Virus record (IMG/VR): IMGVR_UViG_3300010885_080481
Length of the DNA stretch: 64,000 bases
DNA from: a virus
Lineage: Duplodnaviria > Caudoviricetes
Reading direction: 5' to 3' (one strand)
Part shown: positions 1-64,000 of the stretch, one piece after another
How the letters are laid out: every line of letters starts with the position of its first letter
Numbering within the stretch: the first letter of the stretch is position 1
Position numbers and translations under genes: made by a program
Notes under the pieces: generated by a model
Databases searched by the model: none
What the model was told of the DNA's origin: nothing
The model's input: the letters and a program-made list of their open reading frames with translations, nothing else

Positions 1-1
1 T

Positions 2-103
2 AGAGGTCCCCAGGGCTTCAAGGGTGAGTCCAGCGGACCGGCCGAACGTGAACTCCTTGCCCATTGGGCCCACGAGGCCTTGAAGCCTTCTGGAGAAGAA
101 TAG
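2..103 (+). CDS. 3' end of a truncated hypothetical ORF
   Basis: Open frame RGPQGFKGE...KPSGEE ending TAG 101-103, GC3-rich like its neighbours, just before the first promoter repeat. Confidence 0.35.
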   Translation, partial: RGPQGFKGESSGPAERELLAHWAHEALKPSGEE

Positions 104-148
104 CACTGAGCAGTGCAAAGTTCTACCTCGAAAGGATATACTAGGACC

Positions 149-469
149 ATGAACATCGTCGAGTACGTCTCCGGTCTCCGCAAGTACCGCATCACCCTCG
201 TCCCCGGTGCCTACGTCGTCGTCGAGGCCTTCAAGGATGACCAGTTCGTCTCGATGAAGAGGTTTGAGGTGGGGGACGAGGTGGAGTACGACTCCTTCAA
301 CCTGAGCTACACAGGCCTCATCATGGCGATCGGCAAGAAGACGGTCACCGTGGAGACCTCTTTCAGGGGAAACAAGCGCCTCAAGGCCGAGGAGTTCGGC
401 TGGCGGAACTGGGACTTCAATGCTGCTGAGACCGCACGACGCAACGCAGAAACGTCGCAATCTATCTGA
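149..469 (+). CDS. early hypothetical protein (MNIVEYVSG...)
   Basis: ATG 36 nt after promoter copy 1; high GC3. The ORF-track start at 113 is the promoter GTG. Confidence 0.8.
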   Translation: MNIVEYVSGLRKYRITLVPGAYVVVEAFKDDQFVSMKRFEVGDEVEYDSFNLSYTGLIMAIGKKTVTVETSFRGNKRLKAEEFGWRNWDFNAAETARRNAETSQSI

Positions 470-510
470 GGGCTGTGCAAAGTTCGGACCCGAAAGGGTA
501 TACTAGAACC

Positions 511-675
511 ATGGAAACGGTCTTCGCCAAGGTCCCCCAGCACCTCTACCTCTTCCGGTCCGCCTGCGGGACCAAGTTCATCGACCGGGACGGTCGGGGC
601 TGGAAGCTCCACACCCCGACCCTCGGGAAGTGGACCTACTTCCCCACCTTCAAGGCCTGCCTCACGGCGGCCTGA
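511..675 (+). CDS. early hypothetical protein (METVFAKVP...)
   Basis: ATG after promoter copy 2. Confidence 0.75.
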   Translation: METVFAKVPQHLYLFRSACGTKFIDRDGRGWKLHTPTLGKWTYFPTFKACLTAA

Positions 676-726
676 AAAGTCGCGGAGGCGGTGCAAAGTC
701 AACCCTAAAAGAGGTAAGGTAGAACC

Positions 727-1452
727 ATGCCGATCATCAAGACGAGCTACGACGCCAACGTCGGCCCCGAGACCCTCTTCCGTGGTCGGGTGCTCAAGAT
801 CGAGAAGACCACGGAGACCCGCAACTGGTCGGACACGTTGGACTACAGCGACCACCGCTCCACGGAGTGCACCTGGGCCCTCGTCTACCTCGGGACCCAC
901 GGCGTGCCGCCCCGCGGTTGGAACGGCCGGGTGATCGCCCACATCAAGGACCCGTTCTGGGAGACGCCCCGGGACCTGACGGTCGACGAGCGGTTCGCCT
1001 GGATGGACTGCACCAACCTCTTTGGGGACCGGCACGGTTACCTGCTCAAGGCCGAGGTCGACACGGTGGGCGACCTTCTCATCGCCGGTGGCACGGAGAA
1101 CATCTACGACCAGCTCGCCGCCTGGGAGGCCCACCACAAGGCCGCCCTCGAGGCCCGAGTCGCGGAGCATGCCGCAAAGGAGGCCATCCGCCTCGCCGCC
1201 GAGAAGGCCGCGACCGAGAAGAATGCCGCCCGTGCTGCCAAGGCTGCCGAGAAGGATGCCGTCCTCAAGGCCGCCGCTGAAGGTCACCTTGCCCGGATCC
1301 CCACCAAGGGCACTCAGGTCACGGTGGATGGGTTCACAGGGAAGGTCTTCTGGATCGGGGTCTCCAAGTACCGTGGGTTCTGGTCCGCCCGGGCCGGCAT
1401 CAAGGACTCCAGGGGCAACGTGCAGTGGGTTCCGGCGGACCGGTTCTCCTGA
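727..1452 (+). CDS. early hypothetical protein with Ala/Lys/Glu coiled coil and SH3-like C-terminus
   Basis: 241 aa ORF after promoter copy 3; helical AEK-rich middle; beta-rich C-terminus GTQVTVDGFTGKVFWIG. Confidence 0.8.
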   Translation: MPIIKTSYDANVGPETLFRGRVLKIEKTTETRNWSDTLDYSDHRSTECTWALVYLGTHGVPPRGWNGRVIAHIKDPFWETPRDLTVDERFAWMDCTNLFGDRHGYLLKAEVDTVGDLLIAGGTENIYDQLAAWEAHHKAALEARVAEHAAKEAIRLAAEKAATEKNAARAAKAAEKDAVLKAAAEGHLARIPTKGTQVTVDGFTGKVFWIGVSKYRGFWSARAGIKDSRGNVQWVPADRFS

Positions 1453-1455
1453 CCT

Positions 1456-1536
1456 AGGATGACACAGGAGAGGCTTCCATAAATCCGGGAGGGGTAACCA
1501 AGGCCCGACTCCCCAAAGCCTCTCCTGGGTCATCCT
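1456..1536 (+). ncRNA. structured intergenic RNA element (21-bp stem with inner hairpin)
   Basis: 1456-1476 pairs with 1516-1536 at 20 of 21 positions; inner GGGAG/CTCCC and GGG/CCC stems. Confidence 0.55.
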
Positions 1537-1599
1537 CGAGACCTCGAAAAAGTTCACAGGACAGTGCAAAGTTCCACCTTGAAGTGATAAGTTAGAACC

Positions 1600-1689
1600 A
1601 TGGACAAGCACACCGCCTCGGACATCCTCGGAGCCCTCATCACGGTCGCCTCCACGGCCTTCGCCGGCTACTGGCTCCTCGCCCTCTGA
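1600..1689 (+). CDS. 29-aa membrane mini-protein (MDKHTASDILGALITVASTAFAGYWLLAL)
   Basis: ATG exactly 36 nt after promoter copy 4; hydrophobic; too short for the ORF track. Confidence 0.7.
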   Translation: MDKHTASDILGALITVASTAFAGYWLLAL

Positions 1690-1719
1690 CCCTTCACTCC
1701 CAACCACAAGGACGACACC

Positions 1720-1905
1720 ATGAACGACTCGATCACCATCAAGACCTGCAAGTGCGACGAGTGTGACCATACGGCACCTGGTGTGGAGTACACATCCCTC
1801 GGGTCCCCGGTTCTCTTCGTCTGCAAGCACTGCGAGCCCAAAGGGTTCGAGAAGCAGGCCCGACAGGATATCGATTCCTGGTTGGCCGGCGGTTCGTTCC
1901 GCTGA
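1720..1905 (+). CDS. small Cys-rich (putative Zn-binding) protein
   Basis: CKCDEC...CKHC motifs; AAGGA upstream. Confidence 0.7.
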   Translation: MNDSITIKTCKCDECDHTAPGVEYTSLGSPVLFVCKHCEPKGFEKQARQDIDSWLAGGSFR

Positions 1906-1946
1906 TCCCGGTGCAAAGTCAACCCTGAAAGAGTTAAGGTAGAACC

Positions 1947-2327
1947 ATGGCAACTCGCTCCTACATCGGCAAGCTCCTCAACGACGGCTCCATCACCGGC
2001 ATCTACTGCCACTTCGACGGTTACCCGGAGGGCGTCGGTGCCACCCTCAAGGAGCACTACACGGATCCGGTCAAGGTGGATGCCCTCCTCGCCCTCGGCT
2101 CCATCTCGTCCCTCGGGGCGGAGATCGGGGAACAACACGAGTTCGAGGATCGATCCCGCGACTGCGTCACGGCCTGCCACCGGGACCGTGGCGAACGCCT
2201 TGAGGCGCCGACCGTCTACCGGAACATCGACGAACTTCGCCGGAATGCCTTCAACGACCTCGGGGCTGAGTATGCCTACGTCTTCGTCAACGGGGAGTGG
2301 GCCACCACGGAGTTGGGTCCGGCGTGA
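1947..2327 (+). CDS. conserved phage hypothetical protein (YCHFDGYP family)
   Basis: After promoter copy 5; MxTRS.IG...IYCHxDGYPxGVG.xL..HY motif recognised as widespread in phage hypothetical proteins. Confidence 0.8.
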   Translation: MATRSYIGKLLNDGSITGIYCHFDGYPEGVGATLKEHYTDPVKVDALLALGSISSLGAEIGEQHEFEDRSRDCVTACHRDRGERLEAPTVYRNIDELRRNAFNDLGAEYAYVFVNGEWATTELGPA

Positions 2328-2557
2328 CCCTCGATGAGTTCCTCCGCAAGGCCCTGGAACCTCAACGTGCCACGAGACCGGGACAACGGTTCATCAACCT
2401 CCTCCACGAGGTGAAGCCCAGCCTCGCCTACAACCTGAAGAAGATCAACCTCGATCCGTACTACATGGATCAGCTCCTCCCCGCGGCCATCCAGTACGCC
2501 GTGGACAACTGGGACGCCTTCAGCCCAACCGACTACATCATAGGAGTCGATGAGTGA
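2324..2557 (+). CDS. hypothetical protein
   Basis: GTG start overlapping the upstream TGA (GTGA). Confidence 0.65.
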   Translation: MTLDEFLRKALEPQRATRPGQRFINLLHEVKPSLAYNLKKINLDPYYMDQLLPAAIQYAVDNWDAFSPTDYIIGVDE

Positions 2558-2621
2558 TGAAAGATACAAGAAATTCCCTCATCTAGTGCAAAGTTCAACC
2601 GGGAAGTGATAGGGTAGAACC

Positions 2622-2843
2622 ATGGGTTACGAATCGACCACGTACGAATGCCGGGGTTGCGGGCGATACGGTGACGGAACCTGGGTGTCCCTGCCACCTG
2701 AGTGGTCACGCATCGAGCGGATCGACGGGCCGAACAGCATCTGTCCTGCCTGTGTTCACGATCGTCTCGAGGATGTTCTCAAGGATCTTCGCGAGGACGG
2801 TTACGAGCACGCCCACGTGGTGCAAAGTTCAACCGAGAAGTGA
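2622..2843 (+). CDS. small Zn-ribbon-like protein
   Basis: After promoter copy 6; CRGC...CPAC; 3' end overlaps promoter copy 7. Confidence 0.75.
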   Translation: MGYESTTYECRGCGRYGDGTWVSLPPEWSRIERIDGPNSICPACVHDRLEDVLKDLREDGYEHAHVVQSSTEK

Positions 2844-2855
2844 TAGGGTAGAACC

Positions 2856-3059
2856 ATGAAGAAGACGATCCCCCATGCGATCCCCCAGAGGCCGTGGCAG
2901 TCCTACCCCGGCGAGAACTTCGACCGCACGACCACCATGGCCCTCCAGATCGCGGACGAAGCTCGGGCCAATGGGCGGGTCGAACCGGCCCACGGCTACT
3001 CCCGAGGAGACTGGGAGACGGCTGAAGAACGTCTCGTCCGCAGTGCAAAGTTCGCCTGA
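2856..3059 (+). CDS. early hypothetical protein
   Basis: After promoter copy 7. Confidence 0.75.
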   Translation: MKKTIPHAIPQRPWQSYPGENFDRTTTMALQIADEARANGRVEPAHGYSRGDWETAEERLVRSAKFA

Positions 3060-3078
3060 GAAAGGGTATATTAGGACC

Positions 3079-3336
3079 ATGAAGAACGACATCACGGTGG
3101 GCGACCTCGTCGAAGAGGTGGGCACGGACTCCGGTTGGTGGGTGGTGACCGAGGTCTTCCGGAACACCCACCGCAAGTACATCGTCTGCGAGGATGCGGC
3201 GGGGCGACCGGTTCGCATGGTGACCGAGGTCTTCCGAAACACCCTCCGCGAGGGGTTCGCGGCGAAGCTGGTCCTTAAGGATCGACCGGACTGCGTCACC
3301 TTCGTCCCCATCGACCGGTTGGCCAAGGTCGGCTGA
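3079..3336 (+). CDS. early hypothetical protein with internal VTEVFRNT duplication
   Basis: After promoter copy 8. Confidence 0.75.
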   Translation: MKNDITVGDLVEEVGTDSGWWVVTEVFRNTHRKYIVCEDAAGRPVRMVTEVFRNTLREGFAAKLVLKDRPDCVTFVPIDRLAKVG

Positions 3337-3389
3337 GAAAAGTTCTCCCGGCGGTGCAAAGTTCCCAGCAGAAAGGATATACTAAGACC

Positions 3390-3563
3390 ATGAAGCTCAC
3401 CAAGAAGCAGGTCCTCGAGATGTTCCGCGAGTTCTGGACCGGGCACCCCGGTTCGTGGACGGAGAGCGAGAGGCGGGAAGCCTGGAACGACTTCACGGAT
3501 ATGTTGTGCAAGGATCGGCAGATCACGGAACGCCAGTACGAGACCTGGGCCAACCCGTTCTGA
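3390..3563 (+). CDS. early hypothetical protein (MKLTKKQV...W.NPF)
   Basis: After promoter copy 9. Confidence 0.75.
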   Translation: MKLTKKQVLEMFREFWTGHPGSWTESERREAWNDFTDMLCKDRQITERQYETWANPF

Positions 3564-3626
3564 GCCGGGGACAAAAAGTTCCCCAGCCCGGTGCAAAGTT
3601 CCCAGCAGAAAGTGTATACTGAGACC

Positions 3627-3854
3627 ATGAAGAACGCACGCTTCAACGAGGAGATGGCGATCATCAACGGCCGCGGCACCTGGAGCGCCGACGGCTCCAC
3701 CCTCACCCTGGAGAACGGGCGGATCCTCACGAAGGACGAGCAGTGGTCGGAGCGTGACCGCCTCCTGTCCGCCCGTCTGGCGAAGCCTGCCAAGCCGACC
3801 TCCCCTGCGGTCAAGCGGGAACGAGCCCGTCGGATGGCAACCGGCTGGTACTGA
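3627..3854 (+). CDS. early hypothetical protein
   Basis: After promoter copy 10. Confidence 0.75.
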   Translation: MKNARFNEEMAIINGRGTWSADGSTLTLENGRILTKDEQWSERDRLLSARLAKPAKPTSPAVKRERARRMATGWY

Positions 3855-3920
3855 GCCGGGGGACGAAAAAAGATCCTCCAGCCCGTGCAAAGTTCAACCT
3901 CGAAAGGGTATACTAGGACC

Positions 3921-4097
3921 ATGAAGACCACGGTAGAGGTAGTCCAGGCCCGCGATGTTCTCCGGCTCACCTTATCCCTCGAGGAAGCCAAGCGGATCCG
4001 TGCGGCCCTCTCGGACCTGGACGGGGAAGACTTAGACGCCTATGGCGGGATCCTTGAGGTCCTGCGGAAGGCCATTCCCCAACAATGGGCTCGGTGA
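3921..4097 (+). CDS. early hypothetical protein
   Basis: After promoter copy 11. Confidence 0.75.
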   Translation: MKTTVEVVQARDVLRLTLSLEEAKRIRAALSDLDGEDLDAYGGILEVLRKAIPQQWAR

Positions 4098-4150
4098 GAG
4101 CAGTTCTCCCGGCGGTGCAAAGTTCAACGAGGAAAGGATATACTAGGACC

Positions 4151-4327
4151 ATGAAGAACGAAGCCATCTACGAGATCGCGTACTTCACCCCCAAGGGCAA
4201 GCCCGGCCGGAAGCAGGTCCGCCAGTCGCGAATCGTCAAGGAAGCTCAGAAGCTGTACGACGCCGGGTACCACGGCATCCAGGTCTCCTACTACCCACTG
4301 ATCGCCGGCGTCGATCCGATCATCTGA
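4151..4327 (+). CDS. early hypothetical protein
   Basis: After promoter copy 12. Confidence 0.75.
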   Translation: MKNEAIYEIAYFTPKGKPGRKQVRQSRIVKEAQKLYDAGYHGIQVSYYPLIAGVDPII

Positions 4328-4369
4328 CCTGCGGTGCAAAGTTCAACCTCGAAAGGATATACTAGGACC

Positions 4370-4729
4370 ATGAAGAACCCCGGCAAGTACGAGTCGACTC
4401 TCGCCACCACCCTCAAGTCCCTAGGTCTCGACCACCGCGCGGAGGACCCCAACTTCCTGGAACTCCGCGAGGCGGCCTACAAGATCGACGACCTCCGTGC
4501 TGAACTGGAAGGTTGCTCCCGGCGTCGCGCGGACCGACTCACGTCCTTCGCCAATGATGTGGCCTCGGGCCGGATCCACATGACACCCCCGACGGGCAGC
4601 TCCCTCGTCGATGACATCGCGGAGAAGACCACCATCCTCAACGAGAAGTCCTCATCCTTCCCCACCCTCCTCCGCCTCGTCGCCGGACCAACCGCACCGA
4701 AGGAGTTCTTCGCGATCCTCCGCACCTGA
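4370..4729 (+). CDS. early hypothetical protein
   Basis: After promoter copy 13. Confidence 0.75.
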   Translation: MKNPGKYESTLATTLKSLGLDHRAEDPNFLELREAAYKIDDLRAELEGCSRRRADRLTSFANDVASGRIHMTPPTGSSLVDDIAEKTTILNEKSSSFPTLLRLVAGPTAPKEFFAILRT

Positions 4730-4760
4730 GAAACCCAACCTTCGCCACCACCGACCCGCA

Positions 4761-4781
4761 GGAGGATGATATATATCCTCC
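4761..4781 (+). promoter_or_regulatory. hairpin sequestering the translation start region, with late-promoter-like loop
   Basis: GGAGGAT-GATATAT-ATCCTCC ends immediately before ATG 4782. Confidence 0.55.
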
Positions 4782-5069
4782 ATGAAGCTAACACGCCGCC
4801 ACCTCCGCACCATCATCGATGAGGTCATCACAGAGGATCTCAAGAACGTTCGCAGCAGCCACGAGAAGACCATCGCCGGCACAACCGCGCTCCGCAAGAT
4901 GCACGACGCCCCCGGCGTTCTCGATGCGCTATCGAAAATCACTGACCCCAAAGAACTGGCTCAGGTCATAGAAGCCATCATCGACGCAGTTCCCATGGTC
5001 AAACGCGGAGACGTCCTAGCGGCTCTGGCGAAGGTGACACGTCATGAACGCACCACACACAGGTTCTAA
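4782..5069 (+). CDS. hypothetical protein with capsid-targeting-like N-terminus
   Basis: MKLTRRHLRTIIDEVITED leader shared with several late genes. Confidence 0.75.
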   Translation: MKLTRRHLRTIIDEVITEDLKNVRSSHEKTIAGTTALRKMHDAPGVLDALSKITDPKELAQVIEAIIDAVPMVKRGDVLAALAKVTRHERTTHRF

Positions 5070-5070
5070 C

Positions 5071-5169
5071 ATGCGCCTCGACAGATCACATCTCGTGGCC
5101 TTCCTCGAAGGCACTGTCCTCGGGGTCATCTTCGGCTGGGTGCTGTGGTGGGGCCTGCTGCGCGACTGA
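5071..5169 (+). CDS. 32-aa membrane mini-protein
   Basis: MRLDRSHLVAFLEGTVLGVIFGWVLWWGLLRD, starts 1 nt after the upstream stop. Confidence 0.55.
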   Translation: MRLDRSHLVAFLEGTVLGVIFGWVLWWGLLRD

Positions 5170-5174
5170 GACGC

Positions 5175-5345
5175 AAAGGGGCCCGATAAAGACGGCGCAA
5201 GGCCGGGGGCTGGGGGTTAAAAGGCTGTAAAAGGGCCCCTAATTTAGGTGGGGGGCCGGCCCCTAAAATAGGCCCCTTTCGGGCCTAGGGGCCCCCCGGC
5301 CATTTATAGCATTTTCTGTGGGCTTTCTAGGGCCTCCGGGGGGCG
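5175..5345. repeat. GGCC/palindrome-rich non-coding boundary element
   Basis: CCTAATTTAGG 5238-5248, GGGGCCGGCCCC 5252-5263, TAGGCCC-CTTTC-GGGCCTA 5269-5287, GGGGCCCC 5288-5295, several G-runs. Confidence 0.6.
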
Positions 5346-5432
5346 CTAAGGTCGTTCGCGCGACTCGAGAAATTTTGAGATCAAAACGGTACCTTCTCCT
5401 GTCTCGTGGAGGCACATCAGCCTATTTAGATC

Positions 5433-5615
5433 GTGTTGGACCTGAAGCCCGGCGATCTATGCACCTATCTAGACGATGGTGATACGCCGCGGGTCCTGTT
5501 GTCACGGGTCTTGATGTTCCTCTATGTAAATCCGAAGCATTCCGATGAAGGCATGTTCCTGTGTAATGATGGGTCGCTCGACGAGGAGTACTTCGTGTTC
5601 CTGAGGCGCCTGTGA
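5433..5615 (+). CDS. small hypothetical protein (KPGDL-type)
   Basis: GTG start; LKPGDL N-terminus typical of small SH3-like phage proteins. Confidence 0.55.
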   Translation: MLDLKPGDLCTYLDDGDTPRVLLSRVLMFLYVNPKHSDEGMFLCNDGSLDEEYFVFLRRL

Positions 5616-5751
5616 CCGAGTTCCGGAGCGAGGGAAAGATCCCTCGCGGCCGTCGTGCTCGAAATTTCTCGGGAATTTTTTCGTATCGAAATCGACCGTT
5701 GTTCTTTGGTGGGATGATGCGTACCATGGATGGCGAGGTGATGAGATGCGA

Positions 5752-5847
5752 ATGAGTTACGGCAAGCTGTTCGAGAGGATGTTCGTGACGTCAGTGTTCA
5801 GGTTGATCATTGGAGCGATCTTGAAGCCGTTCCGTCGGCTGCTGTAG
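5752..5847 (+). CDS. 31-aa hypothetical mini-protein
   Basis: MSYGKLFERMFVTSVFRLIIGAILKPFRRLL. Confidence 0.4.
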   Translation: MSYGKLFERMFVTSVFRLIIGAILKPFRRLL

Positions 5848-5999
5848 GCGGTGGTTCGGCGCCACTCTAAGCATTCCAGAAATATTCGAGAGTTCGTGGG
5901 GATATAAAACCTTGACGAGCTTTTTTTATTTTTAGAGAATGATTACATCGTATAAGTTGTACAAACCTCTTATAGGATATAGTATAGGTATACAAATAT

Positions 6000-6935
6000 A
6001 TGGCCCTAGGTGTCTGTTGTCATTGGATTAGGCATGAAGTTGCGCCGCGGAGCGGCAAATCGCAAGTCATCAACGAATTGGATGAGAGAACCTTGCAATT
6101 GGGTCGATACGAACGAGGTTCTTATGCTGAGGACTCGATTCGTTCGTTGTATCTGCACAATGTTCGAATGTTGCGAGATGTGTTGCGGAAGGTTGCGGCG
6201 AGTGGCGTGCGGTTGTTCCGCGTGTCATCCGCGATGTTTCCGTTGAGTGATCGCGTTCCTCGAGGGTTGTGGGACAACGAGGTCGTGAAGCGCGAGTTGA
6301 TGTTGTGTGGCGAGGTGGCACGGAAGCATGGCATTCGGTTGACGACTCATCCGGGTCAGTTCTGCGTGTTGTCATCAGATTCTGATTCCGTGGTGGAGAA
6401 GGCCGTTGTCGAGCTCGAGCATCATGCCTGGATGTTTGATTCCATGGGGTTGCCGAGGAGCCCTTACGCTGCGATCAACGTGCACGGTGGCAAGTCAGAT
6501 CGAGTTTCACGGTTGATCGATGCGATTCGATCTTTGCCTGAGGCGTCGAGGTCGAGGTTGACGTTAGAGAATGACGAGACGTGTTATTCGTTGGTGGACC
6601 TGTTGCCGGTGGCTCTCGAGACGGGCGTTTCTCTCGTTTGGGATTCGCATCATCACGTGTTCAACGATGGTGGATTGGACGGCGCAGAGGCTGCAGATGC
6701 AGCCGATGAGACGTGGCCTAAGGGAGTGAAACCTCTGCAACATATCAGTAACACGGAACCGGGTATGGAAGGCGGTTCATTCACCGAACGTCGGAAACAC
6801 AGCAACATGATTCATTACGTGCCAGAAATCCAGCTCGAGCGCCTCCGGCGCGATGCTGTGGACGTTGAAGTCGAGGCCAAGTTGAAGAATTTGGCGGTGT
6901 TCGATATGTCAAAGAAATTTAGTATTCCTTTGTGA
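6000..6935 (+). CDS. uvsE: UV DNA damage endonuclease (UVDE family)
   Basis: FRVSS.MFP, RLTTHPGQFCVLSS, INVHGG, LTLENDE, WDSHHH, HIS, VEVEAK motifs. Confidence 0.92.
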   Translation: MALGVCCHWIRHEVAPRSGKSQVINELDERTLQLGRYERGSYAEDSIRSLYLHNVRMLRDVLRKVAASGVRLFRVSSAMFPLSDRVPRGLWDNEVVKRELMLCGEVARKHGIRLTTHPGQFCVLSSDSDSVVEKAVVELEHHAWMFDSMGLPRSPYAAINVHGGKSDRVSRLIDAIRSLPEASRSRLTLENDETCYSLVDLLPVALETGVSLVWDSHHHVFNDGGLDGAEAADAADETWPKGVKPLQHISNTEPGMEGGSFTERRKHSNMIHYVPEIQLERLRRDAVDVEVEAKLKNLAVFDMSKKFSIPL

Positions 6936-7016
6936 ATTACCTTTGAGCAAAGGTGTTTGAGAAAAGAGTATAAAGTAATTGACCTCGTAAAAGAGGATAT
7001 ACAGGAGAGAAAAAAC

Positions 7017-7298
7017 ATGGCGAAAAATAAGACAGTTCAGAAGCGTTCCTCGGATTTGACAGTGCAGTATCCCCAAAAGATTACGTTCGATGAGCTTGCA
7101 GTGGTAGATGATGACACGTTGGGTAGCATGCACAAGAGCCACGTGGATGCGATCAATCGTATGTCAAGTCACGATCTCAACACGAGTCCATGGGAGATTG
7201 AGTTGTGTTATGTGCAGCGAGAGATGCAGATGAGGATCCTACGGAAGGAGTTACACACGAAGTATCTCTCTAACGTGGTTTCTCATGAGGTGGACTGA
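7017..7298 (+). CDS. hypothetical protein
   Basis: AGGAG before ATG 7017; WEIELCYVQRE helix. Confidence 0.7.
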   Translation: MAKNKTVQKRSSDLTVQYPQKITFDELAVVDDDTLGSMHKSHVDAINRMSSHDLNTSPWEIELCYVQREMQMRILRKELHTKYLSNVVSHEVD

Positions 7299-7300
7299 AG

Positions 7301-8128
7301 ATGAATTCCGAACCCCAAGGATTGAGAGAACGCTCTCGAGATCTCGCCGGAGACGGCGATGCAATGGGTTACTATTTAAACTCGTTAAAGAAGCATCAAC
7401 AGCTTAATCATGAACAGATGGTTGAGTTGTTCAAAATCTTAGAGGAAGGTGGGCCTACCTCTTCTAAGGTGAGGAATAAGCTGGTTGAAACCAACTTGAG
7501 ATTGGTCGTTTACGTTGCAAAACAATATAAACGACACAACATGCCTCTTGAAGACATTATTCAAGAGGGAAATTTGGGATTGATGAAGGCGATCGAGAAG
7601 TTCGACTGGCGGAAAGGTTTTAGATTTTCCACTTACGCCACTTGGTGGGTTCGACAAGCGATCGGTCAGCATATTCTAAAGAGAAAGAGAATCATTCGTA
7701 TGTCGGCCCATGCTGTCAACACACAAAAAAAGTTGATGTCGGCGGCCGAAGAATACCGATCAACCATGGGTTGCGAGCCGAGCGTGGAGGAACTGAAGGA
7801 GCTGACAGGAACGTCAGATATGATCTTCAATGCCACGACGATCAGCGGTCGGGCAATCATTTCTCTGGATCAACCTCTTTCATCAGATCCAGATTCTGAC
7901 ACAATTGAGGATAAGATTGGCGCGGATCTATCAGAGGATCCTATGCAGATAGTTTCTTCAAGGGAACTGTTGGGCGTTGCGAAAGAAGTCATGGAGCAAT
8001 TATCACCAAAAGAAGCGGCAATTTTGAGGTTACGGTTTGGGTTGGTTGAAGACGTTTCTGCTGATGATTCTTATAACTTGACGCAGGAAGAGGTGGCTTC
8101 AATTGCAGAAGGTCATGGGTTAACATGA
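7301..8128 (+). CDS. sigma-70 family RNA polymerase sigma factor (RpoD/RpoS-like), region 4.2 truncated
   Basis: LVETNLRLVV, DIIQEGNLGLMKAIEKFD, GFRFSTYATWWVRQAI, ISLDQP, LSPKEAAILRLRFGL; ends before the RER.RQIE helix. Confidence 0.9.
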   Translation: MNSEPQGLRERSRDLAGDGDAMGYYLNSLKKHQQLNHEQMVELFKILEEGGPTSSKVRNKLVETNLRLVVYVAKQYKRHNMPLEDIIQEGNLGLMKAIEKFDWRKGFRFSTYATWWVRQAIGQHILKRKRIIRMSAHAVNTQKKLMSAAEEYRSTMGCEPSVEELKELTGTSDMIFNATTISGRAIISLDQPLSSDPDSDTIEDKIGADLSEDPMQIVSSRELLGVAKEVMEQLSPKEAAILRLRFGLVEDVSADDSYNLTQEEVASIAEGHGLT

Positions 8129-8352
8129 TTGAGTATTTGATACTTTTCTTTTCTACTTTAAGCTGCGTTCTATCAGGGATAGCTTTTAGTCTGTTGCGTA
8201 AGATTGCTAAAGAGCAATCAGGACGTGAATCTTTTGATACTATGAAGCTAGAAGAGAACCTCAACACTCGTTTGAGAGATTTGCAGATGACTCAGTTTAG
8301 TTTACGAATGCCGAATTATCCGCGGCCGAGCGGTGTCACGAGGAAAAAATAA
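8125..8352 (+). CDS. hypothetical membrane protein
   Basis: N-terminal hydrophobic helix; ATGA overlap with sigma gene. Confidence 0.6.
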   Translation: MIEYLILFFSTLSCVLSGIAFSLLRKIAKEQSGRESFDTMKLEENLNTRLRDLQMTQFSLRMPNYPRPSGVTRKK

Positions 8353-8355
8353 TTT

Positions 8356-8655
8356 ATGACGATGAAAAAAGGTAGCAAATTTGACGGCGGATATGCGACA
8401 ATTGACGAGAATGGTGTTAATTATCGTGACATCGCTGAGACAATGACTCATCTCGGATATAAGATGAACCATTCATCAGCTCGTAATTATGTTTTACGTG
8501 TTATGCGAAAGTTTGTAGATGCTATTGCAGAGAAGCATGGAGTCGCGTTGACAAGCGATGATGCAAACAAGATTTCAAAGTCTCCGCTATTCCAAAGCGG
8601 AATTTATGACTTGCTGCAGGACTTAGATGTCCATAGAAAAATTGGTGAAAAATGA
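8356..8655 (+). CDS. putative HTH DNA-binding protein
   Basis: VNYRDIAETMTHLGYKMNHSSARNY helix-turn-helix pattern. Confidence 0.65.
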   Translation: MTMKKGSKFDGGYATIDENGVNYRDIAETMTHLGYKMNHSSARNYVLRVMRKFVDAIAEKHGVALTSDDANKISKSPLFQSGIYDLLQDLDVHRKIGEK

Positions 8656-9065
8656 AAGCGGTAAAATATCAAAAAAAATCTTTGATTAAACTAGAGAATT
8701 TGTTGAGGCGACGAAAAACGACGCTTTCCAAATTCTTACAAGAGAGAGGTATCACGACGTATCAGGCACTCGAGTCAGTTTGTTCTAGGCTAGGGGTTGT
8801 TACGCCTTCCTTTGAGGCATTTAACCTATGCATTCCTTCCTACGTATCAGATCCGACTGATGGTGTTATTGTTGTTCCGCCGCTAGACGTTGTAAATGAG
8901 GTGACGGGCGAGAAAGAAGACGTTGGAGATATTTTCGTTGCAATCTCGCCCGGGGCGACTTACGAAATCTCGATGATGGATAATGACGAGCAGATGTCTG
9001 GATCTGCAGACGTCGTTGACGTTCGCAGTTTTTCTCGTAAAAAGAATAAAAAGGCGGTTGGATGA
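8652..9065 (+). CDS. hypothetical protein
   Basis: Coupled ORF with ATGA overlaps. Confidence 0.65.
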   Translation: MKAVKYQKKSLIKLENLLRRRKTTLSKFLQERGITTYQALESVCSRLGVVTPSFEAFNLCIPSYVSDPTDGVIVVPPLDVVNEVTGEKEDVGDIFVAISPGATYEISMMDNDEQMSGSADVVDVRSFSRKKNKKAVG

Positions 9066-9334
9066 AGATGAGACGTGTTGTTTATGATATTGAAAATTTC
9101 AAGCAAGAAAAGAAACACAACAAGACCCCAGAAGATTCTCAAAACTGGTTATTTGAAAAGCGGAACATGGCTTTAAAACTCATCAACAATGCTTCAGCTT
9201 TGTCTGATGCCGTCGGTGTTTGTAACCATGTTCTGGAAAAGAATCCAGATTCGGAGTTAAAATTTGCAGTTGAAAAAATCAACAAGGTTATTGAAGAGCT
9301 AAAAAAAGACTTTAAGAAGAATTACACATTCTAG
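9062..9334 (+). CDS. hypothetical protein
   Basis: Coupled ORF. Confidence 0.6.
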   Translation: MKMRRVVYDIENFKQEKKHNKTPEDSQNWLFEKRNMALKLINNASALSDAVGVCNHVLEKNPDSELKFAVEKINKVIEELKKDFKKNYTF

Positions 9335-9341
9335 GTCACTC

Positions 9342-10073
9342 ATGAACAAACGAACTATGTTATCTCAACGTAATGTTTACATGAGATTGGCGTTAGAGAA
9401 ATTTCTTAGTTCAAAATGTGTAGAGTACCTCGACAAAGAAGAATTGGCAAATTTAAACTCCGCATTTCTTTCTCTAACACCAGGAGAGAATATCCACGTT
9501 TTTAAATTGGAAGTCGTCTTTCCTTTAGAAAAAAAATCGATATTTCGGGGGATTGTTGCCGTTGTCAGTTTTGCGTGGAACGTAGCAAAAGAAAATGAAG
9601 TGGACAAACAAGGAAATCTTTGGTCGGTTTACGAATTTATGCCGACTCTTTCTCTTAAAGAGCGTTATTCTCTTTCAGGGGAAATACTGAAATATTGGGT
9701 AGAATGTATCTCTAGCATCTTACATCTTTTAGATGATATAAAATCGTTAAATATTCCTCGTAAAGTCAAAGAAATGACGTGCACCAATGAGGAACGATTA
9801 AGAATCGAGTTGCAAAAAAAATATGAAGAATCTTGTGCGGCTTTATCAAGATATTTTCGAACTTCAGAAGGAAAAAAGTTAAGATTAAATTTAAGGAAAA
9901 AAGGTAAACAAAAAAAAATACCTCTCAAGTTTATATCTGAATTTTTGTTAGATAGTTCACGCAAAAAATACGAATTTAAAGTTCGAGAGAATGACTCTTC
10001 TTATTTCAGCAAGTATAGAAGATATTCTATCTTAGTCGAAAATGACTGCGCCTTAATAAGAAGAGAAGAGTGA
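9342..10073 (+). CDS. hypothetical protein
   Basis: 243 aa ORF, AT-rich. Confidence 0.65.
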   Translation: MNKRTMLSQRNVYMRLALEKFLSSKCVEYLDKEELANLNSAFLSLTPGENIHVFKLEVVFPLEKKSIFRGIVAVVSFAWNVAKENEVDKQGNLWSVYEFMPTLSLKERYSLSGEILKYWVECISSILHLLDDIKSLNIPRKVKEMTCTNEERLRIELQKKYEESCAALSRYFRTSEGKKLRLNLRKKGKQKKIPLKFISEFLLDSSRKKYEFKVRENDSSYFSKYRRYSILVENDCALIRREE

Positions 10074-10105
10074 AATGTCTAAATTTTGTTTGTTATAATA
10101 ACAAC

Positions 10106-11461
10106 ATGTCAACAGTAATTGATGTCCTCGAAGCGCTCGAGTCTGATAATTCAAGAATCTTCAAAGAAGATCTTCTTGATAGGTGCAAAGGAAATTCTTT
10201 GCTCAAAAAAGTCTTTGTCGCGGCATTCGATCCGTATTCAAACTACTACGTCAAAAAATTTAAGTCATCCAAAAGTTTCAATAGAGTTGATGATGATGAT
10301 ACTGTCATCGAACGATTTCTGAACTTGATCGGACAAGAGCTAGCAACTCGAAAAATCACGGGTAATGATGCCAAGAGTGCCGTGGAACAGTTCTTTTTAG
10401 AACTAGATGAACGTCAAGCAAAGTGGTGCCAACGAATTCTTCTTAAGAATTTAAGATGTGGAGTTCAAGAAACGACCGTAAATAAGGTGTGGCCTGGTAC
10501 CATCAAGAAATTCACCGTTCAACTTGCGGATAGCCTTGAAACACATCACGATCCTAACGCAGGCATTCAAATTAAGGATCAAATCATTTATCCTGTCCGG
10601 GTTGAACCTAAGTTAGATGGGTTACGATGCATCGCTGTGAAGCTAGCTGGCGAAGTTACTCTGTTTACGCGTAGCGGATCAATACTAGAGACTCTACCTA
10701 AGATTAAGTCGATTTTGGAAAATGTAGGGTGGGATAATTTTGTTCTCGATGGAGAGATCATGGGATCTGACTGGAATGAGTCTGCGTCCGTTGTGATGTC
10801 TCACAAAAAGAACAAAGATGATTCCAACATGATCTTACACGTTTTTGACGCGATGCCTTTCGACGATTGGCGTGATCAAAACAATGAGATGTCTCTAGCT
10901 GACAGAGCCATTCTAGCCCATAAGTTGGTCGAACAGGTCGCTGACAAGTCCATTGCAATTGTCGAAGGTAAGGTTGTCAATGATCAGCATGCTCTTTTAG
11001 AGTTTTATTCTGCAAAGATGGAAGCAGGATACGAAGGCATTATGGTAAAGAAGTTGGATTCTAATTACGTTTTCAAACGCTCCAACTCAGTCCTCAAGCT
11101 TAAGCCAGTGTCTACCTACGAAGGAGTAGTGGTAGGAAACTACCTGGGAACTCGAGGTTCAAAGAGAGAGGGCATGTGGGCAGGATTTGAAGTTGTTTTG
11201 CCGAACGGCGTTGTGACGAGGGTCGGTGGTGGGTTCACCGACAAGATTAAGGCAGAGATCGGAATGAACCCCGCCGCATGGCTCGGCAAGGTGATTGAGA
11301 TGGAAGGTCAGCCAGATCCTGCTACAAAAAATGGACTAACCAAGGATGGCCGAATCAGGTTTCCTGTCTTTGTTAGAGAGAGATCAAAAGATGACGTTGA
11401 CGTAGTTGTATTAATCGCAGGAGAAAAGTTTATAAACAAAAATATTGAACAGTTTGTTTGA
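10106..11461 (+). CDS. lig: ATP-dependent DNA ligase (T4 gp30-like)
   Basis: EPKLDGLR (KxDG), FVLDGE, YEGIMVK, VLKLKP, OB-fold VGGGFTD, IRFPVF; start reassigned to ATG 10106 behind GTGAAA-N18-TATAAT-N6. Confidence 0.93.
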   Translation: MSTVIDVLEALESDNSRIFKEDLLDRCKGNSLLKKVFVAAFDPYSNYYVKKFKSSKSFNRVDDDDTVIERFLNLIGQELATRKITGNDAKSAVEQFFLELDERQAKWCQRILLKNLRCGVQETTVNKVWPGTIKKFTVQLADSLETHHDPNAGIQIKDQIIYPVRVEPKLDGLRCIAVKLAGEVTLFTRSGSILETLPKIKSILENVGWDNFVLDGEIMGSDWNESASVVMSHKKNKDDSNMILHVFDAMPFDDWRDQNNEMSLADRAILAHKLVEQVADKSIAIVEGKVVNDQHALLEFYSAKMEAGYEGIMVKKLDSNYVFKRSNSVLKLKPVSTYEGVVVGNYLGTRGSKREGMWAGFEVVLPNGVVTRVGGGFTDKIKAEIGMNPAAWLGKVIEMEGQPDPATKNGLTKDGRIRFPVFVRERSKDDVDVVVLIAGEKFINKNIEQFV

Positions 11462-11529
11462 TAATGATATAGTTATCGTCGAAGTTGTAATACAATTGAA
11501 CACAGCTTCGTTACAGGAGATTATTTAAA

Positions 11530-11760
11530 ATGACAAAGGTATTATCAGTAGTTCTTGCCGCTCTTTTTATCGCTGCATGTGCCGCCACAGATGCACCAGC
11601 TCCAGCCGCTTCTGCTTCAGCTGAGGTAGTTGTTGATGTTGCTGCCTCGGTTTCGGCAGCAGCTCCAGTTGAGAGTGCTGCACTTGCTGCTACGCCAGCT
11701 TCGGCTGCGCCTGTTGCAACAGTTGCTCCCAGCGCAACAGCAACAGCAGCTACAAAGTGA
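11530..11760 (+). CDS. Ala-rich lipoprotein
   Basis: Signal peptide with canonical lipobox IAAC; low-complexity A/P/S/T body; AGGAG SD. Confidence 0.7.
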   Translation: MTKVLSVVLAALFIAACAATDAPAPAASASAEVVVDVAASVSAAAPVESAALAATPASAAPVATVAPSATATAATK

Positions 11761-11768
11761 TGAACATT

Positions 11769-11796
11769 TGAAGGTTATAAATTATTATAACCTTCA
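11769..11796. promoter_or_regulatory. 28-bp palindrome overlapping the putative tRNA promoter
   Basis: TGAAGGTTATAA-ATTA-TTATAACCTTCA; ATGAAC(11760)-N17-TATTAT(11783). Confidence 0.6.
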
Positions 11797-11800
11797 TATT

Positions 11801-11872
11801 GGTCCCATCGTCTAACGGTTAGGATACGTGATTTTCACTCACATAATCGGGGTTCGATTCCCCGTGGGATCG
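11801..11872 (+). tRNA. trnE: tRNA-Glu (anticodon UUC), CCA not encoded
   Basis: Acceptor GGTCCCA/TGGGATC, D-arm GTCTAACGGTTAGGA, loop TT-TTC-AC, T-arm CGGGGTTCGATTCCCCG. Confidence 0.92.
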
Positions 11873-11875
11873 CTG

Positions 11876-11899
11876 AAAGCCATCAAAGATGGCTTTTTT
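11876..11899 (+). terminator. intrinsic terminator after tRNA
   Basis: AAAGCCATC-AAA-GATGGCTTT followed by TTT. Confidence 0.8.
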
Positions 11900-11902
11900 A
11901 TT

Positions 11903-12097
11903 ATGAATTCTTTACCAAAAATAGGCGAAAGAATAGTGGTTTACGGTTTGCCACAAGAAGCAAAGGTAGCATCCGTTCAATGGGATACTACCTTTTTTGA
12001 TTGGATTATCGGTTTAGATTGGGGAAATTACGGAACTTCAAAAGTTAAGTTACATGATGAATTTAAGATTTGGTATAGAATTTCAACGGTAAATTAG
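11903..12097 (+). CDS. hypothetical protein
   Basis: ATG 11903 (MNSLPKIGERIVV...); the ORF-track start lies inside the tRNA. Confidence 0.6.
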   Translation: MNSLPKIGERIVVYGLPQEAKVASVQWDTTFFDWIIGLDWGNYGTSKVKLHDEFKIWYRISTVN

Positions 12098-12435
12098 TCA
12101 GATTCTACTTTTTTGAGAACATTCATCACTTTAATAGTGTCTTGTTCAGAAGCATCAATCAATTTTGCAACCATATCACCGAATATCTGATTGTCGTTAG
12201 AATTTCTTTTTCCTAAACGAAGATTCGTCACGGCTGTTTTCAATTTTGCTCCATCGAGGCCAAGGGTTTTTGCAATTTTATTGACGTCAAGCGTACCTTC
12301 AGCTCCAGTGGCAGTTTGAGTACCAGACTTTGCAGGTTTAGATCCTGCGTTAGCAGGATCTGTAGGGGCGGCCTCGTTCAATTTTAGTAATTCTTTTTTA
12401 ATGATTTGTCGAAGTTGCGATTCTGTGATTTTCAT
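12094..12435 (-). CDS. hypothetical protein with capsid-targeting-like N-terminus
   Basis: MKITESQLRQIIKKELLKLNEA leader. Confidence 0.75.
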   Translation of the reverse strand: MKITESQLRQIIKKELLKLNEAAPTDPANAGSKPAKSGTQTATGAEGTLDVNKIAKTLGLDGAKLKTAVTNLRLGKRNSNDNQIFGDMVAKLIDASEQDTIKVMNVLKKVESD

Positions 12436-12506
12436 GTTAATCCTGTGGCAACAATAAACGTATATATCTATGTAGCAACAAAAAGAAGTTTCATTTCACG
12501 TAATGC

Positions 12507-12881
12507 TTATCTTGCCTTAAAAATATTATTTTTAACCACCAACGGATTATCCTTTATTTTCCAAAATTGTTTTTCTAGCGGTGGTTCTTGTCCTTCCTTA
12601 AACCACATTAATTTGCGGCCTTTGGTAGAATCATAAACACCTATAATCGTTATTTGTCCTGCATGAATTAAGTCATGGCAGATATGACATACGATACTAA
12701 GATTATAATTGTTGTTAGTACATCTAGGATCGCATCGCGGAATGATGTGATGAATGTTGAGAGCTGCTGGATTGTTGTATCCACAAATTTCGCAGGTTTC
12801 TTTGAGTAACTTTATTTGCCCTCTGTGCCTCTTGGATTCCACGGATTGAATATAAGATAAAAATGGATCGTGTGTACACAC
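12507..12881 (-). CDS. HNH endonuclease
   Basis: CEICG...IHHIIP...N..NL..VCHICHDLIH. Confidence 0.85.
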   Translation of the reverse strand: MCTHDPFLSYIQSVESKRHRGQIKLLKETCEICGYNNPAALNIHHIIPRCDPRCTNNNYNLSIVCHICHDLIHAGQITIIGVYDSTKGRKLMWFKEGQEPPLEKQFWKIKDNPLVVKNNIFKAR

Positions 12882-12915
12882 GATCCATTATCCATTTTAT
12901 TCATGATTTCTTAAA

Positions 12916-13356
12916 TCAAATCCCGCTGATGGTGCAGCTACCAGAAGCAGCCATGACTAAAAATGATCTTCCATCGCTTATAAGAGAAACTGATTTATTT
13001 GTTCCTGTTTCTAAAGTTAATTTGCTACCTTGGTTATTAGGCGTTGTTCCTGCCATGCCAGCAAATACTTTCGTGCCACCAGTTTCTTGAGAACCTGTTA
13101 GATTGTGGGGGGATCCGTCTGAAGTACGAAACACGAATACTCCTCCTGGAACAGACGACGCGAGTGGCATGATCCAAGTGGTGGCGAAGTCGTAATTTAA
13201 GTCGTATGCGCCAGGTCTCGTTATATTTCCTGGGTTAGTTTTCAATGAAACTCTTACCGTAGGAAGAGAACTCATAGAAATAGAAGAATTTATTTGTAAT
13301 CCAGATCCTTCCTCTTCTACTACCCCCCTTGAATCGTCGATAGTTATTTTAGACAT
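12916..13356 (-). CDS. putative virion structural protein, paralog 1
   Basis: MSKITIDDSRGVV..GSGL; near-identical C-terminus to 13377-13817. Confidence 0.7.
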   Translation of the reverse strand: MSKITIDDSRGVVEEEGSGLQINSSISMSSLPTVRVSLKTNPGNITRPGAYDLNYDFATTWIMPLASSVPGGVFVFRTSDGSPHNLTGSQETGGTKVFAGMAGTTPNNQGSKLTLETGTNKSVSLISDGRSFLVMAASGSCTISGI

Positions 13357-13376
13357 GATTTTTGTTCTTTCGTTAA

Positions 13377-13817
13377 TCAAATCCCGCTGATGACGCAGCT
13401 ACCAGAAGCAGCCATGACAAGGAATTTATTTCCGTCGCTGATAAGTGCGACGGAAGACCCTTGGACATTTTCAAGAGCTAGTGCGCTGCCTTCGTTAGCG
13501 GGAGTAGCACCTGCCATGCCAGCAAACACTTTCTTACCGCTAGTTTCTTGAGAACCTGTTAAAACGTGAGCGTGAGCTGAAGCACTTCTAAAAACGAAAG
13601 TTCCTCCGGCGACTGAAGACGCAAGAGGCATCACCCAAGTCAATGCTGAAGAGCCAGATAATGTATAAACGCCAGGCACGTTCAATGTGCCAGCTGAAGT
13701 TTGTGATGAAACAGCCGTAGTTGGCAAAGAAGTTAGAGAAATTGAAGAATTGATCTGCAACCCTGAACCTGCAGATTGAATGAGACCTTGCGAATCACTA
13801 ATGGTTACTTTTGGCAT
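13377..13817 (-). CDS. putative virion structural protein, paralog 2
   Basis: MPKVTISDSQGLIQSAGSGL; Ser/Gly/Thr beta-rich. Confidence 0.75.
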   Translation of the reverse strand: MPKVTISDSQGLIQSAGSGLQINSSISLTSLPTTAVSSQTSAGTLNVPGVYTLSGSSALTWVMPLASSVAGGTFVFRSASAHAHVLTGSQETSGKKVFAGMAGATPANEGSALALENVQGSSVALISDGNKFLVMAASGSCVISGI

Positions 13818-13870
13818 GATTTTCCCCCATGAAAGATGGTTATGGGTAATTATTGTCTAATTAGTAAAAT

Positions 13871-15250
13871 TTAAATAGGATTTTGGTTAATAATTCCTGA
13901 AATCCATGGTCCCGTATAAAATTCTTCAACTCTGCGTCTATCACCTTTGGCAACAGTAAAGGCGACGGCAGCTCCGGCAGATGAAGATGTAGTATTTGCA
14001 GATTGGTTGGGCACATCATTACCTGTCGTCGGGTCGAACCCTAAAATAGATCCGTCGGCTTTTACTCCTCCAAACCATCCTGTTTTAGTGTATCCATTAC
14101 CCATTACATACAACCAATTTGAATTACCGGGGGTTCCATCAGGCCATCCTCCTCGTTCGAGCGGTGTCTTTGGAGTATCTCCATGGACTGTGATGACTAC
14201 GTTGTCGGCAAGGGTCTTTCCTGAACATGTTGGATCGGGTGTTGCTGCAAGGTCATTCATGAACTCATCAAGGATGAGTCCTAGATGATTCACTGTGGCA
14301 AGTAGGGTTCCCATGTCAGCAAATGCTCCGTGAGGATCGTCTCGCATGACAGGAAGTGCCACGCAAGATGTGAGACCTAACTTGAAAGCCTTCGATGTGG
14401 TGATGAGAGTCTTTGCCAACTCACGTAGCTTATTAGGCGTAGAGTCTACAACGCCGTATCTCATTAGGTCATCTTGGGTTGGTTCCAAGAGTGCTGCCAG
14501 GTTTTTTCCAAGGAAGTTTGCACTCTTCTTTCCGATGTCTAGAGGACGTTGAACAGTTGGCCTAGTAGCAGCTGTATTTAGACCGAGGAATGTCTTGTAG
14601 TATGCCTCAAAGAGTTGTGCATCGCTCTCTACTTCGAGGATAGATCGGCTTGCGGCGCTGTTGAACAACTGAACCATGCCATCCGCGTTTCCTACCGTGG
14701 CAAGTTGAGGTGCACCAGGCGCAGTCCCGAATGCAAGAGGTGTAATGCCGATGACGGGAAGAAGCGTTGGATTTGCCCTTTGAACGGAAGAGCAAACTGC
14801 CAGCATGCTTTGACCTGCTCCTACCGACGCGGCAGATCCAGGTGTAGGTGTGTGGGTCTGGTTAGTACCTGCCATGAATGCAGAGATCCTCTTCAATTTA
14901 TCTCTTTTTGTCCACGGTGATTGTGGAACATGATACAATGTCTTATCGGTGTCTGTGGCTTTAAGCTGTTGTCCCTGGGCATGGAATGCGAAATTATTAT
15001 TGGTTGATGTGGCTACTTCATTGTGAGGCCATAATAACTGGAACCATGCGAATCCACCATCACCTGCCACGAGATGAACTGATCTCATTGTGGTTGAGCA
15101 TGAGGCCTCGTCCGCCATCGCAGAACCTGCAGAATCGCTAATAACATTTAACACTTGTGATCGATCGAGGGCCAGAGCTGCGCCTGCGGCTGCGGTCCAC
15201 TTTAGGAATCTTCTTCTTGATTGTCCACGTAGATCTTTTAGGTTTGACAT
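13871..15250 (-). CDS. Tat-exported DUF1501-like protein
   Basis: SRRRFLK twin-arginine signal; overall pattern (GG.AWF...RDDPHG...VHGDTPK) resembles bacterial DUF1501 proteins; start reassigned to ATG 15250. Confidence 0.7.
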   Translation of the reverse strand: MSNLKDLRGQSRRRFLKWTAAAGAALALDRSQVLNVISDSAGSAMADEASCSTTMRSVHLVAGDGGFAWFQLLWPHNEVATSTNNNFAFHAQGQQLKATDTDKTLYHVPQSPWTKRDKLKRISAFMAGTNQTHTPTPGSAASVGAGQSMLAVCSSVQRANPTLLPVIGITPLAFGTAPGAPQLATVGNADGMVQLFNSAASRSILEVESDAQLFEAYYKTFLGLNTAATRPTVQRPLDIGKKSANFLGKNLAALLEPTQDDLMRYGVVDSTPNKLRELAKTLITTSKAFKLGLTSCVALPVMRDDPHGAFADMGTLLATVNHLGLILDEFMNDLAATPDPTCSGKTLADNVVITVHGDTPKTPLERGGWPDGTPGNSNWLYVMGNGYTKTGWFGGVKADGSILGFDPTTGNDVPNQSANTTSSSAGAAVAFTVAKGDRRRVEEFYTGPWISGIINQNPI

Positions 15251-15260
15251 TGTTTTCCTT

Positions 15261-15989
15261 TCACTCGCAAGAATGTGCTGCGGATAGCAAAGTTGCGATT
15301 GCGATTGCTTGACCCTTTTCAGGAGTTGATGCATTAATGACCAAGTCAGTACAAATCGCAAGGTGTTGTTGCGTGGCAGGTTTTCCTAAGAGACACGTCA
15401 CACCAGCCTCCAAACACCAACCATTCTCATCAAAGATGGGTGCTCCGACGCCTGACTCCTGACACTGTGCCATAGATGGAAGTGCAGCAATGATTTCCGG
15501 TGCCGCTTGAACGAAGATGTCGAATTGCTTCGCTGCGCCTGAAGATGTCCATACTGTCGTCTCACCAACTCGTGCATCATAGACAGCAGCGCCCAACGGG
15601 CCTGTTCCGTCATTCAACAATTGTCCTGCTGTCGGAGGATCTCCTGTTGCTGATAGATTAACACCGAAATTTTCTAGAATATTTCGTAATGTCGCAACTG
15701 GAATCTTCTGACAGGAATGCAACCTCGTCCTGATCTCCGGCGGGCCCTCATCCTGACGTTGGGCGAGCACCTCCAAGGGATCCTTGTTTCCGTCTTCACC
15801 TAGTCCTGACATATGATCGAAAGTGTTGTCTTCGCTGCCCGTGTAATCGTCAGGAGGCGGAGGTTCCTCAGGTGGTGGGTCTGTTTTGGGATCTTCGACA
15901 GGTGGTAGGAGACCATCAGGTGTATCTAGACCGCAGGATAGGCTAAGGAAGGCCAATGGGAGGCTCAAGAATAATCTTTTGTAATTCAT
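15261..15989 (-). CDS. putative lipoprotein of DUF1501-like operon
   Basis: Signal peptide ending SLSC, Pro-rich linker, several Cys; AGGA upstream. Confidence 0.7.
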   Translation of the reverse strand: MNYKRLFLSLPLAFLSLSCGLDTPDGLLPPVEDPKTDPPPEEPPPPDDYTGSEDNTFDHMSGLGEDGNKDPLEVLAQRQDEGPPEIRTRLHSCQKIPVATLRNILENFGVNLSATGDPPTAGQLLNDGTGPLGAAVYDARVGETTVWTSSGAAKQFDIFVQAAPEIIAALPSMAQCQESGVGAPIFDENGWCLEAGVTCLLGKPATQQHLAICTDLVINASTPEKGQAIAIATLLSAAHSCE

Positions 15990-16006
15990 ATGATGTTTTT
16001 CCTGCT

Positions 16007-17179
16007 TCAAAAATTTACAAAATCATCGTGCTTCAACATGAAGCGGAGAGTCTCTTTCACATTCATCCCCGTGGACTCGAACTTTTCCACGAGGGGATCG
16101 AGGACTTCAGGAGGAACAGTGGCGAGATCGTTGACGACATCCTCCTTCGACATGACCATGTTCCACAGGCGAGTCGTGACGCAGTCAGCAATGATAGGAT
16201 CATCAGCAATTGCTGCGCCAAATGCTGGGAGATCATCAGCCTCGCTTCCAAAGCGCCATGCCGTCTTTTCGCCAGAAGAAAGCCAATGTTCTACTTCAGT
16301 CGTCACCGGTTCCGGAAGCACGGGTGTGCTCACTGAGCTCTCTCCCACCCACATGCCTTCGGCATCGAAGTTAGCGAATAGAGGAGCGATGTGGTTCATC
16401 GTCGCGTGACAGTTCGCACACACTACAGACTGTGTATCCCGGAAATTGATGGGAGAATCCGAGATAGATTCGAAAGGCCAAGGAGACACGTAATCCTTAC
16501 CGTCCACGACAGTGGGCTTATCAACTGACTCGGCGGGAAATTTCTGGCACGCAAAGACTTCCTGGACCCACCTGACCCGACGGAAGGCCATGTTGCTGTA
16601 GAAATGCTTCATCGTGCCTGGGTTGGTGAGGACCCCTGCGTGAACAGGTACAGCGTTTTCACACTCCCCGTCGACAAAGTCTCCATTCTCAAAGGTAGGA
16701 CACGTGTTCGTGGTGGCCGTGAACACATCGGTGAAAGGACTACCATTTACTGAGATTCTTGCGGCGAGGACGGGTGAATGATCCATCATCTCAGAACCGC
16801 CTTGACGCATCGTGTCGCGCCAAAATTTCACCATGCGAGCTTGAAATCGCGAATCATCAATCATTTCATCAACGATTGATTCATACTCTGATTTCTTATT
16901 TTGAGCATTCTGTAGCCTGCGAATAGTCTCTAAAGTAGGTAAAGTTCTAGTTAGCTTTAATGATGCAGTTCTTAGAGCTTCTTCATAGCTTAGTTTTCTA
17001 TCGTCTAGTGTGGTTTTTTCAGGGGCTTCGCCTCCTGAACCAGCACCTGAAGAAGTCGTGTTGTCGGTTGATGAAGATCCTTGTCCTGAAGAGTTATGTT
17101 CGTTTAATCCTTCAGGAGTTGAAGCGCAACCAACTCCGCATAAGATAAGAATCGTTAAGATTTTTTTTGACATCACCAT
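16007..17179 (-). CDS. putative heme-c-binding lipoprotein (DUF1549/DUF1585-1592-like)
   Basis: Signal ending GVGC, S/G linker, CANCH (CxxCH) motif, GVLT.PG, C-terminal L...F...G.NVKE..R. Confidence 0.7.
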   Translation of the reverse strand: MVMSKKILTILILCGVGCASTPEGLNEHNSSGQGSSSTDNTTSSGAGSGGEAPEKTTLDDRKLSYEEALRTASLKLTRTLPTLETIRRLQNAQNKKSEYESIVDEMIDDSRFQARMVKFWRDTMRQGGSEMMDHSPVLAARISVNGSPFTDVFTATTNTCPTFENGDFVDGECENAVPVHAGVLTNPGTMKHFYSNMAFRRVRWVQEVFACQKFPAESVDKPTVVDGKDYVSPWPFESISDSPINFRDTQSVVCANCHATMNHIAPLFANFDAEGMWVGESSVSTPVLPEPVTTEVEHWLSSGEKTAWRFGSEADDLPAFGAAIADDPIIADCVTTRLWNMVMSKEDVVNDLATVPPEVLDPLVEKFESTGMNVKETLRFMLKHDDFVNF

Positions 17180-17322
17180 GATATTAATATCTCGTATTCA
17201 AAAAAATACAAGATAATATCAAGATTATTTTTTGTGTGCTGATAATAGAATTCCCACAGCTACATCAAATACGAATATTAATCATGTTTTAACGTCGACT
17301 TTTAGAGCATTATCAACAAAAA

Positions 17323-17355
17323 TTTTACCGCTGAACAATCTATTCAGCGGTAAAA
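17323..17355. terminator. intrinsic terminator
   Basis: TTTTACCGCTGAA-CAATCTA-TTCAGCGGTAAAA downstream of 17387-17941. Confidence 0.75.
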
Positions 17356-17386
17356 GATTCACGTTGCGATTTACTGAAAAATAAAA

Positions 17387-17941
17387 TCACGTTACGATCG
17401 TGAGCGGATCATTGGTCACCGCATGGAGGAACCAGTGGCTGCCGTTGCAGACGACTTCCATGAAATCTCCTCCTTGAAGGGCTACGCCGAAAGCAACGGA
17501 TATTGCAGCAGAGACCTGCTGACCTTCGGCCGCGGAGGCGGCTCCGTTATTCGTGTTGATGGCGTTGCCGTAGATCTTTGCGGAGCCGACGGGAACTTGG
17601 ATCTTGTGGGCATATGCAGCACCAGCATACATCTTGAAGTGAAGTCCTTGGGCAGGCGCTGGAAGCGTGAACGTCTGAGCAGACCCTCCATCAGCTATGA
17701 GAATGGCTCCGCTCTCTGCTGAAGTGAGTACGACACCGGCTGAGATGATCTGTCTACGGCCGCCTGTCTGAGTGACGCCGGCCATCGTGAGGTAGGTACC
17801 GCTGAGTGTGGTGTTTCCTCCAACAGCTAGGTCATTTGTAAACGTGGTGTTTCCCGTTGTAGACAACGTACTTGAAATTTCGACGCCAGAACCCGTGCTC
17901 TGAACCAATCCTTGCGAATCATTAATTGTAACTTTTGGCAT
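17387..17941 (-). CDS. putative virion structural protein, paralog 3
   Basis: MPKVTINDSQGLVQSTGSGV N-terminus shared with 12916 and 13377. Confidence 0.75.
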   Translation of the reverse strand: MPKVTINDSQGLVQSTGSGVEISSTLSTTGNTTFTNDLAVGGNTTLSGTYLTMAGVTQTGGRRQIISAGVVLTSAESGAILIADGGSAQTFTLPAPAQGLHFKMYAGAAYAHKIQVPVGSAKIYGNAINTNNGAASAAEGQQVSAAISVAFGVALQGGDFMEVVCNGSHWFLHAVTNDPLTIVT

Positions 17942-18005
17942 GTATACCTGTCCTCTTTAAAGACGGGATAAATATCCCAAACGTAGGAAAAAGTATTATT
18001 CCTGT

Positions 18006-18389
18006 TTAATCTTTTAAAGAATCTGTTAATCTTTTTTTAGAAGAATCAGGAGAAACATTGTAATTTTCTAATATACGCCTTATCGTCTTTACGATTGCAT
18101 CATAACCTACGACTGAAATGCCACCTGATGTTGTATATGCTAAAATTGATCCCGCCAACGTATTTCCAAAAGCTTCAGGAACAGGAAGTCCGTACTTGTA
18201 ACCTATCAATCCCGTCCACGCTCCGACTGCTAATGCATGAAGCGGTAACGTAGCCCAATACAAACGGCGCCACCCCACATGTCCGTCAGATTCTCTTCTC
18301 TTATTTCCAAGAACTATGTTACGGACGACTTGGCCACACATTCCTATGATGAATGGGACGATTCCTAATATTATTAGCCAGTCTTGCAT
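18006..18389 (-). CDS. multi-pass membrane protein (holin-like candidate)
   Basis: Three hydrophobic segments and a basic C-terminus; alternative start 18428. Confidence 0.5.
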   Translation of the reverse strand: MQDWLIILGIVPFIIGMCGQVVRNIVLGNKRRESDGHVGWRRLYWATLPLHALAVGAWTGLIGYKYGLPVPEAFGNTLAGSILAYTTSGGISVVGYDAIVKTIRRILENYNVSPDSSKKRLTDSLKD

Positions 18390-18399
18390 TGTAATAATT

Positions 18400-18660
18400 C
18401 TATTCTGCCGCCATGGGAAATTCTGCATGTGCAGACATATCTACGGCCCATTTGTCACATGCTTCATGCGCCTTGTTTACCAAATCATTGCAAGCTTCTT
18501 CTAACGTCATACCACTTGTGAGAGCAGCATCTAGGTAGCTCATCATTGCTGCAATCAATTCATCAGAGTTTACTTCGACAGATTCGACCAATTCTTTCTT
18601 GTTGATGCTAAGATATTCCTGTTTTATTAAATTGCGCAGTTGAGATGGTGATAATTTCAT
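18400..18660 (-). CDS. hypothetical protein with capsid-targeting-like N-terminus
   Basis: MKLSPSQLRNLIKQEY leader; ATAATTA immediately upstream. Confidence 0.7.
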   Translation of the reverse strand: MKLSPSQLRNLIKQEYLSINKKELVESVEVNSDELIAAMMSYLDAALTSGMTLEEACNDLVNKAHEACDKWAVDMSAHAEFPMAAE

Positions 18661-18744
18661 AGAGTTAATTATCATGTTCTCAAAGCAACATTTCGTAAAA
18701 TTGTATAAAACGTTATAAAGTAGAGACAATACTTAGCTGTAAGT

Positions 18745-19980
18745 ATGAAAAAAATTTTGCTAGAAAAGTTCATTAAAAATTATTTGCTGTTAGAAGCCAA
18801 GAATTCTGGTTTGTTGAGGCTAATTGATGAACTTTACGTCATGAATGACAAACTCAACTTGAGTGAAGAAGAAAAATTTAAAAAATTGAAAAATGAAATA
18901 TCGATGTATTTGGGGCCGAAAGCTCCTGCAGGATCATCTAGAATAGTTTTTCCTCTTGATTCAGGCAGCGTCATTAAGTTAGCTCTTAATCCTGCAGGAT
19001 TTGCGCAAAATGGTACTGAGGCCATGGCAGGATCCGATGAGTCAGTCTCTGCTATCATAAACCCTGTCATCGCAAAGAGCAACGTCGTAGAATACGACGG
19101 GTTTTTTTGGATCGTTCAAGAGAAGGTATTACCGCTTAATGACGATTTGACTGGTTCTAAAAACTGGTCTTATTTTCAGAACCTTTTGATGAAAGCTACC
19201 AGAGGTGCTCATTCAATCACGCCTGATAAAGGGGAGTTTTCTACAGCTGTTGATGTGGAAAAAACAAGAGTAGAAATTCCGCTCGGCGGGGCAAAAAAAC
19301 TTCAGGCACTGAAACCTGTGAATACGAAGGAAGTAGAAGAGGAAAAAGCTAGAAAGCAGATCTCAGATGCTTTTAAAAAAGTTGGACCTGAATTTTTTGA
19401 ATCTTTCAGGGAATTCTTAAACAAGTACTCAGGATCTAGAACAGGCGATCTTTTTAAACCTGACTCTTGGGGAATGACGTCTGACGGTAGGCTGAAGTTG
19501 ATAGATTATGGATACACCAAAGGAATATCCGACAAGTTCTACGATAGAGGTTACGTGTTGGATCAAACAGAGATAAAAAAGAGGCTCGATGCGGCGCAAC
19601 AACGAAGAGAAGAAAATATAGACTCAACTGTAGCCGATAATGAGTATATGCTTATGAACGTCAACAACGTCCCTCCCTTGATGTCTCTGTTGCTTCTAAT
19701 AAAGGGCGTCGTGATTGGTCTTCCACGCAGAGTTGAAGAGTTTGAGGTCGGAAAAACGCTTTCTAATCTCACAGAAACTGAAAAAACTTCAGTGGCTAGT
19801 TTGATCAGGAATAAGCAAGAAATTATCGAAAAAATTATTAATCAAGTATCAAACACGCAATTAAAAAATAAATTGTATGATGAACTGGATGAAATCCTGT
19901 TGTCAACAGGATCTTTAGGTAAAACTGAATCTTTGATCAGACTTCTAGTAAAAGAAAGCCTCCGCGCAAGAATGAGATAA
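18745..19980 (+). CDS. protein kinase-like fold protein A
   Basis: AGSSRIVF loop, VIKLA Lys, QNGTE, WIVQEKV hinge, GDLFKPDSWG, LIDYG. Confidence 0.7.
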   Translation: MKKILLEKFIKNYLLLEAKNSGLLRLIDELYVMNDKLNLSEEEKFKKLKNEISMYLGPKAPAGSSRIVFPLDSGSVIKLALNPAGFAQNGTEAMAGSDESVSAIINPVIAKSNVVEYDGFFWIVQEKVLPLNDDLTGSKNWSYFQNLLMKATRGAHSITPDKGEFSTAVDVEKTRVEIPLGGAKKLQALKPVNTKEVEEEKARKQISDAFKKVGPEFFESFREFLNKYSGSRTGDLFKPDSWGMTSDGRLKLIDYGYTKGISDKFYDRGYVLDQTEIKKRLDAAQQRREENIDSTVADNEYMLMNVNNVPPLMSLLLLIKGVVIGLPRRVEEFEVGKTLSNLTETEKTSVASLIRNKQEIIEKIINQVSNTQLKNKLYDELDEILLSTGSLGKTESLIRLLVKESLRARMR

Positions 19981-19983
19981 AAA

Positions 19984-20820
19984 TCAACCTTTACCTGACT
20001 GCTTCGGTTCCCATTTTTTCACGTCTCTACGCAACGCTGAAGCTGCATCAAAAAATATCACTTCTCCCTCACCGCCGCGGACGCGTCGAATTCCCATGTT
20101 GTCAGGTTTGAAGTCAACCATCCCTAATTTGTAATGCGATAAAATACCTTTTACGAATCTTTGAAACCAATCAGGAGATAGTCGGTACCTCTCTTCAATT
20201 GACTTCAATTCTGCTTCTGGTAATAAAGGGATCAATTCGTTTGCTAGTTGTTGCGGATTTCTATCAGCAAATTTAACAGGAGGCTGTCCTGTAGACTTGG
20301 CACGTTTTTGTTCTTGCCCGACGATCGTTGCGATACCATCTGAGATGGATCTCCATAACAATTTCCACTCAGGATCCTCACCTAGAGAGCTTGCTTCTGA
20401 CACCTTCTCGACAATAGACCACCCTATCGGTCCTGCGTTGCTTGTAAATACGCCTGTGTCTAATACGTTAGGTAGACCTGAACCAATTTCGCTTCCTGAA
20501 TATAAGACATCTTCAATCTCAGATGCTCGAGGAGTTCCTGGTTCTAGTTTTAGAACTAGATTTCTTCCCAACGAGAACGCTGTACCTTGTCGACCTGATC
20601 CCAAATACTTGACGTTACCTTTAGACAGAATTCTGTTCCAATCTACAAAGTTATCAGGTTCTGCTGAAAAAGCGTCAACGTCTAATCCCATGCGCTTAAA
20701 GACTTTGGATTTCATTAATTCATCTCTTATCATACCCATTTGCAATTCAGATAATTCTTGAGATATGTTTAATGATTCTACTAGAATATTTTTAATGAAT
20801 TCTCTAAGTAATAACGACAT
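19984..20820 (-). CDS. protein kinase-like fold protein B (Ser/Thr type)
   Basis: YLGSGRQG Gly-loop, VLKLE, SIVEKV, VDFKPDNMG catalytic loop, IFFDA. Confidence 0.78.
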   Translation of the reverse strand: MSLLLREFIKNILVESLNISQELSELQMGMIRDELMKSKVFKRMGLDVDAFSAEPDNFVDWNRILSKGNVKYLGSGRQGTAFSLGRNLVLKLEPGTPRASEIEDVLYSGSEIGSGLPNVLDTGVFTSNAGPIGWSIVEKVSEASSLGEDPEWKLLWRSISDGIATIVGQEQKRAKSTGQPPVKFADRNPQQLANELIPLLPEAELKSIEERYRLSPDWFQRFVKGILSHYKLGMVDFKPDNMGIRRVRGGEGEVIFFDAASALRRDVKKWEPKQSGKG

Positions 20821-20862
20821 GCCAATTACACACTAAGTATTACAACAACTTAAATTAAAAAC

Positions 20863-20890
20863 GAAAAAGGCCTCGAAAGAGGCCTTTTTC
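20863..20890. terminator. bidirectional intrinsic terminator
   Basis: GAAAAAGGCCTC-GAAA-GAGGCCTTTTTC. Confidence 0.85.
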
Positions 20891-20913
20891 TAATTAGACA
20901 TGATATCTTTTAA

Positions 20914-21100
20914 TCAGATGATGTTCATGTCAATGACCGTGCCGATCGTGCCTCTTGACCGTAGCCCAGTCTTTGGAAGGGATCGCAGAGTTGACTCTTC
21001 CATCGCCCACTGATGCTGAGATATGCCCTTACGAGATCCGGAGGTGGCCCACGCCACGGGGCCCTTCTTGTACTCCGACTCCACGGACCCGAGGATGCAT
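20914..21100 (-). pseudogene. decayed duplicate of the major capsid gene 3' end
   Basis: Encodes ...GTVIDMNII*; collinear near-exact blocks shared with 23383-23488. Confidence 0.65.
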
Positions 21101-21342
21101 CGTACTGCGGTAGGTGCATCGTGTCGTCTTTGCCTTTTTCGAGGTCCGTGGCCTTTAAGTATCACACGGATCGCAGGAATATTCGCGAATATTGTCCCCA
21201 GGTTTCCCGCATCGCGTATTTCCGACCATTTCTCTGGCGGAACTCTATGCTGCTCCTCGAACAACACGTCTCTTTCCTGCTCATCAATCCGTGGACCACC
21301 ACATCAATGTTGAGGGCAATATATATATGCATGAACGCCGAC

Positions 21343-21471
21343 ATGAAGTTATTGAGGACATACCTAGCCAACGTCATCAGAGAGGTGGCAGAGGTACGGA
21401 CCAAAACCGACGTGGTGGCAAGAGCTTACTTCTTGAATTTCTTACGTGTGTTCGCAAGGTCGATGCCATAA
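21343..21471 (+). CDS. 42-aa protein with capsid-targeting-like N-terminus
   Basis: MKLLRTYLANVIREVAEV; ATATATATA upstream. Confidence 0.45.
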   Translation: MKLLRTYLANVIREVAEVRTKTDVVARAYFLNFLRVFARSMP

Positions 21472-22388
21472 CGTTTGGACAGAGCACCTGACTTGAGACG
21501 AAGAATGTTATGCCAAGACATCAGCTTCTTAGCAAGATCATCCGAAACATAATCTTTTCGACCCAGCTTACCCAACTCTGGGTCACCCGCCATCGTTTTA
21601 ATAAACCTCTTCACCACAGCGTTGACAAACTGTATGGGTGTGACAGGCGCATCTCCTTGGCCTTCGTATGATCCTCGACCGACGACATTCTTCATGGCAT
21701 TGAGGAAGCCATCCTGGACGTTAGCAGGCAGGGCAGCCGGCTCGTTTCCTCCAATCTCATCAGCCATGTCTGGAAAATACTGCGTGATGAGCAACTCATC
21801 AAACTGAGAACCATAACGGTTGAAGAAATCCTTCACCACATCCATCACAGGCTTGGGCTTCTTGTCCAATCTGTTACCGATGGAAACTGTGATATTGGAG
21901 TCGTCTCCTCCCACTCTCTTCGCTTGATCCAGACCCGACTGGACCCAATAGACCATGATCTCATAGAGGTTGTCGTTCATCTCTGGGCGGTCTGGATCAC
22001 GACCCTGAAACTTGAAGCGCTTGTAGGCACCCTTCATCGTGGCCTCGTGAAGCAGGGCATGGATGACGTCACCGCTGAAAGCCTCATCGATATAGTCGTC
22101 GGCGCACAGGGTCAGCAGGCCCGACTGTCCCTTGCTAAGGAATCTTTTTGTGTAGAAACCACCGGTCTCAAAGATTTCATCAAACTTTTGCACTGCAAAA
22201 GCCGTGAATTCAGCATCCATGGCCTTCTCGTCATCTGTCAACGGTGGACGAAGAACACCATAGTGACCGAAAGGTGTGACGTCGTCCATCTTTTTGGTAC
22301 CGGAGGCGAACTCAGGTGTGGACTTGGAGATCTCAGAGACGAGAACCTCGTGAATCAAGGACCGAAGTTGAGAGAGTCGTATCTTCAT
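21426..22388 (-). CDS. hypothetical protein with capsid-targeting-like N-terminus
   Basis: MKIRLSQLRSLIHEVLVSE; ATATTTA upstream; 320 aa. Confidence 0.78.
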   Translation of the reverse strand: MKIRLSQLRSLIHEVLVSEISKSTPEFASGTKKMDDVTPFGHYGVLRPPLTDDEKAMDAEFTAFAVQKFDEIFETGGFYTKRFLSKGQSGLLTLCADDYIDEAFSGDVIHALLHEATMKGAYKRFKFQGRDPDRPEMNDNLYEIMVYWVQSGLDQAKRVGGDDSNITVSIGNRLDKKPKPVMDVVKDFFNRYGSQFDELLITQYFPDMADEIGGNEPAALPANVQDGFLNAMKNVVGRGSYEGQGDAPVTPIQFVNAVVKRFIKTMAGDPELGKLGRKDYVSDDLAKKLMSWHNILRLKSGALSKRYGIDLANTRKKFKK

Positions 22389-22481
22389 GGGAGGTAAATA
22401 TAGGATCGGTCAAAGAAAATATTCAAAGAATGTCGCCTCTGTTCCATACGCGGTATTTACAACCATTTCTCTGGCAGAACT

Positions 22482-23297
22482 CTAGGGCTGCTCCTCGAAC
22501 AACACCTCGAACCGCCAACCCTTCTTCTCACAGAATCGGGCCGCAGCCTCCCACTTGGCCTCATCAATCTCGTCGTGGCGACCCTTCACCTCGTAGAGGG
22601 TACGGTCTTCTGGTGCGTAGAAGTCTGGGACGTAGGTCCGCTGGGAGCCGTCTGGATGGGTATAGGGGATGGTGATGCCATGTGACTTGGTGACATGGTA
22701 ACCTTTGGTAATTGCCGCCTCAAGGAACGACGTTTCCCAGGAAGAATGCATGAACTCCTCCTGTCCGGTGAACGGATTGAACTTCCACTCAGTCTTGAAA
22801 GGAGCATGGGGACCGATGATGCCGGCCTCGAGGAGCTTGACAGCCCGAGCGGAGGCTTCTTTGCGGAGCAGAGAGGCGAAGGGTGAAGAGGACCAGAAGC
22901 GAGCCATTGCTTCTGACTTTTTTCTTTGAACTTCTGGTGTTAGTGTTGCTTGGTTCATTAGTCTACCTTTTTTAAAAGCAACATCTGGGTGTTTACTCAT
23001 CCATCTTTTCATGTTTTCAGAGTTTTTCTTGCCTATCTTCGCTTTCTCCTCATCAGATTTGATTCTACCATGTGCGTGGTGACCGTGGATAAATCGTGTA
23101 AAATCCTTTAGGGAAACATTCCAATTGTTTTTTCCATTGCATCCACATGAGCACAAGGGTATGCAGTTATTGTATTTCCATTTCAGCACATATTCTTGAG
23201 ATGACATCTTGTGGCATCTTAAGTGTCTAAAAACAAATTCCTTTGATTCAAATTCCTGTTCGCACTCTTTACAAAAATTATCTATTTCACTTGACAT
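22482..23297 (-). CDS. free-standing homing-type endonuclease: C2H2/CGC Zn motifs, NUMOD3-like segment, TnsA-like PD-(D/E)XK domain
   Basis: CKEC..H...H, CSCGC, SSWE, YVPDFY, YEVKG, KWEAAARFC. Confidence 0.8.
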   Translation of the reverse strand: MSSEIDNFCKECEQEFESKEFVFRHLRCHKMSSQEYVLKWKYNNCIPLCSCGCNGKNNWNVSLKDFTRFIHGHHAHGRIKSDEEKAKIGKKNSENMKRWMSKHPDVAFKKGRLMNQATLTPEVQRKKSEAMARFWSSSPFASLLRKEASARAVKLLEAGIIGPHAPFKTEWKFNPFTGQEEFMHSSWETSFLEAAITKGYHVTKSHGITIPYTHPDGSQRTYVPDFYAPEDRTLYEVKGRHDEIDEAKWEAAARFCEKKGWRFEVLFEEQP

Positions 23298-23337
23298 ACA
23301 AATATAATATAAACGTAAACTAAAAGTATTTAAACTA

Positions 23338-23362
23338 CAAAGGCCACAAAAAGTGGCCTTTG
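23338..23362 (-). terminator. terminator after major capsid gene
   Basis: CAAAGGCCAC-AAAAA-GTGGCCTTTG. Confidence 0.75.
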
Positions 23363-23398
23363 CAATTATTTAGACAGTGAATTCAGTTGACGTTCATG

Positions 23399-25288
23399 TC
23401 AAATTATATTCATATCCAAAACTGTGACCGTGCCGTAGAAGTCCGAGCGGACCATCTTCTTACCGTAGCGGGTCATCACGCCCTTACGCGGTGTGAAGTC
23501 CTCTGGTGCGAAGATTGTTGGTGTCACGATGAGTGGAACGTATGGTGCGTATACGTAGCCTGTCTCGAGGTAGCTGCCACCCTTGTAGCCAACGAGGATC
23601 TTGTTACGTGGGAAGTAAGGATCCTTGTAGACTGTGAAGCGGTTGCTGACCGTGCCGATTGCCTCTGCACCGATCGTGAATGGTGAGCCAACCTGGCCTT
23701 CTCCATCGATCGAGTACTTGGGCTTGTAGAGAACTGAACTCTCGAGGATGGTTGCAACGTCTGGGCTTGTGACCATGAAGTTTGCAGATCCGCGGAGTGT
23801 CTTGCGGTGGATTGTGTTTGCCACGTCGATGACTGTCTCGACGAGGGTCTCGTACCACTCGCGAACCGTACCCGTGAATTGTGGTCCGATCGAGAGGCTA
23901 GATGCGAGAGTGACTGGCGAGCCTGTTGTCTTGTTGACGAAGCGACCTGGTGCGCGGCTCCAATAGAAGTTGGCGCCGTTGGCCTGTGTGACGAGGTCGT
24001 TGAGGATCTCGCGGTCGATCTCAAGGGCGATCTGCTCTGAGAGGATCGAGGTTAGCTCAACCTCAGCGTCCATGCTGTGGTAGGCGTTGAGGTCCTGTGC
24101 GAGCTCTGGAGACCAGCGGGCACGGAGCTTGCGGGTCGTTGCAGTGATTGCAATTGACTCAATCTTGATGTCGATTTCTGGAATTGCAGGCTGCGGTGTT
24201 GCACCGAAATCAGATTCGAATGATGGAACGGTAAGTGTTGCTCCGCTTGCGCTATCAACTGTGAGACCTGCCTTGAGAGCGAATGAGAAGCGACCGTTTG
24301 AAGCTGCGCTAACCGCGAGGCTTGCACCATCTGCACCCTTGACTGCCATCTGAACGTGTGTACCGTTGAGTGGATCTGGTGTGAATGATACTGCGCCACC
24401 GTTGTACACGAAGTTTCCGCGCTTGTTGAGGCGGCGGAGGTTGAGTACGCCAGAACCACCTTGGAATGCTTCACCCCATGCTGTCGCGTTTGTTACACCA
24501 CCGAAGAGAGCGATGCTATCGACTGCAAGTAGGTCGGCTGCTGCGTTGGCCGTCGTGAAGACCGATGCAGAGACGTAGAGGAAAGAAACGTCGCCGGTGT
24601 TGTTTGTGACGAAGTTTTCAACCTGTGGATCGAAGTCAAGGTAACGAGCGTTGCTACCGCTGAAGTCAGTTGCGGCGGCGAGCTCGTGGCCTGCTAACCA
24701 CGTATCAGCAGCTGAACCTGCCCAGGCGCCGAGAGCGACTGCAGCTGTTGTCATTGCAGCTGATGTTGTCGATCCTGTGACCCTGGAGTAGCTTGTGCCG
24801 ACGAGGTCATACATACCACCTGCTGCTAGAGATCCGCTCTGGACTCCTTTGCCTGTGGGGTTGTTGTAGATAGACTGTCCTCTTGTGAAGACAGCGTCAC
24901 CAGATGTTGGTGTTCCTACGTTCGTGCCGTATGTGTAATCAAGATAGAAGATGAGTCCTGAGGGGAGGCTCATTGGCTGGATCGAAACGAGCTCGTTTGA
25001 AACGAGGCCGCCGAACACTCTACGAACGATTGGGAATGCAATGTTTGTGAATCCCTGGATCTGTCCGCTTGATGTAACGTTACCGCCACCTGTTGAGAGG
25101 CTGTTGCTCTCTTTGAGTACCTGTGCTGCCTGGTTCTCGAGGAGCTGTGCCATTACTTCGCGGCGTGTTCCATCGAGGCCGCGGAGGAGGCCTGTGCGGC
25201 TCCATTTCTCTGTAAGACGGGCGCGCTCAGCGCCGACGTGACGCTCCTTGATGCCCTGTGCAAGCTGATCAATTGTAAAAGATTTCAT
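23399..25288 (-). CDS. major capsid protein (T4 gp23-like)
   Basis: KWSRTGLL.GL, LLENQA, FPIVRRVF..L, VSIQPM.LPSGLIFYLDY, IPEIDI, TRKLRARWSPELAQDL.AYH, EIDREIL, YAPYVPL, PRKGVMTRYG. Confidence 0.97.
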   Translation of the reverse strand: MKSFTIDQLAQGIKERHVGAERARLTEKWSRTGLLRGLDGTRREVMAQLLENQAAQVLKESNSLSTGGGNVTSSGQIQGFTNIAFPIVRRVFGGLVSNELVSIQPMSLPSGLIFYLDYTYGTNVGTPTSGDAVFTRGQSIYNNPTGKGVQSGSLAAGGMYDLVGTSYSRVTGSTTSAAMTTAAVALGAWAGSAADTWLAGHELAAATDFSGSNARYLDFDPQVENFVTNNTGDVSFLYVSASVFTTANAAADLLAVDSIALFGGVTNATAWGEAFQGGSGVLNLRRLNKRGNFVYNGGAVSFTPDPLNGTHVQMAVKGADGASLAVSAASNGRFSFALKAGLTVDSASGATLTVPSFESDFGATPQPAIPEIDIKIESIAITATTRKLRARWSPELAQDLNAYHSMDAEVELTSILSEQIALEIDREILNDLVTQANGANFYWSRAPGRFVNKTTGSPVTLASSLSIGPQFTGTVREWYETLVETVIDVANTIHRKTLRGSANFMVTSPDVATILESSVLYKPKYSIDGEGQVGSPFTIGAEAIGTVSNRFTVYKDPYFPRNKILVGYKGGSYLETGYVYAPYVPLIVTPTIFAPEDFTPRKGVMTRYGKKMVRSDFYGTVTVLDMNII

Positions 25289-25339
25289 TTATATTCTCCT
25301 GTAAACAATTTGGTTTAATTATAACGAATTATCTCGAGG

Positions 25340-27241
25340 TCACTTAGCTATGCCTGCGAGTTTTGCCCAACGTTCGGACTCAAAACCTTCGTTGAGTGTT
25401 TGTGCTGATGCCGAACGTGTCGCCTGTGAAGAAGATCCAAGAACGCGGCCTTCTGTCACAGTCTTACGAGGCGTTGCCAATGTCTTGGCAAGGCTTTCGT
25501 ATACAAGCTTCACTTCACGAAGCGTCTTTGCTTCATCCAACTGCTCAATAACCTGCGATTTCTGACGCGCGGTGAGAGCTTCTGACTGTAGCAATTTGTT
25601 TGTGAATATGAGCTTAGCGTTGAGCAGATTCGTTTCTGCCAACTTGTTGCGGAGCTGTGAATCGCCTGAGCTCGCGACAGGTTTTGCGACGTTATTTGAA
25701 CGACGCTCTGTGCGGAGGGCCTCTGAGAGGTCTCCTGAAAGTTTGTTAAAACGTTTGACTGATTCATTGTAACGTTTTGCAAAGTTTGTGTATGCTTGTT
25801 TGAAGTTAACGCTAGATGCGTTGATCTCTTTTCGTTCAGCAAGCGTCTTTGCTTTTGAGAACTTTGTTTTTGCTGATTCATAGAGGCTTGCGGCGGTTCT
25901 AGCCTTGTTTTTTAATACCTCTTGAAGTTTAAGTTCTTTAGCCATGTTACGACGAAGAGATTCACACTTAGCTGCTTCATCCTTCTCTTCCTCTTTTTCA
26001 TTCATGCCTGGTGAATCGCCCTGCTTCTTTGTCTGCGAATAATCTTCGCGGCGCTTCATGGCTGCAGGTGATGAATCTGTTCTGTCTCCTGCTTCTTCCA
26101 TATCAAGCTCTAAAGCAAGTTCATCAAGTTCGTTTGCATAAGACTCGTCTGCTTTTTCTGAATCATCTTCAGCTTCTTCATCAGAACCTTTTGTCTCTAA
26201 TGCTTCGTCAGTTTCTGAAAGAGTTACATCTAGTGGTTCTCCTTCAGAATCAGCATCGCCAAAATCATCAAACTCATCAGAGCCTGGTTTTGTTCCGTCG
26301 ACAGAAGGAACTTTTTCTTCTCTAAGAGTTCTCATACGAGCAATTTCTCGACGAAGCATATTTTCATCGATTTCGACAATAACATTATCAGAAAGCTTAC
26401 GAGATTCCATCTTAGAATCCATGCTTCCTTCAAGGTCAAGATCTTCCTCGCCTGATTCTTCTTCCTCGTCACCTTCCTCGCCACCTTCTGCGCCGCCTTC
26501 TGCGTCGCCGAGATCGAGATCTTCCTCATCTGATTCTTCTTCCTCACCACCTTCTTCACTCTCTTCGCCTCCGGAGACCAAATTGACTCCAAGGCTTTCG
26601 AGATCGATGTCGTCAGGAAGGCCTGTCAATTCCAGGCTGATTGTTTCTTCATTTAAACGACTATTTCTCTTCTTCATTTTAATCTCCTGAAGCTTTTCAA
26701 TTTTTTTCAAACAATTTTGTAATTTAAGATTATATCCTAGTTTTTGTGTAGGACTATCAGCATTTTCGTTAATAAAATCATACATTGTGCTGACCAATGT
26801 TGATAGTTCATTTACCTTGTTGGTAAAAATCTCAGAGTTTTTTTCGTTCAATTCGATAGAAAGCAGCTTATTCGCTAGTTCAGAAACATAGCGTAACTTT
26901 CTTTCGACTGCGGGTAATACTTTGCCACCAAACTCAAAATTTTCTTCTACGCTAGAATCTTCTTTAGCATCAGCTTCTTCTGCTGGTTCTTCTAACGCCT
27001 CGACAACTTCTTCTTCCACGGCTTCAGGTACGTGAGATTTGTTGTCTTCAGGTTCATCAGTTAAAATCTTATCGTCTTTTTCCTCGACTTCTTCAGCTGA
27101 TTCACCTAACAGTTCTTTTTCAATCAGCTCACGAATGCGAGGCGCGACGGCTTCGATAACTGCTCTTTTAGCGTTATCTTCTGCAATTTCTTTTAACTTT
27201 TTAACATCTGCTATTGCTTCTTCGTAGAGCTGCTTTGACAT
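25340..27241 (-). CDS. prohead core/scaffolding protein (gp22-like)
   Basis: Very acidic coiled-coil protein directly upstream of capsid gene; NLLNAKL.FTN, W.KLAGI end. Confidence 0.85.
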   Translation of the reverse strand: MSKQLYEEAIADVKKLKEIAEDNAKRAVIEAVAPRIRELIEKELLGESAEEVEEKDDKILTDEPEDNKSHVPEAVEEEVVEALEEPAEEADAKEDSSVEENFEFGGKVLPAVERKLRYVSELANKLLSIELNEKNSEIFTNKVNELSTLVSTMYDFINENADSPTQKLGYNLKLQNCLKKIEKLQEIKMKKRNSRLNEETISLELTGLPDDIDLESLGVNLVSGGEESEEGGEEEESDEEDLDLGDAEGGAEGGEEGDEEEESGEEDLDLEGSMDSKMESRKLSDNVIVEIDENMLRREIARMRTLREEKVPSVDGTKPGSDEFDDFGDADSEGEPLDVTLSETDEALETKGSDEEAEDDSEKADESYANELDELALELDMEEAGDRTDSSPAAMKRREDYSQTKKQGDSPGMNEKEEEKDEAAKCESLRRNMAKELKLQEVLKNKARTAASLYESAKTKFSKAKTLAERKEINASSVNFKQAYTNFAKRYNESVKRFNKLSGDLSEALRTERRSNNVAKPVASSGDSQLRNKLAETNLLNAKLIFTNKLLQSEALTARQKSQVIEQLDEAKTLREVKLVYESLAKTLATPRKTVTEGRVLGSSSQATRSASAQTLNEGFESERWAKLAGIAK

Positions 27242-27267
27242 TTCAAAAATTCTCCGTAATTCAAATA

Positions 27268-27762
27268 TTAGGTTGTTGAGTCAGACGATCCCATTTTAGG
27301 TTTATTTCCTAAAACAAAAGCTGCAATCTTCTTTGCATGCTCAGCAGGAGATCTAGTACCTGTTGAAGGTCCGCCAGGTACGTACGATGGTTTAATATCC
27401 GTTGCTTTAATTCCAGGATCTGAATTCTTGTCTGTACCATCGGTTTTTCCAGGGCCAGGCGAAGATAAATCAGGCGTAAATGAGTTAGCAGGATCACCTG
27501 GATTTTTCCAAGCTCCATCGGCTCCCGCTAGAGTATTTGGTGCCTCTCCGTAATTTAAATTTACGCCTGGACCAAAATACGTATCTCCAGGTTGTACAGT
27601 GGGCATTAAATACTGGTTTCCAGCATTTACCACTAGTTCTCTATAGTCTTTTTCTTTTCCAACAAAGTTACTTGTTGGTGATGCAGGAAACAACTTGCCC
27701 AAAAGTAAATTTTTTTCATTGGACTCCGGTGCGTAAACTGTATATTTTCCTTGTCCAGGCAT
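27268..27762 (-). CDS. hypothetical head-module protein
   Basis: Pro/Gly-rich ORF within the head cluster, with SD. Confidence 0.7.
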   Translation of the reverse strand: MPGQGKYTVYAPESNEKNLLLGKLFPASPTSNFVGKEKDYRELVVNAGNQYLMPTVQPGDTYFGPGVNLNYGEAPNTLAGADGAWKNPGDPANSFTPDLSSPGPGKTDGTDKNSDPGIKATDIKPSYVPGGPSTGTRSPAEHAKKIAAFVLGNKPKMGSSDSTT

Positions 27763-27794
27763 AGCGTTTCTCCTTACTAATTGAGGTTAAGATT

Positions 27795-28034
27795 TCACTT
27801 TTTGCGAAGTAAAGTCATTTTTAATTCGCGTATTTTTTCTAAGCGCTTGGTCAATCTAGATTCTTCTAGCCCAAGTGCCTTATAATAATTAAACTGATTC
27901 TCTAAAGAATCTGCAAATTCATCAGCATCAACTTCATCTGCTTCTTTAGCAGCATCTTTTGTGCTCTTTTCGGCTTTAAACTTTGCCATTTCTTCAAGAA
28001 CGATTTTTTTGAGTAAAGATGAAGTTAATTTCAT
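27795..28034 (-). CDS. small head-module protein with capsid-targeting-like leader
   Basis: MKLTSSLLKKIVLEE. Confidence 0.7.
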   Translation of the reverse strand: MKLTSSLLKKIVLEEMAKFKAEKSTKDAAKEADEVDADEFADSLENQFNYYKALGLEESRLTKRLEKIRELKMTLLRKK

Positions 28035-28091
28035 AATTGCATTTCCTTTTTTAGAAATATAATGCTAATTATTACACTCTAGACAAAACGA

Positions 28092-28529
28092 TTAAAATTT
28101 CTTTGGAGTGTCAGCAAAAGCCAAGGTGGCCCATTTTGAAGCTGCCTCGTCGCCGAATATATCTTCTGGTGCATTCGATGCCACTATGTTCTCGATTGTG
28201 CCGACAGGCGCTACAGCATTTTTGTTACTTTCGTTCATTAGCATATTGGGTAAAGTCGTAGAAGCAGTGTCGGCAAGAATAGCCGCTAGAACAGGATCTC
28301 CTTTAGATTCTGCCTTTATTACGTCATTCAATCTTGACTTCGACAATAAGTCATGCTGAGTTTGTGAAGAATATTTGACGTGATCTCTTGGAGATTTATT
28401 GGCCGAGCGAGCTTGCGAATGTTTTGAGATTTCTTCTTTTAGCCTTTCAGGCCGACCCATGCCTTCGGCTAATATTTCGACCAAACATTCTTTTATAATT
28501 TGTTTTAACTCTGATCTAGATAATTTCAT
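28092..28529 (-). CDS. head-module protein with capsid-targeting-like leader
   Basis: MKLSRSELKQIIKECLVEILAEG. Confidence 0.75.
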   Translation of the reverse strand: MKLSRSELKQIIKECLVEILAEGMGRPERLKEEISKHSQARSANKSPRDHVKYSSQTQHDLLSKSRLNDVIKAESKGDPVLAAILADTASTTLPNMLMNESNKNAVAPVGTIENIVASNAPEDIFGDEAASKWATLAFADTPKKF

Positions 28530-28565
28530 ATAAGTCTTTAAATTACTATCGATTATAAAAGTATT

Positions 28566-29174
28566 TCAAGTTTTAGAAACTAATATATCGTTTATTATTC
28601 TATTAATTCTATCAGATTGATCGAATATAGTTCTTAATTCGGCTGGATTTAAAGACTTTCCTTCTGCCATCATGAACGCGCCAGGAGTTGAAGGTTCTGA
28701 GACGTAATCCCAACATATTAGTTGGAAATCGTCTTGCACGACTTGATAATCTCCTTGTTTCTTTGTAGATCCAACGCCTCTAGAAGAGATTCCTAATTTT
28801 ACTCCGCTTTCGACTAAAGATTGCAATATCTTACCAGAAGGAGTGTCTAGTATCTCTACAGAGCCATAAACAACATCACCTTCTAGGTACGCTTCTTTAA
28901 CAATGTGAGAAACATTCTTTAGATTTACGACAGAAGAATCAGGATGATCTAACTCGCCGAGAGCTCTATTTTCTGCTATAAATTTTTGATAGTTCCTTAT
29001 TTCTCTATCTAGTATGTTTCTAGGATAGATTCTGCCATTCTGATTAAGAGTGTCAGATTTCTGTAAAATTCCTCGCATGACAATCTTCCCGTTATTTTTT
29101 TCACGAGACTCTTTTATCATGTCAGTTGTGTAATCGAAAATTTCGTATGAATTAAGTAATTTTAATTCAGACAT
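28566..29174 (-). CDS. prohead protease (T4 gp21-like)
   Basis: NQNGRIYP, ALGELDHP, NVSH, LDTPSG, GISSRGVGS, D.VSEPS. Confidence 0.95.
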   Translation of the reverse strand: MSELKLLNSYEIFDYTTDMIKESREKNNGKIVMRGILQKSDTLNQNGRIYPRNILDREIRNYQKFIAENRALGELDHPDSSVVNLKNVSHIVKEAYLEGDVVYGSVEILDTPSGKILQSLVESGVKLGISSRGVGSTKKQGDYQVVQDDFQLICWDYVSEPSTPGAFMMAEGKSLNPAELRTIFDQSDRINRIINDILVSKT

Positions 29175-30027
29175 CTGATCCTCCTGTAGTTAGCTCATCA
29201 ACAAGCTTAGCATATAACATGTATTCGGAAACAGTAGAATCATCAACTATACTTGCGGATTCTGATAATTTTGACTTGACTTCTACGAGTTTACTCTTGA
29301 GATATGATGAAGCATTTTCAGACGTTACATAGTTGTTTATAGACTCTAAAAGTTTTTCTTTTATCTCTTGCATCTTTCTGAAGATGGTAGAGTTGTCGTC
29401 GTTTGCCGTGGAAAAAGCGTAGGCTTTTATTAAAGCTTTTTGATCAGATGACAGAGCTCCGTCATATTTTTCGCTCAGCTTTTTCATCATAATCTTCATC
29501 AAAAGACGATTTGTTCCGACAGAATTCTCGTTAACTTTTTGTTCGCTGGTTTCTTCTTTTTTAGTTAGTAACCACTTCAAAAGTTGATCTTCATACTCTG
29601 CAAGCTTTTGTAAGTTAGGTTCTTTTGATCTCCATCCGTTTATAAGATTTTGTATTGTCGCAAACATCTTATACTCATTAACGTGTTGATCATAGAAATT
29701 TTCATCTTGAAGCTGATGGTTAATGTTCCTTATCAGCATAGATTTTTCTTTTTCTAATTCTTGCAAGTTGTGAGTTCTACAAACATTCTTTGCTTCATTA
29801 ATGATGGATGCCGCGACGGACTCTGACCCAACTGTTGTTTTCATTAAAGCATTAATGAGCCTGAATTCTTTATAGATTTCAGAACCTGGCTTAAAACTTT
29901 GTTTTATTATTTTTAATGCTTTAGATGACTTTTGTTTGTCATTTTCTACTAAGGAACTTGAAATGGTTCTTATCAAGAACTCATAAAGTAAACCAGAATT
30001 TCTTTTTTTATTATGTGAGGATGACAT
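29167..30027 (-). CDS. conserved head-module protein between portal and protease
   Basis: HNKKRNSGLLYEFL N-terminus; helical; position in module. Confidence 0.75.
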   Translation of the reverse strand: MSSSHNKKRNSGLLYEFLIRTISSSLVENDKQKSSKALKIIKQSFKPGSEIYKEFRLINALMKTTVGSESVAASIINEAKNVCRTHNLQELEKEKSMLIRNINHQLQDENFYDQHVNEYKMFATIQNLINGWRSKEPNLQKLAEYEDQLLKWLLTKKEETSEQKVNENSVGTNRLLMKIMMKKLSEKYDGALSSDQKALIKAYAFSTANDDNSTIFRKMQEIKEKLLESINNYVTSENASSYLKSKLVEVKSKLSESASIVDDSTVSEYMLYAKLVDELTTGGSDV

Positions 30028-30081
30028 TTTTGGTCAATTCCTTTCGAAAATTTATTTTTCTATCCCAAATAGATATCACGA

Positions 30082-32103
30082 TTATTCTTCAATCTCAATA
30101 TCAAGTTCTTCTTGATTCATTAAAGAAGCATTTTCTGACAAAATTTCATTTCTTTTGTTATGGATTCCTAAAGAATCTGACATTTTTTTCAATGAAGACA
30201 TTACGTCAGGCGGTAAGCTTGTTGTAGAATAATTTTTTTTCTGTAACGATTCATTCATGCCTAGAGGATCTCTGAATTGATTTCTGAGCCATTTAGTGTC
30301 ATAAGGATCATCTAGAGTTTGTTGATTAGATATCATATCAGAAAAATTAGGCTCATGAAGTTGATGCTTCTTTCTTCTAGAACTATCATATTGTGCTTTT
30401 TTCGCGCTGTAAGGAGCCTTTTTATATCTGGCATTTTTCTTAACGGGTAACTTGTCTTTTTCATAAAGATTTGTTGAAGAAAAATCTGGTTCGTCTATTG
30501 ACAACAAGAGCTTAGACCCAGGTTCAGCGTCATCGGCAGGTTCATCTCCTGCAAATAGATCCTCTTCTCCTCCAGCAGACTCCTCGCCACCTTCTTCGCC
30601 TGCGGGTTCACCACCTTCTTCTTCACCACCTTCTTCTTCGCTACCGAATGGGCCGCCTCCTGTCTCATCGGCGGCTTCTTCAGGTTTTGCAGATTCGACT
30701 TCTGCATCTGTTATTTTTTCTTGTTTACGTTGGTCATTTATAACAGAAATTTGTTCATCGTTCAGACCCCAAATTTCTTTTTGGATAAATTGCCTACTAC
30801 CCATACCTTCTGGCAAGGCCCCACCAATCTCAAATTTAGTTCTCCACAATTCTAATTTTTGTTGTTGCGCGACGGTCGAAGGATTAGATAAACGAAGCGT
30901 GAAATTTTGTAAATCTTCATTATCAAACCCGTGCGAATACAGATGAATGATTGCTAACTTATTGAGCTCTGATAACAAAGTCTTTTGAATAACGTTGATA
31001 GTTCTGGAAAAACGAATGTCCTCTTGCGCAAGGGTTGCCTTGGATGAAAGCATTTCATCATAACCCAAGTAAGCTCTTGGTATCTTTAATGCAGCAAATA
31101 ATTTTTTCTGAATGTATGCAACGTCTTCTACAGAAGCAGCATTTTGTCCTCCAGCAAGAGTGTCTATCTTCGTTCCACTTTCACTACCTCTGATAGGTAT
31201 GAAATAATCATCCTCTACACTGAGTGGAGAATATCGCAAGTCGACGCGACCAGTGTTTCTGTCAATGACTTGGTTAGTTCTTAGATTTTTTCTTTGTTCT
31301 TCAACATACATTGGAACGTTCTCAGCAGGAATGTTCGCAACATCGATGTAAAAAACTCTTCTTTCAGGTGCTCTTACGACGCGGTATACCAACATTGCAT
31401 CTTCTAGCAGTATCAGTTGTCTCCAAATGCGGCGGGCCGCTTCAATGACAGAAGATCCGTACGGCAAAAACATGTCATTTCCGATATAACGAAAATGCGT
31501 AACTTCCCAGTTTTCTAAAGTTCTATTTCCCATTGTCGTCCATCTATATCTGACGGCAAAAGGATCTTCTCTATCGTAGTTTTCTTCTCTTTCTATTTCA
31601 TTTACAGGTATGGGAAAAGCATTAATCACACCCAACGTAGGGGATACGTCGTTGTAAAGAAAAAAGTCTCCATACTTTACGAGGTTTCTGGCCCAGGATC
31701 TTAAGTTAAATTCTACGTTAAGAGTGTTATAGAATAGATCTTCTAGTATCTCTTTAATCTTTTCATTGTCTGAGTATACGTGTAATACTCTACCTTTTTC
31801 ATCCTGAGCACAAGTTTCATCTGCATAAATGTCGAGAGCAGCTGCAATTTCTGGAGTATACTCCATTTCAGCAAAATCTTGATATCTCATCAGTCTTTCT
31901 GATAAGTTATAAGAGTTTGCAGTTATTGTTGAGTAAGTCGGAGAGACTGAACGTTGAAATAACAACGCAGCAGATGACTTAGATTTATCAGATACTGCTA
32001 TAGTTGTGTCTAACGTTCTGATCTTACGTTTAACAACAGGTCCACTTTTGAAGAGACGAGTTAAACGTTGGAATAAACTTTTATTATTTTCTTCTTTAGA
32101 CAC
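30082..32103 (-). CDS. portal protein (T4 gp20-like)
   Basis: Y.EME.TPEIAAALDIYADE, W.RNLVKYGDFF, LEDAML.YR..RAPERRVFYIDV, EDDYFIP.RG, IDTL.GG, LFAALKIP. Confidence 0.95.
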   Translation of the reverse strand: MSKEENNKSLFQRLTRLFKSGPVVKRKIRTLDTTIAVSDKSKSSAALLFQRSVSPTYSTITANSYNLSERLMRYQDFAEMEYTPEIAAALDIYADETCAQDEKGRVLHVYSDNEKIKEILEDLFYNTLNVEFNLRSWARNLVKYGDFFLYNDVSPTLGVINAFPIPVNEIEREENYDREDPFAVRYRWTTMGNRTLENWEVTHFRYIGNDMFLPYGSSVIEAARRIWRQLILLEDAMLVYRVVRAPERRVFYIDVANIPAENVPMYVEEQRKNLRTNQVIDRNTGRVDLRYSPLSVEDDYFIPIRGSESGTKIDTLAGGQNAASVEDVAYIQKKLFAALKIPRAYLGYDEMLSSKATLAQEDIRFSRTINVIQKTLLSELNKLAIIHLYSHGFDNEDLQNFTLRLSNPSTVAQQQKLELWRTKFEIGGALPEGMGSRQFIQKEIWGLNDEQISVINDQRKQEKITDAEVESAKPEEAADETGGGPFGSEEEGGEEEGGEPAGEEGGEESAGGEEDLFAGDEPADDAEPGSKLLLSIDEPDFSSTNLYEKDKLPVKKNARYKKAPYSAKKAQYDSSRRKKHQLHEPNFSDMISNQQTLDDPYDTKWLRNQFRDPLGMNESLQKKNYSTTSLPPDVMSSLKKMSDSLGIHNKRNEILSENASLMNQEELDIEIEE

Positions 32104-32113
32104 GATATTACGA

Positions 32114-32141
32114 CCCTACGTATCAATATATCTACGTAGGG
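32114..32141 (-). promoter_or_regulatory. hairpin with late-promoter-like loop upstream of portal
   Basis: CCCTACGTA-N10-TACGTAGGG; loop reads GATATATTGA on the minus strand; 10 nt from the GTG start. Confidence 0.5.
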
Positions 32142-32160
32142 CTACAATGGGCAAAAAAAC

Positions 32161-32463
32161 TTAACCTTTTACTGGTTTCAGCGTAACTTTTTGAGCAATT
32201 TTTTGTTTCTTTAAATCAGTTACATAGCTCATTGGATTTTGCATCATCAGTTCTAAAACATCTTTTATATTTTTAAGATGAGGAGTTAAAGCATTGACTG
32301 CCGCAGGAGGAACCTCATTCTCAAATTCGCTAATTTCTTCATATAAGTCAGCGACAGAAGAGAACAACGCTTTTGCTTCAGCTGAATTCATATTTTCAAC
32401 AATGCTTGTTCGTTGAATTGTTATTTCATCTTGCAACGTTTTTGAGTTTAACTTTTTAGACAT
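32161..32463 (-). CDS. hypothetical protein
   Basis: 100 aa between terminase and portal. Confidence 0.7.
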   Translation of the reverse strand: MSKKLNSKTLQDEITIQRTSIVENMNSAEAKALFSSVADLYEEISEFENEVPPAAVNALTPHLKNIKDVLELMMQNPMSYVTDLKKQKIAQKVTLKPVKG

Positions 32464-32495
32464 TTTGAACCTGGCTTATACGCTATATTTATTAC

Positions 32496-34145
32496 TTAAT
32501 CTCGATATAACCAAGATAAATCTGTCATCGATGGATCAGAGTTAGCGTTGACATGTTTCACTTGCGAAGGTTCTCTTAGCTTGTAAACATTTTGTGGATT
32601 AATTCCGTTGGCAGCTCGAAGTGTGGGGCTTATGTAAGGTTGCGCTGAGTTCGGACCGTTAGGAATGTCATTTAATTCTACTCTAGAGATTCCTGTCGAT
32701 TTAAGCATTGCATATGCCATTGCCATCGACGATTCGTTCGTCCCACTGCCATCTTCTACTAACCAGGCTCCGATTGCTAGGCTCATGATTAAATCATCAT
32801 GACTATCCTTAGAAGCCATTGGTTTGTTATTGTTCCAGACAAAGGCCTGTAATTGATCGTATAATCTTTGTGAATGACACTTCAGGGTTTTATTTCTAAT
32901 TAATTCTTCTAACTTTGTGAGGACTTGTACCCTTGTTTTTTGGTTAGTTGGAAACCCTGGCAGTTCTGATTGGTCTGTCGGGATATAAGAAAAAGGATCT
33001 CCTTTATGGTTATGGTAGTATAACTTTGTATATCCTGAATCTCTTAACTTAACGTTGACAAAGTATCCGAAAGTATTATTTTCAGGACATATAAAAGCGT
33101 TATTGTATTTTTTCCCCCATTCAGACAACAAATCAGCAAATTTTTCAGGAGGTATTTTGCCCATATATTCGGCTACAACTTCGCAACTAGATTGATCAAT
33201 CACGTGAAAAGCTGAATAATCGGAAGCGTCGCCACGGGCTACGTCGGCGGATATAACATAATTTTTATCCAACGAAGGATGATCCCATATCCAAACGTTT
33301 CTATCAAACCCAGATTTTTCGACTGGTGGGAAGATGCGTGATCTAAATTCTTCTAGATCTTCTGATTGCAGGAACGTATCGCCTGAAGTAATAAAGTCGC
33401 AAAGATACTCTTGGCTTACTTTTCTTTTAGGTAGATTTCTAGTCTCTTTTATGAACCAAGCTTCATCGTGCTCAGGATGAACAGTCCATGGTAAACGAAT
33501 CGGATTAAACTCATTAGTTCCAGCTTCTGCCTCCACCCAAAGTCTGTAATACAAACCTCCCACACCATTTGGGGAAGATATAAGGATTGCATTACCGCCT
33601 GTCGTCAAGGTAGGATAAAGGCCGGTCCAAATCGTGTCGAAATCTCTAATAAACGCACACTCGTCTACTATCAACAGAGACAAAGCTTCTGAACGACCAG
33701 CATCCTCAGATGTAGGAACTGCTTTTATTTGAGAACCATTACTAAAAGAAATTTGTTGTTTTGACGGTTCAAATTTTGGCATTAAAAGCCATTTTGGCAA
33801 AGATTGCAACATGACAGCTACCTTCTTTATGAAGTTTTGAGCAGTAGCAAGTTTCGTTGCAATTACCAGAATGTTTTTATCTTTATAAAAGATAGCTAAC
33901 CATGTGGCATAGGCAGCAGATACAGTTGATAGTCCTAACTGTCTTGATTTTAAAACTATGTTGAATCGATTCTTTTGAAAATTCTCTAAGCAATCTTCTT
34001 GAAACTGATACAATTCAAAAGGTATCGTTCCTTTTAAAGGATGCTGAATTTTTGCATAGTTTTTAATGAAATACGCAGGATCTTTCCCGCAGCGTATGAT
34101 CTCACTAATCTGTTGTTGTTTCGTTAAATTTTTTTCAGCCATCAA
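32496..34145 (-). CDS. terL: terminase large subunit (T4 gp17-like)
   Basis: VLKSRQLGLST Walker A, LIVDECAF Walker B, ISSPNG, ISADVARG and HDDLIMS nuclease aspartates. Confidence 0.96.
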   Translation of the reverse strand: MMAEKNLTKQQQISEIIRCGKDPAYFIKNYAKIQHPLKGTIPFELYQFQEDCLENFQKNRFNIVLKSRQLGLSTVSAAYATWLAIFYKDKNILVIATKLATAQNFIKKVAVMLQSLPKWLLMPKFEPSKQQISFSNGSQIKAVPTSEDAGRSEALSLLIVDECAFIRDFDTIWTGLYPTLTTGGNAILISSPNGVGGLYYRLWVEAEAGTNEFNPIRLPWTVHPEHDEAWFIKETRNLPKRKVSQEYLCDFITSGDTFLQSEDLEEFRSRIFPPVEKSGFDRNVWIWDHPSLDKNYVISADVARGDASDYSAFHVIDQSSCEVVAEYMGKIPPEKFADLLSEWGKKYNNAFICPENNTFGYFVNVKLRDSGYTKLYYHNHKGDPFSYIPTDQSELPGFPTNQKTRVQVLTKLEELIRNKTLKCHSQRLYDQLQAFVWNNNKPMASKDSHDDLIMSLAIGAWLVEDGSGTNESSMAMAYAMLKSTGISRVELNDIPNGPNSAQPYISPTLRAANGINPQNVYKLREPSQVKHVNANSDPSMTDLSWLYRD

Positions 34146-34528
34146 GCTAACTCAAATATACATTTTCTTCTATACAACGCAGTTCTTTTTGGATTATGAA
34201 CGTTCATTCCAATGATTTCTACAGTTTCAGTAGCAGAAACTTCTTTTAACTTTAAGGTCTTTCCAGCCTTGTCTTTATAATTGCTTTTTACGTTATCAAC
34301 AATGCTTTTGATATTGCTAACAGATTGCTCAGATTCTAATAACTTCACTCTAAGCATTTCTCTTTCAGATGCAAAGTTAACAATCGTTTGGTAATTTAAG
34401 ACCAATTGATTTTGACCTGATAAGCTCATTTTTACAGAAAATCCGCTTACATTAGGTACAGGTTTTGAGGAACGACCCCATGAAGTATCTATTGCTTCTC
34501 CTAATGCGCTAAGATCTATATCTGCCAT
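34142..34528 (-). CDS. hypothetical protein
   Basis: Coupled to terminase; ATACTTA upstream. Confidence 0.7.
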   Translation of the reverse strand: MADIDLSALGEAIDTSWGRSSKPVPNVSGFSVKMSLSGQNQLVLNYQTIVNFASEREMLRVKLLESEQSVSNIKSIVDNVKSNYKDKAGKTLKLKEVSATETVEIIGMNVHNPKRTALYRRKCIFELA

Positions 34529-34580
34529 TTTGTATCCTCTACTTTAAAAACTAAAACTATAAGTATGCGTTTCCTTTGAA

Positions 34581-34880
34581 TTAGAGATTTATCGATACAT
34601 TTATCTCTTTTTTACCAAATTTCTTTTCTATTTCTAGCTTATCTGGACGCCATCCAATTTTCCATTTTTCTTGGTTTGGACGGGCCCAAAAAATTTCGCA
34701 AGTTTCGCAACAGCTGAATTGTCTAAAAGATTTTTCATCTTCAGATGTTCTCATTAAAAAATCGCAAACTGGACATGATATTGGCGTCACGTCATTTTCA
34801 TCATGGTCTTCTGCTTTTATGAAGAACCAACCTTCACACTTCTTAATTAATCTATTATTCAAATAAGGTTGCCATGTCAT
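34581..34880 (-). CDS. small Cys-rich protein
   Basis: CPVC...CCETC. Confidence 0.7.
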   Translation of the reverse strand: MTWQPYLNNRLIKKCEGWFFIKAEDHDENDVTPISCPVCDFLMRTSEDEKSFRQFSCCETCEIFWARPNQEKWKIGWRPDKLEIEKKFGKKEINVSINL

Positions 34881-37800
34881 ACAACTAAAACTCTTGATTC
34901 TTTTTCTTGCTTTGTAATCTCTAAGATGTGATCTGCAATGTCTTTTATTCCGTCCACATGTGTGATTACCAACACAATTCTAAAATACTTTTTCAAACTA
35001 GTTAAAAGCCGGCTACATGCTTCTACCCCAGACTCATCTAACGTTCCAAACCCTTCATCTATTATGAACATATCAGACTTAGGTAGAGTAGAGACGTTAG
35101 TCAATGCAATACGTAATGCAATTGACGCGATGGTTTTTTCCATACCGGAGCATAACTCAATTATTCTCCTTGAGTCTCCGTAATTGATATAAATTTCAGT
35201 CGAGTCTAGTTCTTCATCGTTCTCTAGCTCTATTGTAAAATCAACGATGCCTTGTAAGATTTTACAAATCTCAGCATTAATAACTGGTAGCTGCGTTTTT
35301 GTAATCATTAAAGGCAATCCTTTTTTTGAAAAAGCATCGCAAATCATTTCAAATGCTTTCATTTCTTTAATGAGAGCATTTCTTGAATCTTTTTCTGACT
35401 TTAACTTCTCTAGATCTGATGTTAAGCGCCCGTGCTGTTTAGCCAGTTCTAATTTTTCATTGTCATGATTCTTGATAGCCTTAGACAATTCTTCTATTCT
35501 AGATCTTAGGTTAACAACTTCATAATTTTCATTATTTTTTAAAGCCTCTTGTAGTGATAGCAATTTTTCTTGACTAGCTGCTAAATTTTCTACGCAAGAA
35601 TCACAAGCTGATTTGTTCTTTGCAATTTCAGTTTCTTTTTTAGAGATTTCTAGTTTTAAGCTTGATGATAAAGTCAATGCTTTTTCGTGTTTCGTTATTT
35701 TAGAGACGATAGAATCTTTATCAAAATCTGCTATTACTTCCAATGCTTTTTCAAGAGACTTTTTAATAGATGATTCTTTTTCTTGCTGCTGTTTGATGCT
35801 TGATTTATCCTCATGAGCATTTTTTATGAATTTGCAAGTTGGATATTCATCATTGCAAGGTACTTCTTCGAGAAGTCTTAAAGACTTTTGCTGTCTCTGC
35901 AGTATTGAAGATTCTTTTTCGTAAGAATGTTTTAAGTCTACGATAGATTTTTCTAAAGATTCAATTGTAGTTAACTTCTTTTTTAGTTCTGCTACATTTT
36001 CATTATCAATTAATTCATTTACCGCTGATAACTTTGAGCTCAACGAGTCAATTTCTGATTTTAGAGTTTCGATTCTATCAGAACAATCTTTTGCTTGTTT
36101 TTCAAGCAAAGAAACTTTTTTCTCTTGTTGTTCGACCTCTATAGATGTAACAGGTTTAAAATCTTTGTAAGATGAAATTTCAGATCGTAGGTCATTTAAC
36201 TTACTTTGAGAATCTGATATGACATTACTTAGTTCTTCAATTTTTTCGCTTAATTCTTCGCAGGTTTCTTCGCCTTGCGATTGTAGAAAGTCCCAATTTT
36301 TCTCTGGATAATTCTTTAATCGCGATTTAAACCCATTCAATTCTTTGTTAGATATCTCGTACATCTTGTCAAAGATGTCTAGGTCCAAGAATCTTGACAA
36401 CAAGGCTCGCCTTTTTGCCGAAGACAAAAGTATGAATGCGCCTGTTTCTCCTTGGGCTGAAAAAGATGTCATCAAAAAATCTTCAGATGATCCTACTAAA
36501 GATTTTATTGTTTTTTCCGTGTCAGTTCTTTGTTCTCCGCCTAGGTCTTCAGCGTCACCGTTTTCGTTAATCTTAAAAAGGTTAAGCGCGGTGGAAGCAT
36601 TGGTTAACCCTTTTTTATTTACATTCTTTGTAGTTTGACGCTCTACAACGTAGGTAGTTCCATTATGATCAAAAATTGACCTAGCTGAACAATACGGTTT
36701 TCTTACGTTACAAACGTAAAGATTCTTCATTGCGCCTCTGTCAGTCGTGTTGAACAGAGAGTACATGATGGTCCCTATTATTGAAGATTTGCCGATTCTG
36801 TTTTGTCCAAAAATTCCCACGATTCCATTCAGCTTAGAGAAATTAATCTCATTATCTTCACCGTAAGCAAAAACGTTATCCCACTTCATGTGCTTTAAAG
36901 ACCAAGAAGAACTCCTGGCTAAATCATCAGAAGTCATTACTGTTGCTAAATATTTTTTTATCTCGTTTTCTACGACGTTCCAATCGACGTCGACGTATTT
37001 GTTTTCTTTGCAATAGGCTCTCAGTAATGATAAGATCGTATCGCTTGAACGTATGTTCTTTTTCTCAAGAACAACTTCTTTAGTAGAGATTTTGCCGATT
37101 TCAGGTTTATATTCCAGTTTAAACGTCACTTCAGTTGCAATCATTTCTGAACGCAAGTGATCCGTGATAATTTGAACATCACCCTGCGAAATTGGAAGAG
37201 TTGAACGTATTCTAAATCTAGATTGTTTTGGATACTTTGAGATCTGCATAAGCAAATCTTCATGCGAACCAGACCAATCTAAAGTAACATATGGTTTTGG
37301 ATTGGGTAGCTTATAAAAATTTACGTCCCAATCTTTGGAACTTTGTATTTTCCACAGCAGATAACCATGTTCTAACTCTTCTGCATAATTTTGCTGAACG
37401 GGAGTTCCTGGGAAACCTATCCACGGTTTTCCATCACGATAGGCCAACATTTGACGTTTGTGAATGTCTCCTAAAAATGCAAAATCATAACCGTCAAAAA
37501 ATTCAACAGTTATTCCTTCTTCAATATCCCATCCTGATTCAGTGACTGACCCTCTAACTTGTCCATGATAACAAGCTATGTTAATTTTTTCAGCTTGCGG
37601 CTTTACTAAATTCCAGTTTTCTTCATCAAATAAGCTGAAAATACACCAATTGTATCCGGGGTGGAATTCGTATACTCCACTTTTTTTGTATAGATGAACT
37701 CGAGGATTATTTAAAGCTGCTACAATCGGCGACACCGCATCTTGCCTCGTAAGATTCACTAAATTGCCGTCATGATTTCCTAACGTGAGGTGAACTTGAG

Positions 37801-38017
37801 CAATTTTAGACATTGAATCGAGCCACCACGTAAGTTGATCGATGTATTCAGGCGAAATTCCTGAAACTTTCGTGTGAAAGATATCTCCCCCGACAAAGAT
37901 GTGATCAACTTCTTTGCTTTTGCAATCTTCGATAAATTTTGAAAAAATTTCTCGATATTCATCGTGACGACTTAATCCGCGCCAATGAATGTCTGCAATG
38001 TGAGCGATTCTTAGCAT
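34877..38017 (-). CDS. fused Mre11/SbcD nuclease - Rad50/SbcC ATPase (gp47-gp46-like)
   Basis: ADIH, GGDIFH, GNHD, GDIH phosphoesterase motifs; GQNRIGKSS Walker A; coiled coil with C..C hook; CSGME signature; IIDEGFGTLD Walker B. Confidence 0.93.
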   Translation of the reverse strand: MLRIAHIADIHWRGLSRHDEYREIFSKFIEDCKSKEVDHIFVGGDIFHTKVSGISPEYIDQLTWWLDSMSKIAQVHLTLGNHDGNLVNLTRQDAVSPIVAALNNPRVHLYKKSGVYEFHPGYNWCIFSLFDEENWNLVKPQAEKINIACYHGQVRGSVTESGWDIEEGITVEFFDGYDFAFLGDIHKRQMLAYRDGKPWIGFPGTPVQQNYAEELEHGYLLWKIQSSKDWDVNFYKLPNPKPYVTLDWSGSHEDLLMQISKYPKQSRFRIRSTLPISQGDVQIITDHLRSEMIATEVTFKLEYKPEIGKISTKEVVLEKKNIRSSDTILSLLRAYCKENKYVDVDWNVVENEIKKYLATVMTSDDLARSSSWSLKHMKWDNVFAYGEDNEINFSKLNGIVGIFGQNRIGKSSIIGTIMYSLFNTTDRGAMKNLYVCNVRKPYCSARSIFDHNGTTYVVERQTTKNVNKKGLTNASTALNLFKINENGDAEDLGGEQRTDTEKTIKSLVGSSEDFLMTSFSAQGETGAFILLSSAKRRALLSRFLDLDIFDKMYEISNKELNGFKSRLKNYPEKNWDFLQSQGEETCEELSEKIEELSNVISDSQSKLNDLRSEISSYKDFKPVTSIEVEQQEKKVSLLEKQAKDCSDRIETLKSEIDSLSSKLSAVNELIDNENVAELKKKLTTIESLEKSIVDLKHSYEKESSILQRQQKSLRLLEEVPCNDEYPTCKFIKNAHEDKSSIKQQQEKESSIKKSLEKALEVIADFDKDSIVSKITKHEKALTLSSSLKLEISKKETEIAKNKSACDSCVENLAASQEKLLSLQEALKNNENYEVVNLRSRIEELSKAIKNHDNEKLELAKQHGRLTSDLEKLKSEKDSRNALIKEMKAFEMICDAFSKKGLPLMITKTQLPVINAEICKILQGIVDFTIELENDEELDSTEIYINYGDSRRIIELCSGMEKTIASIALRIALTNVSTLPKSDMFIIDEGFGTLDESGVEACSRLLTSLKKYFRIVLVITHVDGIKDIADHILEITKQEKESRVLVV

Positions 38018-38050
38018 TTGTAATAAATTAATGTTTTTAGTAAGAGGTGT

Positions 38051-39034
38051 TCAAAGTTTAAAGCTGGTGGTCATCGCTTTTGATAACTTATTAATAAATA
38101 AATCATTCCAGCTGAGTGGTCTGGCTTCTGATAGTGCAGTAACAAATTCTGACTTATTCATGCTACCAGGATCTCCCCATGGTCTAACATCCACAACGAT
38201 AACGTCAATGTCATATTCTTGTAACTTCTTTACAATCTTAGGCGTCTTTTTGTTCCACATGTCTCCATCAAGTGCTAAGGCTATCGGCGTGTTATACAAC
38301 AAAATCTTATTAAAGATTTCGTGACGTTCATCTAGGTCTGATCCCAGGATTGCGGTAGAGTTATCAGGACATTTTACAAGATCAAATGCTCCCTCGACCA
38401 GAACAAGACGTTTTTTCCAATCAACATTTATTTCATTAAAAATGATAGGATTTTTATCAACGTCTGGATTATCGTACTTAGGTTTTTTATCTTTGTCTAT
38501 AGCTCTGGCTACGAAGTAGTTCAGATTTCCTGATTCATCGAATGACGGCATGATGATTCTGCGTTTCCATCTAGGTTCATCAGAAACTCCTAATTTAAAG
38601 TACCAAGCATCTCGTTCATTTAATCCTCTAGAATAGAGGTAACGCCAAGCTGCCTTTATATCAGGATCCATTTCATTTGCTAACGTAATCAGCTTAAAGT
38701 CTTTAGGTAGTTCTAATTTAAGCGGTTCTTCTTTCTGTCCTGTGACGAGTTGAGAAACGTCGCCGAAAAAACCAAATAGTTCCTTAAAAATAGAAAGATG
38801 AGTTTGCGTTCCAAACTTTCTTATGAGAGGAATTATAGATCTTGCTTTCCATCCACAAACCCAGCAGTGATTTGCTGAGGTGTCTGTTCGAATAGAGAGT
38901 TTCTTTTTTGTTAGATCAGTTGGAGCGCATATGGGGCAACGAACATCAAAGTTGATACCGTTGGACGATATGCGTCCTTTACCAAAAATGGATTCAAAAA
39001 AATTTATGCTATCAGAGACCGAACGAATGGCCAC
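38051..39034 (-). CDS. DNA primase (DnaG/gp61-like)
   Basis: CPIC...HCWVCG Zn finger, RIIMP, YFVAR, VLVEGAFD and ALDGD TOPRIM motifs. Confidence 0.9.
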   Translation of the reverse strand: MAIRSVSDSINFFESIFGKGRISSNGINFDVRCPICAPTDLTKKKLSIRTDTSANHCWVCGWKARSIIPLIRKFGTQTHLSIFKELFGFFGDVSQLVTGQKEEPLKLELPKDFKLITLANEMDPDIKAAWRYLYSRGLNERDAWYFKLGVSDEPRWKRRIIMPSFDESGNLNYFVARAIDKDKKPKYDNPDVDKNPIIFNEINVDWKKRLVLVEGAFDLVKCPDNSTAILGSDLDERHEIFNKILLYNTPIALALDGDMWNKKTPKIVKKLQEYDIDVIVVDVRPWGDPGSMNKSEFVTALSEARPLSWNDLFINKLSKAMTTSFKL

Positions 39035-39066
39035 AGAGTCATCGTAACACTAAAATATTGAATTGT

Positions 39067-39657
39067 TCACATGAGGCTCGCTGCTCGGGCGATAACATAT
39101 GCGTCTGTAGCATCTCGACTCCAATCGACAGGTTCTCCATTTTTCTTTTTTGGCCAATCGACGTGTCCCAAATCATTTTCTGACATGTATTTAAAAACTT
39201 GTTCTTTACCAGACATACCAGCTTTTGCGGTTTTTTGCATCTTTATTCCGCATAATTTTCTAGCTGAAGCAGATGAAATGTACTCAGGATCAACACCAAA
39301 AATTTCTCTTGAAATGTAAGAAACAATTCCATTAAATCTCATTAGAGTTGTGATAGTTGCAGCTGAGGACATACCTGTTCTGAAACCCATCAGGGGTTCT
39401 TCTAACGCTACTCGATATGTTCCTGGATATTTTTTGGATAGACCTCTTAACTCTAAGTTTGTTAGGTCTGCTTTTTCCCAAAAAGTTTTACACTTCTTGA
39501 ATTCGATACGATCGAGGTGAAGGATTTGAGACCCTCTATCATCAGGCGTGATTTCTGAATTGAGTATACAGATTCCTGTGACAGACGTGGAAACATCCAA
39601 TCCAAAAATTATTTTTGACACATCACAAATTATTGCATGAGAAATTTTAGTAAACAA
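39067..39657 (-). CDS. RuvC-like Holliday junction resolvase
   Basis: IFGLDVSTSVTGIC, VALEEP, D.TDAYVIA; true start possibly GTG 39621. Confidence 0.8.
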   Translation of the reverse strand: MFTKISHAIICDVSKIIFGLDVSTSVTGICILNSEITPDDRGSQILHLDRIEFKKCKTFWEKADLTNLELRGLSKKYPGTYRVALEEPLMGFRTGMSSAATITTLMRFNGIVSYISREIFGVDPEYISSASARKLCGIKMQKTAKAGMSGKEQVFKYMSENDLGHVDWPKKKNGEPVDWSRDATDAYVIARAASLM

Positions 39658-39707
39658 AGCGCGTATAACATAACCGCCGACGCCCAGATGATCTACGATT
39701 AATTAGA

Positions 39708-40115
39708 TTAAATTACGCCTAGTTGCTTTAACTCTATTTCCGTAAGCATCAAGAAAGTCATTCCATGATGATGGCACCACAGTTTTGCTGCCTCCGACTT
39801 CTTCTTAACATTAACAGAATCTAATTTCCTTTTTTGTTTTATTTCCACGACAAACTTAGTACCGTTTTTAAGTTCTACGTAAAAATCAGGGTAGTATTTT
39901 CTGATTTTTCCCGTCGACTTATTTGAAACGTATTCTATGATTACTTTTTCATAAGACCAAGAAGATACGTCAGCATGGACATCCAAAAATATCATATATT
40001 TTTGTTCCCACCCACTTCTAAACTTGCACTCACCTGCAATAGGGGATATGTGAATGCCTCTTTGATAACGTGGTTTTTTCTTTCTTCTTTTTTTCTTTGT
40101 CTTTTTACCAATCAT
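39708..40115 (-). CDS. head completion nuclease (T4 gp4/TnsA-like)
   Basis: FRSGWE, WSYE, YYPDF, VEIK, AAK.WC. Confidence 0.8.
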   Translation of the reverse strand: MIGKKTKKKRRKKKPRYQRGIHISPIAGECKFRSGWEQKYMIFLDVHADVSSWSYEKVIIEYVSNKSTGKIRKYYPDFYVELKNGTKFVVEIKQKRKLDSVNVKKKSEAAKLWCHHHGMTFLMLTEIELKQLGVI

Positions 40116-42594
40116 ACTTTACTTTGAAGGCAATCTTGTCAGTGTGCCTCTTCATAATTGGTTGAGCCAATTGGGTTTTCATGACCACGTTGAGATTATC
40201 ATCGTGAAAGTTTATGCCTGTTATGTAAACAAACTTTGAATCATACTCATTAGGACGTAATGTTGATGGCACATTTTCATAAGTTGGATTTGAAGAAGAG
40301 TTTAAAAGGTTTGCTGGTGCTACTACTTCGAATCTCAAGGTATGAATGTTCTGTTCACCTTTAAAAGACATTTCGAATTGATCTTTACCGAAAAAGTACA
40401 AATGAGGATTTTTTATAGCTATTATTCCTTCATTATAAAAAATAGTTCCAACTGCATTCCATTGGCAATGTTTAGTTTCTGCGTCGGCTCTATACAAAGT
40501 TCCATTACCGTTGTCTTTGATTCTAATCTTGACGGCGCCACCAGATCCTGTTAACGCATTGTCATAAAGCGTAAAACTTCCTGGTATTATGTTCAATCCG
40601 TAATACAAATTGCTAACGTCAAAAAATGTTATTTGGTTAGAACTGTTGTCTTTAGTTCTTATTACGTCAGCCGCAGGAAAGTTATATTGAACGACTCTAG
40701 CTGTATTATGATTCGTCAAATTAAAAGTTTGATTTTGATAAGCATAAATTGAGCCGCCTATGTTTGGTGACACAGGATTTTCAGGAGTTGTCACGAGCAG
40801 GCTTGTTATACTTTGTTCAGATGCTGGTTCTTGTGCATTAAAATATTGGGATTTTAATGCAATCATGTTATTAAGGCTTATGAACCCAGGAGAAAAAGAG
40901 TAGTAATCATCCACATTAGTTGTCGTAAGTTCTTCGTTTCTTAAAACATCATAGTTGGGATAAAAGTTGCCGTCGTCGCAAGGAAGTATCAATAAGTTTC
41001 TTTTTCTGTTAGACGGGACGTCGTAAATGTAGTCATTAGCTTTTCTAGTTTGACCTGATATAGTGGGCCAGCTATATTCATATCCTATTTGTCTTGCGAA
41101 ATTATTTGTAGAAAAATCTTTTAGAAAATTTTCAGTGTTTATTAAATGACCGTTCGATCCAAAAGCTAGCTGAATGTTAAAAGGTGTAACAGTGGTTCCT
41201 GAATTTACGTTATTTACTCGCCAAGGAACTTGGCTTCTTATGGCCGTTTTTTCTACGAAAAATGGAGGTAAGTAAAATGCCGTCCCGGCCAATGCTATTT
41301 CATTGGGTCCATAAGAGCTAGAAACTCTTATTTCTGCATCTGTGATATAATAATTTTTTATAGTTAAATTATGCAGTTCTGCTTGAAGAGGGTGATTTAA
41401 AACTAGCGGCCAAGGTTCATCTACAGAGCTATCTGGATCTAATTCGTAGGTTCCCCACTTTTGTTTTGCTAGGTTGGTAAAAAACTTTTTTTGTTGATTT
41501 AATCCTACGTTATTTCCTTCAAAGAAATTTCCTACTAATAAAGCATCGGGATTTCCTGAGTTCTTAAAAACTTTTGGAGAGATAGTACCTGAAGGTAATG
41601 AAAAATTACCCTTATTAATTCCATCGATTATAAAAGAACCTGTTCCGTTATTTACTGAACCTCCTCCCCAACGAATGACGGCATGATGCCAATTATTCCA
41701 TGCCAAGGCGTTGTCATCGGATATAAAAGTTAAATCGTTAGGATATCCTCCTGAAGTGGCGAGGGAAGGTCGAGCGTCGGCACTGTGACTCAATTGTAAC
41801 ATCAATCGGAATCCAATAGGCAATCCGTTAAAATCTTTTTTAGATCCTGTTATCAAAGAAACAGCGTAAGAAGAAGATAGATGAAAAATTGTGCCTGCTT
41901 TAAAATGACCTTTTTCTAAAGAATTGTATTTTGGATTTATGTGAAAATCAAAAGAAAAATTGTTATGTATAGTGTATACACCCGAAGCATGATCAGGATA
42001 AGAAGAAGCCCACCTACCATCATCATAGTTTGGATAAACTAATGCTGTCTTGTTGTCATATCCTAGAGGTGTTGTTGAGGACGAGAAAAAATTAAGAGAA
42101 TGATAGTTGCAATAGCCCCAATGGGCCGATGGATATGCACTTTTGTAGTAAGTGGATAGATTGTTTTTTATTATGGATTTTCTTAAGTAATTTTTAGAAA
42201 AATATGTGTAATTAGGGAGCGCGTCTTCAACGGATCCGCTGACAGGGGTCGGAGTGAACCTGATGATATCTAGCTTTTTTTGTTTTTTTGCAGATACTGT
42301 TTGATTTTTTACATCAACGTCCAAATAATCTTTTAGATTATTTAAAACGTTGTTGTTGTTTGGATTTTTTACAGCATTTTTGATGCTGTTTATTGAAATT
42401 TCAATGTCTTTATCATTGAATGTGCTCTCTAAAAATCCTTCTAGGGGTCTTAGTTCTTTTTCGATTGTAGAACGTCTTTGAAAAATGTGTAAAGAACCAG
42501 TTACGCCTGAAGAACTAGACGAATAAAAACGAGTTGGATTCGTCGCGACAGTAACAGTTTGAAAATCTAACTGGTTTATCTTGAATATTGACAT
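40105..42594 (-). CDS. baseplate/tail-associated protein with LamG-like domain
   Basis: FDFHINP...WHHAVIRW...FIIDG; C-terminal YITGINFHDDNLNVVMKTQLAQP. Confidence 0.65.
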   Translation of the reverse strand: MSIFKINQLDFQTVTVATNPTRFYSSSSSGVTGSLHIFQRRSTIEKELRPLEGFLESTFNDKDIEISINSIKNAVKNPNNNNVLNNLKDYLDVDVKNQTVSAKKQKKLDIIRFTPTPVSGSVEDALPNYTYFSKNYLRKSIIKNNLSTYYKSAYPSAHWGYCNYHSLNFFSSSTTPLGYDNKTALVYPNYDDGRWASSYPDHASGVYTIHNNFSFDFHINPKYNSLEKGHFKAGTIFHLSSSYAVSLITGSKKDFNGLPIGFRLMLQLSHSADARPSLATSGGYPNDLTFISDDNALAWNNWHHAVIRWGGGSVNNGTGSFIIDGINKGNFSLPSGTISPKVFKNSGNPDALLVGNFFEGNNVGLNQQKKFFTNLAKQKWGTYELDPDSSVDEPWPLVLNHPLQAELHNLTIKNYYITDAEIRVSSSYGPNEIALAGTAFYLPPFFVEKTAIRSQVPWRVNNVNSGTTVTPFNIQLAFGSNGHLINTENFLKDFSTNNFARQIGYEYSWPTISGQTRKANDYIYDVPSNRKRNLLILPCDDGNFYPNYDVLRNEELTTTNVDDYYSFSPGFISLNNMIALKSQYFNAQEPASEQSITSLLVTTPENPVSPNIGGSIYAYQNQTFNLTNHNTARVVQYNFPAADVIRTKDNSSNQITFFDVSNLYYGLNIIPGSFTLYDNALTGSGGAVKIRIKDNGNGTLYRADAETKHCQWNAVGTIFYNEGIIAIKNPHLYFFGKDQFEMSFKGEQNIHTLRFEVVAPANLLNSSSNPTYENVPSTLRPNEYDSKFVYITGINFHDDNLNVVMKTQLAQPIMKRHTDKIAFKVKYDW

Positions 42595-42620
42595 TAAAAT
42601 TCTTCATTATCTTAATGATA

Positions 42621-43829
42621 TCAGAAATCAAGTCTAACTCGGAATGTCAAGTCTCTTTCGGGGCTTTTTTCGACAGGTCTACTTAGTTTAGCTACGGCTA
42701 ACAGGTTATCGTTGGCGTCATAAAGTCCAATCGACGTAATAAACGAGAAAGTTTGTTGCGTAGTTTCTTGTCCTGGGTCTATTACGGTTATTCTATTATC
42801 ATCATCAGTGAAAGTAGGATTAGAAGAATAATTGAATTCATCGGCGCCTGCTCTACAAAAAATCAAGGTGCTGTTGATGTTGGTCGTGTTTTGGAACGTT
42901 ATAGCAGTTAGAGATCCTGAACTAAATCTAGTAGAACAAATGTGGTCTACAACGTTATCAATTGATGCAGAGACGATAAAATCAGGTACAAGTTTTGATC
43001 TTCCTGCTGTTTCAGTTCCAGGACCGCCTAAGATTGTTAGGCCCGTGGGTGTCATCGCGTCGATATTTCCAGACATGAACTGACTTGCTGACGTTATCTT
43101 TTCAAGATCCATGACAGCTATTCCTCTATCATAGAACAACAATCCTACCGTTCTTGATGTGTCAGCAGCATCTACTATGTTGCCTAACTGCCCACCAAAT
43201 TCGGTTATTTGATTCGTCGATGCCCCAATGTCTGTATAGATAGACATCCCTCTCTCAGAAGTTAAATAGATGTTTGGTTTATCTACACCTCCGTCGTATC
43301 TGCTCAAGGATGCAGATTGATAAAATCGCATAGCGAAAGAATCGCGCTTTATAGCATCTCTTGCAAACAAGCGTTTAAAGGCAATAAAGAAAGCTGCGTC
43401 AATTTTATCGTTTGCGCTTTGTGAACCATAAGGCGCAACAAACTGTCGATCAGCGTCTCCTAAAAGAAGCTGGGAAAACTGTCTATAGTTATCCAATTTT
43501 TCACGCATCATCAAAGAAGAAGATGGGAAGATTTCTTTACCAGCAGAATCCACTGAAGATAACGAAGAAGAAGTGATATCAGAAGATGGAAAGACGCCGA
43601 TGGTGCAATCGAACACGGGATTGGCCGTCTGTAACGTAAAATCTTGATCGTACACGGTCTGGAACAAGGATGATGTGATTCCTGGGCCCATTCCTCCTGT
43701 TACGAAAACTTGGTATTTTCTGCGTGAGGTTGATCCGCTGACATCTTCTTGAATTACGTCAATAAGCTGACTAAGGAATGATCTAGCTGTTTTTATATCT
43801 GCTGGTTCTAATGCTTTATATGTTGCCAT
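42621..43829 (-). CDS. baseplate wedge-like protein
   Basis: C-terminal FITSIGLYDANDNLLAVAKLSRP domain homologous to the end of 40105-42594. Confidence 0.65.
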   Translation of the reverse strand: MATYKALEPADIKTARSFLSQLIDVIQEDVSGSTSRRKYQVFVTGGMGPGITSSLFQTVYDQDFTLQTANPVFDCTIGVFPSSDITSSSLSSVDSAGKEIFPSSSLMMREKLDNYRQFSQLLLGDADRQFVAPYGSQSANDKIDAAFFIAFKRLFARDAIKRDSFAMRFYQSASLSRYDGGVDKPNIYLTSERGMSIYTDIGASTNQITEFGGQLGNIVDAADTSRTVGLLFYDRGIAVMDLEKITSASQFMSGNIDAMTPTGLTILGGPGTETAGRSKLVPDFIVSASIDNVVDHICSTRFSSGSLTAITFQNTTNINSTLIFCRAGADEFNYSSNPTFTDDDNRITVIDPGQETTQQTFSFITSIGLYDANDNLLAVAKLSRPVEKSPERDLTFRVRLDF

Positions 43830-43864
43830 TTTGTCAGTTTACCAATCTTATAATTTGTAAGATG

Positions 43865-44587
43865 TCAAGTCGCTTGCTTTATGTCGATAGCAATGTCTTT
43901 AACAACCCCAGAATTTACGCCTGTAACTCTTACATAAGTTTTTATCGTATTTTTTGTGGTTCCTGTTCCGTACACATCAAACAACGTAGTTGTTAAAGAC
44001 TTAGCAGATACTACGAAATCTAATATCGCACCTCCAGTGGACGTGGTGTTAGATTTCGGTACCATATAATAAGCTCTTTGTTGATTATCGATGTTGTTAG
44101 GAGACGCGTTCGATCCCAACCTAAGAAATATGTTGGGCAAATCTACCATAAAAACTTCATCTCTTAACTCGACGTCTATTGAGGTTTCATTCAATATAGT
44201 TTGAGTCAAAGTAATTCTTGCTTGCGTTTGTTTTCCAATTGCTGTTGACGTGTAAATGACGAAAGTATTACTAGAAAAAGTAGAATCCCCTGTTAACTCT
44301 AGTTTTGGTAATCTAAGCAAATTAGGATTAGAAACGCTTATTAATTTATACTTTTGAGCATGAGCTTGGCTTGTTAATCCCTCAAAGATAGGTGTGTTCT
44401 TTTCTATCTTTTCTCTGCCTACAGTTCTACCATACTTTTTAATAATTTCGTAGTTGACTTCATCATCTCCTAAAGCGAATTTGGCTATAGAAAAGCTTCC
44501 ATCATTTCTTGACAAAAATTGTCGACCAGTGTCCGTCAATACTGCATCGAGAATAATATTGTTAGTGCTGTGGTCTAAAAAGCCCAT
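43865..44587 (-). CDS. putative baseplate structural protein
   Basis: MGFLD..IILDAVLTDTGRQFL..GSF.I.KFALGDDEVNY. Confidence 0.65.
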   Translation of the reverse strand: MGFLDHSTNNIILDAVLTDTGRQFLSRNDGSFSIAKFALGDDEVNYEIIKKYGRTVGREKIEKNTPIFEGLTSQAHAQKYKLISVSNPNLLRLPKLELTGDSTFSSNTFVIYTSTAIGKQTQARITLTQTILNETSIDVELRDEVFMVDLPNIFLRLGSNASPNNIDNQQRAYYMVPKSNTTSTGGAILDFVVSAKSLTTTLFDVYGTGTTKNTIKTYVRVTGVNSGVVKDIAIDIKQAT

Positions 44588-44666
44588 GTTTTCACCTAAA
44601 TTCTACTTGTAACTATTGGACAAGTAAATTTGTATGACCTAAATTATATTTTTGCGATATTTTTCT

Positions 44667-46526
44667 TTAAGAAGATTTTATTATTTTTATGTCTAACGCA
44701 ACATTATCTTGATTGTCTATATTGATAAAATTTATTTTGTATTTAGTGCTTTCCATTTCAGATTTAAACAACTTTACTTTATTGCTAGTCCCTTGAACTT
44801 CGTAGCAGTCTGGAGTGAAATAAGCATGTATAGTTTTCTTATTAGAAGTTTTGATAGAATCTATAAACATGTCTTCTGCTAGATAAAGATTAGGATATTG
44901 TTTTGGAGCTCCTGCAATGGAAATTGCTGTGACTATAATCTTATTTTTGTAAGAATCAAATTTGACCTTGAATTGTTCCGAGTAATTAGAAGTCAACCCG
45001 TGGGCGTCGATACAAGCTAAAGCGTAGATGTATTCTGAATCTTTCATGAATTCATCATCATAATATGACTTTTTTGGTGTTGCTGTTTTCTCTATTAACG
45101 CAGGATTTATCTCGTCTTCTAACAAAGGAAACTTAATATCTGCATCATTAAAATCATACATTTTTATCAATTCAAAAGGTTCATCAACTGATGATTTTCT
45201 TCTGAATACTTGAAAATATTTTATATCTAACTGAGAATTTATGGGGAATGTCCAATATAGAAACAAAGACCCATATTTTCCCGTGTTAGGATAAGGAGCG
45301 TTGGTGACGGAATCGTATTGCATAGTAAGTGGATTGATTCTGTCATAATTCCACATGAACTTTAACTCGGTAGGTGGTGGAGGACCAACATTCTCAGTTG
45401 TTTCAACTACAGTCACTACAGGCCTAGAAGCGATGAGACTCTTTACGGTTGACGTGTTATAGTTTACGTTATTTACAGCTGAGTACTGCACGTCTACTAC
45501 CGATCTAATGCTGTAAGAATATAACGTTCCATATCTAACGTTGAAATCAACGAATGAAGTCTTAGAAGGATTTTCTATTACAATTGTTTCTTTTTGCAAT
45601 TTGGATCCATCAGGAAAAATCTCTGATTTTTCTATGACATAGCCTACCAATCTTACAGTACTGTCAGAAACTCCAGCAACATTATTATCTGCTGAAATTA
45701 TTTCATAGTAATCAACGTTGGTTTTAAATTCGTAAGGAGGTAAAAGGCTACCTGCTTTTGCTGCATCTGGTAATAGCGTTTGAAAAGATTGTTGGTTTAA
45801 AGTCAGCGGATTACCAGCTGCATCAATGACTAAAGAATCTACAACATTGTTGCTAATTTGCGTAGATGTGCTTAGCTTTTTTAAGCTTTCTAAGTAGCTA
45901 TTTTTTATGACTGCTCCGCCATTATTTCTGAATATCGTTCCTTTGATTAAAGGCTGGCCTGATAAAGGCGGCGGAGAATCAGGATTTACTGGTTCTGCTT
46001 CTTTTGTTATGGAAGATTTTGAAGAAAAATTTGAAGAATGATTGACGCTTGTCGCTTTTTCTAAAGAAGAATTATTAAACTGCAAAGATGTATAGTAATT
46101 TCCTGAAAAATTTTCTTCATTAATTATTTTAGAATTGTAAGCAGAAACTACACCGTTGTTAGCAACTTTGATTTCAATTTTTTTAGGTCTATTAAAAGAT
46201 ACTTTTATATATCGGGGGAATTTATCTCTATTTTCTATTAATTCTGCGTCCGTGTAATCATAATTTTTTCTATTGCTGCTACCAACGATAAGATCATTAT
46301 CAATTCTCAATTTAACTCTTAAGTTTTGCAGAATGTTGTTGTCTCTGGTCGATTCATCAGTGGTAAAAAAATTATAGATAAAAGCAGAAGTTAAATTAGT
46401 AACTTCAGGTACATCCGCTGAATAAACTAGCCTAGATGGATAAGAAAAAACGCTCTGCTGGCTAAATTCTACAGATTCGAGAGCTATTTTAGCAGATTTA
46501 TTAAAAATATTTCTTGATAGTGTCAT
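44667..46526 (-). CDS. putative structural protein with Fn3/Ig-like segments
   Basis: FVDFNVRYG..YSYSIRS, PPPPTEL, LYWTFP, YIYALACID. Confidence 0.6.
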   Translation of the reverse strand: MTLSRNIFNKSAKIALESVEFSQQSVFSYPSRLVYSADVPEVTNLTSAFIYNFFTTDESTRDNNILQNLRVKLRIDNDLIVGSSNRKNYDYTDAELIENRDKFPRYIKVSFNRPKKIEIKVANNGVVSAYNSKIINEENFSGNYYTSLQFNNSSLEKATSVNHSSNFSSKSSITKEAEPVNPDSPPPLSGQPLIKGTIFRNNGGAVIKNSYLESLKKLSTSTQISNNVVDSLVIDAAGNPLTLNQQSFQTLLPDAAKAGSLLPPYEFKTNVDYYEIISADNNVAGVSDSTVRLVGYVIEKSEIFPDGSKLQKETIVIENPSKTSFVDFNVRYGTLYSYSIRSVVDVQYSAVNNVNYNTSTVKSLIASRPVVTVVETTENVGPPPPTELKFMWNYDRINPLTMQYDSVTNAPYPNTGKYGSLFLYWTFPINSQLDIKYFQVFRRKSSVDEPFELIKMYDFNDADIKFPLLEDEINPALIEKTATPKKSYYDDEFMKDSEYIYALACIDAHGLTSNYSEQFKVKFDSYKNKIIVTAISIAGAPKQYPNLYLAEDMFIDSIKTSNKKTIHAYFTPDCYEVQGTSNKVKLFKSEMESTKYKINFINIDNQDNVALDIKIIKSS

Positions 46527-46535
46527 AGCTTCTTT

Positions 46536-49500
46536 TCAAAATTTGGAATTATTGTAAGTCGACAGCTTAGCTATATTTCCTATATCATTTAATATTTCTT
46601 TAGAAATATTCTTAAGATCGCCAACGGAAGTAGAAGCTGCCTTTTTTATCTCACTTGGTTGCTTGATATTTTCAGTTAATTGTTTACCTATTGATAACTT
46701 AATAGATTTTGCATGAGTTTCTAAAACGGCAAAATAAGAGTATAACGTTACATCACTTTCAGTTTTATCGTTATCGTAGTATACATTTCCGACTTGTTTT
46801 ATCTTTCCTAAAGACACCATCGCTTCAAGCAGTTTTTTACCTATAGAAGTGCTTTGAGTTGCTGATACATCAACTTGAAACTCTGGATCGAATATTATAT
46901 TAAAAACTCTGTCAAACTTTTTAGGAGCCACCAATTTTTTGAGAAATTCTATATTGGACGGAAATATCTTTTCAGAAAAAGTCGTTGCATTTCCAAAGTT
47001 TTTTCTAGATCTGTTTTGGGATATTTCTAAAGAAAGTAAAGCCTCTGCTTCTGCTGTGTCTAGATTAAACGTTGTTTCATTAAGTACCAAGCCTGTAGTG
47101 ATCTTTAGATAATTTTCTAATAAAAAGCTAATAATATGGTTCTCTATTATTTGTGATTTTTCATAGTCATTTAAAAAGCTATATTCTTCATCATCAAGAT
47201 TTGGAACTATCGTTGATACTTCTCCACCATCTTTTGAATTAGACTTGTTAAAAAAAGAATAATTTCTAGTGTAAAGCTGCTTTATATCAGAAACGTTGTC
47301 TGGAATTTTGTCCACTATTCTAACTGGGTATCTTGATGCTTCAAACAAAAATGTTTTTGGTAAATAAATGACGTCGCTATTCAGCAAGTCCATTTTATAA
47401 ATGGATACTTTTATGATGTCATCGTGCTTGTTTGTGCTTTTTTCAAGTTGAACTTGCGTTAAAAGATTTTTTATCAAGTTTTGCGCAAGACCAACGGTTA
47501 TGATCTTTTTGTTGTATCCTTTGACTTTTGCAAATTCTTGGTTGTTAAAAAATCTCTTTAAAACTTTTACCATTTTATCGGAATGAGAAAGAGTTTCTAG
47601 ATGGTTGTTGAAATACACCTTGGAAGTATTATCGCTAGAAGTAAACTTATCAACTGAAGCGTTCATGTCTTCCAGATTAGATAGCAACAAACTCAATTGA
47701 TTTTTAGAAAGTAAAAACTTTAACTTTTCTTTACCTCCCATGTACTGTGCTAAATAAGTCAGCTCCGCTCCAGCTAATGAGTTAATTGTTGCAAGAGAAT
47801 CATTTATTCCTTTTTTTAGAGTTTTTATCGTATTCAAAGCCGTAATAATAGATGTATTCAAATATGAAATTTCATTTTTAATTTTGCTTCTTATTGGCCC
47901 TGCTGACATTAGAGCATAAACTGAATTATTAAATCCATTATTAGTCACACCAGGAGACAACTGTACGTAAGAACTCCAAAGCCAAGCTTTTTTTACATTA
48001 TCTCCTGACGAATTTACGTTAAATTTATCTTCTTTCGGTGCAGGTAATTTGCCAATAGTGTTATTGAATTGATCCATCGCCCAGGCTCTTACTTCGCTAC
48101 CTTCCATTAACTTTATGCACTTAAATAAAGTTTCAAACATCATTAACTTAATAGTTTGAAAAGACACCCCATTAAAGCTAGTTAAACCAGCTAAGTTACC
48201 AGAAGCATAAGTAAATAAAACTTTTTCAACTTCTTTAAGCACCTCAGCAATTAGCTTAAACACCGGGTTAGCTCTTAAAGCTTCACCAAATCTTAAGGCA
48301 TTTTCATATCGACACGGCAACCATGAAAATTCTCCACTCTGTAATCTATCTTCAATTTGCGAAATTGCTTGACCAAAAGTTGCCTCACCAGATTTTTCAC
48401 TTTTAGTGTTAGCTGCTGCTGCGTTTTGCTTCTCAATGTAAGATTTTATTGCGTTTATATCATCTTTTATCTCTTGAGGAAAGTCTCCTAAACTTACGCT
48501 TTTATCTTTAAGAAATCTATGTATTAAAACGTCTAAAAGGTAAAAAGAACCGTTAGGAGATGAATTGTAAAAATGTATCATCAAATAAACCAAACTTTTT
48601 AGTTTGACGTAACCAGGTTTATTGATGTGCTTTAAAAATGATATCACTCCTAAATTTGGATTGTTATAATCAAATTCTGCTTTATTTAAATTTGAGTTTA
48701 AGATATCAAAAATCTTATTAAAGAAAATAGTGGGATCTGTCGACACGTAGTTAGGCGAAAATTCTTTATTAAAAACTTGAGAATCTTTTGTGCTCAGCAT
48801 TCCTAAGTCATAAGCAATTGTAGAAAAATGCAAGTCTAAAGAAGACAACTTATTTCCCAACAAATTTGCCCTGTTTCTAAGATCATAGTTTCCATTTGAA
48901 TCTACAAATTCTACCAATCTTTCTTCGCTGTAAATGTAACTGCCGGCGTCGACTATATTAGGGAACGTATTTTTTTCTGACTTTATGATCTGGTTTTCTG
49001 ACTCTTCTAATGTGAGAACAGATTTATCATTTGTCAACAAAAAAGATAATCCTTTTAAAGAATTTTGAGAATTTGTATTGACGGGAGAATAAATCCTGTC
49101 ATTATTTTTTACGTTACCTATAACCTTTTCTAGGAAATCATAGTTAGCTGATTTATCATTAGAACTTGCTCGAAGTCCTGGCAAAGACGTATTAAAAAAG
49201 TTTAACGCATTAGCTAACTTGGCAGACGATGGGTCGTAGCACGATGATATTCTAATTTCTTTACAAATGGAATTTAAAATAACTGCAATAATTTTTGTTT
49301 CATCTAAATCTATCTTGCTTAAAGAAGCATTCAAAGCAATAAAAATATTATTAAATCTATTCGTTTCTGTTTCTATTTCATCTAGTTTTTCAGCTAGCTG
49401 CGGAGGGATTTGACTATCTGTAATAAAATCTGATATACTTTCTGAGTCGACCACTACATCTAGACTTAATCCAGAAGTAACTTCTAAATTTGTTGCTGCA

Positions 49501-50528
49501 ATTTCAGAGTCTGTTTCAAATTTTGAAAAAATAGATAACTTTTCATCACCAGCTCTAGTGGGTATAGACTTGGCATCAGAACCTGTATACGGTTCTTTTG
49601 AAACGTATAAGTTTAACAAGTTTTGTGTTTCTTTTACTAACATTAACCAAAGTTTAGTAGAAGAAAATTTAGACAAATCACTTTCTTCTATCTTTGTTAG
49701 TAACGCTAACACTTTCACTAAATTCGTTTTTTCAGTTGTTAAAGACTTACAATAATCCTTTAATAAATCTTTGTCTGTTTTTGAATCTTCTGGTATTTCT
49801 TTGCTTATAAATTCAAGCGCAGAAAAATCATAAACTTCACTAAACAAGTTTAACCTTTTTCTATCAAGCTCTATTCTTTTCAAAATTTGATAAACTGATT
49901 TTGTTGCATCGGTCAATGAAGCTACACTTTTCTTTATTGCTTCATTCCTTTTTTTTACATTTTCGTTATTTTTTAAACTGTTTATAGCCGTTGCATCATT
50001 TTCTATCTGGCGCATTGTTTGAATGTACACATCAAATAATTTGCCATGTTCGGTTTGTTCGGAATTTTGTTGAAGATACAATGGATGAAAATCAGTCAAC
50101 GCAATAATTTCAGGACGACTATCTGAAATATTGGTTAATTTTTCAAATTCTGATATAGGTTTTTGAGGGGTTGAATCATTGCTGTATGTAACGATATCAC
50201 TTTCTTGAGTTTTATTTCCAAACCCCGTGACCGAGGAAGCGTAATGTCCTAGATCTTTTAGATTACTGCTAAGTCCACCTTCTAAGTTAGTTTTGTTACC
50301 TGAAGGCTTTAATAAAGATGTGACACTTTCTTGGCCGGTGGGCCTCCCTGCGTTTGAACCAGCATCACTAGCAGGTTCTATTTTGGTAATCAAACTGCTG
50401 ATTTTAGATAATGCTTCAGCATTGGCATCTGACATACCAGAAATAGAAACTTTTGAAACAGGTTGAGTTTGAAGTCTACCTGTTTTTAAAAAAGAATTAT
50501 TAGCAGATTTTGGAAATTTTATCGTCAT
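46536..50528 (-). CDS. large hypothetical (probable virion) protein, 1330 aa
   Basis: Long ORF in the structural block; no recognised motif. Confidence 0.75.
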   Translation of the reverse strand: MTIKFPKSANNSFLKTGRLQTQPVSKVSISGMSDANAEALSKISSLITKIEPASDAGSNAGRPTGQESVTSLLKPSGNKTNLEGGLSSNLKDLGHYASSVTGFGNKTQESDIVTYSNDSTPQKPISEFEKLTNISDSRPEIIALTDFHPLYLQQNSEQTEHGKLFDVYIQTMRQIENDATAINSLKNNENVKKRNEAIKKSVASLTDATKSVYQILKRIELDRKRLNLFSEVYDFSALEFISKEIPEDSKTDKDLLKDYCKSLTTEKTNLVKVLALLTKIEESDLSKFSSTKLWLMLVKETQNLLNLYVSKEPYTGSDAKSIPTRAGDEKLSIFSKFETDSEIAATNLEVTSGLSLDVVVDSESISDFITDSQIPPQLAEKLDEIETETNRFNNIFIALNASLSKIDLDETKIIAVILNSICKEIRISSCYDPSSAKLANALNFFNTSLPGLRASSNDKSANYDFLEKVIGNVKNNDRIYSPVNTNSQNSLKGLSFLLTNDKSVLTLEESENQIIKSEKNTFPNIVDAGSYIYSEERLVEFVDSNGNYDLRNRANLLGNKLSSLDLHFSTIAYDLGMLSTKDSQVFNKEFSPNYVSTDPTIFFNKIFDILNSNLNKAEFDYNNPNLGVISFLKHINKPGYVKLKSLVYLMIHFYNSSPNGSFYLLDVLIHRFLKDKSVSLGDFPQEIKDDINAIKSYIEKQNAAAANTKSEKSGEATFGQAISQIEDRLQSGEFSWLPCRYENALRFGEALRANPVFKLIAEVLKEVEKVLFTYASGNLAGLTSFNGVSFQTIKLMMFETLFKCIKLMEGSEVRAWAMDQFNNTIGKLPAPKEDKFNVNSSGDNVKKAWLWSSYVQLSPGVTNNGFNNSVYALMSAGPIRSKIKNEISYLNTSIITALNTIKTLKKGINDSLATINSLAGAELTYLAQYMGGKEKLKFLLSKNQLSLLLSNLEDMNASVDKFTSSDNTSKVYFNNHLETLSHSDKMVKVLKRFFNNQEFAKVKGYNKKIITVGLAQNLIKNLLTQVQLEKSTNKHDDIIKVSIYKMDLLNSDVIYLPKTFLFEASRYPVRIVDKIPDNVSDIKQLYTRNYSFFNKSNSKDGGEVSTIVPNLDDEEYSFLNDYEKSQIIENHIISFLLENYLKITTGLVLNETTFNLDTAEAEALLSLEISQNRSRKNFGNATTFSEKIFPSNIEFLKKLVAPKKFDRVFNIIFDPEFQVDVSATQSTSIGKKLLEAMVSLGKIKQVGNVYYDNDKTESDVTLYSYFAVLETHAKSIKLSIGKQLTENIKQPSEIKKAASTSVGDLKNISKEILNDIGNIAKLSTYNNSKF

Positions 50529-50530
50529 AC

Positions 50531-53092
50531 TTACTCTACTAAATCTATCAATAAGTTATTAGAATACACCACATTTCCAACTGAAAAATCGGCGTGTACA
50601 GGAACCAATACGTAACTGATTTCTCCAATATCATGCTTGGTAATTTCATGAATAAAACGTATGTCTGTCGTCAAACAATGAGATTTTCCTATTAGCGTTC
50701 TAACATTTTCAATTTCTTTAAAAATTAAAATGTGATCTATAGAATTTTCATCTCCATTTATCTTACAAGTAATAGAAACCTTATTGCTTTCTATAAAATT
50801 TGCAAAAGCTTTTTCGATAGTACCAAAAGGAGTTTTGTAAGAAACTTCAAACGAATAATTGAACCCTATTTTACCAGCTATAGATTCATCTTGGCCAGTT
50901 TCATTTATAAAATTTCTAGAAAAGACTGTTCCTCTTTTCAATTTTTCAGGGTACAACTTAACAGTTGGATCATAGCTGTACTTCTTTTTTGTTTCGATGT
51001 CTTCTACTTCTGTTTTGGATGAACGAGCAATTGATTCAGGATGTCTGATTAAGGGTGTGAGAACGTATTGGTACTCATTTTCAGCCAACAGATTTTTTGC
51101 TAAAAACTTCGAAGATTGTATAGAATCCGTAAATGGTTGATTGTTGCCAATGATTCCTAAATTTTCTACATCTCCTGTAGACTTGTTGTATCTAGTAATT
51201 TGAAAACAAATTATTTTGTCGAATATTGATTGTTTTTCGTTAATACTGCTAGAAGAAAATTCAGGATAATTTCCTATAAAGATTGCTATTTGATCTCTAA
51301 ATCTAGAATTTTGTTCTTGTTCTAATTCTATAGAGGGAGTAAACTTTAAATCCAAAGTTCTTCCATTTACTTCAGAGCCTGCGGGGCGGGCGGCGGCAAT
51401 TTCAGTCGCCGTGGCGCTGGCAGCAAACCTAAGATCGTCTTTTAAAAATTCATTTAATCTTATATTGAGAGATCCACCTTCATAAGGAAGATATTCTAAA
51501 AATGCGGAATGAGAAGAAAGTTCTTCATGTCCAGACCCATTTACGATCATTGTTGTAAATTCATAAATATGATTTGGAATTAATCTATTTTTTATGAAAA
51601 TAGAGCTAGCCATTGAATTAGGACTAAAGTTTAAATTTTCTATTTGAAAAAATTCTTTTTGTTTTGTCGTGACATCTCTGTACAAAATTCTTGCGCATGT
51701 GATGTTAGGATCATGATTAAAAACTTCAATCTTTACGTTACCTTGTAAGGATAACTTGGGAATTAAAATAACTTTTTTCTTATGAGTTTTTTTACTGACT
51801 ACAATGTCAGTGAATTCTGATGATAAATTTTCAGTATAATTTGAAACAGGTATGAATCTGTAGATTGTCAAATCATCTTTGGTAACATAAAACTCAACTT
51901 TAATTGGACTTTTCGACTGAGATACATTAACAGTATCAACCTCTGAAAAAGAATCTAAAGTTCCATCATTTTTTATTACTTTTCTATAGATTTTTACTTT
52001 AGAAGCTTTTTTATCTATTTGTTTAATAGAAAATATCACCTTGCCAGTTTTTTGCGTGTAAGCAACGTGAGGAGGATGTTTTACTAGATAAAAATTGTTT
52101 AGATGTTTTTGTAAATCAAATATTTTTTCTACAGTCTCTAAAGGTAATAAAGTTTTTTTGCCAGAAGATAAAGAAACATTTTTGAATAACTCAAACTTTA
52201 CTATTAAAGAAGTGTTTTTAGTTATTTGGGATTGTTTTATATTGACCTTAGTAGAGACAGTTACAATGTCTTCTATTATTCCTTCTAAAACAGTCGAATA
52301 AGTCTTTGGTCTTGAACTATTTTGTCCTTGAAACAAATAATGATTCAATACATTACCAAGAGAGTCTCCTTGATTTTCTGGATGATTGTTTTTTCTAACT
52401 ATGCCTTGAGAAACTTCATAAGTAGATAAGTTTCTGGACTGTAACTTTGTAATTTCTGAGGGAGCTATTCCTTCTTCAAATAAAAGTTTATAGTAAGCAG
52501 ATCGTGTGTTAAATCCATCATTATTTAATCCTTGTTTGAGGTTCAATTCAGGAATATCAGATATGGAATGATGACTTACCTGAGGAACTAATTCTTCTTT
52601 GGATTTGTCTTTTTTTACACTAGATTCTATCTTTCTTAAAGATAGTTTGCTTTTTTTTCCTAGATCTGTTATGCTGCCGCCGGCTTTTATTACGCTGATC
52701 AGTTGGTTGTTTATCTTAGATGAGATATCACTAGATTTTTTAGTGACAAAATTACTGGCATCATCTTGATTAATGTTATTAATTTGGCTCCTGAAAGTAA
52801 TCAAATTTCTTATTATTTCATTACCAGTCAAATCTCTTAAAGCCTCTGAAGAAAAAATGACAGGTCTATCTTTACCACTTTCTTTTATAGTGATGTTCAG
52901 AGTGATTGCGTTTTCGGCTATAGCTTTTAATTGAGATATCTTGTACCTAAAAACAAATTGCATGTCTCCTTCTGCAATTTGCGATCGTAAACCATTGCTT
53001 TCTGAAGATGTCTCAAACATCCTCTCTAAAGTAGCAAAATTGTCTTCTACTTCTATAATTCCATTTTTTAGTTTAGGAAGATCAAAAAACAT
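50531..53092 (-). CDS. large hypothetical (probable virion) protein, 853 aa
   Basis: Beta-rich Ig/Fn3-like stretches. Confidence 0.7.
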   Translation of the reverse strand: MFFDLPKLKNGIIEVEDNFATLERMFETSSESNGLRSQIAEGDMQFVFRYKISQLKAIAENAITLNITIKESGKDRPVIFSSEALRDLTGNEIIRNLITFRSQINNINQDDASNFVTKKSSDISSKINNQLISVIKAGGSITDLGKKSKLSLRKIESSVKKDKSKEELVPQVSHHSISDIPELNLKQGLNNDGFNTRSAYYKLLFEEGIAPSEITKLQSRNLSTYEVSQGIVRKNNHPENQGDSLGNVLNHYLFQGQNSSRPKTYSTVLEGIIEDIVTVSTKVNIKQSQITKNTSLIVKFELFKNVSLSSGKKTLLPLETVEKIFDLQKHLNNFYLVKHPPHVAYTQKTGKVIFSIKQIDKKASKVKIYRKVIKNDGTLDSFSEVDTVNVSQSKSPIKVEFYVTKDDLTIYRFIPVSNYTENLSSEFTDIVVSKKTHKKKVILIPKLSLQGNVKIEVFNHDPNITCARILYRDVTTKQKEFFQIENLNFSPNSMASSIFIKNRLIPNHIYEFTTMIVNGSGHEELSSHSAFLEYLPYEGGSLNIRLNEFLKDDLRFAASATATEIAAARPAGSEVNGRTLDLKFTPSIELEQEQNSRFRDQIAIFIGNYPEFSSSSINEKQSIFDKIICFQITRYNKSTGDVENLGIIGNNQPFTDSIQSSKFLAKNLLAENEYQYVLTPLIRHPESIARSSKTEVEDIETKKKYSYDPTVKLYPEKLKRGTVFSRNFINETGQDESIAGKIGFNYSFEVSYKTPFGTIEKAFANFIESNKVSITCKINGDENSIDHILIFKEIENVRTLIGKSHCLTTDIRFIHEITKHDIGEISYVLVPVHADFSVGNVVYSNNLLIDLVE

Positions 53093-53098
53093 AATTTT

Positions 53099-54091
53099 CT
53101 ACTCAAAGATTAAAGTAAAAATTTTAACAAATGTGTTGTTTTCATATTGGTCTAAAAATACTTTTCCAACAAAAAAAACTTGCTTAATCTTATTTTCGTG
53201 TTTGAATGTACCAAATTCTAACACGTCTAGCTTTTGTAAAGAATCGCCAGTAATTTCAAAAACTTGAGAAAAAAGTTTATTTGCTATAGAGGTAGAATCA
53301 AAAAATACTGTCTCTTTAAATCCTTTTTCTTCTAAAGAGTTTAACTCGTTATTCAATTCTTCAAATCCGTAACTACCTTTAAAGTCTGATAGCTCCGGAT
53401 AATTTCCTATAGAATTATCTCTGATAACTTCAGGATCTTTTCTATTAACAAATTTGTCGTAAATTCGATTAATAGGAGGCAAATATTGAAAGTTTTTTAC
53501 CTTGCTGAAAGTTTTATCATTAAAGATACTAGGTAAGATTACTAAATCTTTAACTTTTTCATTTACCTTTAAAGGATTGTTTTCAGTTACTTTAAAGCTT
53601 ATTGTTTGTTTACTTAATTTTGTGCTTTCTTCTTCTAGAAATAAAACGTCTTTTGTCCCTATCACGTATAACTTTTTAAAGTTATCCGCTGAAGATGCTA
53701 ACAAAGACTCTGCCGTTGAAGAAAAAGCAGAACCAGTCAAAAAATTATAAGTGCTTATTTGCGAGCCGGAAAATAGATCACTTGTAACAGTAGCAGGAAC
53801 TGGTATGGCTCCTCCTAAAACTTGAATACTTTGAGAATTTTTGAAAGGTTTAAGCTTCCCAGAATCATCAGCTTCAAAAGTAATCTGATCTTGCGGCAGA
53901 TGTCCTTGTTCAAAGTAAAGTCTGTTTGTTACGTCAGCTGATCCGCTAATCGCATCTAAAGAGTAAAAGGTAGCTCCATCGGTAAAGCTTACATACTCTA
54001 TCTTTAGTTTACCATCGGCAATCTGTCGTCGGCCTGCGAGCGTGACGATGGTATCCATTATTCTTTCTTTGGAATCCAGCAATCCGCTCAT
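53099..54091 (-). CDS. putative baseplate structural protein, paralog of 43865-44587
   Basis: MSGLLD..RIMDTIVT.AGRRQIA.GKL.I.YV.F.D N-terminus. Confidence 0.65.
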   Translation of the reverse strand: MSGLLDSKERIMDTIVTLAGRRQIADGKLKIEYVSFTDGATFYSLDAISGSADVTNRLYFEQGHLPQDQITFEADDSGKLKPFKNSQSIQVLGGAIPVPATVTSDLFSGSQISTYNFLTGSAFSSTAESLLASSADNFKKLYVIGTKDVLFLEEESTKLSKQTISFKVTENNPLKVNEKVKDLVILPSIFNDKTFSKVKNFQYLPPINRIYDKFVNRKDPEVIRDNSIGNYPELSDFKGSYGFEELNNELNSLEEKGFKETVFFDSTSIANKLFSQVFEITGDSLQKLDVLEFGTFKHENKIKQVFFVGKVFLDQYENNTFVKIFTLIFE

Positions 54092-54129
54092 AGCAATAAA
54101 TTATGCACAATAACATATATGCATACCGT

Positions 54130-55521
54130 TTATAGTATCTGGGATGCCAAAGTAGCCAATTCGCTTCTTTCACCTTTCAACATGGTAACGTGGCCGGCAA
54201 TGTCATACTCTTTGAACTTTTCGATAGCGTACGTTAAACCGCATGTGTATGCGTCCACGTGAACGTTATCAATCTGTTCAATATCACCAGTTAGAACTAT
54301 CTTAGTTCCGTCTCCTACACGCGTGATGATTGTCTTTAGCTCGTGCATCGTTAGATTTTGAGCTTCGTCAATTACTATAAAAGAATTTGGAATTGATCTT
54401 CCACGTATAAACGTAATGGCTTCAATCTCAATCAATCCTTTTTCTTGCATCAAAGAAAGATAAGCGTTACTATCCGTTTTATTCCAATTACCTTCAGTTT
54501 TTGTGTTACCTCTGACTCTTGAAGCATTGCCTCTTTTATTGCCCATTAAGAAATTGAGGTTGTCTTTGATGGGAGAAATCCAAGGCTCCATTTTTTCTTG
54601 TAATGTACCTGGTAAGAATCCGATATCTTTTCCGACTGGTTGAACTGGCTTTGTAACGATTAGCTTAGAGTAATGAGCAACATCTGGATTGCCTATCCCT
54701 TTTAATTGTTCGAGCGCAGCAGAGAGGGCGAGTAAAGTTTTACCAGAGCCGCTAAGACCTACCAAAGTTAAAAGCTTGACCTGCGGATCAAACAGTAAGT
54801 CTAAAGAAAATGCCTGTTCTTTATTCCTGGGTTTTAATCCAAAAACACTTTCAAATTTGTTGATAGGAATAAGCTTTTTAATTCCATCGATTATTTTAAG
54901 CTTGGTTATGGCCGACTTGACCGTCTTTTCTTCCTCAACATGCTTGATTATGATGATCTGATTTGGATATTGGGCCTGGGGGAAATTTACGACTAATTCT
55001 TCATTTATGTAAAAAGAGTCTATGTCTTCCTCAGGAAGCTCTACCACTTCTACACCTTTATAGAATGTTTTTGGATCGTTAGTAACTCTTAGTTTTAAAT
55101 AGTCTTCAGATGCTATACCTAGTGCATCGCATTTTATTCTTACGTTGATATCTTTAGACACCAAGATATAATCTCTTGGTAAACCCAACATTAAGCTGAT
55201 TATTAGGTTATCTGCCTTAGTTGGATCAAGCTCTGTCGGAAGTTTTTCTTTTGCAATGGATGAATCCACTGACACAACGCGAAGAATACCGCCGTCAGAT
55301 AAAGTTACTCCATTTATCAAGCTGTTATCAGAAGATCTCATGCCATCCAACGTTCTACTGACGCTGCGGGCATTGTGACCAACTTCATCCATTCTACTTT
55401 TATGATGATCTAGTTCTTCCAGAACAACCATTGGTATAATAACATCATTATCCTGGAATGAAAAGATTGAGTTAGGATCGTTTAATAATACGTTTGTGTC
55501 CAGGACGTAAGTTTTTTTCAT
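54130..55521 (-). CDS. phoH: PIN-PhoH protein
   Basis: YVLDTNVLL PIN domain; GLSGSGKT, FIRGRS, IDEAQN, GDIEQID; start reassigned to 55521. Confidence 0.93.
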   Translation of the reverse strand: MKKTYVLDTNVLLNDPNSIFSFQDNDVIIPMVVLEELDHHKSRMDEVGHNARSVSRTLDGMRSSDNSLINGVTLSDGGILRVVSVDSSIAKEKLPTELDPTKADNLIISLMLGLPRDYILVSKDINVRIKCDALGIASEDYLKLRVTNDPKTFYKGVEVVELPEEDIDSFYINEELVVNFPQAQYPNQIIIIKHVEEEKTVKSAITKLKIIDGIKKLIPINKFESVFGLKPRNKEQAFSLDLLFDPQVKLLTLVGLSGSGKTLLALSAALEQLKGIGNPDVAHYSKLIVTKPVQPVGKDIGFLPGTLQEKMEPWISPIKDNLNFLMGNKRGNASRVRGNTKTEGNWNKTDSNAYLSLMQEKGLIEIEAITFIRGRSIPNSFIVIDEAQNLTMHELKTIITRVGDGTKIVLTGDIEQIDNVHVDAYTCGLTYAIEKFKEYDIAGHVTMLKGERSELATLASQIL

Positions 55522-55583
55522 ATTGATATTCAACAATCTTGTTTGAACAATGTAACTTTTTTGCCTAAAGTATAAACAAATTA

Positions 55584-55841
55584 ATGAAGAAAAGTTTACC
55601 AATTTTAAACGAAGCAAACAAATGTTTTGAAGTGCATGCTGCTTATAAGGTCTGTTGCCAAAAAAAATCTTGCAAAAATTACATAGAAAATGCATCAACA
55701 CAAAATTGTGTGATTATTGCAGCTCAAAAAGGACCTCACACACTTCAAAATATCGGTAAGATATACGGATTAACTAGAATGAGAATATGCCAAATTGAAA
55801 AGAATATCATTCAAAAATTGAAGAATTCTATAGACATCTAA
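55584..55841 (+). CDS. stand-alone sigma-70 region 4.2-like HTH protein
   Basis: HTLQNIGKIYGLTRMRICQIEK..IQKL, plus Cys-rich N-terminus. Confidence 0.78.
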   Translation: MKKSLPILNEANKCFEVHAAYKVCCQKKSCKNYIENASTQNCVIIAAQKGPHTLQNIGKIYGLTRMRICQIEKNIIQKLKNSIDI

Positions 55842-56312
55842 TCACATTTTCTTTAAGGCATTTTTCTTTTTTGAAAATCTATCTTGAGATGCATTTTGAA
55901 ATAAAGGTTGCTTTTCTTCAAAAACTTCTTTTAGTTTCATTTCTGTTTGCTTAACTGTTTGTACTTCAACAGCTTCTTCTTTTTCCAATGAAAGTTCAAA
56001 CGTTGCTTCTTCTTCTTGGGGTTGCGAAGTTTCTACGTTTGCTACTTCTTGTTGCGACGTAGCTTCTAAGTTGACTTCTTCTTTGATAACTTCAACAATT
56101 TCCTTCTCTTCTTGAGAAGGAGGCATCGGAAGTTTTACTTCTTTTTTCTCTTGAGCTTCTGCTTTAATTGTAGCTTCTTTTGTTTGCTTTAAGGTAAAAT
56201 CTTTTTTACTTTTTTGAGACAGTTTACCATTTTTGTTCAAAGAAGCATGAGGCTTTTTTGGATCTAATCCTAGGTTCATGATGTCAATTAGTATTGCTCG
56301 TGGGGCAGGCAT
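55842..56312 (-). CDS. Glu/Lys-rich hypothetical protein
   Basis: ATG 56312 with GAGG SD. Confidence 0.6.
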   Translation of the reverse strand: MPAPRAILIDIMNLGLDPKKPHASLNKNGKLSQKSKKDFTLKQTKEATIKAEAQEKKEVKLPMPPSQEEKEIVEVIKEEVNLEATSQQEVANVETSQPQEEEATFELSLEKEEAVEVQTVKQTEMKLKEVFEEKQPLFQNASQDRFSKKKNALKKM

Positions 56313-56349
56313 TTTTCCTCTTCTCTCTTCCAATATTTATTATGACAAC

Positions 56350-56386
56350 AAAAAACGGCACCTTGTGTTAAGGAAGCCGTTTTTTT
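56350..56386 (-). terminator. intrinsic terminator
   Basis: AAAAAACGGC...GCCGTTTTTT. Confidence 0.65.
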
Positions 56387-56403
56387 CTTGATTATTTTAT
56401 TTT

Positions 56404-56607
56404 TCAAGATTCTGATTTTGTAGACTTTTCAAGAGTCAAAGTAGTTTTCACTAAGTCTCCTGCTTTAGTCTTTAATTCTCTTAATCCTTTTCTAACTCTA
56501 ACTCCGGCCGCCGCAACACCTTTTGCGCTTTTAGCGACGTCGTGTTCAAGAGATTCTACTAAAGATTTTAATTCACTCCATTTAGCTAATACTTCGTTAT
56601 CAGACAT
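56404..56607 (-). CDS. histone H1-like (Hc1 family) nucleoid protein
   Basis: W.ELK.LVE.LE.D..K..KG.AAAG.RVRK.L..LK pattern; strong GGAGG SD. Confidence 0.75.
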   Translation of the reverse strand: MSDNEVLAKWSELKSLVESLEHDVAKSAKGVAAAGVRVRKGLRELKTKAGDLVKTTLTLEKSTKSES

Positions 56608-56662
56608 TGAGTCTATTACCTCCTTCGAGAATATAAATTTCTTTATATGAGAGTAAATAACT

Positions 56663-58315
56663 TTAAGATAATTTAAAATCCTTAGGAAATAATTTATAAT
56701 TCATTCTAAAAAACTTCTCCCAGTCAGAATCTAGGATGTAAGATATCGCAAAGTCATTTTGATTTCTTATGGATCTTCCTAAAGATTGAATTACAGATTT
56801 TGCTGTCATATAAGGATACCAAAATTTGTTCTTTTCCATTCTCTTTTTAACGACTAGATCTCCTAGATAAGGAAATGGAACCTTACAAATAATTTGAAAT
56901 CTGCTAAGATTATCATAAAGATCCACACCTTCGGTCATCGAAGGACTTAACAAAACCGTGGGTTCTTCACTTTGAATGTGCCTCTTTAAAACTTCATCTC
57001 TATTAGAAGAGTCATGCAGCATCAAACGAGAAGAAGAAAAATTTTCTTGAATGTGCTTTGCTACTCTATAATTTGTGCAGTGAATAATTCCTTTTTCTTT
57101 ACTATGCTTTTCTAATAGCATTTTTACGACTTCTACTATCTTAGGCAAAGTAAATTCAATAGAGTTTTTTGACATAGAACCGACAGGCAAAAAATGAATT
57201 GGTCTATTCTCAATAGAAAATGGAGAAAGAATAGAAAGATAAGCAACTTCTTTTTCTTTTATTCCTAAAGAATCACAAAAAATTTCCTTGTCTACAATTG
57301 TTGCAGACATAACAAGCACTCTTGCACCTAATCTAAAAAATGTTTGATAAGAATAAGGTGAAACATCAATAGGTTTAAATTCATATTTTTTGCCTGCCTT
57401 CTTGTTGTCATGTGGCGGTAAAGATACGTTCATGACCCAGTTCTCAGACTTGTATGCTTCTAAAAATCTATTTACTTTGCATATGTGCTTATCTAACATC
57501 TCATACTGCTTTGAGTAATTTCCATAACCTTCTATGTCGTTACTTAATTTAGCTAGAGTTTTTTCTAGTTCATTAATATATCTTATAAGAGATTTTTTGT
57601 AGGTCGTGCTTATCCAATCATAGATTGATTCTTGCGACTCAGATTTAGACATCTTACATTTTAAGACTTCTTTTGCAAACTTTTCTGAAAATGTTACTTC
57701 AATAAATTTCCCCAACTCTGATTCAGTGTTATGAGCTTCATCAACTATCAGCATATTGCGAGGCTCTAACTTGCCAGCGTACGTGGATTCTGCAAGAATG
57801 TAAGAAAAGTTTGTAATAGAAATAGGAGAATTTATAAATTCTTGCTTTTCTATAGAATATTTGCATTGTTGCTTACAATGCTTTTGAAACTCAGTGCCAT
57901 TCAATTGTTTCGCTAGTTTACTTAGAATTCTTTTTGATTCAGCACAAGTTTGATCATTGTAAAATGAACAAATATAATTGTTAGAAGACTTAATAGATTT
58001 GACTAGCTGGTTAGTGGAAGTTCCAAAATCTCTTAGATACTGTTCTTGAAGTATCTTTTGAGTAGTTACTACGTAAGCTCCTGTTAAAGGTTCATTGTCT
58101 TCATTTTTTTCTACAGGTCCATGAGCTTCCATGTAACGAGCAATAGCAATACCAGTTGCAGACTTTCCAACACCGGTGCCTAACTCTAAAATCACATATT
58201 TTTTGTTATCATTGATGTAAGAATTTAGAGCAAAATTGATTGCTTTTTCTTGTTCAGGCCTGATCTGTGGAAATGGAAAATAACTTTTCCAATCTTCTAT
58301 TGTGATAGTCTTCAT
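56663..58315 (-). CDS. DinG/XPD-family SF2 helicase with probable Fe-S cluster
   Basis: GTGVGKS, DEAH, SAT, SPSMTEGVDL, QSLGRSIR; four Cys after motif Ia. Confidence 0.88.
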   Translation of the reverse strand: MKTITIEDWKSYFPFPQIRPEQEKAINFALNSYINDNKKYVILELGTGVGKSATGIAIARYMEAHGPVEKNEDNEPLTGAYVVTTQKILQEQYLRDFGTSTNQLVKSIKSSNNYICSFYNDQTCAESKRILSKLAKQLNGTEFQKHCKQQCKYSIEKQEFINSPISITNFSYILAESTYAGKLEPRNMLIVDEAHNTESELGKFIEVTFSEKFAKEVLKCKMSKSESQESIYDWISTTYKKSLIRYINELEKTLAKLSNDIEGYGNYSKQYEMLDKHICKVNRFLEAYKSENWVMNVSLPPHDNKKAGKKYEFKPIDVSPYSYQTFFRLGARVLVMSATIVDKEIFCDSLGIKEKEVAYLSILSPFSIENRPIHFLPVGSMSKNSIEFTLPKIVEVVKMLLEKHSKEKGIIHCTNYRVAKHIQENFSSSRLMLHDSSNRDEVLKRHIQSEEPTVLLSPSMTEGVDLYDNLSRFQIICKVPFPYLGDLVVKKRMEKNKFWYPYMTAKSVIQSLGRSIRNQNDFAISYILDSDWEKFFRMNYKLFPKDFKLS

Positions 58316-58380
58316 AAACTACAAAGAGCCCAATGTCGTAGACATGGACTCTTATATTCTAGTTTTTTTAAGGTTTACAT

Positions 58381-58995
58381 TCAAGTTCCGATAATTTTAT
58401 CGACGATTCCCAACTTAACTGCTTCTTCAGGCGTAACATAATAATCATGACCAGACTTCATAATCTTTTCAATTTGTTCTTTGGTCATGTCGGATTCTTT
58501 TTGTAACGAAGTCACCATCAAATCTTGTAATCTCTTAAACTCTGATGTCTCGTTCATAGATTCAAATACGTTACCATAGAATCCTCCGGAAATCGGATGA
58601 ATCATCAATCTGGCTGAAGAACCTATCAACCTTTTTCCTTTCACACCAGATGAAAGTAGAAGCACGCCTGCAGACATGACTTTACCTAATGCTATTGTGT
58701 GAACTGGGCATGGTAAGAATCTAATAGTGTCATATAAAGAAAACATTTCATCTACTGATCCACCGTAAGTGGATACGACCAAATGTATTGGTTTATGATT
58801 TTGATTTGCTAGATACAAGAGTTGATAAATTACTGCTGAAATTGATTGCTCACTAACCCCGCCGTAAAGAACAACTATTCTGGAATCTTCGCCGTGTTTT
58901 GCATGGGGAAGCAGGGCCGCGAGGTCTGCTTCATCATGATCAGATTTTTTATTTTTAGAACTAAAAGGAATTTTTACGTCAGTGGATCTTCCCAT
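58381..58995 (-). CDS. clpP: ATP-dependent Clp protease proteolytic subunit-like
   Basis: STYGGSV, GKVMSAG (Ser), MIHP (His), DYYVTPEEA.KLGIVD (Asp). Confidence 0.9.
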   Translation of the reverse strand: MGRSTDVKIPFSSKNKKSDHDEADLAALLPHAKHGEDSRIVVLYGGVSEQSISAVIYQLLYLANQNHKPIHLVVSTYGGSVDEMFSLYDTIRFLPCPVHTIALGKVMSAGVLLLSSGVKGKRLIGSSARLMIHPISGGFYGNVFESMNETSEFKRLQDLMVTSLQKESDMTKEQIEKIMKSGHDYYVTPEEAVKLGIVDKIIGT

Positions 58996-59221
58996 CGTCG
59001 CTCCTTGATACGAATATTTCATCGCCGGCAATTTCTTTGATAACATCAGTTAGATCTTTTACATGGTTAATGTTTTCTAGTTCAAGAGAAAGTAAGTAAA
59101 TAAGAAACATTTGTTGTCTTTGCTTGAGACCAACATTCAATATTTCTTTAACAATTCGCCTACACTCTTCATTTTCTTTTGATATCTTTTCTGAAGATAA
59201 CTGACCATATACTTGTTGCAT
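58979..59221 (-). CDS. hypothetical protein
   Basis: Coupled upstream of clpP. Confidence 0.65.
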   Translation of the reverse strand: MQQVYGQLSSEKISKENEECRRIVKEILNVGLKQRQQMFLIYLLSLELENINHVKDLTDVIKEIAGDEIFVSRSDDGKIH

Positions 59222-59226
59222 ATCAA

Positions 59227-59751
59227 TTATTCTCCTAATGATTCTTTTCTAATATGAGAATCGACTTTAAACAATGATTCACCCAGTATTCTCACATATT
59301 TTACTATCTTATTATCACCTTCTACATCATTGGATAGCACAACAATATCTCCCCATCTTTTTTTTTCGATGACATATTGAACGTGCTCCCATGTCGGTAA
59401 CTCACAATTATTTCTTTCTAAAACTGGGATTAAATTTGGATTAATAGAGTTCTTTATGTCATCAATTGAAATGATAGATGACATATTTTCTTTACCTTGC
59501 ATTATTTCAGACGTGCAAATGTCTATGACTTTGTGAACAAGCCCACAATTATTACATTGCGAATACTTTTGCTTAACTTGACCATTTTCTACTTCAGAAA
59601 AAACTAAAAATTGATGAGATACAGCATTCGGCAAATTTTTATACTGAGACAACACACATCTACATTTTATTAGATGTTTTTGTCCGTAAGATTCTGTTAA
59701 AGAATCCCCAGATAAATCTTTTGTCTCTTTCTGGGACTTCTTTTTCTTCAT
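59227..59751 (-). CDS. hypothetical Cys-containing protein
   Basis: CRC...CNNC...C motifs. Confidence 0.7.
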   Translation of the reverse strand: MKKKKSQKETKDLSGDSLTESYGQKHLIKCRCVLSQYKNLPNAVSHQFLVFSEVENGQVKQKYSQCNNCGLVHKVIDICTSEIMQGKENMSSIISIDDIKNSINPNLIPVLERNNCELPTWEHVQYVIEKKRWGDIVVLSNDVEGDNKIVKYVRILGESLFKVDSHIRKESLGE

Positions 59752-59757
59752 GATCTT

Positions 59758-59997
59758 CTATTTTTTTTTCTTAGATGTTACAGTCTCTTCTTTAAAACAT
59801 TCTGATAAAAAGTTCTTATGCCCTTTATTGTAACCTTCACTGATCGAGGCATCTATTACATTCAAAAGATTAGGAAGAACAGACTCTTCAACTTTTAGCT
59901 GACCTGAATTAATTGCGGATACTAAATTTTTCTTAGTAATTTCTTTTGTTATCTCAAACAACGACCAAGCAGATTTGCTTAACTCATCTTTTTTCAT
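59758..59997 (-). CDS. hypothetical protein
   Basis: TATATT-N6-ATG upstream. Confidence 0.65.
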   Translation of the reverse strand: MKKDELSKSAWSLFEITKEITKKNLVSAINSGQLKVEESVLPNLLNVIDASISEGYNKGHKNFLSECFKEETVTSKKKK

Positions 59998-60033
59998 TTT
60001 GATAATATAATGTTTAACGAATACAAGGTAAAT

Positions 60034-61212
60034 TCATTCTGCAATAATAGCACCTAAATTTTGAATGGTGTTAAAAATTTTTTCTGAGAATTTTTGTGAT
60101 ACTTTTTTTGTAGCAAAAATTTCTCCGTCTTCGCAAATTCCGAAATCTAATAAAGACTTGATAGCTCTTAGACAATAATCAACAGATTGAGAATCTGCGA
60201 TAAACCTACTAGAATCCGGAATCCTTATAATACATTTGTTGTCTGCTAGTCTTTTCATTCTAGCTTCATAAACTTCTTCAGCTCCAGGAGATGAATCTAA
60301 TTTTTTCATTAGATTTTTTAAGTGAATTCTTACTTGCTGCTTTGTTTTTTTGTTTTTTATTGATATAGAATTGTTATTTATGCTTATTTCATCAACAGTT
60401 GATGAATCTGATAAACTAACAGAAGATATCAATTGACCTAAATTACTGGATATAGGATTAACTCCTACTATTACGCTAATGTCTACCATGGAGTTGATTC
60501 CATCTAAGTCGAAAGGCATAGAAATCGGATAAACAAACATTGTAGATCTTTTTCTATTAACTTCCATTGTTGATAAAACATCATCATGAAAGCCGCGAGA
60601 AAATATAATGACTTGGTGTTTGCTGTTGACTGCTTCTTCAAAAATTTTATTTAATTCAGAAACAGAATCAACAAATCCGTCGATCGTTATGACTTTTGGA
60701 TGTAGTATCCTAACAGAAGAAGTAAAAGTCTTGCATTTGAATTCATAAAATGATGAAACTTCCAGCGAAGTGGCGTTGTTGAAACTTTTTTCAACAACAA
60801 TTTTTCCATGAAATCCAGAAATTTTAATAGCTTCTAGCAGTAAACTTTTTAGTTTACTGTCATCTACATATTTAGAAACAACATTTTCAATGTCTGAAAA
60901 TTTAGGATGAAAAGTTTTCTCATCTATAAAAACTTTTCTAGTTTCAGAAAAATCTATAACATTTTTTAATGTTACAAAAAATCCGCCTGCAGACAATCTT
61001 TCAGCCAAAAAACAATTTTCTAAAATCAGTTTATAGATTAAGCTTTCTAATTCGTTTTCAAACTTAAAGTTTAAGAAATTTTGAAAAGCTGATTTTACGG
61101 CTATGTTTTCTTTAGCACTATTCAAAAACAAATTTGATTTATACAAACTACGAATTGTATAAATAACATTTTTTGTTGCTAAATCAATATCGCTTGTTAA
61201 GAAAACAGACAT
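60034..61212 (-). CDS. divergent GroEL/Cpn60-like protein
   Basis: EAIK.SG..GKIVVEKS, VIIFSRGFHDDVL.T..VN, D.S.IVG, YE.RMKRLA...IIRI; no GDGTT motif. Confidence 0.65.
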   Translation of the reverse strand: MSVFLTSDIDLATKNVIYTIRSLYKSNLFLNSAKENIAVKSAFQNFLNFKFENELESLIYKLILENCFLAERLSAGGFFVTLKNVIDFSETRKVFIDEKTFHPKFSDIENVVSKYVDDSKLKSLLLEAIKISGFHGKIVVEKSFNNATSLEVSSFYEFKCKTFTSSVRILHPKVITIDGFVDSVSELNKIFEEAVNSKHQVIIFSRGFHDDVLSTMEVNRKRSTMFVYPISMPFDLDGINSMVDISVIVGVNPISSNLGQLISSVSLSDSSTVDEISINNNSISIKNKKTKQQVRIHLKNLMKKLDSSPGAEEVYEARMKRLADNKCIIRIPDSSRFIADSQSVDYCLRAIKSLLDFGICEDGEIFATKKVSQKFSEKIFNTIQNLGAIIAE

Positions 61213-61243
61213 CTATATATCATAGATCAATTCTTATAAATGT

Positions 61244-61873
61244 TCAAAATACTTTAAATTGATTCATGATATAAGCATGAAATATCTTACCAAGTACGCC
61301 GAATAAAGCTGTACCTAAAGTCAAGGCGAGCCATTTAATAGCTCCAGCCTGTCTTTCGTACCACTTTTGAAGTTCTTTTAAAACTTCAGCGTGCTCTCTT
61401 AGTATTTTTTCAACATCAGCTTCTTCTATTTCTTCTTTTTCAGCAAGCTTATCTTTACTTTCTTTCCAACTTTTTATATATTTTATTTCTTCTTCTAAGT
61501 TTTCTACTCTTTCAACTTCTGCAGTTTGATTTTCTACGTTTTTTATTCTTGCGTATAATCCGCTATCAGGATCATAAAGTACATCTCTTATATCATCGAC
61601 TTTTTCTACTAATTTTTCTTGAGATTGTTCTATTTTTTCTATCTTATACATCAAAGTAGAAAAGCCACCATTCATCGCCGGAGCTGATAGGATCCTATTT
61701 TGCATTTCAGCAATTTGCTTACGATTATGTTCTAAAGCTGCTAACGCTGCTTTAGATTCCGGTGCAGAATCAATGATTTCTTTTTTGTCCTTGCGAGGAC
61801 GACTTCTTTTTTCTGAAACAACAGAAACTTTTTTTTCAGTCGTTTTTTTAGTAGGCATATACATCCTCATCAA
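61244..61873 (-). CDS. coiled-coil protein with C-terminal TM helix
   Basis: Coiled coil followed by WLALTLGTALFGVLG. Confidence 0.7.
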   Translation of the reverse strand: MMRMYMPTKKTTEKKVSVVSEKRSRPRKDKKEIIDSAPESKAALAALEHNRKQIAEMQNRILSAPAMNGGFSTLMYKIEKIEQSQEKLVEKVDDIRDVLYDPDSGLYARIKNVENQTAEVERVENLEEEIKYIKSWKESKDKLAEKEEIEEADVEKILREHAEVLKELQKWYERQAGAIKWLALTLGTALFGVLGKIFHAYIMNQFKVF

Positions 61874-61885
61874 GGCTAGTATTTT

Positions 61886-61960
61886 TAAAATCTAGATCTA
61901 GATTTAATAAATTTATCTAAATTTAGATTTAAGATAAATAGATCCAAATATCTTAAATTA
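61886..61960. repeat. AT-rich palindrome cluster at the strand switch
   Basis: AAATCTAGATCTAGATTT 61888-61905, ATCTAAATTTAGAT 61915-61928, ATTTAAGATA-N12-TATCTTAAAT 61927-61958. Confidence 0.65.
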
Positions 61961-61993
61961 AGTATTAATTCTCTACAGAAATAAGAGGTAAAG

Positions 61994-63925
61994 TTGCAGA
62001 CTTTTAATAATTCTTTATTTGAAGAAAGCGTTCGTCCGGTAGTGATACCTGATCACATAAAAGTAGTTTTTGTTGCAGATTTATTTGCTGAAGACTACGT
62101 AGGTGGAGCAGAGTTAACCACTCAAGCTCTTATTGATGAATGTCCTTTACCTTACATAAAAATTCGTTCTAGAGAATTAACGATGTCCTTGCTAGCTCAA
62201 GGGGTCGGTAAATTTTGGATATTTGGAAATTTTGCCCAAATGAACGTAGAACTAATACCTACGATCATTGGAAATCTGAAATATTCGATATTGGAGTATG
62301 ACTACAAGTATTGTAAGTACAGATCTCCCGAAAAGCATTTAGAAAAAGAAAATTCCCCTTGCGATTGTCACAACAAGTTTAACGGTAAATTAATATCAGC
62401 TTTCTACTACGGTTCCCGTGGGATTTGGTGGATGTCAGAAGCACAAAAGAACCGTTATCACATGATGTTCCCATTTTTATCTGAAAAAGATAATGTGGTT
62501 TTATCTAGCGTATTTTCTAAAGATACTTTGGGTAAAATTAGATGGCTAAGAGAACATGTTTCTAATGACAACACCGACAGAAAAAAATGGATTGTTTTAG
62601 GGTCGAATTCTTGGGTTAAAGGTGCACAAAATGCAGAAAAATGGTGCATCGATAACAAAAAAGATTATGAAGTAGTCTGGAATATTTCTTACAATGAAAT
62701 GCTAGAAAAGCTGGCAAAAGCAGAAGGATTTGTATACCTCCCAGCCGGAGCCGATACTTGTCCACGAATGGTAATTGAAGCAAAACTTTTAGGTTGTAAA
62801 CTTCAGTTAAATGATTTCGTCCAGCATAAAGATGAAGAATGGTTCAACACGGATGATCTAACAAACGTTAGCGATTATCTCTATTCGACCCCAGGTGTAT
62901 TTTGGAATGGGATTAAAAAAATGATGGAATATAAGCCATCTGTTAGTGGATACACAACTGTGTATAATGCACTTTCTCAAGGATATCCATTCGTCCAGTC
63001 TATAAGATCCATGTTAGGATTTTGTAGCGAAGTTTGTGTTGTTGATGGAGGGTCTACAGATGGCACCTGGGAAAAGTTGCAAGACCTAGCAAAAGAAAAT
63101 TCTTGTTTAAAAGTAAAGCAAGTTACTAGAGATTGGAACCACCCCCGCTTTGCAGTTTTTGACGGGCTACAAAAAGCTGAATCCAGAATGATGTGTACTT
63201 CAGAATATTGTTGGCAGATGGACTGCGATGAGATAGTACACGAAGATGATTATGAAAAAGTAATAGACCTTTGCAGAAAATTTCCAGCAAACGTGGATAT
63301 CATTTCTCTACCAGTCGTTGAGTATTGGGGCGGCTCTAGTAAAGTAAGAGCTGATATTATGCCTTGGAAATGGAGAATCAGCAGAAATAAAAAGAACATA
63401 ACCCATGGTATTCCCGTGGATGCTAGGCTTACTGATTCTGAAGGAAACACATACGCAGCTTTTGGTGACGGTTGCGATATGATTGATTCAAAAACGGGAG
63501 AAAGAATTCCTCACGTAACTTTTTATAACAACGAAGTAGACAGTGTTAGAAAATTAGCTGTTTCCGGAGACCAGGAAGCTAATGCTCAATACCAAGAGTG
63601 GTTTAATAAAGTAGTAGATAATCTTCCTGGTGTGTTTCATTACAGCTGGTTTGATATAGAAAGAAAAATAAAACTATATAAAAACTATTGGACAAAACAT
63701 TGGGAATCTTTGTACGGAAAAACTTACGTAGATAATGCTGAGTCAAATATGATGTTTGATGTTCCTTGGTCTCAAGTTACGGATGAAATGATCAAGAATC
63801 GAGCCAAGTTGCTAGCTGAAGAAATAGGCGGATGGGTTTGGCACAAAAAGTGGGATGGCAAACAAAAAACTTTCCACATCACCGTAAACAAATCTCAACC
63901 CAAAATTATGTTGACTGAAAAATGA
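61994..63925 (+). CDS. two-domain glycosyltransferase (GT4-like plus GT2-like)
   Basis: GGAELT, EGFVYLP...DTCPRMVIEAKLLG; then SGYTTVYN, VVDGGSTDGT, QMDCDE. Confidence 0.85.
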   Translation: MQTFNNSLFEESVRPVVIPDHIKVVFVADLFAEDYVGGAELTTQALIDECPLPYIKIRSRELTMSLLAQGVGKFWIFGNFAQMNVELIPTIIGNLKYSILEYDYKYCKYRSPEKHLEKENSPCDCHNKFNGKLISAFYYGSRGIWWMSEAQKNRYHMMFPFLSEKDNVVLSSVFSKDTLGKIRWLREHVSNDNTDRKKWIVLGSNSWVKGAQNAEKWCIDNKKDYEVVWNISYNEMLEKLAKAEGFVYLPAGADTCPRMVIEAKLLGCKLQLNDFVQHKDEEWFNTDDLTNVSDYLYSTPGVFWNGIKKMMEYKPSVSGYTTVYNALSQGYPFVQSIRSMLGFCSEVCVVDGGSTDGTWEKLQDLAKENSCLKVKQVTRDWNHPRFAVFDGLQKAESRMMCTSEYCWQMDCDEIVHEDDYEKVIDLCRKFPANVDIISLPVVEYWGGSSKVRADIMPWKWRISRNKKNITHGIPVDARLTDSEGNTYAAFGDGCDMIDSKTGERIPHVTFYNNEVDSVRKLAVSGDQEANAQYQEWFNKVVDNLPGVFHYSWFDIERKIKLYKNYWTKHWESLYGKTYVDNAESNMMFDVPWSQVTDEMIKNRAKLLAEEIGGWVWHKKWDGKQKTFHITVNKSQPKIMLTEK

Positions 63926-64000
63926 AAGGCATAATTTTAGCAGGTGGTACAGGAAGTCGTTTATACCCACTAACAAAAATCACTAATAAATGTTTGCTTC
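63922..64000 (+). CDS. rfbA: sugar-phosphate nucleotidyltransferase (RmlA/RfbA-like), 5' part
   Basis: MKGIILAGGTGSRLYPLTKITNK.LL. Confidence 0.85.
   Translation, partial: MKGIILAGGTGSRLYPLTKITNKCLL

Follow-up and report, generated by a model that had tools for sequence, protein, structure and literature searches.

An array of small genes behind near-identical boxes

The window analysed here, a stretch of 64,000 nucleotides (64 kb), comes from an uncultured freshwater T4-like jumbo (giant) myophage and encodes the T4-type markers gp23, gp20 and a T4-type terminase. The motif scan proposed in a preceding sequence-only reading, run on the whole window, found GTGCAAAGT without mismatch at 13 places, every one on the + strand and within an array (boxes spanning 113-4342; Table 1), for a chance expectation of about 0.5 (0.49) exact 9-mers in 64 kb on both strands; the rest of the window has ten boxes with one mismatch, no more than chance would give. 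With up to two mismatches allowed, box-N15-TAnnnT had 16 matches in the window, a number that no shuffle reached. Outside the array, TAnnnT placed 6 nt before starts was not enriched in this window. A degenerate copy precedes the gene of an ATP-dependent DNA ligase, the true start of which is probably ATG 10106.

The 13 window copies share one layout, as had been claimed: counted from the first G, TAnnnT occupies positions 25-30 (it begins 15 nt past the box), (A/G)(G/A)(G/A)ACC positions 31-36 and ATG positions 37-39, which places the ATG exactly 36 nt from that G in every copy. The ORFs that begin at these ATGs measure 29-241 aa. The array continues beyond the left edge of the window: the first box is preceded, at a distance of 9 nt, by the end of an open frame (103). 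The one-gene-one-promoter type that had been described fits 11 of the 13 cassettes; the other two (D and E) each hold a second, promoterless gene.

Table 1. Array modules, cassettes and other features of the window. Box and module starts coincide.
Feature	Position	Strand	Details
Module 1, cassette A	113..148	+	box 113-121, -10 TATACT 137-142, ATG 149
Cassette A ORF	149-469	+	106 aa; homologs in relatives L008 (83% aa) and L046
Module 2, cassette B	475..510	+	ORF 511-675, 54 aa
Module 3, cassette C	691..726	+	-10 TAAGGT; ORF 727-1452, 241 aa; 9-member family
Long hairpin 3' of cassette C	1456..1537	+	conserved GGGGTAACCAAGGCC loop; -53 kcal/mol, z -4.2
Module 4, cassette D	1564..1599	+	ORF 1600-1689, 29-aa hydrophobic mini-protein
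Cassette D second ORF	1720-1905	+	61 aa; SD-led (AAGGA, 7-nt spacing)
Module 5, cassette E	1911..1946	+	ORF 1947-2327, 126 aa, phrog_1987
Cassette E second ORF	2324-2557	+	GTG start; coupled, GTGA overlap
Module 6, cassette F	2586..2621	+	ORF 2622-2843, 73 aa; final codons enter next promoter
Module 7, cassette G	2820..2855	+	differs by 1 nt from module 6; ORF 2856-3059, 67 aa
Module 8, cassette H	3043..3078	+	ORF 3079-3336, 85 aa
Module 9, cassette I	3354..3389	+	ORF 3390-3563, 57 aa, phrog_336
Module 10, cassette J	3591..3626	+	ORF 3627-3854, 75 aa; missing in variant, joint 3572->3861
Module 11, cassette K	3885..3920	+	ORF 3921-4097, 58 aa; nt 89% / aa 95% to L039
Module 12, cassette L	4115..4150	+	ORF 4151-4327, 58 aa; nt 91% / aa 97% to L011
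Module 13, cassette M (last)	4334..4369	+	ORF 4370-4729, 119 aa
Sigma factor ending just before -35 recognition helix	7301-8128		conserved; candidate reader of the box, part 1
Degenerate copy GTGAAATGT-N15-TATAAT-N6-ATG	10070..10108	+	before ATP-dependent DNA ligase
Stand-alone Cys4 + sigma-region-4.2 protein	55584-55841		conserved; candidate reader of the box, part 2

The cassette ORFs are genuinely coding. Homologs were found in relatives for 11 of the 13 array ORFs, amino acid identity exceeds nucleotide identity in cassettes K and L, and GC3 in frame is 0.85 for array ORFs compared with about 0.25 for the remaining phage genome. First cistrons with a PHROG match are those of C (weak), E and I, all in families of unknown function; the other 10 of the 13 first-cistron products had no match in Pfam or PHROG. 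Gene callers are prone to place the start of array genes at the GTG that the box holds in frame, and to report long antisense ORFs that are spurious, for example 307-1953 (minus strand).

Geometry of the module in related phages

The module recurs in about 25 related IMG/VR contigs, and the window plus 64 loci provided 277 unique boxes. The start codon at +36 was ATG in 244 of the 277, GTG in 3 and TTG in none; the ATG was shifted by -1, +1 or +2 in another 12. In the sequence logo T-12, A-11 and T-7 reach 98-99%, G-14 93%, C-1 94% and A+1 100%, and the positions between these invariant letters vary; judged by its letters, the logo is a -10 signature rather than a Shine-Dalgarno (SD) signature. 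When the search did not require the box, 259 of 280 G-N-TAnnnT-N6-ATG sites bore one at three or fewer mismatches. The spacer is 18 nt if GTGCAA is taken as the -35 hexamer. A promoter scan with the E. coli consensus did not call the array sites, because their -35 position matches TTGACA at only three of six letters.

The GTG of the box is in frame with the ATG, and 6 of the 13 window copies leave this frame open, as expected if the box encoded a conserved N-terminal peptide (VQSS...) and GTG were the true start, 12 codons before the ATG. We give this reading almost no credence: codon periodicity is absent from the 36-mer, third-position GC periodicity starts at the ATG, and the GTG-start peptide is refuted by in-frame stops that close the GTG..ATG frame in 145 of 244 copies.

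A second form of the module was found among the 21 boxes that lack an ATG near +36. A canonical SD and start, opening an ORF of at least 30 aa, lie within +37..+80 in 16 of these 21, compared with just 5 of the 244 sites of leaderless geometry (Fisher p = 2e-17). In these SD-leadered copies the start is 15-40 nt downstream, and the genes encode AAA_5 and KaiC/RecA-like ATPases. This contrast argues that the box together with the -10 is a promoter, used in either a leaderless or a leadered configuration.

Traits of leaderless genes are present at the 5' ends of the cassettes: the SD is absent, the start is AUG and the 5' end is unstructured. The first 36 nt from the AUG have a fold energy of -3.8 kcal/mol, compared with -8.1 to -8.4 deeper in the ORFs (p = 9e-30), and codons 2-7 of the cassette ORFs are A-rich.

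Cassette order differs among relatives

Both the order of cassette families and the content of the array differ among relatives. The 13 array proteins are mutually unrelated (cassette G shows no relation to the product of its neighbour F), and the promoters that precede them differ between neighbours by only 1-4 of 27 variable nt; adjacent promoters are more similar than non-adjacent ones (0/2000 permutations). Contigs from other lakes have joints 2-20 nt upstream of boxes, with novel linker letters; the reservation is that these joints derive from k=31 contigs placed at 90% identity and that repeated promoters can create or shift junctions. One such joint (4109->4332) leaves out cassette L. 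Cassette M adjoins a conserved UvdE-sigma block, in relatives as well. The proposal that the 36-mer may serve as a recombination joint draws support from the differences in order, near-identical promoters in front of unrelated ORFs and joints near boxes; a recombination mechanism acting at the modules is what we infer from these comparisons.

Cassettes are tightly packed: 107 of 181 cassette junctions leave less than 25 nt or overlap the upstream ORF, and no intrinsic terminator was found within the array. Structure was seen only in the 29 folded spacers, which measure 25-120 nt (mean z -3.2). The hairpin downstream of cassette C, of which relatives hold five more copies, each 68-70 nt before the next box, is a candidate terminator or attenuator of the array.

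A probable promoter fused to the start codon

The 36-bp unit is probably a sigma70-family promoter fused to a start codon, which would make the first cistron leaderless, and at the same time a module boundary for gene shuffling. Its parts would be the box GTGCAAAGT(Y) at the -35 position and an extended -10, TAnnnT with G at -14; a 6-nt discriminator, A-R-R-A-C-C, would put C at -1 and the A of the ATG at the predicted +1. RNA polymerase should therefore begin on the AUG and give a leaderless mRNA, the first cistron of which would be translated without SD, presumably by 70S-type initiation from this predicted start site. Nested transcripts are expected, because most stop-to-box gaps are below 25 nt and terminators are absent; on each of them, efficient translation would be limited mainly to the gene at its own 5' end. 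Related phages would also gain, lose and reorder unrelated small genes at the boundaries that this unit sets. Geometry, -10 signature and SD-leadered sister form all speak for the leaderless promoter that had been proposed, a support that is comparative and goes with predicted start sites.

The -10 variants TAAGGT and TAGGAT, and AGGA at -6..-3, look like SD cores, so read-through transcripts could also receive SD-assisted translation. The repeat might then be mainly a translation signal, a start-associated sequence on polycistronic RNA with TAAGGT/TAGGAT or AGGA as a non-standard ribosome-binding site; the SD-like cores would fit this, and since cassettes are packed without terminators read-through RNA must exist. 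We regard this as very unlikely: the invariant letters are the T, A and T of TAnnnT and G-14, whereas the would-be SD core is free to vary; TATACT, the most frequent -10, lacks complementarity of the SD type; AGGA, at 2 nt from the AUG, is too near for SD pairing; and the box and -10 also occur 15-40 nt upstream of genes with a canonical SD of their own.

The suggestion that the array would outlast a shut-off of SD-led translation is not supported. The capsid gene, other late genes and internal genes of the phage use GGAG, and in cassettes D and E the second gene is preceded by AAGGA or GGAG, with coupling; by these motifs, the host ribosome clearly reads SD. As to timing, for which an early host-takeover role had been suggested, we go no further than leaning towards prereplicative expression of the array.

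Candidate readers of the box

Reading by the host sigma, implied in the sequence-only account, gains no support from the box, which is not a canonical -35, or from the phage, which encodes sigma parts of its own (Table 1). Overall we slightly favour a host sigma acting alone, and the need for a phage factor is a real but lesser possibility. A specific form of the latter, which we hold only tentatively, keeps the leaderless geometry, has GTGCAAAGT read by a phage-encoded factor and treats the array as a class of middle type that the phage controls. The 9-10-nt box is near-invariant and unlike TTGACA, and canonical-like promoters (TTGAACA/TTATACA-N17-TAAAnT) occur elsewhere in the phage, including before the sigma-4-only gene in relatives. 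The phage sigma ends at the same residue in 6 relatives (54-92% identity), and the helix GLTRMRICQIEK of the sigma-4 protein is invariant in 38 relatives (49-77% identity). Against this, the box variants TTGCAA and TTGTAA resemble ordinary -35 hexamers, the array sits upstream of the sigma gene in the same orientation, and arrays of small ORFans in T4-type phages are typically early genes served by the host sigma (PMC2839356). Helix and box are both invariant, which leaves no covariation to compare, and the contigs with a sigma-4 gene yet few boxes are incomplete.

Rather doubtful, in our estimate, is the further step that GTGCAAAGT is the cognate -35-type site of a two-piece phage sigma running a private channel for shuffling small genes. 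One part would end exactly before the recognition helix, and the other would be the separate zinc-ribbon-like region 4.2 protein with its invariant non-canonical helix (TRMRICQIE). Such a channel would combine a promoter specificity of its own with mRNAs that lack 5' UTR and SD, and its codon usage would be opposite to that of the remaining genome. These phages have both the codon-usage split and the split sigma parts, which suggests that expression is programmed in layers.

Comparison with known systems

In integrons, promoterless cassettes with attC sites lie beside an integrase. An integron cassette array was rejected here: each cassette has its own promoter, and the repeat is not an imperfect palindrome. 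Pfam scans of the genes flanking the array revealed no integrase. Cluster K mycobacteriophages have start-associated sequences that overlap the ribosome-binding site and probably work at the level of translation; they too are short repeats at a fixed position relative to the starts of some phage genes, whereas the conserved positions here are of promoter type and the repeat may sit well upstream of an SD.

T4 middle promoters combine a MotA box (TGCTTtA) at -30 with a sigma70 -10, AsiA remodelling sigma region 4. As in the present array, a conserved 9-10-nt box takes the place of the canonical -35 and keeps a fixed spacing to a normal -10, and some of the phage's proteins could stand in for sigma region 4 or mimic it. 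The box itself differs (GTGCAAAGT versus TGCTTtA), and T4 middle mRNAs are leadered. MotA and AsiA (PF09114, PF09010) had no match in five relatives (G001-G004, G009), an absence that is weakly shown because control genomes gave no match either.

Leaderless transcription also occurs with lambda cI from pRM; mycobacterial leaderless units were reportedly described by Shell et al. in 2015, and the leaderless genes of Thermus phage phiYS40 are said, after Sevostyanova et al. in 2007, to be of the middle and late classes. With all these, and with the leaderless transcription units of Deinococcus-Thermus, in which the -10 box is adjacent to the ORF (PMC12340547), the array shares TAnnnT 6-7 nt before the AUG, the absence of SD and the requirement for AUG. 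Known leaderless units are scattered genes in host lineages that favour leaderless mRNAs; the present array instead is made up of near-identical 36-bp modules, each with the invariant box at the -35 position, and its host clearly reads SD. An entire class of promoters in this phage would serve leaderless genes, where its other genes use ordinary SD, and roughly 250 natural variants with a leadered sister form provide a data set for testing what leaderless promoters require.

The closest likeness suggested was to the PeSL (promoter-early stem-loop) cassettes of T4-type phages, which have an SD at their end and a stem-loop terminator within (Arbiol et al. 2010, PMC2839356; Comeau et al. 2014, PMC4122927). 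What holds is that in both cases a T4-like myovirus carries a repeated, strongly conserved promoter, here of probable sigma70 type, directly before small ORFans clustered in variable regions; here too the repeats may mark points of ORFan insertion, deletion and swapping between relatives. What does not hold is the rest of the element: here the promoter abuts the ATG without 5' UTR or SD, which is found only in the minority leadered form, and the stem-loop terminator is missing from most cassettes. The box is also non-canonical, unlike the E. coli-like -35 of PeSLs, although the bipartite geometry and the extended -10 do fit the sigma70 type. By its sequence features the array is a leaderless variant of the PeSL kind, because most cassettes lack the stem-loop terminator and SD that define PeSLs. 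It would take the principle of exchangeable ORFan cassettes bounded by promoters, as in T4-type phages, further to a minimal version: the 36-bp module would supply both the transcription and the translation start, so that any ORF recombined behind it would be expressed without a ribosome-binding site of its own.

A promoter-like module is repeated 13 times in the window

An exact search of the window, together with a reading of nucleotides 1-5000, found the 9-mer GTGCAAAGT (the box) 13 times between 113 and 4342, on the + strand only, compared with about 0.5 copies expected by chance in 64 kb on both strands. Each box opens a 36-bp module, and scripts found in all 13 copies TAnnnT at module positions 25-30, (A/G)(G/A)(G/A)ACC at positions 31-36 and an ATG at positions 37-39, which opens an ORF of 29-241 aa. 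With 13 of 13 copies fitting, the array of fixed geometry reported in the sequence-only reading is confirmed and greatly exceeds chance. The array extends past the left edge of the window, since an open frame closes at 103, 9 nt ahead of the first box. Modules and their ORFs are called cassettes A to M, from left to right.

Outside the array, boxes with one mismatch occurred at chance level in the window (n = 10), and the geometry placing ATG 6 nt after the -10 box was not enriched on the window's non-array genes. With up to two mismatches allowed, box-N15-TAnnnT gave 16 matches in the window versus 6.6 +/- 2.6 in shuffled sequences; one extra match precedes a DNA ligase gene (Table), which probably starts at ATG 10106, 6 nt after TATAAT, rather than at GTG 10070. 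A palindrome at 4761-4784 shows the same geometry as the array, without a box and buried in a hairpin. Two long antisense ORFs extend across several cassettes. GC3-rich coding on the + strand produces them as by-products and, like the in-frame GTG starts inside boxes, they are likely traps for gene callers.

The module in related phages

A pattern scan of IMG/VR recovered 55 array loci on about 25 contigs, several of them 211-298 kb long. Whole-record scans of the large contigs found 10-29 sites with an exact box and -10 per contig, clustered and strand-consistent; in three related genomes, arrays on the minus and plus strands lead away in opposite directions from a single point. Arrays at the contig ends of two large relatives probably result from assembly breaks in a hypervariable repeat region. 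The positions of five arrays are listed in the Table.

When the window and the loci were pooled, 277 unique boxes were obtained, with ATG at +36 from the first G of the box in 244, shifted by -1, +1 or +2 in 12, and in neither position in 21. In the sequence logo the box positions are fixed by the search itself. Outside the box, we observed a pyrimidine at position 10, G at -14 (93%), T-12, A-11 and T-7 (98-99%) with the intervening positions free, and A-3 (84%), C-2 (80%) and C-1 (94%) followed by ATG. This pattern is typical of extended -10 promoters in which -1 is a pyrimidine and +1 a purine, and not of ribosome-binding sites. A search for G-N-TAnnnT-N6-ATG followed by an ORF, in which the box was not required, gave 280 sites, 259 of which have a box with at most three mismatches. 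Because box variants follow GTG(C/T)AA(A/T)(G/C)T, with occasional TTGCAA or TTGTAA, GTGCAA is best interpreted as a hexamer of the -35 type (18-nt spacer), to which three further conserved bases are added. In about one-quarter of the copies, AAAAG(TT) stands at a constant -16/-17 relative to the box. Counted from the predicted start this is -53/-52, the place expected for an UP-like element. In the literature the 9-mer was found only in primers, and no paper describing the motif was found.

Transcription is predicted to start at the AUG

About 250 copies, divergent in other respects, all keep the same distance between -10 and ATG. Among the 21 boxes that have no ATG near +36, 16 are followed by a canonical Shine-Dalgarno (SD) sequence and a start within +37 to +80, whereas this was the case for only 5 of the 244 sites with ATG at +36 (Fisher p = 2e-17; SD defined as AAGGA, AGGAG or GAGG 5-11 nt before the start codon, with an ORF of at least 30 aa). 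These leadered copies stand before AAA_5 and KaiC/RecA-like ATPases. The same promoter thus has downstream of it either a +1 AUG or a normal leader, an alternation difficult to account for if transcription did not begin as predicted. Start codons at +36 were ATG in 244 cases, GTG in three and TTG in none. The first 36 nt from the AUG fold less stably than internal segments (-3.8 versus -8.1 and -8.4 kcal/mol; p = 9e-30), and codons 2-7 of array ORFs are A-rich. In conclusion, the proposal that the modules are leaderless promoters is supported by comparison (fixed distance, alternative SD-leadered form, almost exclusively ATG starts), and we consider this well-supported reading likely to be correct. 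We also considered the box as a coding N-terminus, and ruled this out by the stop codon present between the in-frame GTG and the ATG in 145 of 244 copies.

Judged from gene starts, the host ribosome does use SD sequences: GGAG stands at normal spacing before the capsid gene and other late genes, and the second genes within cassettes D and E are led either by AAGGA, spaced by 7 nt, or by GGAG, where stop and start overlap as GTGA. The GGGA discriminator element is reportedly contacted by sigma region 1.2. We take the AGGA at -6 to -3 of the module to resemble this element, a likeness that would account for AGGA conservation without an SD role. In -10 variants such as TAAGGT and TAGGAT, an SD-like core lies at 6-8 nt from the AUG, and read-through RNAs might therefore be translated as well. 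Early timing and host takeover, which had been attributed to the array genes, are unsupported. The suggested advantage when SD-led translation is shut off is likewise unsupported, and is weakened by the reliance of the phage's own late genes on SD.

Transcription units and a recurrent hairpin

In 181 consecutive promoter pairs, the upstream ORF overlaps the next box in 16, ends 0-9 nt before it in 60 and 10-24 nt before it in 31, and a terminator scan found none inside the array. With such tight packing and no terminator, the array should yield nested transcripts. The notion of one promoter for each gene would then apply to translation of the 5'-terminal cistron, not to isolated transcription units. 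Spacers of 25-120 nt (29 folded) are strongly structured, with a mean z of -3.2. A hairpin element of about 95 nt recurs in the window and in five relatives (Table); its stem sequence varies between copies, and the next box always follows after 68-70 nt. It had no match in Rfam, and RNAalifold on the 95-nt element gave only modest covariation on a poor alignment. The segment 5215-5325 was rejected as an array terminator, its structure being no stronger than that of shuffles.

Probable exchange of cassettes among relatives

The 13 first-cistron proteins are mutually unrelated, and homologs were found in relatives for 11 of them; for cassettes K and L, amino-acid identity exceeds nucleotide identity. 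E and I fall into PHROG families without a known function, and most of their homologs are in T4-like cyanophages and Caulobacter jumbo phages; C matches a further PHROG family, weakly and in part. Cassette order differs among relatives (Table), in which the last place is usually taken by M, the neighbour of a conserved UvdE-sigma block. Neighbouring promoters may differ at very few of 27 variable positions (F/G, 1; I/J, 3; L/M, 3; K/L, 4), with unrelated ORFs behind them, and within one array, similarity is greater between adjacent than between non-adjacent promoters (0/2000 permutations).

Contigs of other freshwater samples, aligned to the array at 90% identity or more, showed deletions of J (3572->3861), J-K-L (3581->4331) and L (4109->4332), and the new adjacencies K-J, J-H, K-B, I-E and D-A. 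Junctions lie 2-20 nt upstream of boxes, with novel linkers of 3-33 nt, some with a GAAAAAGTTC tract. Single joints may be artefacts, as these contigs were built at k=31; the overall pattern agrees with the locus comparison of cassette order. The cassette shuffling proposed in the sequence-only reading is therefore supported, the order not being identical in all relatives.

Features of the window and of related contigs (G, large contigs; L, array loci)
Feature	Sequence	Position	Strand	Remarks
Degenerate box (GTGAAATGT)-N15-TATAAT-N6-ATG	window	10070-10108		before ATP-dependent DNA ligase; 1 of 3 extra matches with at most 2 mismatches
Palindrome GGAGGAT-GATATAT-ATCCTCC	window	4761-4784		contains TGaTATATA; ATG of ORF 4782-5069 is 6 nt downstream
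Antisense ORF	window	307-1953	-	548 aa
Antisense ORF	window	2829-3890	-	353 aa
Hairpin, conserved GGGGTAACCAAGGCC loop	window	1456-1537		-53 kcal/mol, z -4.2
Hairpin copy	L004	4098-4217
Hairpin copy	L005	2162-2281
Hairpin copy	L008	11841-11960
Hairpin copy	L023	5699-5818
Hairpin copy	L042	1109-1228
Array	G001	197.7-210.9 kb
Array	G002	207-212.7 kb
Array	G003	~59.8 kb
Array	G004	~105 kb
Array	G005	~37.2 kb
Cassette order	L008			A..C..H..M, many other cassettes between
Cassette order	L011			C, D .. L, K, M; one further cassette between C and D
Cassette order	L023			C, E .. H .. B
Cassette order	L017			L. E
Truncated sigma gene	window	7301-8128
Cys4/region 4.2 protein	window	55584-55841		85 aa
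Envelope-type block	window	13871-17179	-	~49% G+C
TGAACA-N16-18-TAnnnT, promoter-like	window	11761-11788
TGAACA-N16-18-TAnnnT, promoter-like	window	38025-38053	-
TGAACA-N16-18-TAnnnT, promoter-like	window	39041-39069	-
TGAACA-N16-18-TAnnnT, promoter-like	window	55544-55571
TGAACA-N16-18-TAnnnT, promoter-like	window	61219-61246	-

Phage, base composition and host

The window belongs to an uncultured phage, whose DNA occurs in freshwater and lake metagenomes. The window codes for a T4-type major capsid protein, portal, terminase, UvdE, a sigma factor, ligase, PhoH and helicases. The capsid protein shares less than 50% identity with that of any GenBank phage, its nearest relatives being from uncultured huge phages, Flavobacterium phage immuto and Microcystis phage Mel-JY01; GenBank phages gave no useful DNA match, near or distant, and an Rfam search of the window found a single tRNA and nothing else.

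G+C is 60% in the array versus 30-40% across the remainder of the window, and relatives show the same jump (arrays of 55-65% beside flanks of 40-45%). A concatenation artefact was ruled out, since several related contigs are collinear across the boundary. In-frame GC3 is 0.85 in array ORFs (149-4729), 0.22-0.34 in late structural genes and 0.58 in the capsid gene (late region 25340-53092); these two codon regimes may reflect adaptation of highly or early expressed genes to the tRNA pool of a GC-rich host. A motif scan of 185,579 species genomes gave matches only in short contigs of freshwater MAGs from unrelated phyla, evidently mis-binned phage DNA. No psbA was found in five relatives. Encoded in the envelope-type block are a DUF1501-like protein with a Tat signal and a PSCyt2/PSCyt3 (DUF1549/DUF1588) protein. 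Genes of this bacterial kind inside a phage are a possible host clue; for the Tat/DUF1501-like gene, the Atlas gave a vague indication of Myxococcota and Bdellovibrionota.

Which sigma factor reads the box

The sigma gene of the window encodes regions 2, 3 and 4.1 and ends just before the -35 recognition helix (region 4.2); it stops at the identical residue in six relatives (54-92% identity). The ORF behind it was rejected as the missing piece, as it encodes a small membrane protein. The 85-aa protein combines a complete helix-turn-helix of region 4.2 with four conserved Cys, and 38 relatives of 49-77% identity all have its non-canonical helix GLTRMRICQIEK unchanged; together with the truncated sigma, this protein is a candidate two-piece sigma factor. 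Both the non-canonical helix and the box are invariant and offer no covariation between them.

In relatives, the gene for the region 4-only protein is preceded by canonical-like promoters (TTGAACA or TTATACA, N17, TAAAnT). The TGAAC(A)-N16-18-TAnnnT class is marginally enriched in the window (17 matches versus 9.0 +/- 3.2), and TGAACA-class sites precede tRNA-Glu, replication genes and the region 4-only gene. A search of five relatives, run without a positive control, detected no MotA or AsiA homologs. The split sigma parts and the canonical-like promoters allow, without demonstrating it, a cascade in which the phage helps to read the array; we hold such assistance to be a tentative reading, lean slightly towards the host sigma factor alone, and leave what remains to other explanations.

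Comparison with known systems

Leaderless mRNAs made from an ORF-adjacent -10 are described for Thermus phage phiYS40, for mycobacteria and their phages, and for lambda cI. In Deinococcus-Thermus, a -10 box adjoining the ORF gives leaderless mRNA (PMC12340547); TSS mapping in two jumbo phages, phiKZ and AR9, revealed no leaderless transcripts (PMC8244752, PMC5312081). The PeSL cassettes of T4-type phages combine a repeated strong early promoter, a stem-loop terminator and an SD before ORFans, and mediate ORFan exchange and mini-circle formation (PMC2839356, PMC4122927). The elements described here differ from PeSL in two traits that define it, namely the SD and a stem-loop within every element; PeSL is nevertheless the closest known system, with which they have in common the type of phage, the placement and probably the pattern of exchange.

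What the first reader, a model, noticed from the sequence alone, without database searches (positions are those of the whole stretch)
4782..28529. Shared N-terminal leader on about nine unrelated proteins: a capsid-targeting signal for a cargo set
Seen: MKLTRRHLRTIIDEVITE (4782), MKITESQLRQIIKKELLKLNE (12435), MKLSPSQLRNLIKQEY (18660), MKKILLEKFIKNYLLLE (18745), MSLLLREFIKNILVE (20820), MKLLRTYLANVIREVAE (21343), MKIRLSQLRSLIHEVLVSE (22388), MKLTSSLLKKIVLEE (28034), MKLSRSELKQIIKECLVE (28529). Each is an amphipathic L..(I/L)I.E helix ending in (I/L/V)xE, followed by unrelated bodies. Established: T4 internal proteins carry a short N-terminal capsid targeting sequence removed by gp21 after Glu at (I/L)xE sites. 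A gp21-like protease is encoded here, and the capsid (VLKE|S) and scaffold contain such sites. Inference: the motif defines the phage's packaged and probably injected proteome.
Basis: partly seen in the sequence, partly recalled or inferred. Interest (0 to 1): 0.78.

Follow-up and report, generated by a model that had tools for sequence, protein, structure and literature searches.

The report
Shared capsid-loading leader on phage proteins
An uncultured freshwater T4-like giant phage puts the same short N-terminal helix, ending in the cut site of its head-maturation protease, on about 20-25 otherwise unrelated proteins per genome. It most likely does this to load them into the capsid, as phage T4 does with its three internal proteins, but nothing here shows packaging directly.

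Summary
Six window ORFs (starts 4782+, 12435-, 18660-, 22388-, 28034-, 28529-) begin with one leader, M-K-[LI]-[TS]-x-x-[QE]-L-[RK]-x-[IL]-I-x-E-E. They score 21-31 bits, against 4 for the next-best hit and 7 for reversed controls.

Two kinase-like genes (18745+, 20820-) carry a second, related leader, LL(R/K)E(F/Y)(I/V)xxxLxE. The ORF at 21343 is doubtful.

Relatives carry 18-23 such genes per roughly 280-300 kb genome. Their 49 bodies fall into 36 unrelated clusters, and 3,631 metagenomic protein clusters match the leader.

The conservation is at protein level, because codons differ at the conserved residues.

Several lines fit a T4-type capsid-targeting propeptide:
- The leader ends in I-x-E.
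- One cargo family has an invariant [ILV]-x-E exactly where the variable leader meets the conserved body.
- The capsid protein keeps L-x-E at the site homologous to the T4 gp23 cut.
- The protease is Peptidase_S77 with the catalytic His and Ser.
- Two leader genes lie between protease and scaffold in 61 of 61 loci.

Packaging, cleavage and injection are all untested. The leader shows no detectable sequence similarity to the T4 tag.

This scan has reported similar leaders in other phage genomes. I class it as a new variant of a known kind, confidence about 0.65.

The parts
4782..5069 (+). Class-1 leader protein, 95 aa (MKLTRRHLRTIIDE|VITE|D). GC 0.57, orphan body.
   Evidence: (25.5 bits). Orthologues with the leader occur in G001 and G004. 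It does not carry the early cassette promoter of the 13 upstream mini-genes; it has an ATATAT box instead.
12094..12435 (-). Class-1 leader protein, 113 aa (MKITESQLRQIIKKE|LLKLNE|A).
   Evidence: 28.9 bits. Orthologues keep the leader.
18400..18660 (-). Class-1 leader protein, 86 aa (MKLSPSQLRNLIKQEY...ELVE|S). Acidic orphan body. An alternative ATG lies 5 codons upstream, at 18675.
   Evidence: 25.8 bits.
18745..19980 (+). Class-2 leader (MKKILLEKFIKNYLLLE|A) on a 411-aa kinase-like body.
   Evidence: phrog_4301 at 2.6e-17. Atlas leads to T7-kinase and Kinase-PolyVal clusters. Homologues carry other leader variants that all end in [LV]-x-E.
19984..20820 (-). Class-2 leader (MSLLLREFIKNILVE|S) on a 278-aa body with a protein-kinase-like fold.
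   Evidence: Alignment A6: R6, I9 and E15 are conserved in at least 90% of rows, and distant homologues carry a class-1 leader in front of the class-2 segment. Body motifs are GSGRQGSAF, VLKLE, DFKPDN and FFDAAS. The AF2 model has pLDDT 82, with the leader helix (residues 3-16) at pLDDT 55-64. Foldseek matches APH(2'') and VRK1 at probability about 1.0, E 2e-5.
21343..21471 (+). Doubtful 42-aa ORF with a leader-like start (MKLLRTYLANVIRE|VAE|V). It may be a remnant.
   Evidence: No homologues in 82 related sequences. It overlaps the 3' end of the 21426-22388 gene. An ATATATAT box lies upstream.
21426..22388 (-). Class-1 leader protein, 320 aa (MKIRLSQLRSLIHEVLVSE19|ISKSTPEF...). All-alpha orphan body.
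   Evidence: 21.5 bits. In alignment A5 the leader is variable, [ILV]-x-E19 is invariant, and the conserved body starts at I20. In the AF2 model the leader helix (residues 5-21) has pLDDT 45-55 and the whole-model pTM is 0.75. No fold match was found.
27795..28034 (-). Class-1 leader protein, 79 aa, acidic. Conserved head-module gene and candidate prohead core protein.
   Evidence: 30.6 bits. In alignment A2, M1 K2 L3 T4 L8 I11 E15 are invariant. It lies after the protease in 61 of 61 loci.
28092..28529 (-). Class-1 leader protein, 145 aa (MKLSRSELKQIIKE|CLVE|ILAE|G). Conserved head-module gene directly after the protease.
   Evidence: 31.5 bits. In alignment A3, K13 E14 C15 L16 E18 E22 G23 are invariant. 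Synteny holds in 61 of 61 loci.
28566..29174 (-). Prohead protease, T4 gp21 family.
   Evidence: PF03420 Peptidase_S77 at 93.4 bits (cut-off 27). phrog_207 at 1e-50. Matches PDB 5JBL at 1.5e-15. His77 and Ser130 align with T4 His85 and Ser140.
29167..30027 (-). 286-aa protein between portal and protease. Its conserved N-terminus contains a class-2-like segment (LLYEFLIRTISSSLVE), and it has 14 [LIV]xE sites against 5.9 expected. Candidate core protein.
   Evidence: In many orthologues the Glu is Asp.
25340..27241 (-). 633-aa acidic, helical protein in the position of T4 gp22. Scaffold-like, with 35 [LIV]xE sites against about 20 expected.
   Evidence: There is no family match, so the assignment rests on position and composition only.
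23399..25288 (-). Major capsid protein, gp23 family. Predicted maturation site VLKE60|S.
   Evidence: PF07068 at 261.7 bits. The alignment with T4 gp23 and gp24 places E60 on T4 E65 and E10.
30082..31890 (-). Portal protein, gp20 family. Marks the start of the head module.
   Evidence: PF07230 at 239.5 bits. phrog_213.

Best explanation
The leader is most likely a capsid-targeting propeptide of the T4 type.

Proposed mechanism:
- A 14-19-residue amphipathic N-terminal helix comes in two forms: class 1 (MK[LI][TS]xx[QE]L[RK]x[IL]IxEE) and the related class 2 (LL[RK]E[FY][IV]xxxLxE).
- The helix docks the protein into the scaffolding core while the prohead assembles.
- The gp21-type protease then cuts after the Glu of the [ILV]-x-E at the end of the leader, which frees the body inside the head.
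- Two small conserved members encoded next to the protease are probably core components, like T4 gp67 and gp68.
- The many fast-turning-over orphan bodies, which include two kinase-like enzymes, are probably cargo that leaves with the DNA.

Shown here:
- the shared leader, its N-terminal position and its protein-level conservation;
- the diversity of the bodies;
- the protease family and its catalytic residues;
- the conserved cut-site position in the capsid protein;
- the invariant [ILV]-x-E at a leader/body boundary;
- the synteny with the protease gene.

Inferred: binding to the core, cleavage, presence in virions and injection.
For: Leader family:
- Six window members score 21-31 bits, against 4.2 for the next-best hit and 7.0 for the reversed control.
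- There are 18 Met-started copies plus 3 without a start Met in the complete 297,894-bp relative G004, 23 (+2) in G001, and 18 matches in the 484-kb phage LR756508.1.
- 49 bodies fall into 36 clusters.
- Codons differ at the conserved residues.

Cut site:
- L8 is present in 45 of 45 leaders, I12 in 39 of 45 and E14 in 33 of 45. All have a [LIVM]xE within 26 residues.
- In alignment A5, [ILV]-x-E19 is invariant at the junction with the conserved body.
- In alignment A6, E15 is at least 90% conserved. The same body carries a class-2 leader in close homologues and, in distant ones, a class-1 leader in front of a class-2-like segment.
- The capsid protein's VLKE60|S aligns on T4 gp23 LTE65|A and gp24 LRE10|S.

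Protease: Peptidase_S77 at 93 bits, with His77 and Ser130 matching T4 H85 and S140. It is single-copy in every leader-bearing genome tested, in two pieces within one open frame in LR756508.1.

Synteny: the order p286, protease, 145-aa leader gene, 79-aa leader gene holds in 61 of 61 loci.

Structure: AF2 predicts the leader as a low-confidence helix set apart from well-folded bodies.

Internal copies:
- Natural fusions of the form leader-body-leader-body exist. Of 195 internal copies, 112 keep the Met, and one such ORF is confirmed under table 11.
- So the tag tolerates an internal position, as a protease-released module would.

T4 precedent: diverse internal proteins share only a 10-19-aa CTS that is cut at L/I-x-E (PMC9026906, PMC3012670). 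The T4 sequences were read from NC_000866.
Against: - There is no virion proteomics, N-terminal sequencing or expression timing for any member.
- The class-1 profile scores T4 IPI, IPII and IPIII below 3 bits, so there is no detectable homology to the T4 tag.
- The one scaffold-leader complex prediction gave no answer.
- Most leader genes lie far from the head module, among small orphan genes.
- The bodies are not basic like the T4 internal proteins.
- A related helix motif occurs many times in large metagenomic membrane proteins (12 matched stretches in P0051). The motif can therefore exist outside this role.
- 12 of 45 leaders lack Glu at position 14.
Confidence: 0.65

Rival explanations
1. 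The leader marks substrates and components of the prohead core only. The proteins are built into the scaffold and then degraded or expelled during maturation, as with T4 gp22, gp67 and gp68. They are never delivered to the host, so there is no 'injected proteome'.
For: The two most conserved members sit between protease and scaffold. One is small and acidic, like T4 gp67. The scaffold-like protein and p286 are rich in [LIV]xE sites.
Against: Most members are rapidly exchanged orphans: 36 clusters from 49 bodies. They include folded enzymes, namely a kinase-like fold and a PAP2 phosphatase domain. Those are odd choices for disposable scaffold material. Their bodies have few internal cut sites.
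Confidence: 0.15
2. The leader is a recognition tag for some other partner that has nothing to do with the capsid. Candidates are a modifying enzyme (as this scan proposed for the RB43 shared tag and its radical-SAM enzyme), a chaperone, or a localisation factor.
For: Many leader genes lie outside the head module. The motif is very widespread, matching 3,631 clusters. It also occurs as an internal repeat in non-phage-like proteins. Earlier scan note e1-127136 shows that such tags can mislead.
Against: There is no radical-SAM gene in the complete relative G004 or in G001. This reading does not explain the invariant [ILV]-x-E at the leader/body junction. It also does not explain the fixed placement of two members beside the protease in 61 of 61 loci. 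No candidate partner gene was identified.
Confidence: 0.12
3. The shared N-terminus is only a generic amphipathic helix, for example an oligomerisation or membrane- or nucleoid-binding helix. It arose repeatedly or spread by recombination and has no common pathway.
For: It is short, helical and amphipathic. A weakly similar helix occurs inside the scaffold-like protein (PRIRELIEKELL, residues 34-45).
Against: 47 of 52 hits start exactly at Met-Lys. L8 is invariant and the spacing is fixed. The same body swaps between the two leader classes while keeping the terminal Glu. Reversed-sequence controls stay at or below 7.4 bits.
Confidence: 0.06
4. The similarity is at the nucleotide level: a mobile promoter and start-codon cassette or a translation-initiation element, like the 36-base cassettes at 113-4372.
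For: An array of near-identical promoter cassettes lies directly upstream of the first leader gene. An ATATAT box is enriched upstream of leader genes.
Against: Codons at conserved residues differ freely: L8 is TTA, CTC, CTT or CTG, and R/K9 is AAA, CGA, CGC or CGG. They track local GC content. The 4782 gene does not carry the cassette.
Confidence: 0.02

Closest known systems
Capsid targeting sequence (CTS) of phage T4 internal proteins IPI, IPII and IPIII, removed by prohead protease gp21 (Mullaney & Black 1996; reviews PMC9026906, PMC3012670)
   Same: A short N-terminal peptide is shared by otherwise unrelated proteins and ends in hydrophobic-x-Glu. It is encoded in a T4-type genome with a Peptidase_S77 protease and a gp23-type capsid protein that keeps the homologous L-x-E cut site. 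The cargo genes turn over quickly.
   Different: The leader is longer, at 14-19 aa against 10 for IPII and IPIII (T4 IPI has 19). The class-1 form has no detectable similarity to MKTYQEFIAE. Two interchangeable leader classes exist. There are about 20-25 class-1 genes per genome, plus a few class-2, against three IPs in T4. The bodies are not basic and include kinase-like enzymes. Tandem leader-body fusions occur. Nothing has been tested experimentally.
T4 prohead core proteins gp67 and gp68, and Alt, all gp21-processed head proteins
   Same: The 145-aa and 79-aa leader genes and p286 flank the protease gene, as genes 67 and 68 do in T4. The 79-aa protein is small and acidic, like gp67. Alt shows that an enzyme can be packaged and trimmed by gp21.
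   Different: There is no sequence match to gp67, gp68 or Alt. Here the small genes lie after the protease, whereas in T4 they lie before it.
Propeptide-processed ejection and inner-body proteins of giant phages phiKZ, 201phi2-1 and SPN3US (PMC5694885, PMC7411985)
   Same: A large phage with a gp21-like protease that cuts many head proteins after Glu, and a big packaged protein set.
   Different: In those phages the motif is S/A-x-E. Propeptides are often longer than 100 residues and share no common leader sequence. Here a single recognisable leader predicts the set.
Leader-bearing cargo sets reported earlier in this scan on other uncultured T4-like and jumbo phages (e1-3862018, e1-1066390, e1-4715349, e1-4036318, e1-1088340, e1-5366983)
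   Same: The same logic applies: one lineage-specific N-terminal tag ending in [IL]-x-E sits on many orphan proteins near a T4-type head module. Note e1-5366983 describes the same K[LI]TxxxL[KR]xI[IV]xE motif.
   Different: Most of those lineages have other tag sequences. These are unchecked AI notes and not independent evidence.

Membership tests
T4-type capsid targeting sequence / gp21-removed propeptide system | A short N-terminal peptide shared by proteins whose mature parts are unrelated | tested here: met
   Six window members score 21-31 bits against a 4-7 bit background. 47 of 52 hits start at Met. 49 bodies fall into 36 clusters.
T4-type capsid targeting sequence / gp21-removed propeptide system | The peptide ends in the gp21 recognition motif L/I-x-E | tested here: met
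   I12-x-E14 occurs in 33 of 45 leaders, and all 45 have [LIVM]xE within 26 aa. [ILV]-x-E19 is invariant at the leader/body junction in A5. E15 is at least 90% conserved in A6.
T4-type capsid targeting sequence / gp21-removed propeptide system | The genome encodes a gp21-family (Peptidase_S77) protease with catalytic His and Ser | tested here: met
   PF03420 at 93.4 bits. Matches 5JBL at 1.5e-15. H77 and S130 align with T4 H85 and S140. The protease is present in all leader-bearing genomes tested.
T4-type capsid targeting sequence / gp21-removed propeptide system | The protease specificity is used on the capsid protein at the homologous maturation site | tested here: met
   VLKE60|S aligns on gp23 LTE65|A and gp24 LRE10|S. 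This is a sequence-level result only.
T4-type capsid targeting sequence / gp21-removed propeptide system | Sequence relatedness to the T4 CTS (MKTYQEFIAE / MKTFKEF...) | tested here: not met
   The class-1 profile scores T4 IPI, IPII, IPIII and Alt below 3 bits. Class 2 (LLREFIxxxLxE) resembles QEFIAE only by eye.
T4-type capsid targeting sequence / gp21-removed propeptide system | The leader is necessary and sufficient for incorporation into the prohead and is removed there | not testable with these tools
   This needs virion mass spectrometry or a packaging assay. The scaffold-leader co-fold gave no answer.
T4 prohead core proteins gp67/gp68 | Homology to gp67 or gp68 | tested here: not met
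   The 79-aa and 145-aa proteins have no PHROG or Pfam match. Only gene position and acidity are alike.
Shared tag recognised by a radical-SAM maturase (the reading given for the RB43 tag in earlier scan note e1-127136) | A radical-SAM/SPASM enzyme encoded in the same genome | tested here: not met
   PF04055 is absent from the complete relative G004 and from G001. The control search found it in 14 of 14 reference genomes.
Protein-kinase-like superfamily (cargo body 19984-20820) | Kinase fold with a Gly-rich loop, a beta3 Lys, a catalytic-loop D-x-K-P-x-N and a metal-binding Asp | tested here: met
   Invariant GSG..G.AF, LK, DFKPDN and FDA motifs in A6. The AF2 model has pLDDT 82. Foldseek matches APH(2'') and VRK1 at probability about 1.0. 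The substrate is unknown.

The most novel reading that the evidence does not exclude
A portable, sequence-readable capsid-loading code operates across a large clade of uncultured aquatic T4-like jumbo phages. The leader alone would predict a packaged and host-delivered arsenal of 20-30 proteins per genome, drawn from thousands of protein families in metagenomes. That arsenal would include kinase-like and phosphatase-like enzymes. It would also include polyprotein-like leader-body-leader-body chains that the prohead protease cuts apart inside the head. The two leader classes would be interchangeable modules on the same cargo.
Probability: 0.4. Interest if true: 0.75.

Novelty: new variant of a known kind. 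Interest (0 to 1): 0.55.

Why it matters
Proteins injected with phage DNA act before any phage gene is expressed. In T4 they include anti-restriction and host-takeover factors, and they are almost impossible to recognise from sequence.

If this leader is a loading tag, it provides a simple sequence rule for listing the first-strike proteins of an abundant, uncultured freshwater phage lineage and its relatives. The profile matches 3,631 protein clusters. It also flags candidate counter-defence proteins and enzymes such as packaged kinases.

It would also offer a second tag for loading foreign proteins into capsids, with no detectable sequence similarity to the T4 CTS.

The principle is already established for T4, so the gain is in breadth and predictive power, not in concept.

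Tried and rejected
- **Whole genome.** No whole genome is held for the window. An exact 44-base search of viral contigs found no identical contig. I used relatives instead.
- **Complex prediction.** The co-fold of the scaffold-like protein (A4) with the 79-aa leader protein (A2) scored 0.00, verdict 'no answer'. It counts neither for nor against binding.
- **Body function.**
  - Pfam and PHROGs gave nothing for seven of the eight window leader proteins. The exception is phrog_4301 (unknown function) on the 411-aa body.
  - Nine of ten larger relatives' bodies had no Pfam match.
  - The Atlas gave no lead for the 320-aa protein.
  - Its good model (pTM 0.75) matched nothing in the PDB or AFDB clusters.
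- **T4 homology.** Homology of the leader to the T4 CTS is rejected, with scores below 3 bits.
- **DNA cassette.** A DNA-level cassette explanation is rejected by codon diversity.
- **Radical-SAM tag.** This explanation is rejected for the lineage.
- **ORF at 21343.** It was kept only as doubtful.
- **Other T4-like phages.** The window-only model found no class-1 leader in Rhodothermus phage RM378, Prochlorococcus phage P-HM2 or Microcystis phage Mel-JY01. It gave only weak hits in Flavobacterium phage immuto.
- **Late promoter.** A search gave only an enriched ATATAT box: 37% of leader genes against 8% of other genes, p = 6e-6. Its timing is unknown.
- **Pfam family for the leader.** None exists. 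The S_100 hits are spurious.
- **Literature.** Searches found the T4 and giant-phage precedents but no description of this leader.

Full report
**What the window is**

The window comes from an uncultured freshwater T4-like jumbo phage. Its minus strand carries a T4-type head module:
- portal (30082-31890; PF07230, 239 bits);
- a 286-aa protein, here called p286 (29167-30027);
- a prohead protease (28566-29174; PF03420 Peptidase_S77, 93 bits; phrog_207, 1e-50);
- two small genes (28092-28529 and 27795-28034);
- a 164-aa gene;
- a 633-aa acidic scaffold-like protein (25340-27241);
- the gp23-family capsid protein (23399-25288; PF07068, 262 bits).

The closest database phages by capsid protein are:
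- the 484-kb uncultured phage LR756508.1 (49% identity);
- Flavobacterium phage immuto;
- Microcystis phage Mel-JY01;
- Rhodothermus phage RM378.

The protease found at least 500 related stretches in IMG/VR. Of these, 80 were kept, at 78-99% identity, and they include a complete 297,894-bp genome with terminal repeats (G004).

**The observation**

A leader profile separates six of them sharply: 28529-, 28034-, 12435-, 18660-, 4782+ and 22388-. They score 21.5-31.5 bits. The next-best hit anywhere in the six-frame translation scores 4.2 bits, and the best reversed-sequence hit scores 7.0.

To avoid circularity I built a model from the six window leaders alone (A1). It finds 9-21 matches in each of five related contigs and 18 in LR756508.1, nearly all beginning at model position 1.

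An iterated scan gives the following counts at a 10-bit threshold:
- 6 members in the window;
- 18 Met-started members, plus 3 copies without a start Met, in the complete genome G004;
- 23 members (+2) in G001.

In total 47 of 52 hits start at Met, and the reversed controls stay at or below 7.4 bits.

The class-1 consensus is M1 K2 [LI]3 [TS]4 x x [QE]7 L8 [RK]9 x [IL]11 I12 x E14 E15 [LVI]16. L8 is present in 45 of 45 leaders, I12 in 39 of 45 and E14 in 33 of 45.

Codons at the conserved residues vary freely and follow each gene's local GC content (0.33-0.57). Selection therefore acts on the peptide and not on a DNA cassette.

**A second leader class**

The two convergent genes at 18745+ and 20820- do not fit the class-1 profile. 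They start with LL(R/K)E(F/Y)(I/V)xxxLxE. In three genomes this pattern occurs 10 times within the first 15 residues of ORFs, against 2.2 expected (p = 1e-4).

The two classes are linked. In the family of the 278-aa protein (A6), close homologues carry the class-2 leader. More distant homologues carry a class-1 leader (MKLTSIQLRSIIKEE...) in front of a class-2-like segment. R6, I9 and E15 are at least 90% conserved.

Homologues of the 411-aa protein carry further variants that all end in [LV]-x-E.

The 42-aa ORF at 21343 has no homologue and overlaps its neighbour. I do not count it.

**The bodies**

The 49 leader-bearing bodies from the window, G001 and G004 fall into 36 BLAST clusters. Only a handful are shared among all three genomes.

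Nearly all are orphans. Seven of the eight window leader proteins have no significant Pfam or PHROG match, and nine of ten larger relatives' bodies have none either. One relative's body carries a PAP2 phosphatase domain.

The 278-aa body has a protein-kinase-like fold:
- invariant motifs GSG..G.AF, LK, DFKPDN and FDA;
- an AF2 model with pLDDT 82;
- Foldseek matches to APH(2'') and VRK1 at probability about 1.0.

The 411-aa body has kinase-type leads only.

The 320-aa body folds confidently (pTM 0.75) into an all-alpha structure with no match in the PDB or AFDB clusters.

In both models the leader is a separate helix of low confidence (pLDDT 45-64), set in front of a well-packed body.

**Evidence bearing on the mechanism**

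1. *Protease.* It aligns with T4 gp21 and PDB 5JBL. His77 and Ser130 fall on T4 His85 and Ser140, and these are the two positions that read Ala in the crystallised T4 protein.
2. *Capsid cut site.* The capsid protein's AQVLKE60|SNSLS aligns column for column with T4 gp23 GSFLTE65|AEIGG and gp24 NELLRE10|S. These are the documented gp21 cut sites, so the L/I-x-E specificity appears to be retained (PMC9026906).
3. *Site at the end of the leader.* Class-1 leaders place I12-x-E14 at their end. In the 320-aa family the leader sequence drifts between class-1-like and class-2-like forms. [ILV]-x-E19 is nonetheless invariant, and strong conservation begins at the next residue (ISKSTPEF). This is the pattern expected of a maturation site.
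4. *Synteny.* The 145-aa and 79-aa leader genes follow the protease in the same order in all 61 related loci that extend far enough. Every orthologue keeps the leader. In LR756508.1 the leader genes also flank the protease.
5. *Site enrichment in core candidates.* The scaffold-like protein has 35 [LIV]xE sites against about 20 expected. p286 has 14 against 5.9.
6. *Internal copies.* A profile of 41 leaders matches 3,631 of 1.84 billion representative proteins at E ≤ 0.001.
   - All of the best 150 carry two or more copies, and the first copy is at residue 1 in 139 of them.
   - 112 of 195 internal copies still begin with Met.
   - One three-unit ORF is confirmed under table 11.
   - G004 has a similar two-leader protein.
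   - A tag that still occurs when internal fits a protease-released module. It fits less well a signal that needs a free N-terminus.
7. *No radical-SAM enzyme.* Neither G004 nor G001 encodes one, which removes the alternative this scan found for the RB43 tag.

**What is not shown**

Nothing demonstrates packaging, cleavage or injection.
- The class-1 profile does not recognise the T4 CTS (below 3 bits). This is a functional analogue, or a very diverged relative, and not a demonstrable homologue.
- Most members lie outside the head module, in clusters of small orphan genes.
- A similar helix recurs many times in large metagenomic membrane proteins (12 matched stretches in P0051).

An ATATAT box lies within 35 nt upstream of 37% of leader genes, against 8% of other genes (p = 6e-6). 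In the window it also precedes three non-leader genes: the 330-aa gene ending at 54091, the GroEL-like gene ending at 61212, and the endonuclease gene at 6000. Its timing is unknown.

The leader gene at 4782 follows an array of 13 early-type promoter cassettes but does not carry one itself.

**Comparison with what is known**

In T4, IPII and IPIII begin with MKTYQEFIAE|A and IPI begins with MKTFKEFTSTTTPVSTITE|A (read from NC_000866).
- The first ten residues of IPIII suffice for packaging.
- Processing depends on positions 8 and 10.
- An Asp at position 10 blocks cleavage but not targeting.
- T-even internal proteins are described as a diverse set sharing only the CTS (PMC9026906, PMC3012670).

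Giant phages of the phiKZ and SPN3US type process many head proteins at S/A-x-E, but they share no common leader (PMC5694885).

The present system has the same architecture as T4 with these differences:
- a longer tag of different sequence;
- two interchangeable tag classes;
- a far larger and more diverse cargo set;
- enzyme cargo;
- tandem fusions.

My literature searches found no description of this leader. This scan has reported analogous tags on several other uncultured phages. It has also reported the same motif on another genome and in another window of this genome. Those notes are unchecked and are not used as evidence.

**Verdict**

I class the finding as a new variant of a known kind. 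Confidence that the leader is a protease-removed capsid-loading tag is about 0.65.

Noticed in passing
P0054 (locus L117:95-1270), P0055, P0060, P0065; G004 193265- (L090:12342-13265:-): Natural ORFs consist of two to three (exceptionally up to nine) leader-body units in tandem. 112 of 195 internal leaders still begin with Met. They look like fused neighbouring genes or polyproteins.
   Followed up: partly
P0010, P0011 (homologues of window 21426-22388): Two homologues of the 320-aa cargo carry an extra conserved domain of about 100 aa (MI(F/Y)YHG...GWGAE.PGVFLS...) in front of the leader, which makes the leader internal. That domain has no Pfam match.
   Followed up: partly
window 4761-4781; also 12462-12467, 21319-21328, 54115-54120, 61215-61220: An ATATAT box lies within 35 nt of the start codon of 37% of leader genes against 8% of other genes (p = 6e-6). 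Before the 4782 gene it sits inside a perfect inverted repeat, GGAGGAT-N7-ATCCTCC, that ends at the ATG. It may be a promoter or operator. Its timing is unknown.
   Followed up: partly
window 107-4393: Thirteen copies of a cassette of about 41 nt (GTGCAAAGTTC...GATATACTAGGACCATG) each end on the ATG of a mini-gene, in a 61% GC block of an otherwise 30-40% GC phage. Another finding in this scan has already reported this.
   Followed up: no
window 12916-13356, 13377-13817, 17387-17941 (all - strand): Three paralogous 146-184-aa proteins share a different N-terminus, M(P/S)K(V/I)TI.DS.G(L/V)...GSG(L/V).I(N/S)S. They bracket a bacterial-looking three-gene block (13871-17179). There is no PHROG match.
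   Followed up: partly
window 22482-23297 (-): A TnsA-like/HNH-type endonuclease gene lies directly beside the capsid gene. This is reminiscent of the homing endonuclease segD next to gene 23 in T4.
   Followed up: no
window 23399-25288 (-): The capsid protein is 629 aa against 521 aa for T4 gp23. It carries a large insertion after about residue 120, so database alignments come in two pieces. Its GC (0.55) is well above that of its neighbours.
   Followed up: no
window 34877-38017 (-): A single 1046-aa ORF fuses an SbcD-like nuclease (gp47-like, residues 1-361) to an SbcC-like ATPase (gp46-like, residues 309-1043).
   Followed up: no
LR756508.1 156507-158102 (+): In the 484-kb relative, the Peptidase_S77 match is split into two pieces about 1 kb apart within one 576-aa open frame. 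This suggests an insertion, possibly an intein, in the prohead protease.
   Followed up: no
window 11801-11873 (+): A tRNA-Glu (anticodon TTC) lies between the DNA ligase gene and the leader gene at 12435.
   Followed up: no
window 25340-27241 (-), residues 34-45 and 293-309: The scaffold-like protein has two invariant helices that resemble the leader core (PRIRELIEKELL and ENMLRREIARM..LRE). They hint that the leaders may mimic a scaffold self-association helix. The profile does not score them as significant.
   Followed up: partly

Follow-up and report, generated by a model that had tools for sequence, protein, structure and literature searches.

Kinase A and kinase B are kinase-fold proteins whose convergent genes lie just past the major capsid gene in an uncultured jumbo phage of the T4-like type, and each protein begins with a short amphipathic leader that resembles the capsid-targeting signals of T4. 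On balance, we lean toward the reading that A and B are a packaged, cleaved, and injected kinase-fold pair. This variant joins two known kinds of phage protein, T4 capsid-targeted cargo and phage kinases. The window is the whole stretch of DNA that was analysed, 64,000 nucleotides of IMG/VR record IMGVR_UViG_3300010885_080481. The initial annotation had described convergent reading frames with kinase motifs, a common leader, an ATACTTA sequence ahead of each, and stop codons 3 nt apart, and every one of these is present as described. The genes lie tail to tail, with three bases between the stop codons (19981–19983). The locus and the head genes beside it are as follows.

18745..19980, plus strand: kinase A ORF, 411 aa, with a leader, an atypical kinase-like core, and a C-terminal helical region
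19984..20820, minus strand: kinase B ORF, 278 aa, with a leader, a helical segment, and a minimal kinase core
20863..20890, minus strand: intrinsic-terminator-like hairpin (12-bp stem, then a T run) at the end of the preceding minus-strand unit, immediately ahead of B
23399..25288, minus strand: major capsid protein, Gp23 family (Pfam Gp23, 1.8e-77)
28566..29174, minus strand: prohead protease, T4 gp21 family (Pfam Peptidase_S77, 1.7e-26; phrog_207, 1.3e-50)

Together with a Pfam Portal_T4 match in the window (7e-71), the Gp23 and Peptidase_S77 genes indicate a T4-type head module, whose gp21-family protease gene is 8 kb from the kinase pair. In the window, kinase B follows Gp23 at a distance of one to three genes on its downstream side; in the phage contigs L002, L009, and L010, that distance is one or two genes. 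A is convergent on B in the window, L009, and L002. The strong terminator separates B from the capsid operon, and B must have its own promoter.

The motifs of kinase B fall within a short core.

20047..20625, minus strand: kinase B core, residues 66–258, with G74-x-G76-x-x-G79, K91, E138, D236, N241, and D258

The glycine loop reads G74-S-G-R-Q-G79 (GxGxxG), the β3 lysine lies in VLK91L, the catalytic loop is V-D236-F-K-P-D-N241, of the non-RD type, and the DFG-type aspartate is the last residue of F-F-D258. Among 55 sequences of the B family, G76, G79, K91, D236, N241, G243, and D258 are invariant. The five catalytic positions are likewise invariant in 28 very diverse representatives, which otherwise share about 20% identity, and this is hard to explain without catalysis. 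The AlphaFold model of B (pLDDT 83) has the kinase order of secondary structure, β1-β2-β3-αC-β4-β5-helices-catalytic loop-β7-β8-Asp. The top 50 of 48,161 PDB chains compared by VIA-align are all kinase-like folds, with Z of 6.0–7.6 (values of 5–7.6 are middling on VIA-align's own scale). A Foldseek search of the PDB gave APH(2'') and PknB at E of about 1e-4 and a probability of at least 0.99. The BFVD structural matches are phage kinases, T7-type among them, the AFDB cluster matches are mostly Ser/Thr kinase domains, and the Atlas clusters near B include T7-type kinases. The chain continues for 20 residues past the DFG-type Asp and then stops, so that the kinase C-lobe is absent. We suggest that B is probably an active phosphotransferase lacking the C-lobe.

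A profile search with B recovered at least 375 representative clusters (50% identity), 112 of them at E 1e-10 or better. The known members are all from uncultured phages, and three distant ones are on contigs too short for phage typing. More than half of the short members (57 of 99) terminate at x-F-D, that is, on the DFG Asp. The family also includes giant multidomain proteins of 728–2382 aa with several B-like domains, and across the wider family the catalytic loop is D-F-H-x-G-N. Pkinase, ABC1, or APH Pfam matches in three of eight long relatives fall on other tandem kinase domains, outside the B-like stretch, and provide no transitive link to B.

Kinase A has a kinase-like core of comparable layout.

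18907..19530, plus strand: kinase A kinase-like core, residues ~55–262, with GSSR at 63–66, K78, N82–A93, D235, K238, D240, S241, and D254-Y-G

Its motifs are G63-S-S-R66, VIK78L, D235-L-F-K-P-D-S241, and D254-Y-G. The invariant columns in 13 sequences are K78, the block N82–A93, D235, K238, D240, S241, and D254, and E92 within the block is likely the αC glutamate. A deviates from a canonical kinase at three points: the Asn position is an invariant Ser241, one extra residue is inserted into the catalytic loop, and the G-loop is degenerate and does not fit GxGxxG. Because the Asn has become Ser and most of the glycine loop has been lost, we class A, by its sequence, as an atypical enzyme or a pseudokinase, in agreement with what had been suspected of it. 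The AlphaFold model of A (pLDDT 71) is also kinase-like in the order of its secondary structure, and nearly all of the top 50 VIA-align matches are kinases (Z 4.8–6.8, again in the middling range). APH(2'') is top-ranked by Foldseek, as for B, and the nearest Atlas structures are viral clusters of 226 and 261 aa, which B matches as well by features. Overall, the structural matches of both AlphaFold models are almost all to kinase-like folds, and the kinase fold first proposed for both proteins is firm for B and moderate for A.

How are the two proteins related? When the profiles are trimmed to their cores, A and B align co-linearly through every motif over 169–177 columns. This profile link is weak, with an hhalign E of 0.004 in one comparison and a probability of 8%, and the trimming is needed for the co-linear match, since hhalign of the untrimmed profiles finds similarity only between a leader and a C-terminus, aligning the C-terminal helix of A to the N-terminal leader of B. 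From this alignment, A is a probable distant paralogue of B. A prediction of the A–B complex scored 0.00, which speaks neither for nor against binding.

Sequence searches place neither protein in a known kinase family. A and B have no Pfam match at E 1 or better, so no match to Pkinase (PF00069) or APH (PF01636), and single-sequence and profile searches against the PDB gave no kinase match. Weak matches to MecI, TetR, and factor VIII were dismissed as chance. No kinase family was found in PHROGs at E 0.1 or better; A matched only phrog_4301 (function unknown) and B matched none. When ten B-family members were searched against PHROGs, their kinase domain was matched by no family, and tblastn of A, B, and the family member P0055 against 50,697 GenBank phage records gave no matches. 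The protein kinase-like (PKL) fold, the β3 Lys, the catalytic-loop Asp, and the metal-binding Asp are present in both A and B, and GxGxxG and the catalytic-loop Asn in B alone. The features of eukaryotic-type protein kinases (the Pkinase profile, activation loop, APE, and αF–αI C-lobe) are absent, as are those of T7 gp0.7 (the PHROG 2828/Phage_T7_kinase profile and D-P-V), to which the resemblance is one of structural neighbourhood only. The APH profile and H-x-D-x-x-x-x-N are likewise absent, B reading G-M-V-D-F-K-P-D-N, without the His; the structural similarity to APH is real, yet it is common to all PKL folds. Of the features of T4-type cargo, those that can be read from sequence are present, namely the L/I-x-E leader, a gp21-family protease with a T4 head module, and the leader on unrelated proteins.

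In T4, gp21 cleaves its substrates after L/I-x-E, with Alt undergoing processing at its two ends (PMC9026906), and a 10-residue capsid-targeting sequence (CTS) directs cargo into the head (PMC8442874, PMC5694885). The leaders of A and B, and the other window ORFs that carry one, are as follows.

18745..18795, plus strand: kinase A leader, residues 1–17, amphipathic, with an LLLE end that places L-L-E17 before Ala18 (L/I-x-E site)
20776..20820, minus strand: kinase B leader, residues 1–15, amphipathic, with an ILVE end that places L-V-E15 before Ser16
19924..19977, plus strand: leader-like C-terminal helix of kinase A, residues 394–411, with V-K-E404 before Ser405
12094..12435, minus strand: 113-aa ORF with the leader pattern
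18403..18660, minus strand: 86-aa ORF adjoining kinase A, with the leader pattern
21426..22388, minus strand: leader-bearing 320-aa ORF, unrelated to kinases, with ATATTTA 6 nt upstream of its start
27795..28034, minus strand: leader-bearing 79-aa ORF of the head module, with orthologues in L009 and L010
28092..28529, minus strand: leader-bearing 145-aa ORF between the protease and scaffold genes, conserved in L002, L009, and L010
29167..30027, minus strand: ORF of 286 aa lying between the portal and protease genes, whose N-terminal leader is internal and has an LVE end

At least eight window ORFs, unrelated proteins among them, thus have the leader in common, and some of these lie inside the portal–protease–scaffold block; by its position, the 145-aa ORF is a candidate prohead-core protein. 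The leader helix pattern occurs in frame 10 times in 49 genes, and eight of these occurrences are in the first 15 residues (binomial P ~4e-10, for patterns defined post hoc from the same data). The end of the leader is conserved. A homologues with full N-termini keep LLxE, I9 and E15 of the B leader each reach 90% conservation or more among 30 close homologues, and E15 stays at that level across 55 diverse family members. The sequence [LIVF]-x-E is found within the first 22 residues of 82 of the 99 short family members, compared with 15–18 of 99 for interior control windows, and at P3 those sites have Leu 55 times and Ile 25 times. From phage to phage the leader sequence changes, but the kinase body is constant. 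On contig L004, for instance, four adjacent unrelated ORFs, including the kinase, have an MKLY..L.E-type leader that is unlike that of the window. A leader-bearing ORF of 370 aa in L001 proved to be no homologue of A or B. The capsid-targeting-like leader that the initial annotation saw on both proteins is thus borne out comparatively, by the conservation of E15, the N-terminal enrichment, contig L004, and the S77 protease. These comparisons support a leader that acts like a T4 capsid-targeting or propeptide signal. The leader-like C-terminal helix of A is kept in most A homologues and is a possible C-terminal propeptide.

An ATACTTA sequence precedes each of the two genes.

18729..18735, plus strand: ATACTTA element of kinase A, 9 nt before its ATG, without a subsequent Shine–Dalgarno sequence
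20834..20840, minus strand: ATACTTA element of kinase B, 13 nt before its ATG

Six of eight A and B orthologues have the pattern ATA[CT]TTA no more than 20 nt from the start codon, where the background expectation is 0.002 per stretch of that length; the eight come from four phage contigs and the window, of which the window and L009 are closely related, and the pattern was picked post hoc. Its placement before the A and B genes is not due to chance. It also occurs ahead of other leader-bearing genes, including the 320-aa ORF at 21426..22388, the 370-aa ORF of L001, and a 367-aa ORF of L010. We consider ATACTTA a candidate −10-like promoter element of leader-tagged cargo genes. As a window-wide motif, it was rejected, with seven copies against eight expected. 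The top enriched upstream 7-mer is AATACTT, with 5 occurrences against 0.49 expected, an excess that fails correction for the k-mers tested. A search for a T4-type late promoter (TATAAATA-type) found none recognisable, including ahead of B, so the late expression suggested in the initial annotation is a possibility rather than a result.

If the leader is a packaging signal, it would dock A and B onto the prohead core, as the T4 capsid-targeting sequence does. The gp21-type protease would then cut after Glu, releasing B after E15 and A after E17, and perhaps cutting A after E404 as well. The mature kinase would remain in the head and, like T4 Alt, pass into the cell together with the DNA, and there it would phosphorylate host targets ahead of any phage gene expression. 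We infer rather than observe docking, cleavage, packaging, and ejection, and likewise catalysis and the type of substrate. More tentatively, the B family may be an undescribed, large family of mini-kinases, each cut down to the metal-binding Asp, fitted with its phage's own leader, and preloaded in T4-like heads, that phosphorylate host defence or takeover targets from the moment of DNA entry, ahead of phage transcription. A and B may then cooperate as an active kinase and a degenerate pseudokinase partner.

Are the kinases packaged at all? They might instead be cytoplasmic proteins that act after their synthesis, like T7 gp0.7, with an N-terminal helix that serves, for example, in oligomerisation, membrane or nucleoid association, autoinhibition, or transient association with the prohead. 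B does have a transcription unit to itself, with a terminator ahead of it, and the characterised phage kinases that we found in the literature, T7K with its homologues and P1 Doc, are all expressed in the cell and none is virion-borne (PMC13645617). However, the conserved Glu at the leader end and the Leu or Ile at P3 fit the specificity of a protease in the same module, and the same leader is present on ORFs of the prohead-core gene block. The leader, furthermore, co-varies with the phage and not with the kinase body, and the kinase genes adjoin the capsid gene across lineages. We consider unpackaged kinases rather unlikely. Somewhat less likely still are small-molecule phosphotransferases of the APH, choline kinase, or ABC1 type, packaged or not, whose substrate would be a metabolite, a nucleotide signal, an antibiotic-like compound, or a sugar. 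The catalytic loop consensus of APH/ABC1-type kinases is D-L-H-x-G-N, which the loop of the wider B family resembles as much as it does protein kinases; APH(2'') heads the Foldseek ranking for both models, and the substrate-binding C-lobe of protein kinases is wholly absent. Against this, there is no Pfam APH match, B is without a His two residues ahead of the catalytic Asp, and its own loop, D-F-K-P-D-N, is spaced as in Ser/Thr protein kinases and shares their Lys. The VIA-align and AFDB matches are also mainly protein kinases, and T7-type phage kinases are among the structural neighbours.

It is also conceivable, but quite improbable, that the proteins are noncatalytic pseudokinases of the head interior or prohead core, with a structural or DNA-organising role as cargo. 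In A, the Asn is gone and little of the glycine loop is left, and the internal proteins of T4 are mostly nonenzymatic (PMC9026906). However, the invariance of the five catalytic positions in the B family despite ~20% identity is difficult to reconcile with a purely structural role, and in A itself the Lys and the two Asp residues are retained and the αC block is strictly invariant.

For the packaged and injected pair that we favour, the closest counterparts are T4 internal proteins I–III and Alt (CTS MKTYQEFIAE), which share the short amphipathic N-terminal L/I-x-E leader on otherwise unrelated proteins and a Peptidase_S77 prohead protease in a portal–protease–scaffold–Gp23 module. The candidate propeptides at both ends of kinase A are a further likeness to Alt, the paradigm for modification of host proteins by an entering phage enzyme (PMC9026906, PMC8442874, PMC5694885). 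The cargo differs, in that A and B have a kinase fold, whereas T4 packages an ADP-ribosyltransferase (Alt) or small basic proteins. The leader of A and B is also longer (15–17 residues) and of another sequence, and their genes adjoin the capsid gene.

T7K (gp0.7; PHROG 2828, Phage_T7_kinase) is likewise a compact phage kinase-like domain, and T7-type kinases are among the structural neighbours of B in BFVD and Atlas. It differs in having D-P-V where B has F-F-D and A has D-Y-G, and A and B are without a shut-off or DNA-binding C-terminal domain. T7K phosphorylates promiscuously and thereby disarms many bacterial defences, but it requires transcription and translation first (PMC13645617); its gene is expressed early and the protein is produced inside the cell, while A and B have a capsid-targeting-like leader. 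We suggest that promiscuous phosphorylation of the T7K kind, directed against host defences, is the most plausible functional model for A and B. A capsid-borne kinase, if this is correct, would act before defences that sense phage transcription or replication, and it would add phosphorylation to the ADP-ribosylation of the T4 Alt paradigm. The B family, with its at least 375 clusters and no GenBank phage or PHROG match in our searches, would be a sizeable unannotated enzyme class in phage "dark matter". Furthermore, the leader with L/I-x-E, the ATAYTTA element, and the lack of a Shine–Dalgarno sequence may serve as a rule to predict injected cargo in uncultured T4-like phages.

Kinases of polyvalent proteins have lost the C-terminal subdomain and kept the ATP-binding and phosphotransfer residues, and they are predicted to be phage-delivered (Iyer et al. 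2017, PMC5512222). They are reported mainly in Verrucomicrobia–Chlamydia and Bacteroidetes phages and prophages, on MuF-type polyvalent proteins (PMC5512222). B is similarly without the C-terminal subdomain, with its active site kept, and its family has giant multidomain members. By their description, the polyvalent-protein kinases have a conserved His…Asp pair with an insert in between, where B reads V-D-F-K-P-D-N without a His, and further signature residues that were not matched to B in this comparison, and their carrier is not a T4-type CTS. The minimal atypical kinases Rio1/Rio2 and Bud32 and the aminoglycoside phosphotransferases (APH), which are among the structural matches, are also small kinase-like folds that lack both the activation loop and the substrate-binding subdomains. 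No sequence similarity to any of them was found, and B is more truncated than Rio or Bud32, ending at or just after the DFG-type Asp. The B family, in which many chains end on the DFG Asp, is a natural example of how far truncation of a kinase fold can go.

Kinase A and kinase B, two convergent kinase-fold ORFs downstream of the major capsid gene, were both re-found in the window sequence where the initial annotation had placed them, with every motif quoted there. The stop codons separated by three bases, the ATACTTA upstream of both genes, and the shared amphipathic leader at the N-termini are also present.

18745..19980, plus strand: kinase A, 411 aa; G-S-S-R (63-66), V-I-K78-L, D235-L-F-K-P-D-S241, D254-Y-G
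19984..20820, minus strand: kinase B, 278 aa; G-S-G-R-Q-G (74-79), V-L-K91-L, V-D236-F-K-P-D-N241 (non-RD), F-F-D258
20890..20863, minus strand: strong terminator between a fragment ORF and kinase B

The window comes from a T4-like jumbo phage that is uncultured; Portal_T4, a prohead protease of the gp21 type (Peptidase_S77), and a capsid protein of the Gp23 family are arranged in it as in T4. A 206-kb contig also encodes protein A. After the capsid gene, the minus strand has a TnsA-like endonuclease ORF, a 320-aa leader-bearing ORF, the fragment ORF, the terminator, and kinase B, on which kinase A converges. Kinase B is three ORFs downstream of Gp23, and it is one or two genes downstream in the related contigs L002, L009, and L010. 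The convergence of A on B is also seen in L009, a close relative of the window (stops 1 nt apart), and in L002, with one small leader-bearing ORF between them. Pairing by equal nucleotide size suggests that two more short contigs (6207 and 2343 nt) also have an A and a B homologue each. A 117-aa ORF (20914-21267, minus strand) ends in ...DMNII, as does the capsid protein, and holds a DUF5824-like stretch (E 1e-4). This ORF and the TnsA-like ORF (22482-23297, minus strand; Tn7_TnsA-like_N, 4e-11), which separates the capsid gene from the next cargo gene, appear to be relics of mobile-element insertions at the capsid gene's 3' end. A kinase A homologue, P0048, has DUF5824 fused at its C-terminus.

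Neither protein has a Pfam match at E 1 or better, a match to any PHROG kinase family, or a PDB sequence match, searched singly or as a profile, and the sole PHROG match of kinase A is phrog_4301 (function unknown). By sequence, both are outside the Pkinase, APH, and T7K families. The AlphaFold model of kinase B (30 homologues; mean pLDDT 83, pTM 0.73) has its elements in the kinase order, β1-β2-β3 (K91)-αC-β4-β5-helices-catalytic loop (D236..N241)-β7-β8-D258. In a Foldseek-independent comparison with 48,161 PDB chains, its top 50 matches were all kinase-like, Mps1, ULK4, Rad53, YabT, Rio1, PKR, and APHs among them, with Z-scores of 6.0-7.6, a moderate range on which the tool cautions. Foldseek gave APH(2'') and PknB (E about 1e-4, probability 0.99 or more); phage kinases, including T7-type, were matched in BFVD, and Ser/Thr kinase domains predominate in AFDB clusters. 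The model of kinase A is weaker (pLDDT 71), and its PDB-chain matches are almost all kinases at similarly moderate Z-scores of 4.8-6.8; its Foldseek matches to APH, LicA, and MEK1 are no better than E 4e-3. The weight of the fold call comes from how uniform these lists are, and structure search bears out the kinase fold claimed, firmly for B and moderately for A.

Kinase B has 35 close metagenomic homologues, and its profile, run against 1.84 billion representatives, matched 375 clusters (112 with E of at most 1e-10). The sole invariant columns among 28 very diverse representatives are the G-loop Gly, the β3 Lys, the catalytic Asp, the Asn, and the DFG-type Asp, while G76, G79, K91, D236, N241, G243, and D258 are invariant in 55 short members. 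These invariant catalytic columns give the family, by conservation, the signature of an active phosphotransferase. Judged from the chain ends, the family is also drastically truncated: among the 99 members no longer than 330 aa, 57 end at x-F-D, the metal-binding Asp, and a further 34 have just a 3-30-residue tail past it (20 residues past D258 in kinase B). Since the kinase domain had no PHROG in any of 10 members scanned, and neither B nor family member P0055 had a tblastn match among 50,697 GenBank phage records, the family is, as far as we can see, undescribed. We regard this broad family of leader-tagged mini-kinases without a C-lobe as the most interesting result.

Kinase A has only about a dozen homologues, in which Lys78, the N82..A93 block, D235, K238, D240, S241, and D254-Y-G are invariant; the block, with E92, is the probable αC region. 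The core-to-core profile alignment of A with the B family is co-linear over 169-177 columns, through the G-loop, Lys, hinge (W-I-V..K vs W-x-I-x-E-K), pre-catalytic-loop helix, catalytic loop, and final Asp, but it is statistically weak (E 0.004 as one comparison, probability 8%). As an independent line, the Atlas structures nearest to A are viral clusters of 226 aa and 261 aa (TM by hit 0.63 and 0.56), which B also matches via language-model features. Our reading is that A and B are distant paralogues. Compared with B, A has Ser in place of Asn, one residue inserted past the catalytic Asp, and a degenerate glycine loop, in agreement with the earlier suspicion that it would be either an atypical kinase or a pseudokinase. 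The C-terminal region of A has a conserved hydrophobic stretch, P-P-L-M-S-L-L-L-L-I-K-G-V-V-I-G-L-P (within residues 306-327; 19660-19725), that may be part of the buried core or may interact with a membrane.

The amphipathic leaders end in L-L-E17 in A and L-V-E15 in B. A leader-helix pattern, chosen post hoc from the same data, occurs in 10 in-frame copies in the 49 window genes, 8 of them in residues 1-15 (P about 4e-10), and the carriers include ORFs within the portal-protease-scaffold block, where the prohead-core genes of T4 sit. Across 55 B-family sequences, conservation of E15 is 90% or higher; outside the close subgroup, the identity of their bodies to B is 21-33%. The first 22 residues contain [LIVF]-x-E in 82 of the 99 short family members, vs 15-18 of 99 in interior control windows, with Leu (55) or Ile (25) at P3. 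Most telling is that the leader varies by phage while the kinase body stays. In contig L004 (316-2986), four adjacent unrelated ORFs, including a mini-kinase that terminates exactly at F-F-D, all start MKLY(N/H/K)(I/L)(L/I)(F/Y)(E/I), whereas the window and its close relatives have leaders of the L-R-x-x-I-K type rather than this MKLY..L.E-like form. The proposal of a capsid-targeting-like leader thus holds on N-terminal enrichment, E15 conservation, and phage-specific leader change. In T4, gp21 cleaves after L/I-x-E, the 10-residue capsid targeting sequence (CTS) of internal proteins brings its own or any fused protein into the prohead, and both ends of Alt get trimmed (PMC9026906; PMC8442874; PMC5694885). 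The C-terminus of kinase A has a conserved leader-like helix with V-K-E404 that recalls the C-terminal propeptide of Alt. In L002 (7317-7988), a 223-aa NT5C-like protein encoded between Gp23 and the B homologue has a C-terminal leader-like helix, ...L-R-R-Y-I-R-S-F-I-T-E-T-T, so such helices may work at either terminus. The scaffold-like protein encoded upstream of Gp23 has the tail E-R-W-A-K-L-A-G-I-x-K (window 25340-25372; L002 5256; L010 4481), and three leader-bearing 306-356-aa proteins of L009 (11150, 12228, 13200) have the near-identical ending E-R-W-Q-(K/R)-L-A-G-(L/I)-I-K, which could be a second, C-terminal address copying the scaffold tail.

The ATACTTA is 9 nt before the ATG of A and 13 nt before that of B. 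It is not enriched across the whole window, but 6 of 8 A/B orthologues have ATA[CT]TTA, a motif likewise chosen post hoc, no more than 20 nt from the start, vs a background of 0.002, and leader-bearing genes follow most other gene-proximal copies. A and B have no Shine-Dalgarno, whereas the capsid and scaffold genes have one. We take the element to be a putative -10-like promoter or initiation signal of cargo genes, which would give very short 5' leaders; no T4-type late promoter was definable in the window. The ATACTTA of A forms one half of a perfect inverted repeat with 7-nt arms, ATACTTA-GCTG-TAAGTAT (18729-18746), whose second arm overlaps the ATG; the repeat might affect translation initiation. 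A 61% GC block (window 107-4393) contains 13 early-type promoter cassettes, GTGCAAAGTTC ... TATACT ... ATG, with 6 nt from the end of the -10 element to the start codon.

We lean, if only slightly, toward a mechanism in which A and B would dock on the prohead core via the leader, the S77 protease would cut it off, and the mature mini-kinases would remain in the head, go in with the DNA, and phosphorylate host targets, with B as the enzyme and A as an atypical enzyme or regulatory partner. Of the virion-kinase interpretation in the initial annotation, the kinase fold and the CTS-like leader stand; that the genes are late, that the proteins are packaged and injected, and that they target host proteins are inferences. 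Such a system would be like T4 Alt in its way of working but differ in chemistry, and like T7 gp0.7 (PMC13645617) in action but differ in delivery route. With the same fold but no packaging by way of the leader, A and B would be cytoplasmic kinases, which we think unlikely. We give somewhat less credence to their being small-molecule phosphotransferases, a reading favored by the resemblance of the D-F-H-x-G-N loop in the wider B family to APH or ABC1. That they are head proteins without catalysis, the invariant catalytic columns of B notwithstanding, seems quite improbable.

By description only, the system is also similar to kinases without a C-subdomain that have been predicted within polyvalent proteins (PMC5512222). 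The B family also holds a 370-425-aa subgroup (among P0098-P0193), with the kinase core in the C-terminal half, a distinct conserved N-terminal helix, h-h-K-L-A-x-x-F-E-x-h-A, and a short tail past (R/K)-Y-F-D-P. A few giants of 728-2382 aa may be polyvalent or multi-kinase effector proteins; six of seven (P0099, P0102, P0148, P0150, P0154, and P0159) have 3-5 B-like stretches and P0104 has one. P0099 additionally carries a peptidoglycan-binding domain, and in P0118 and P0159 the Pkinase or APH match falls in another tandem domain.
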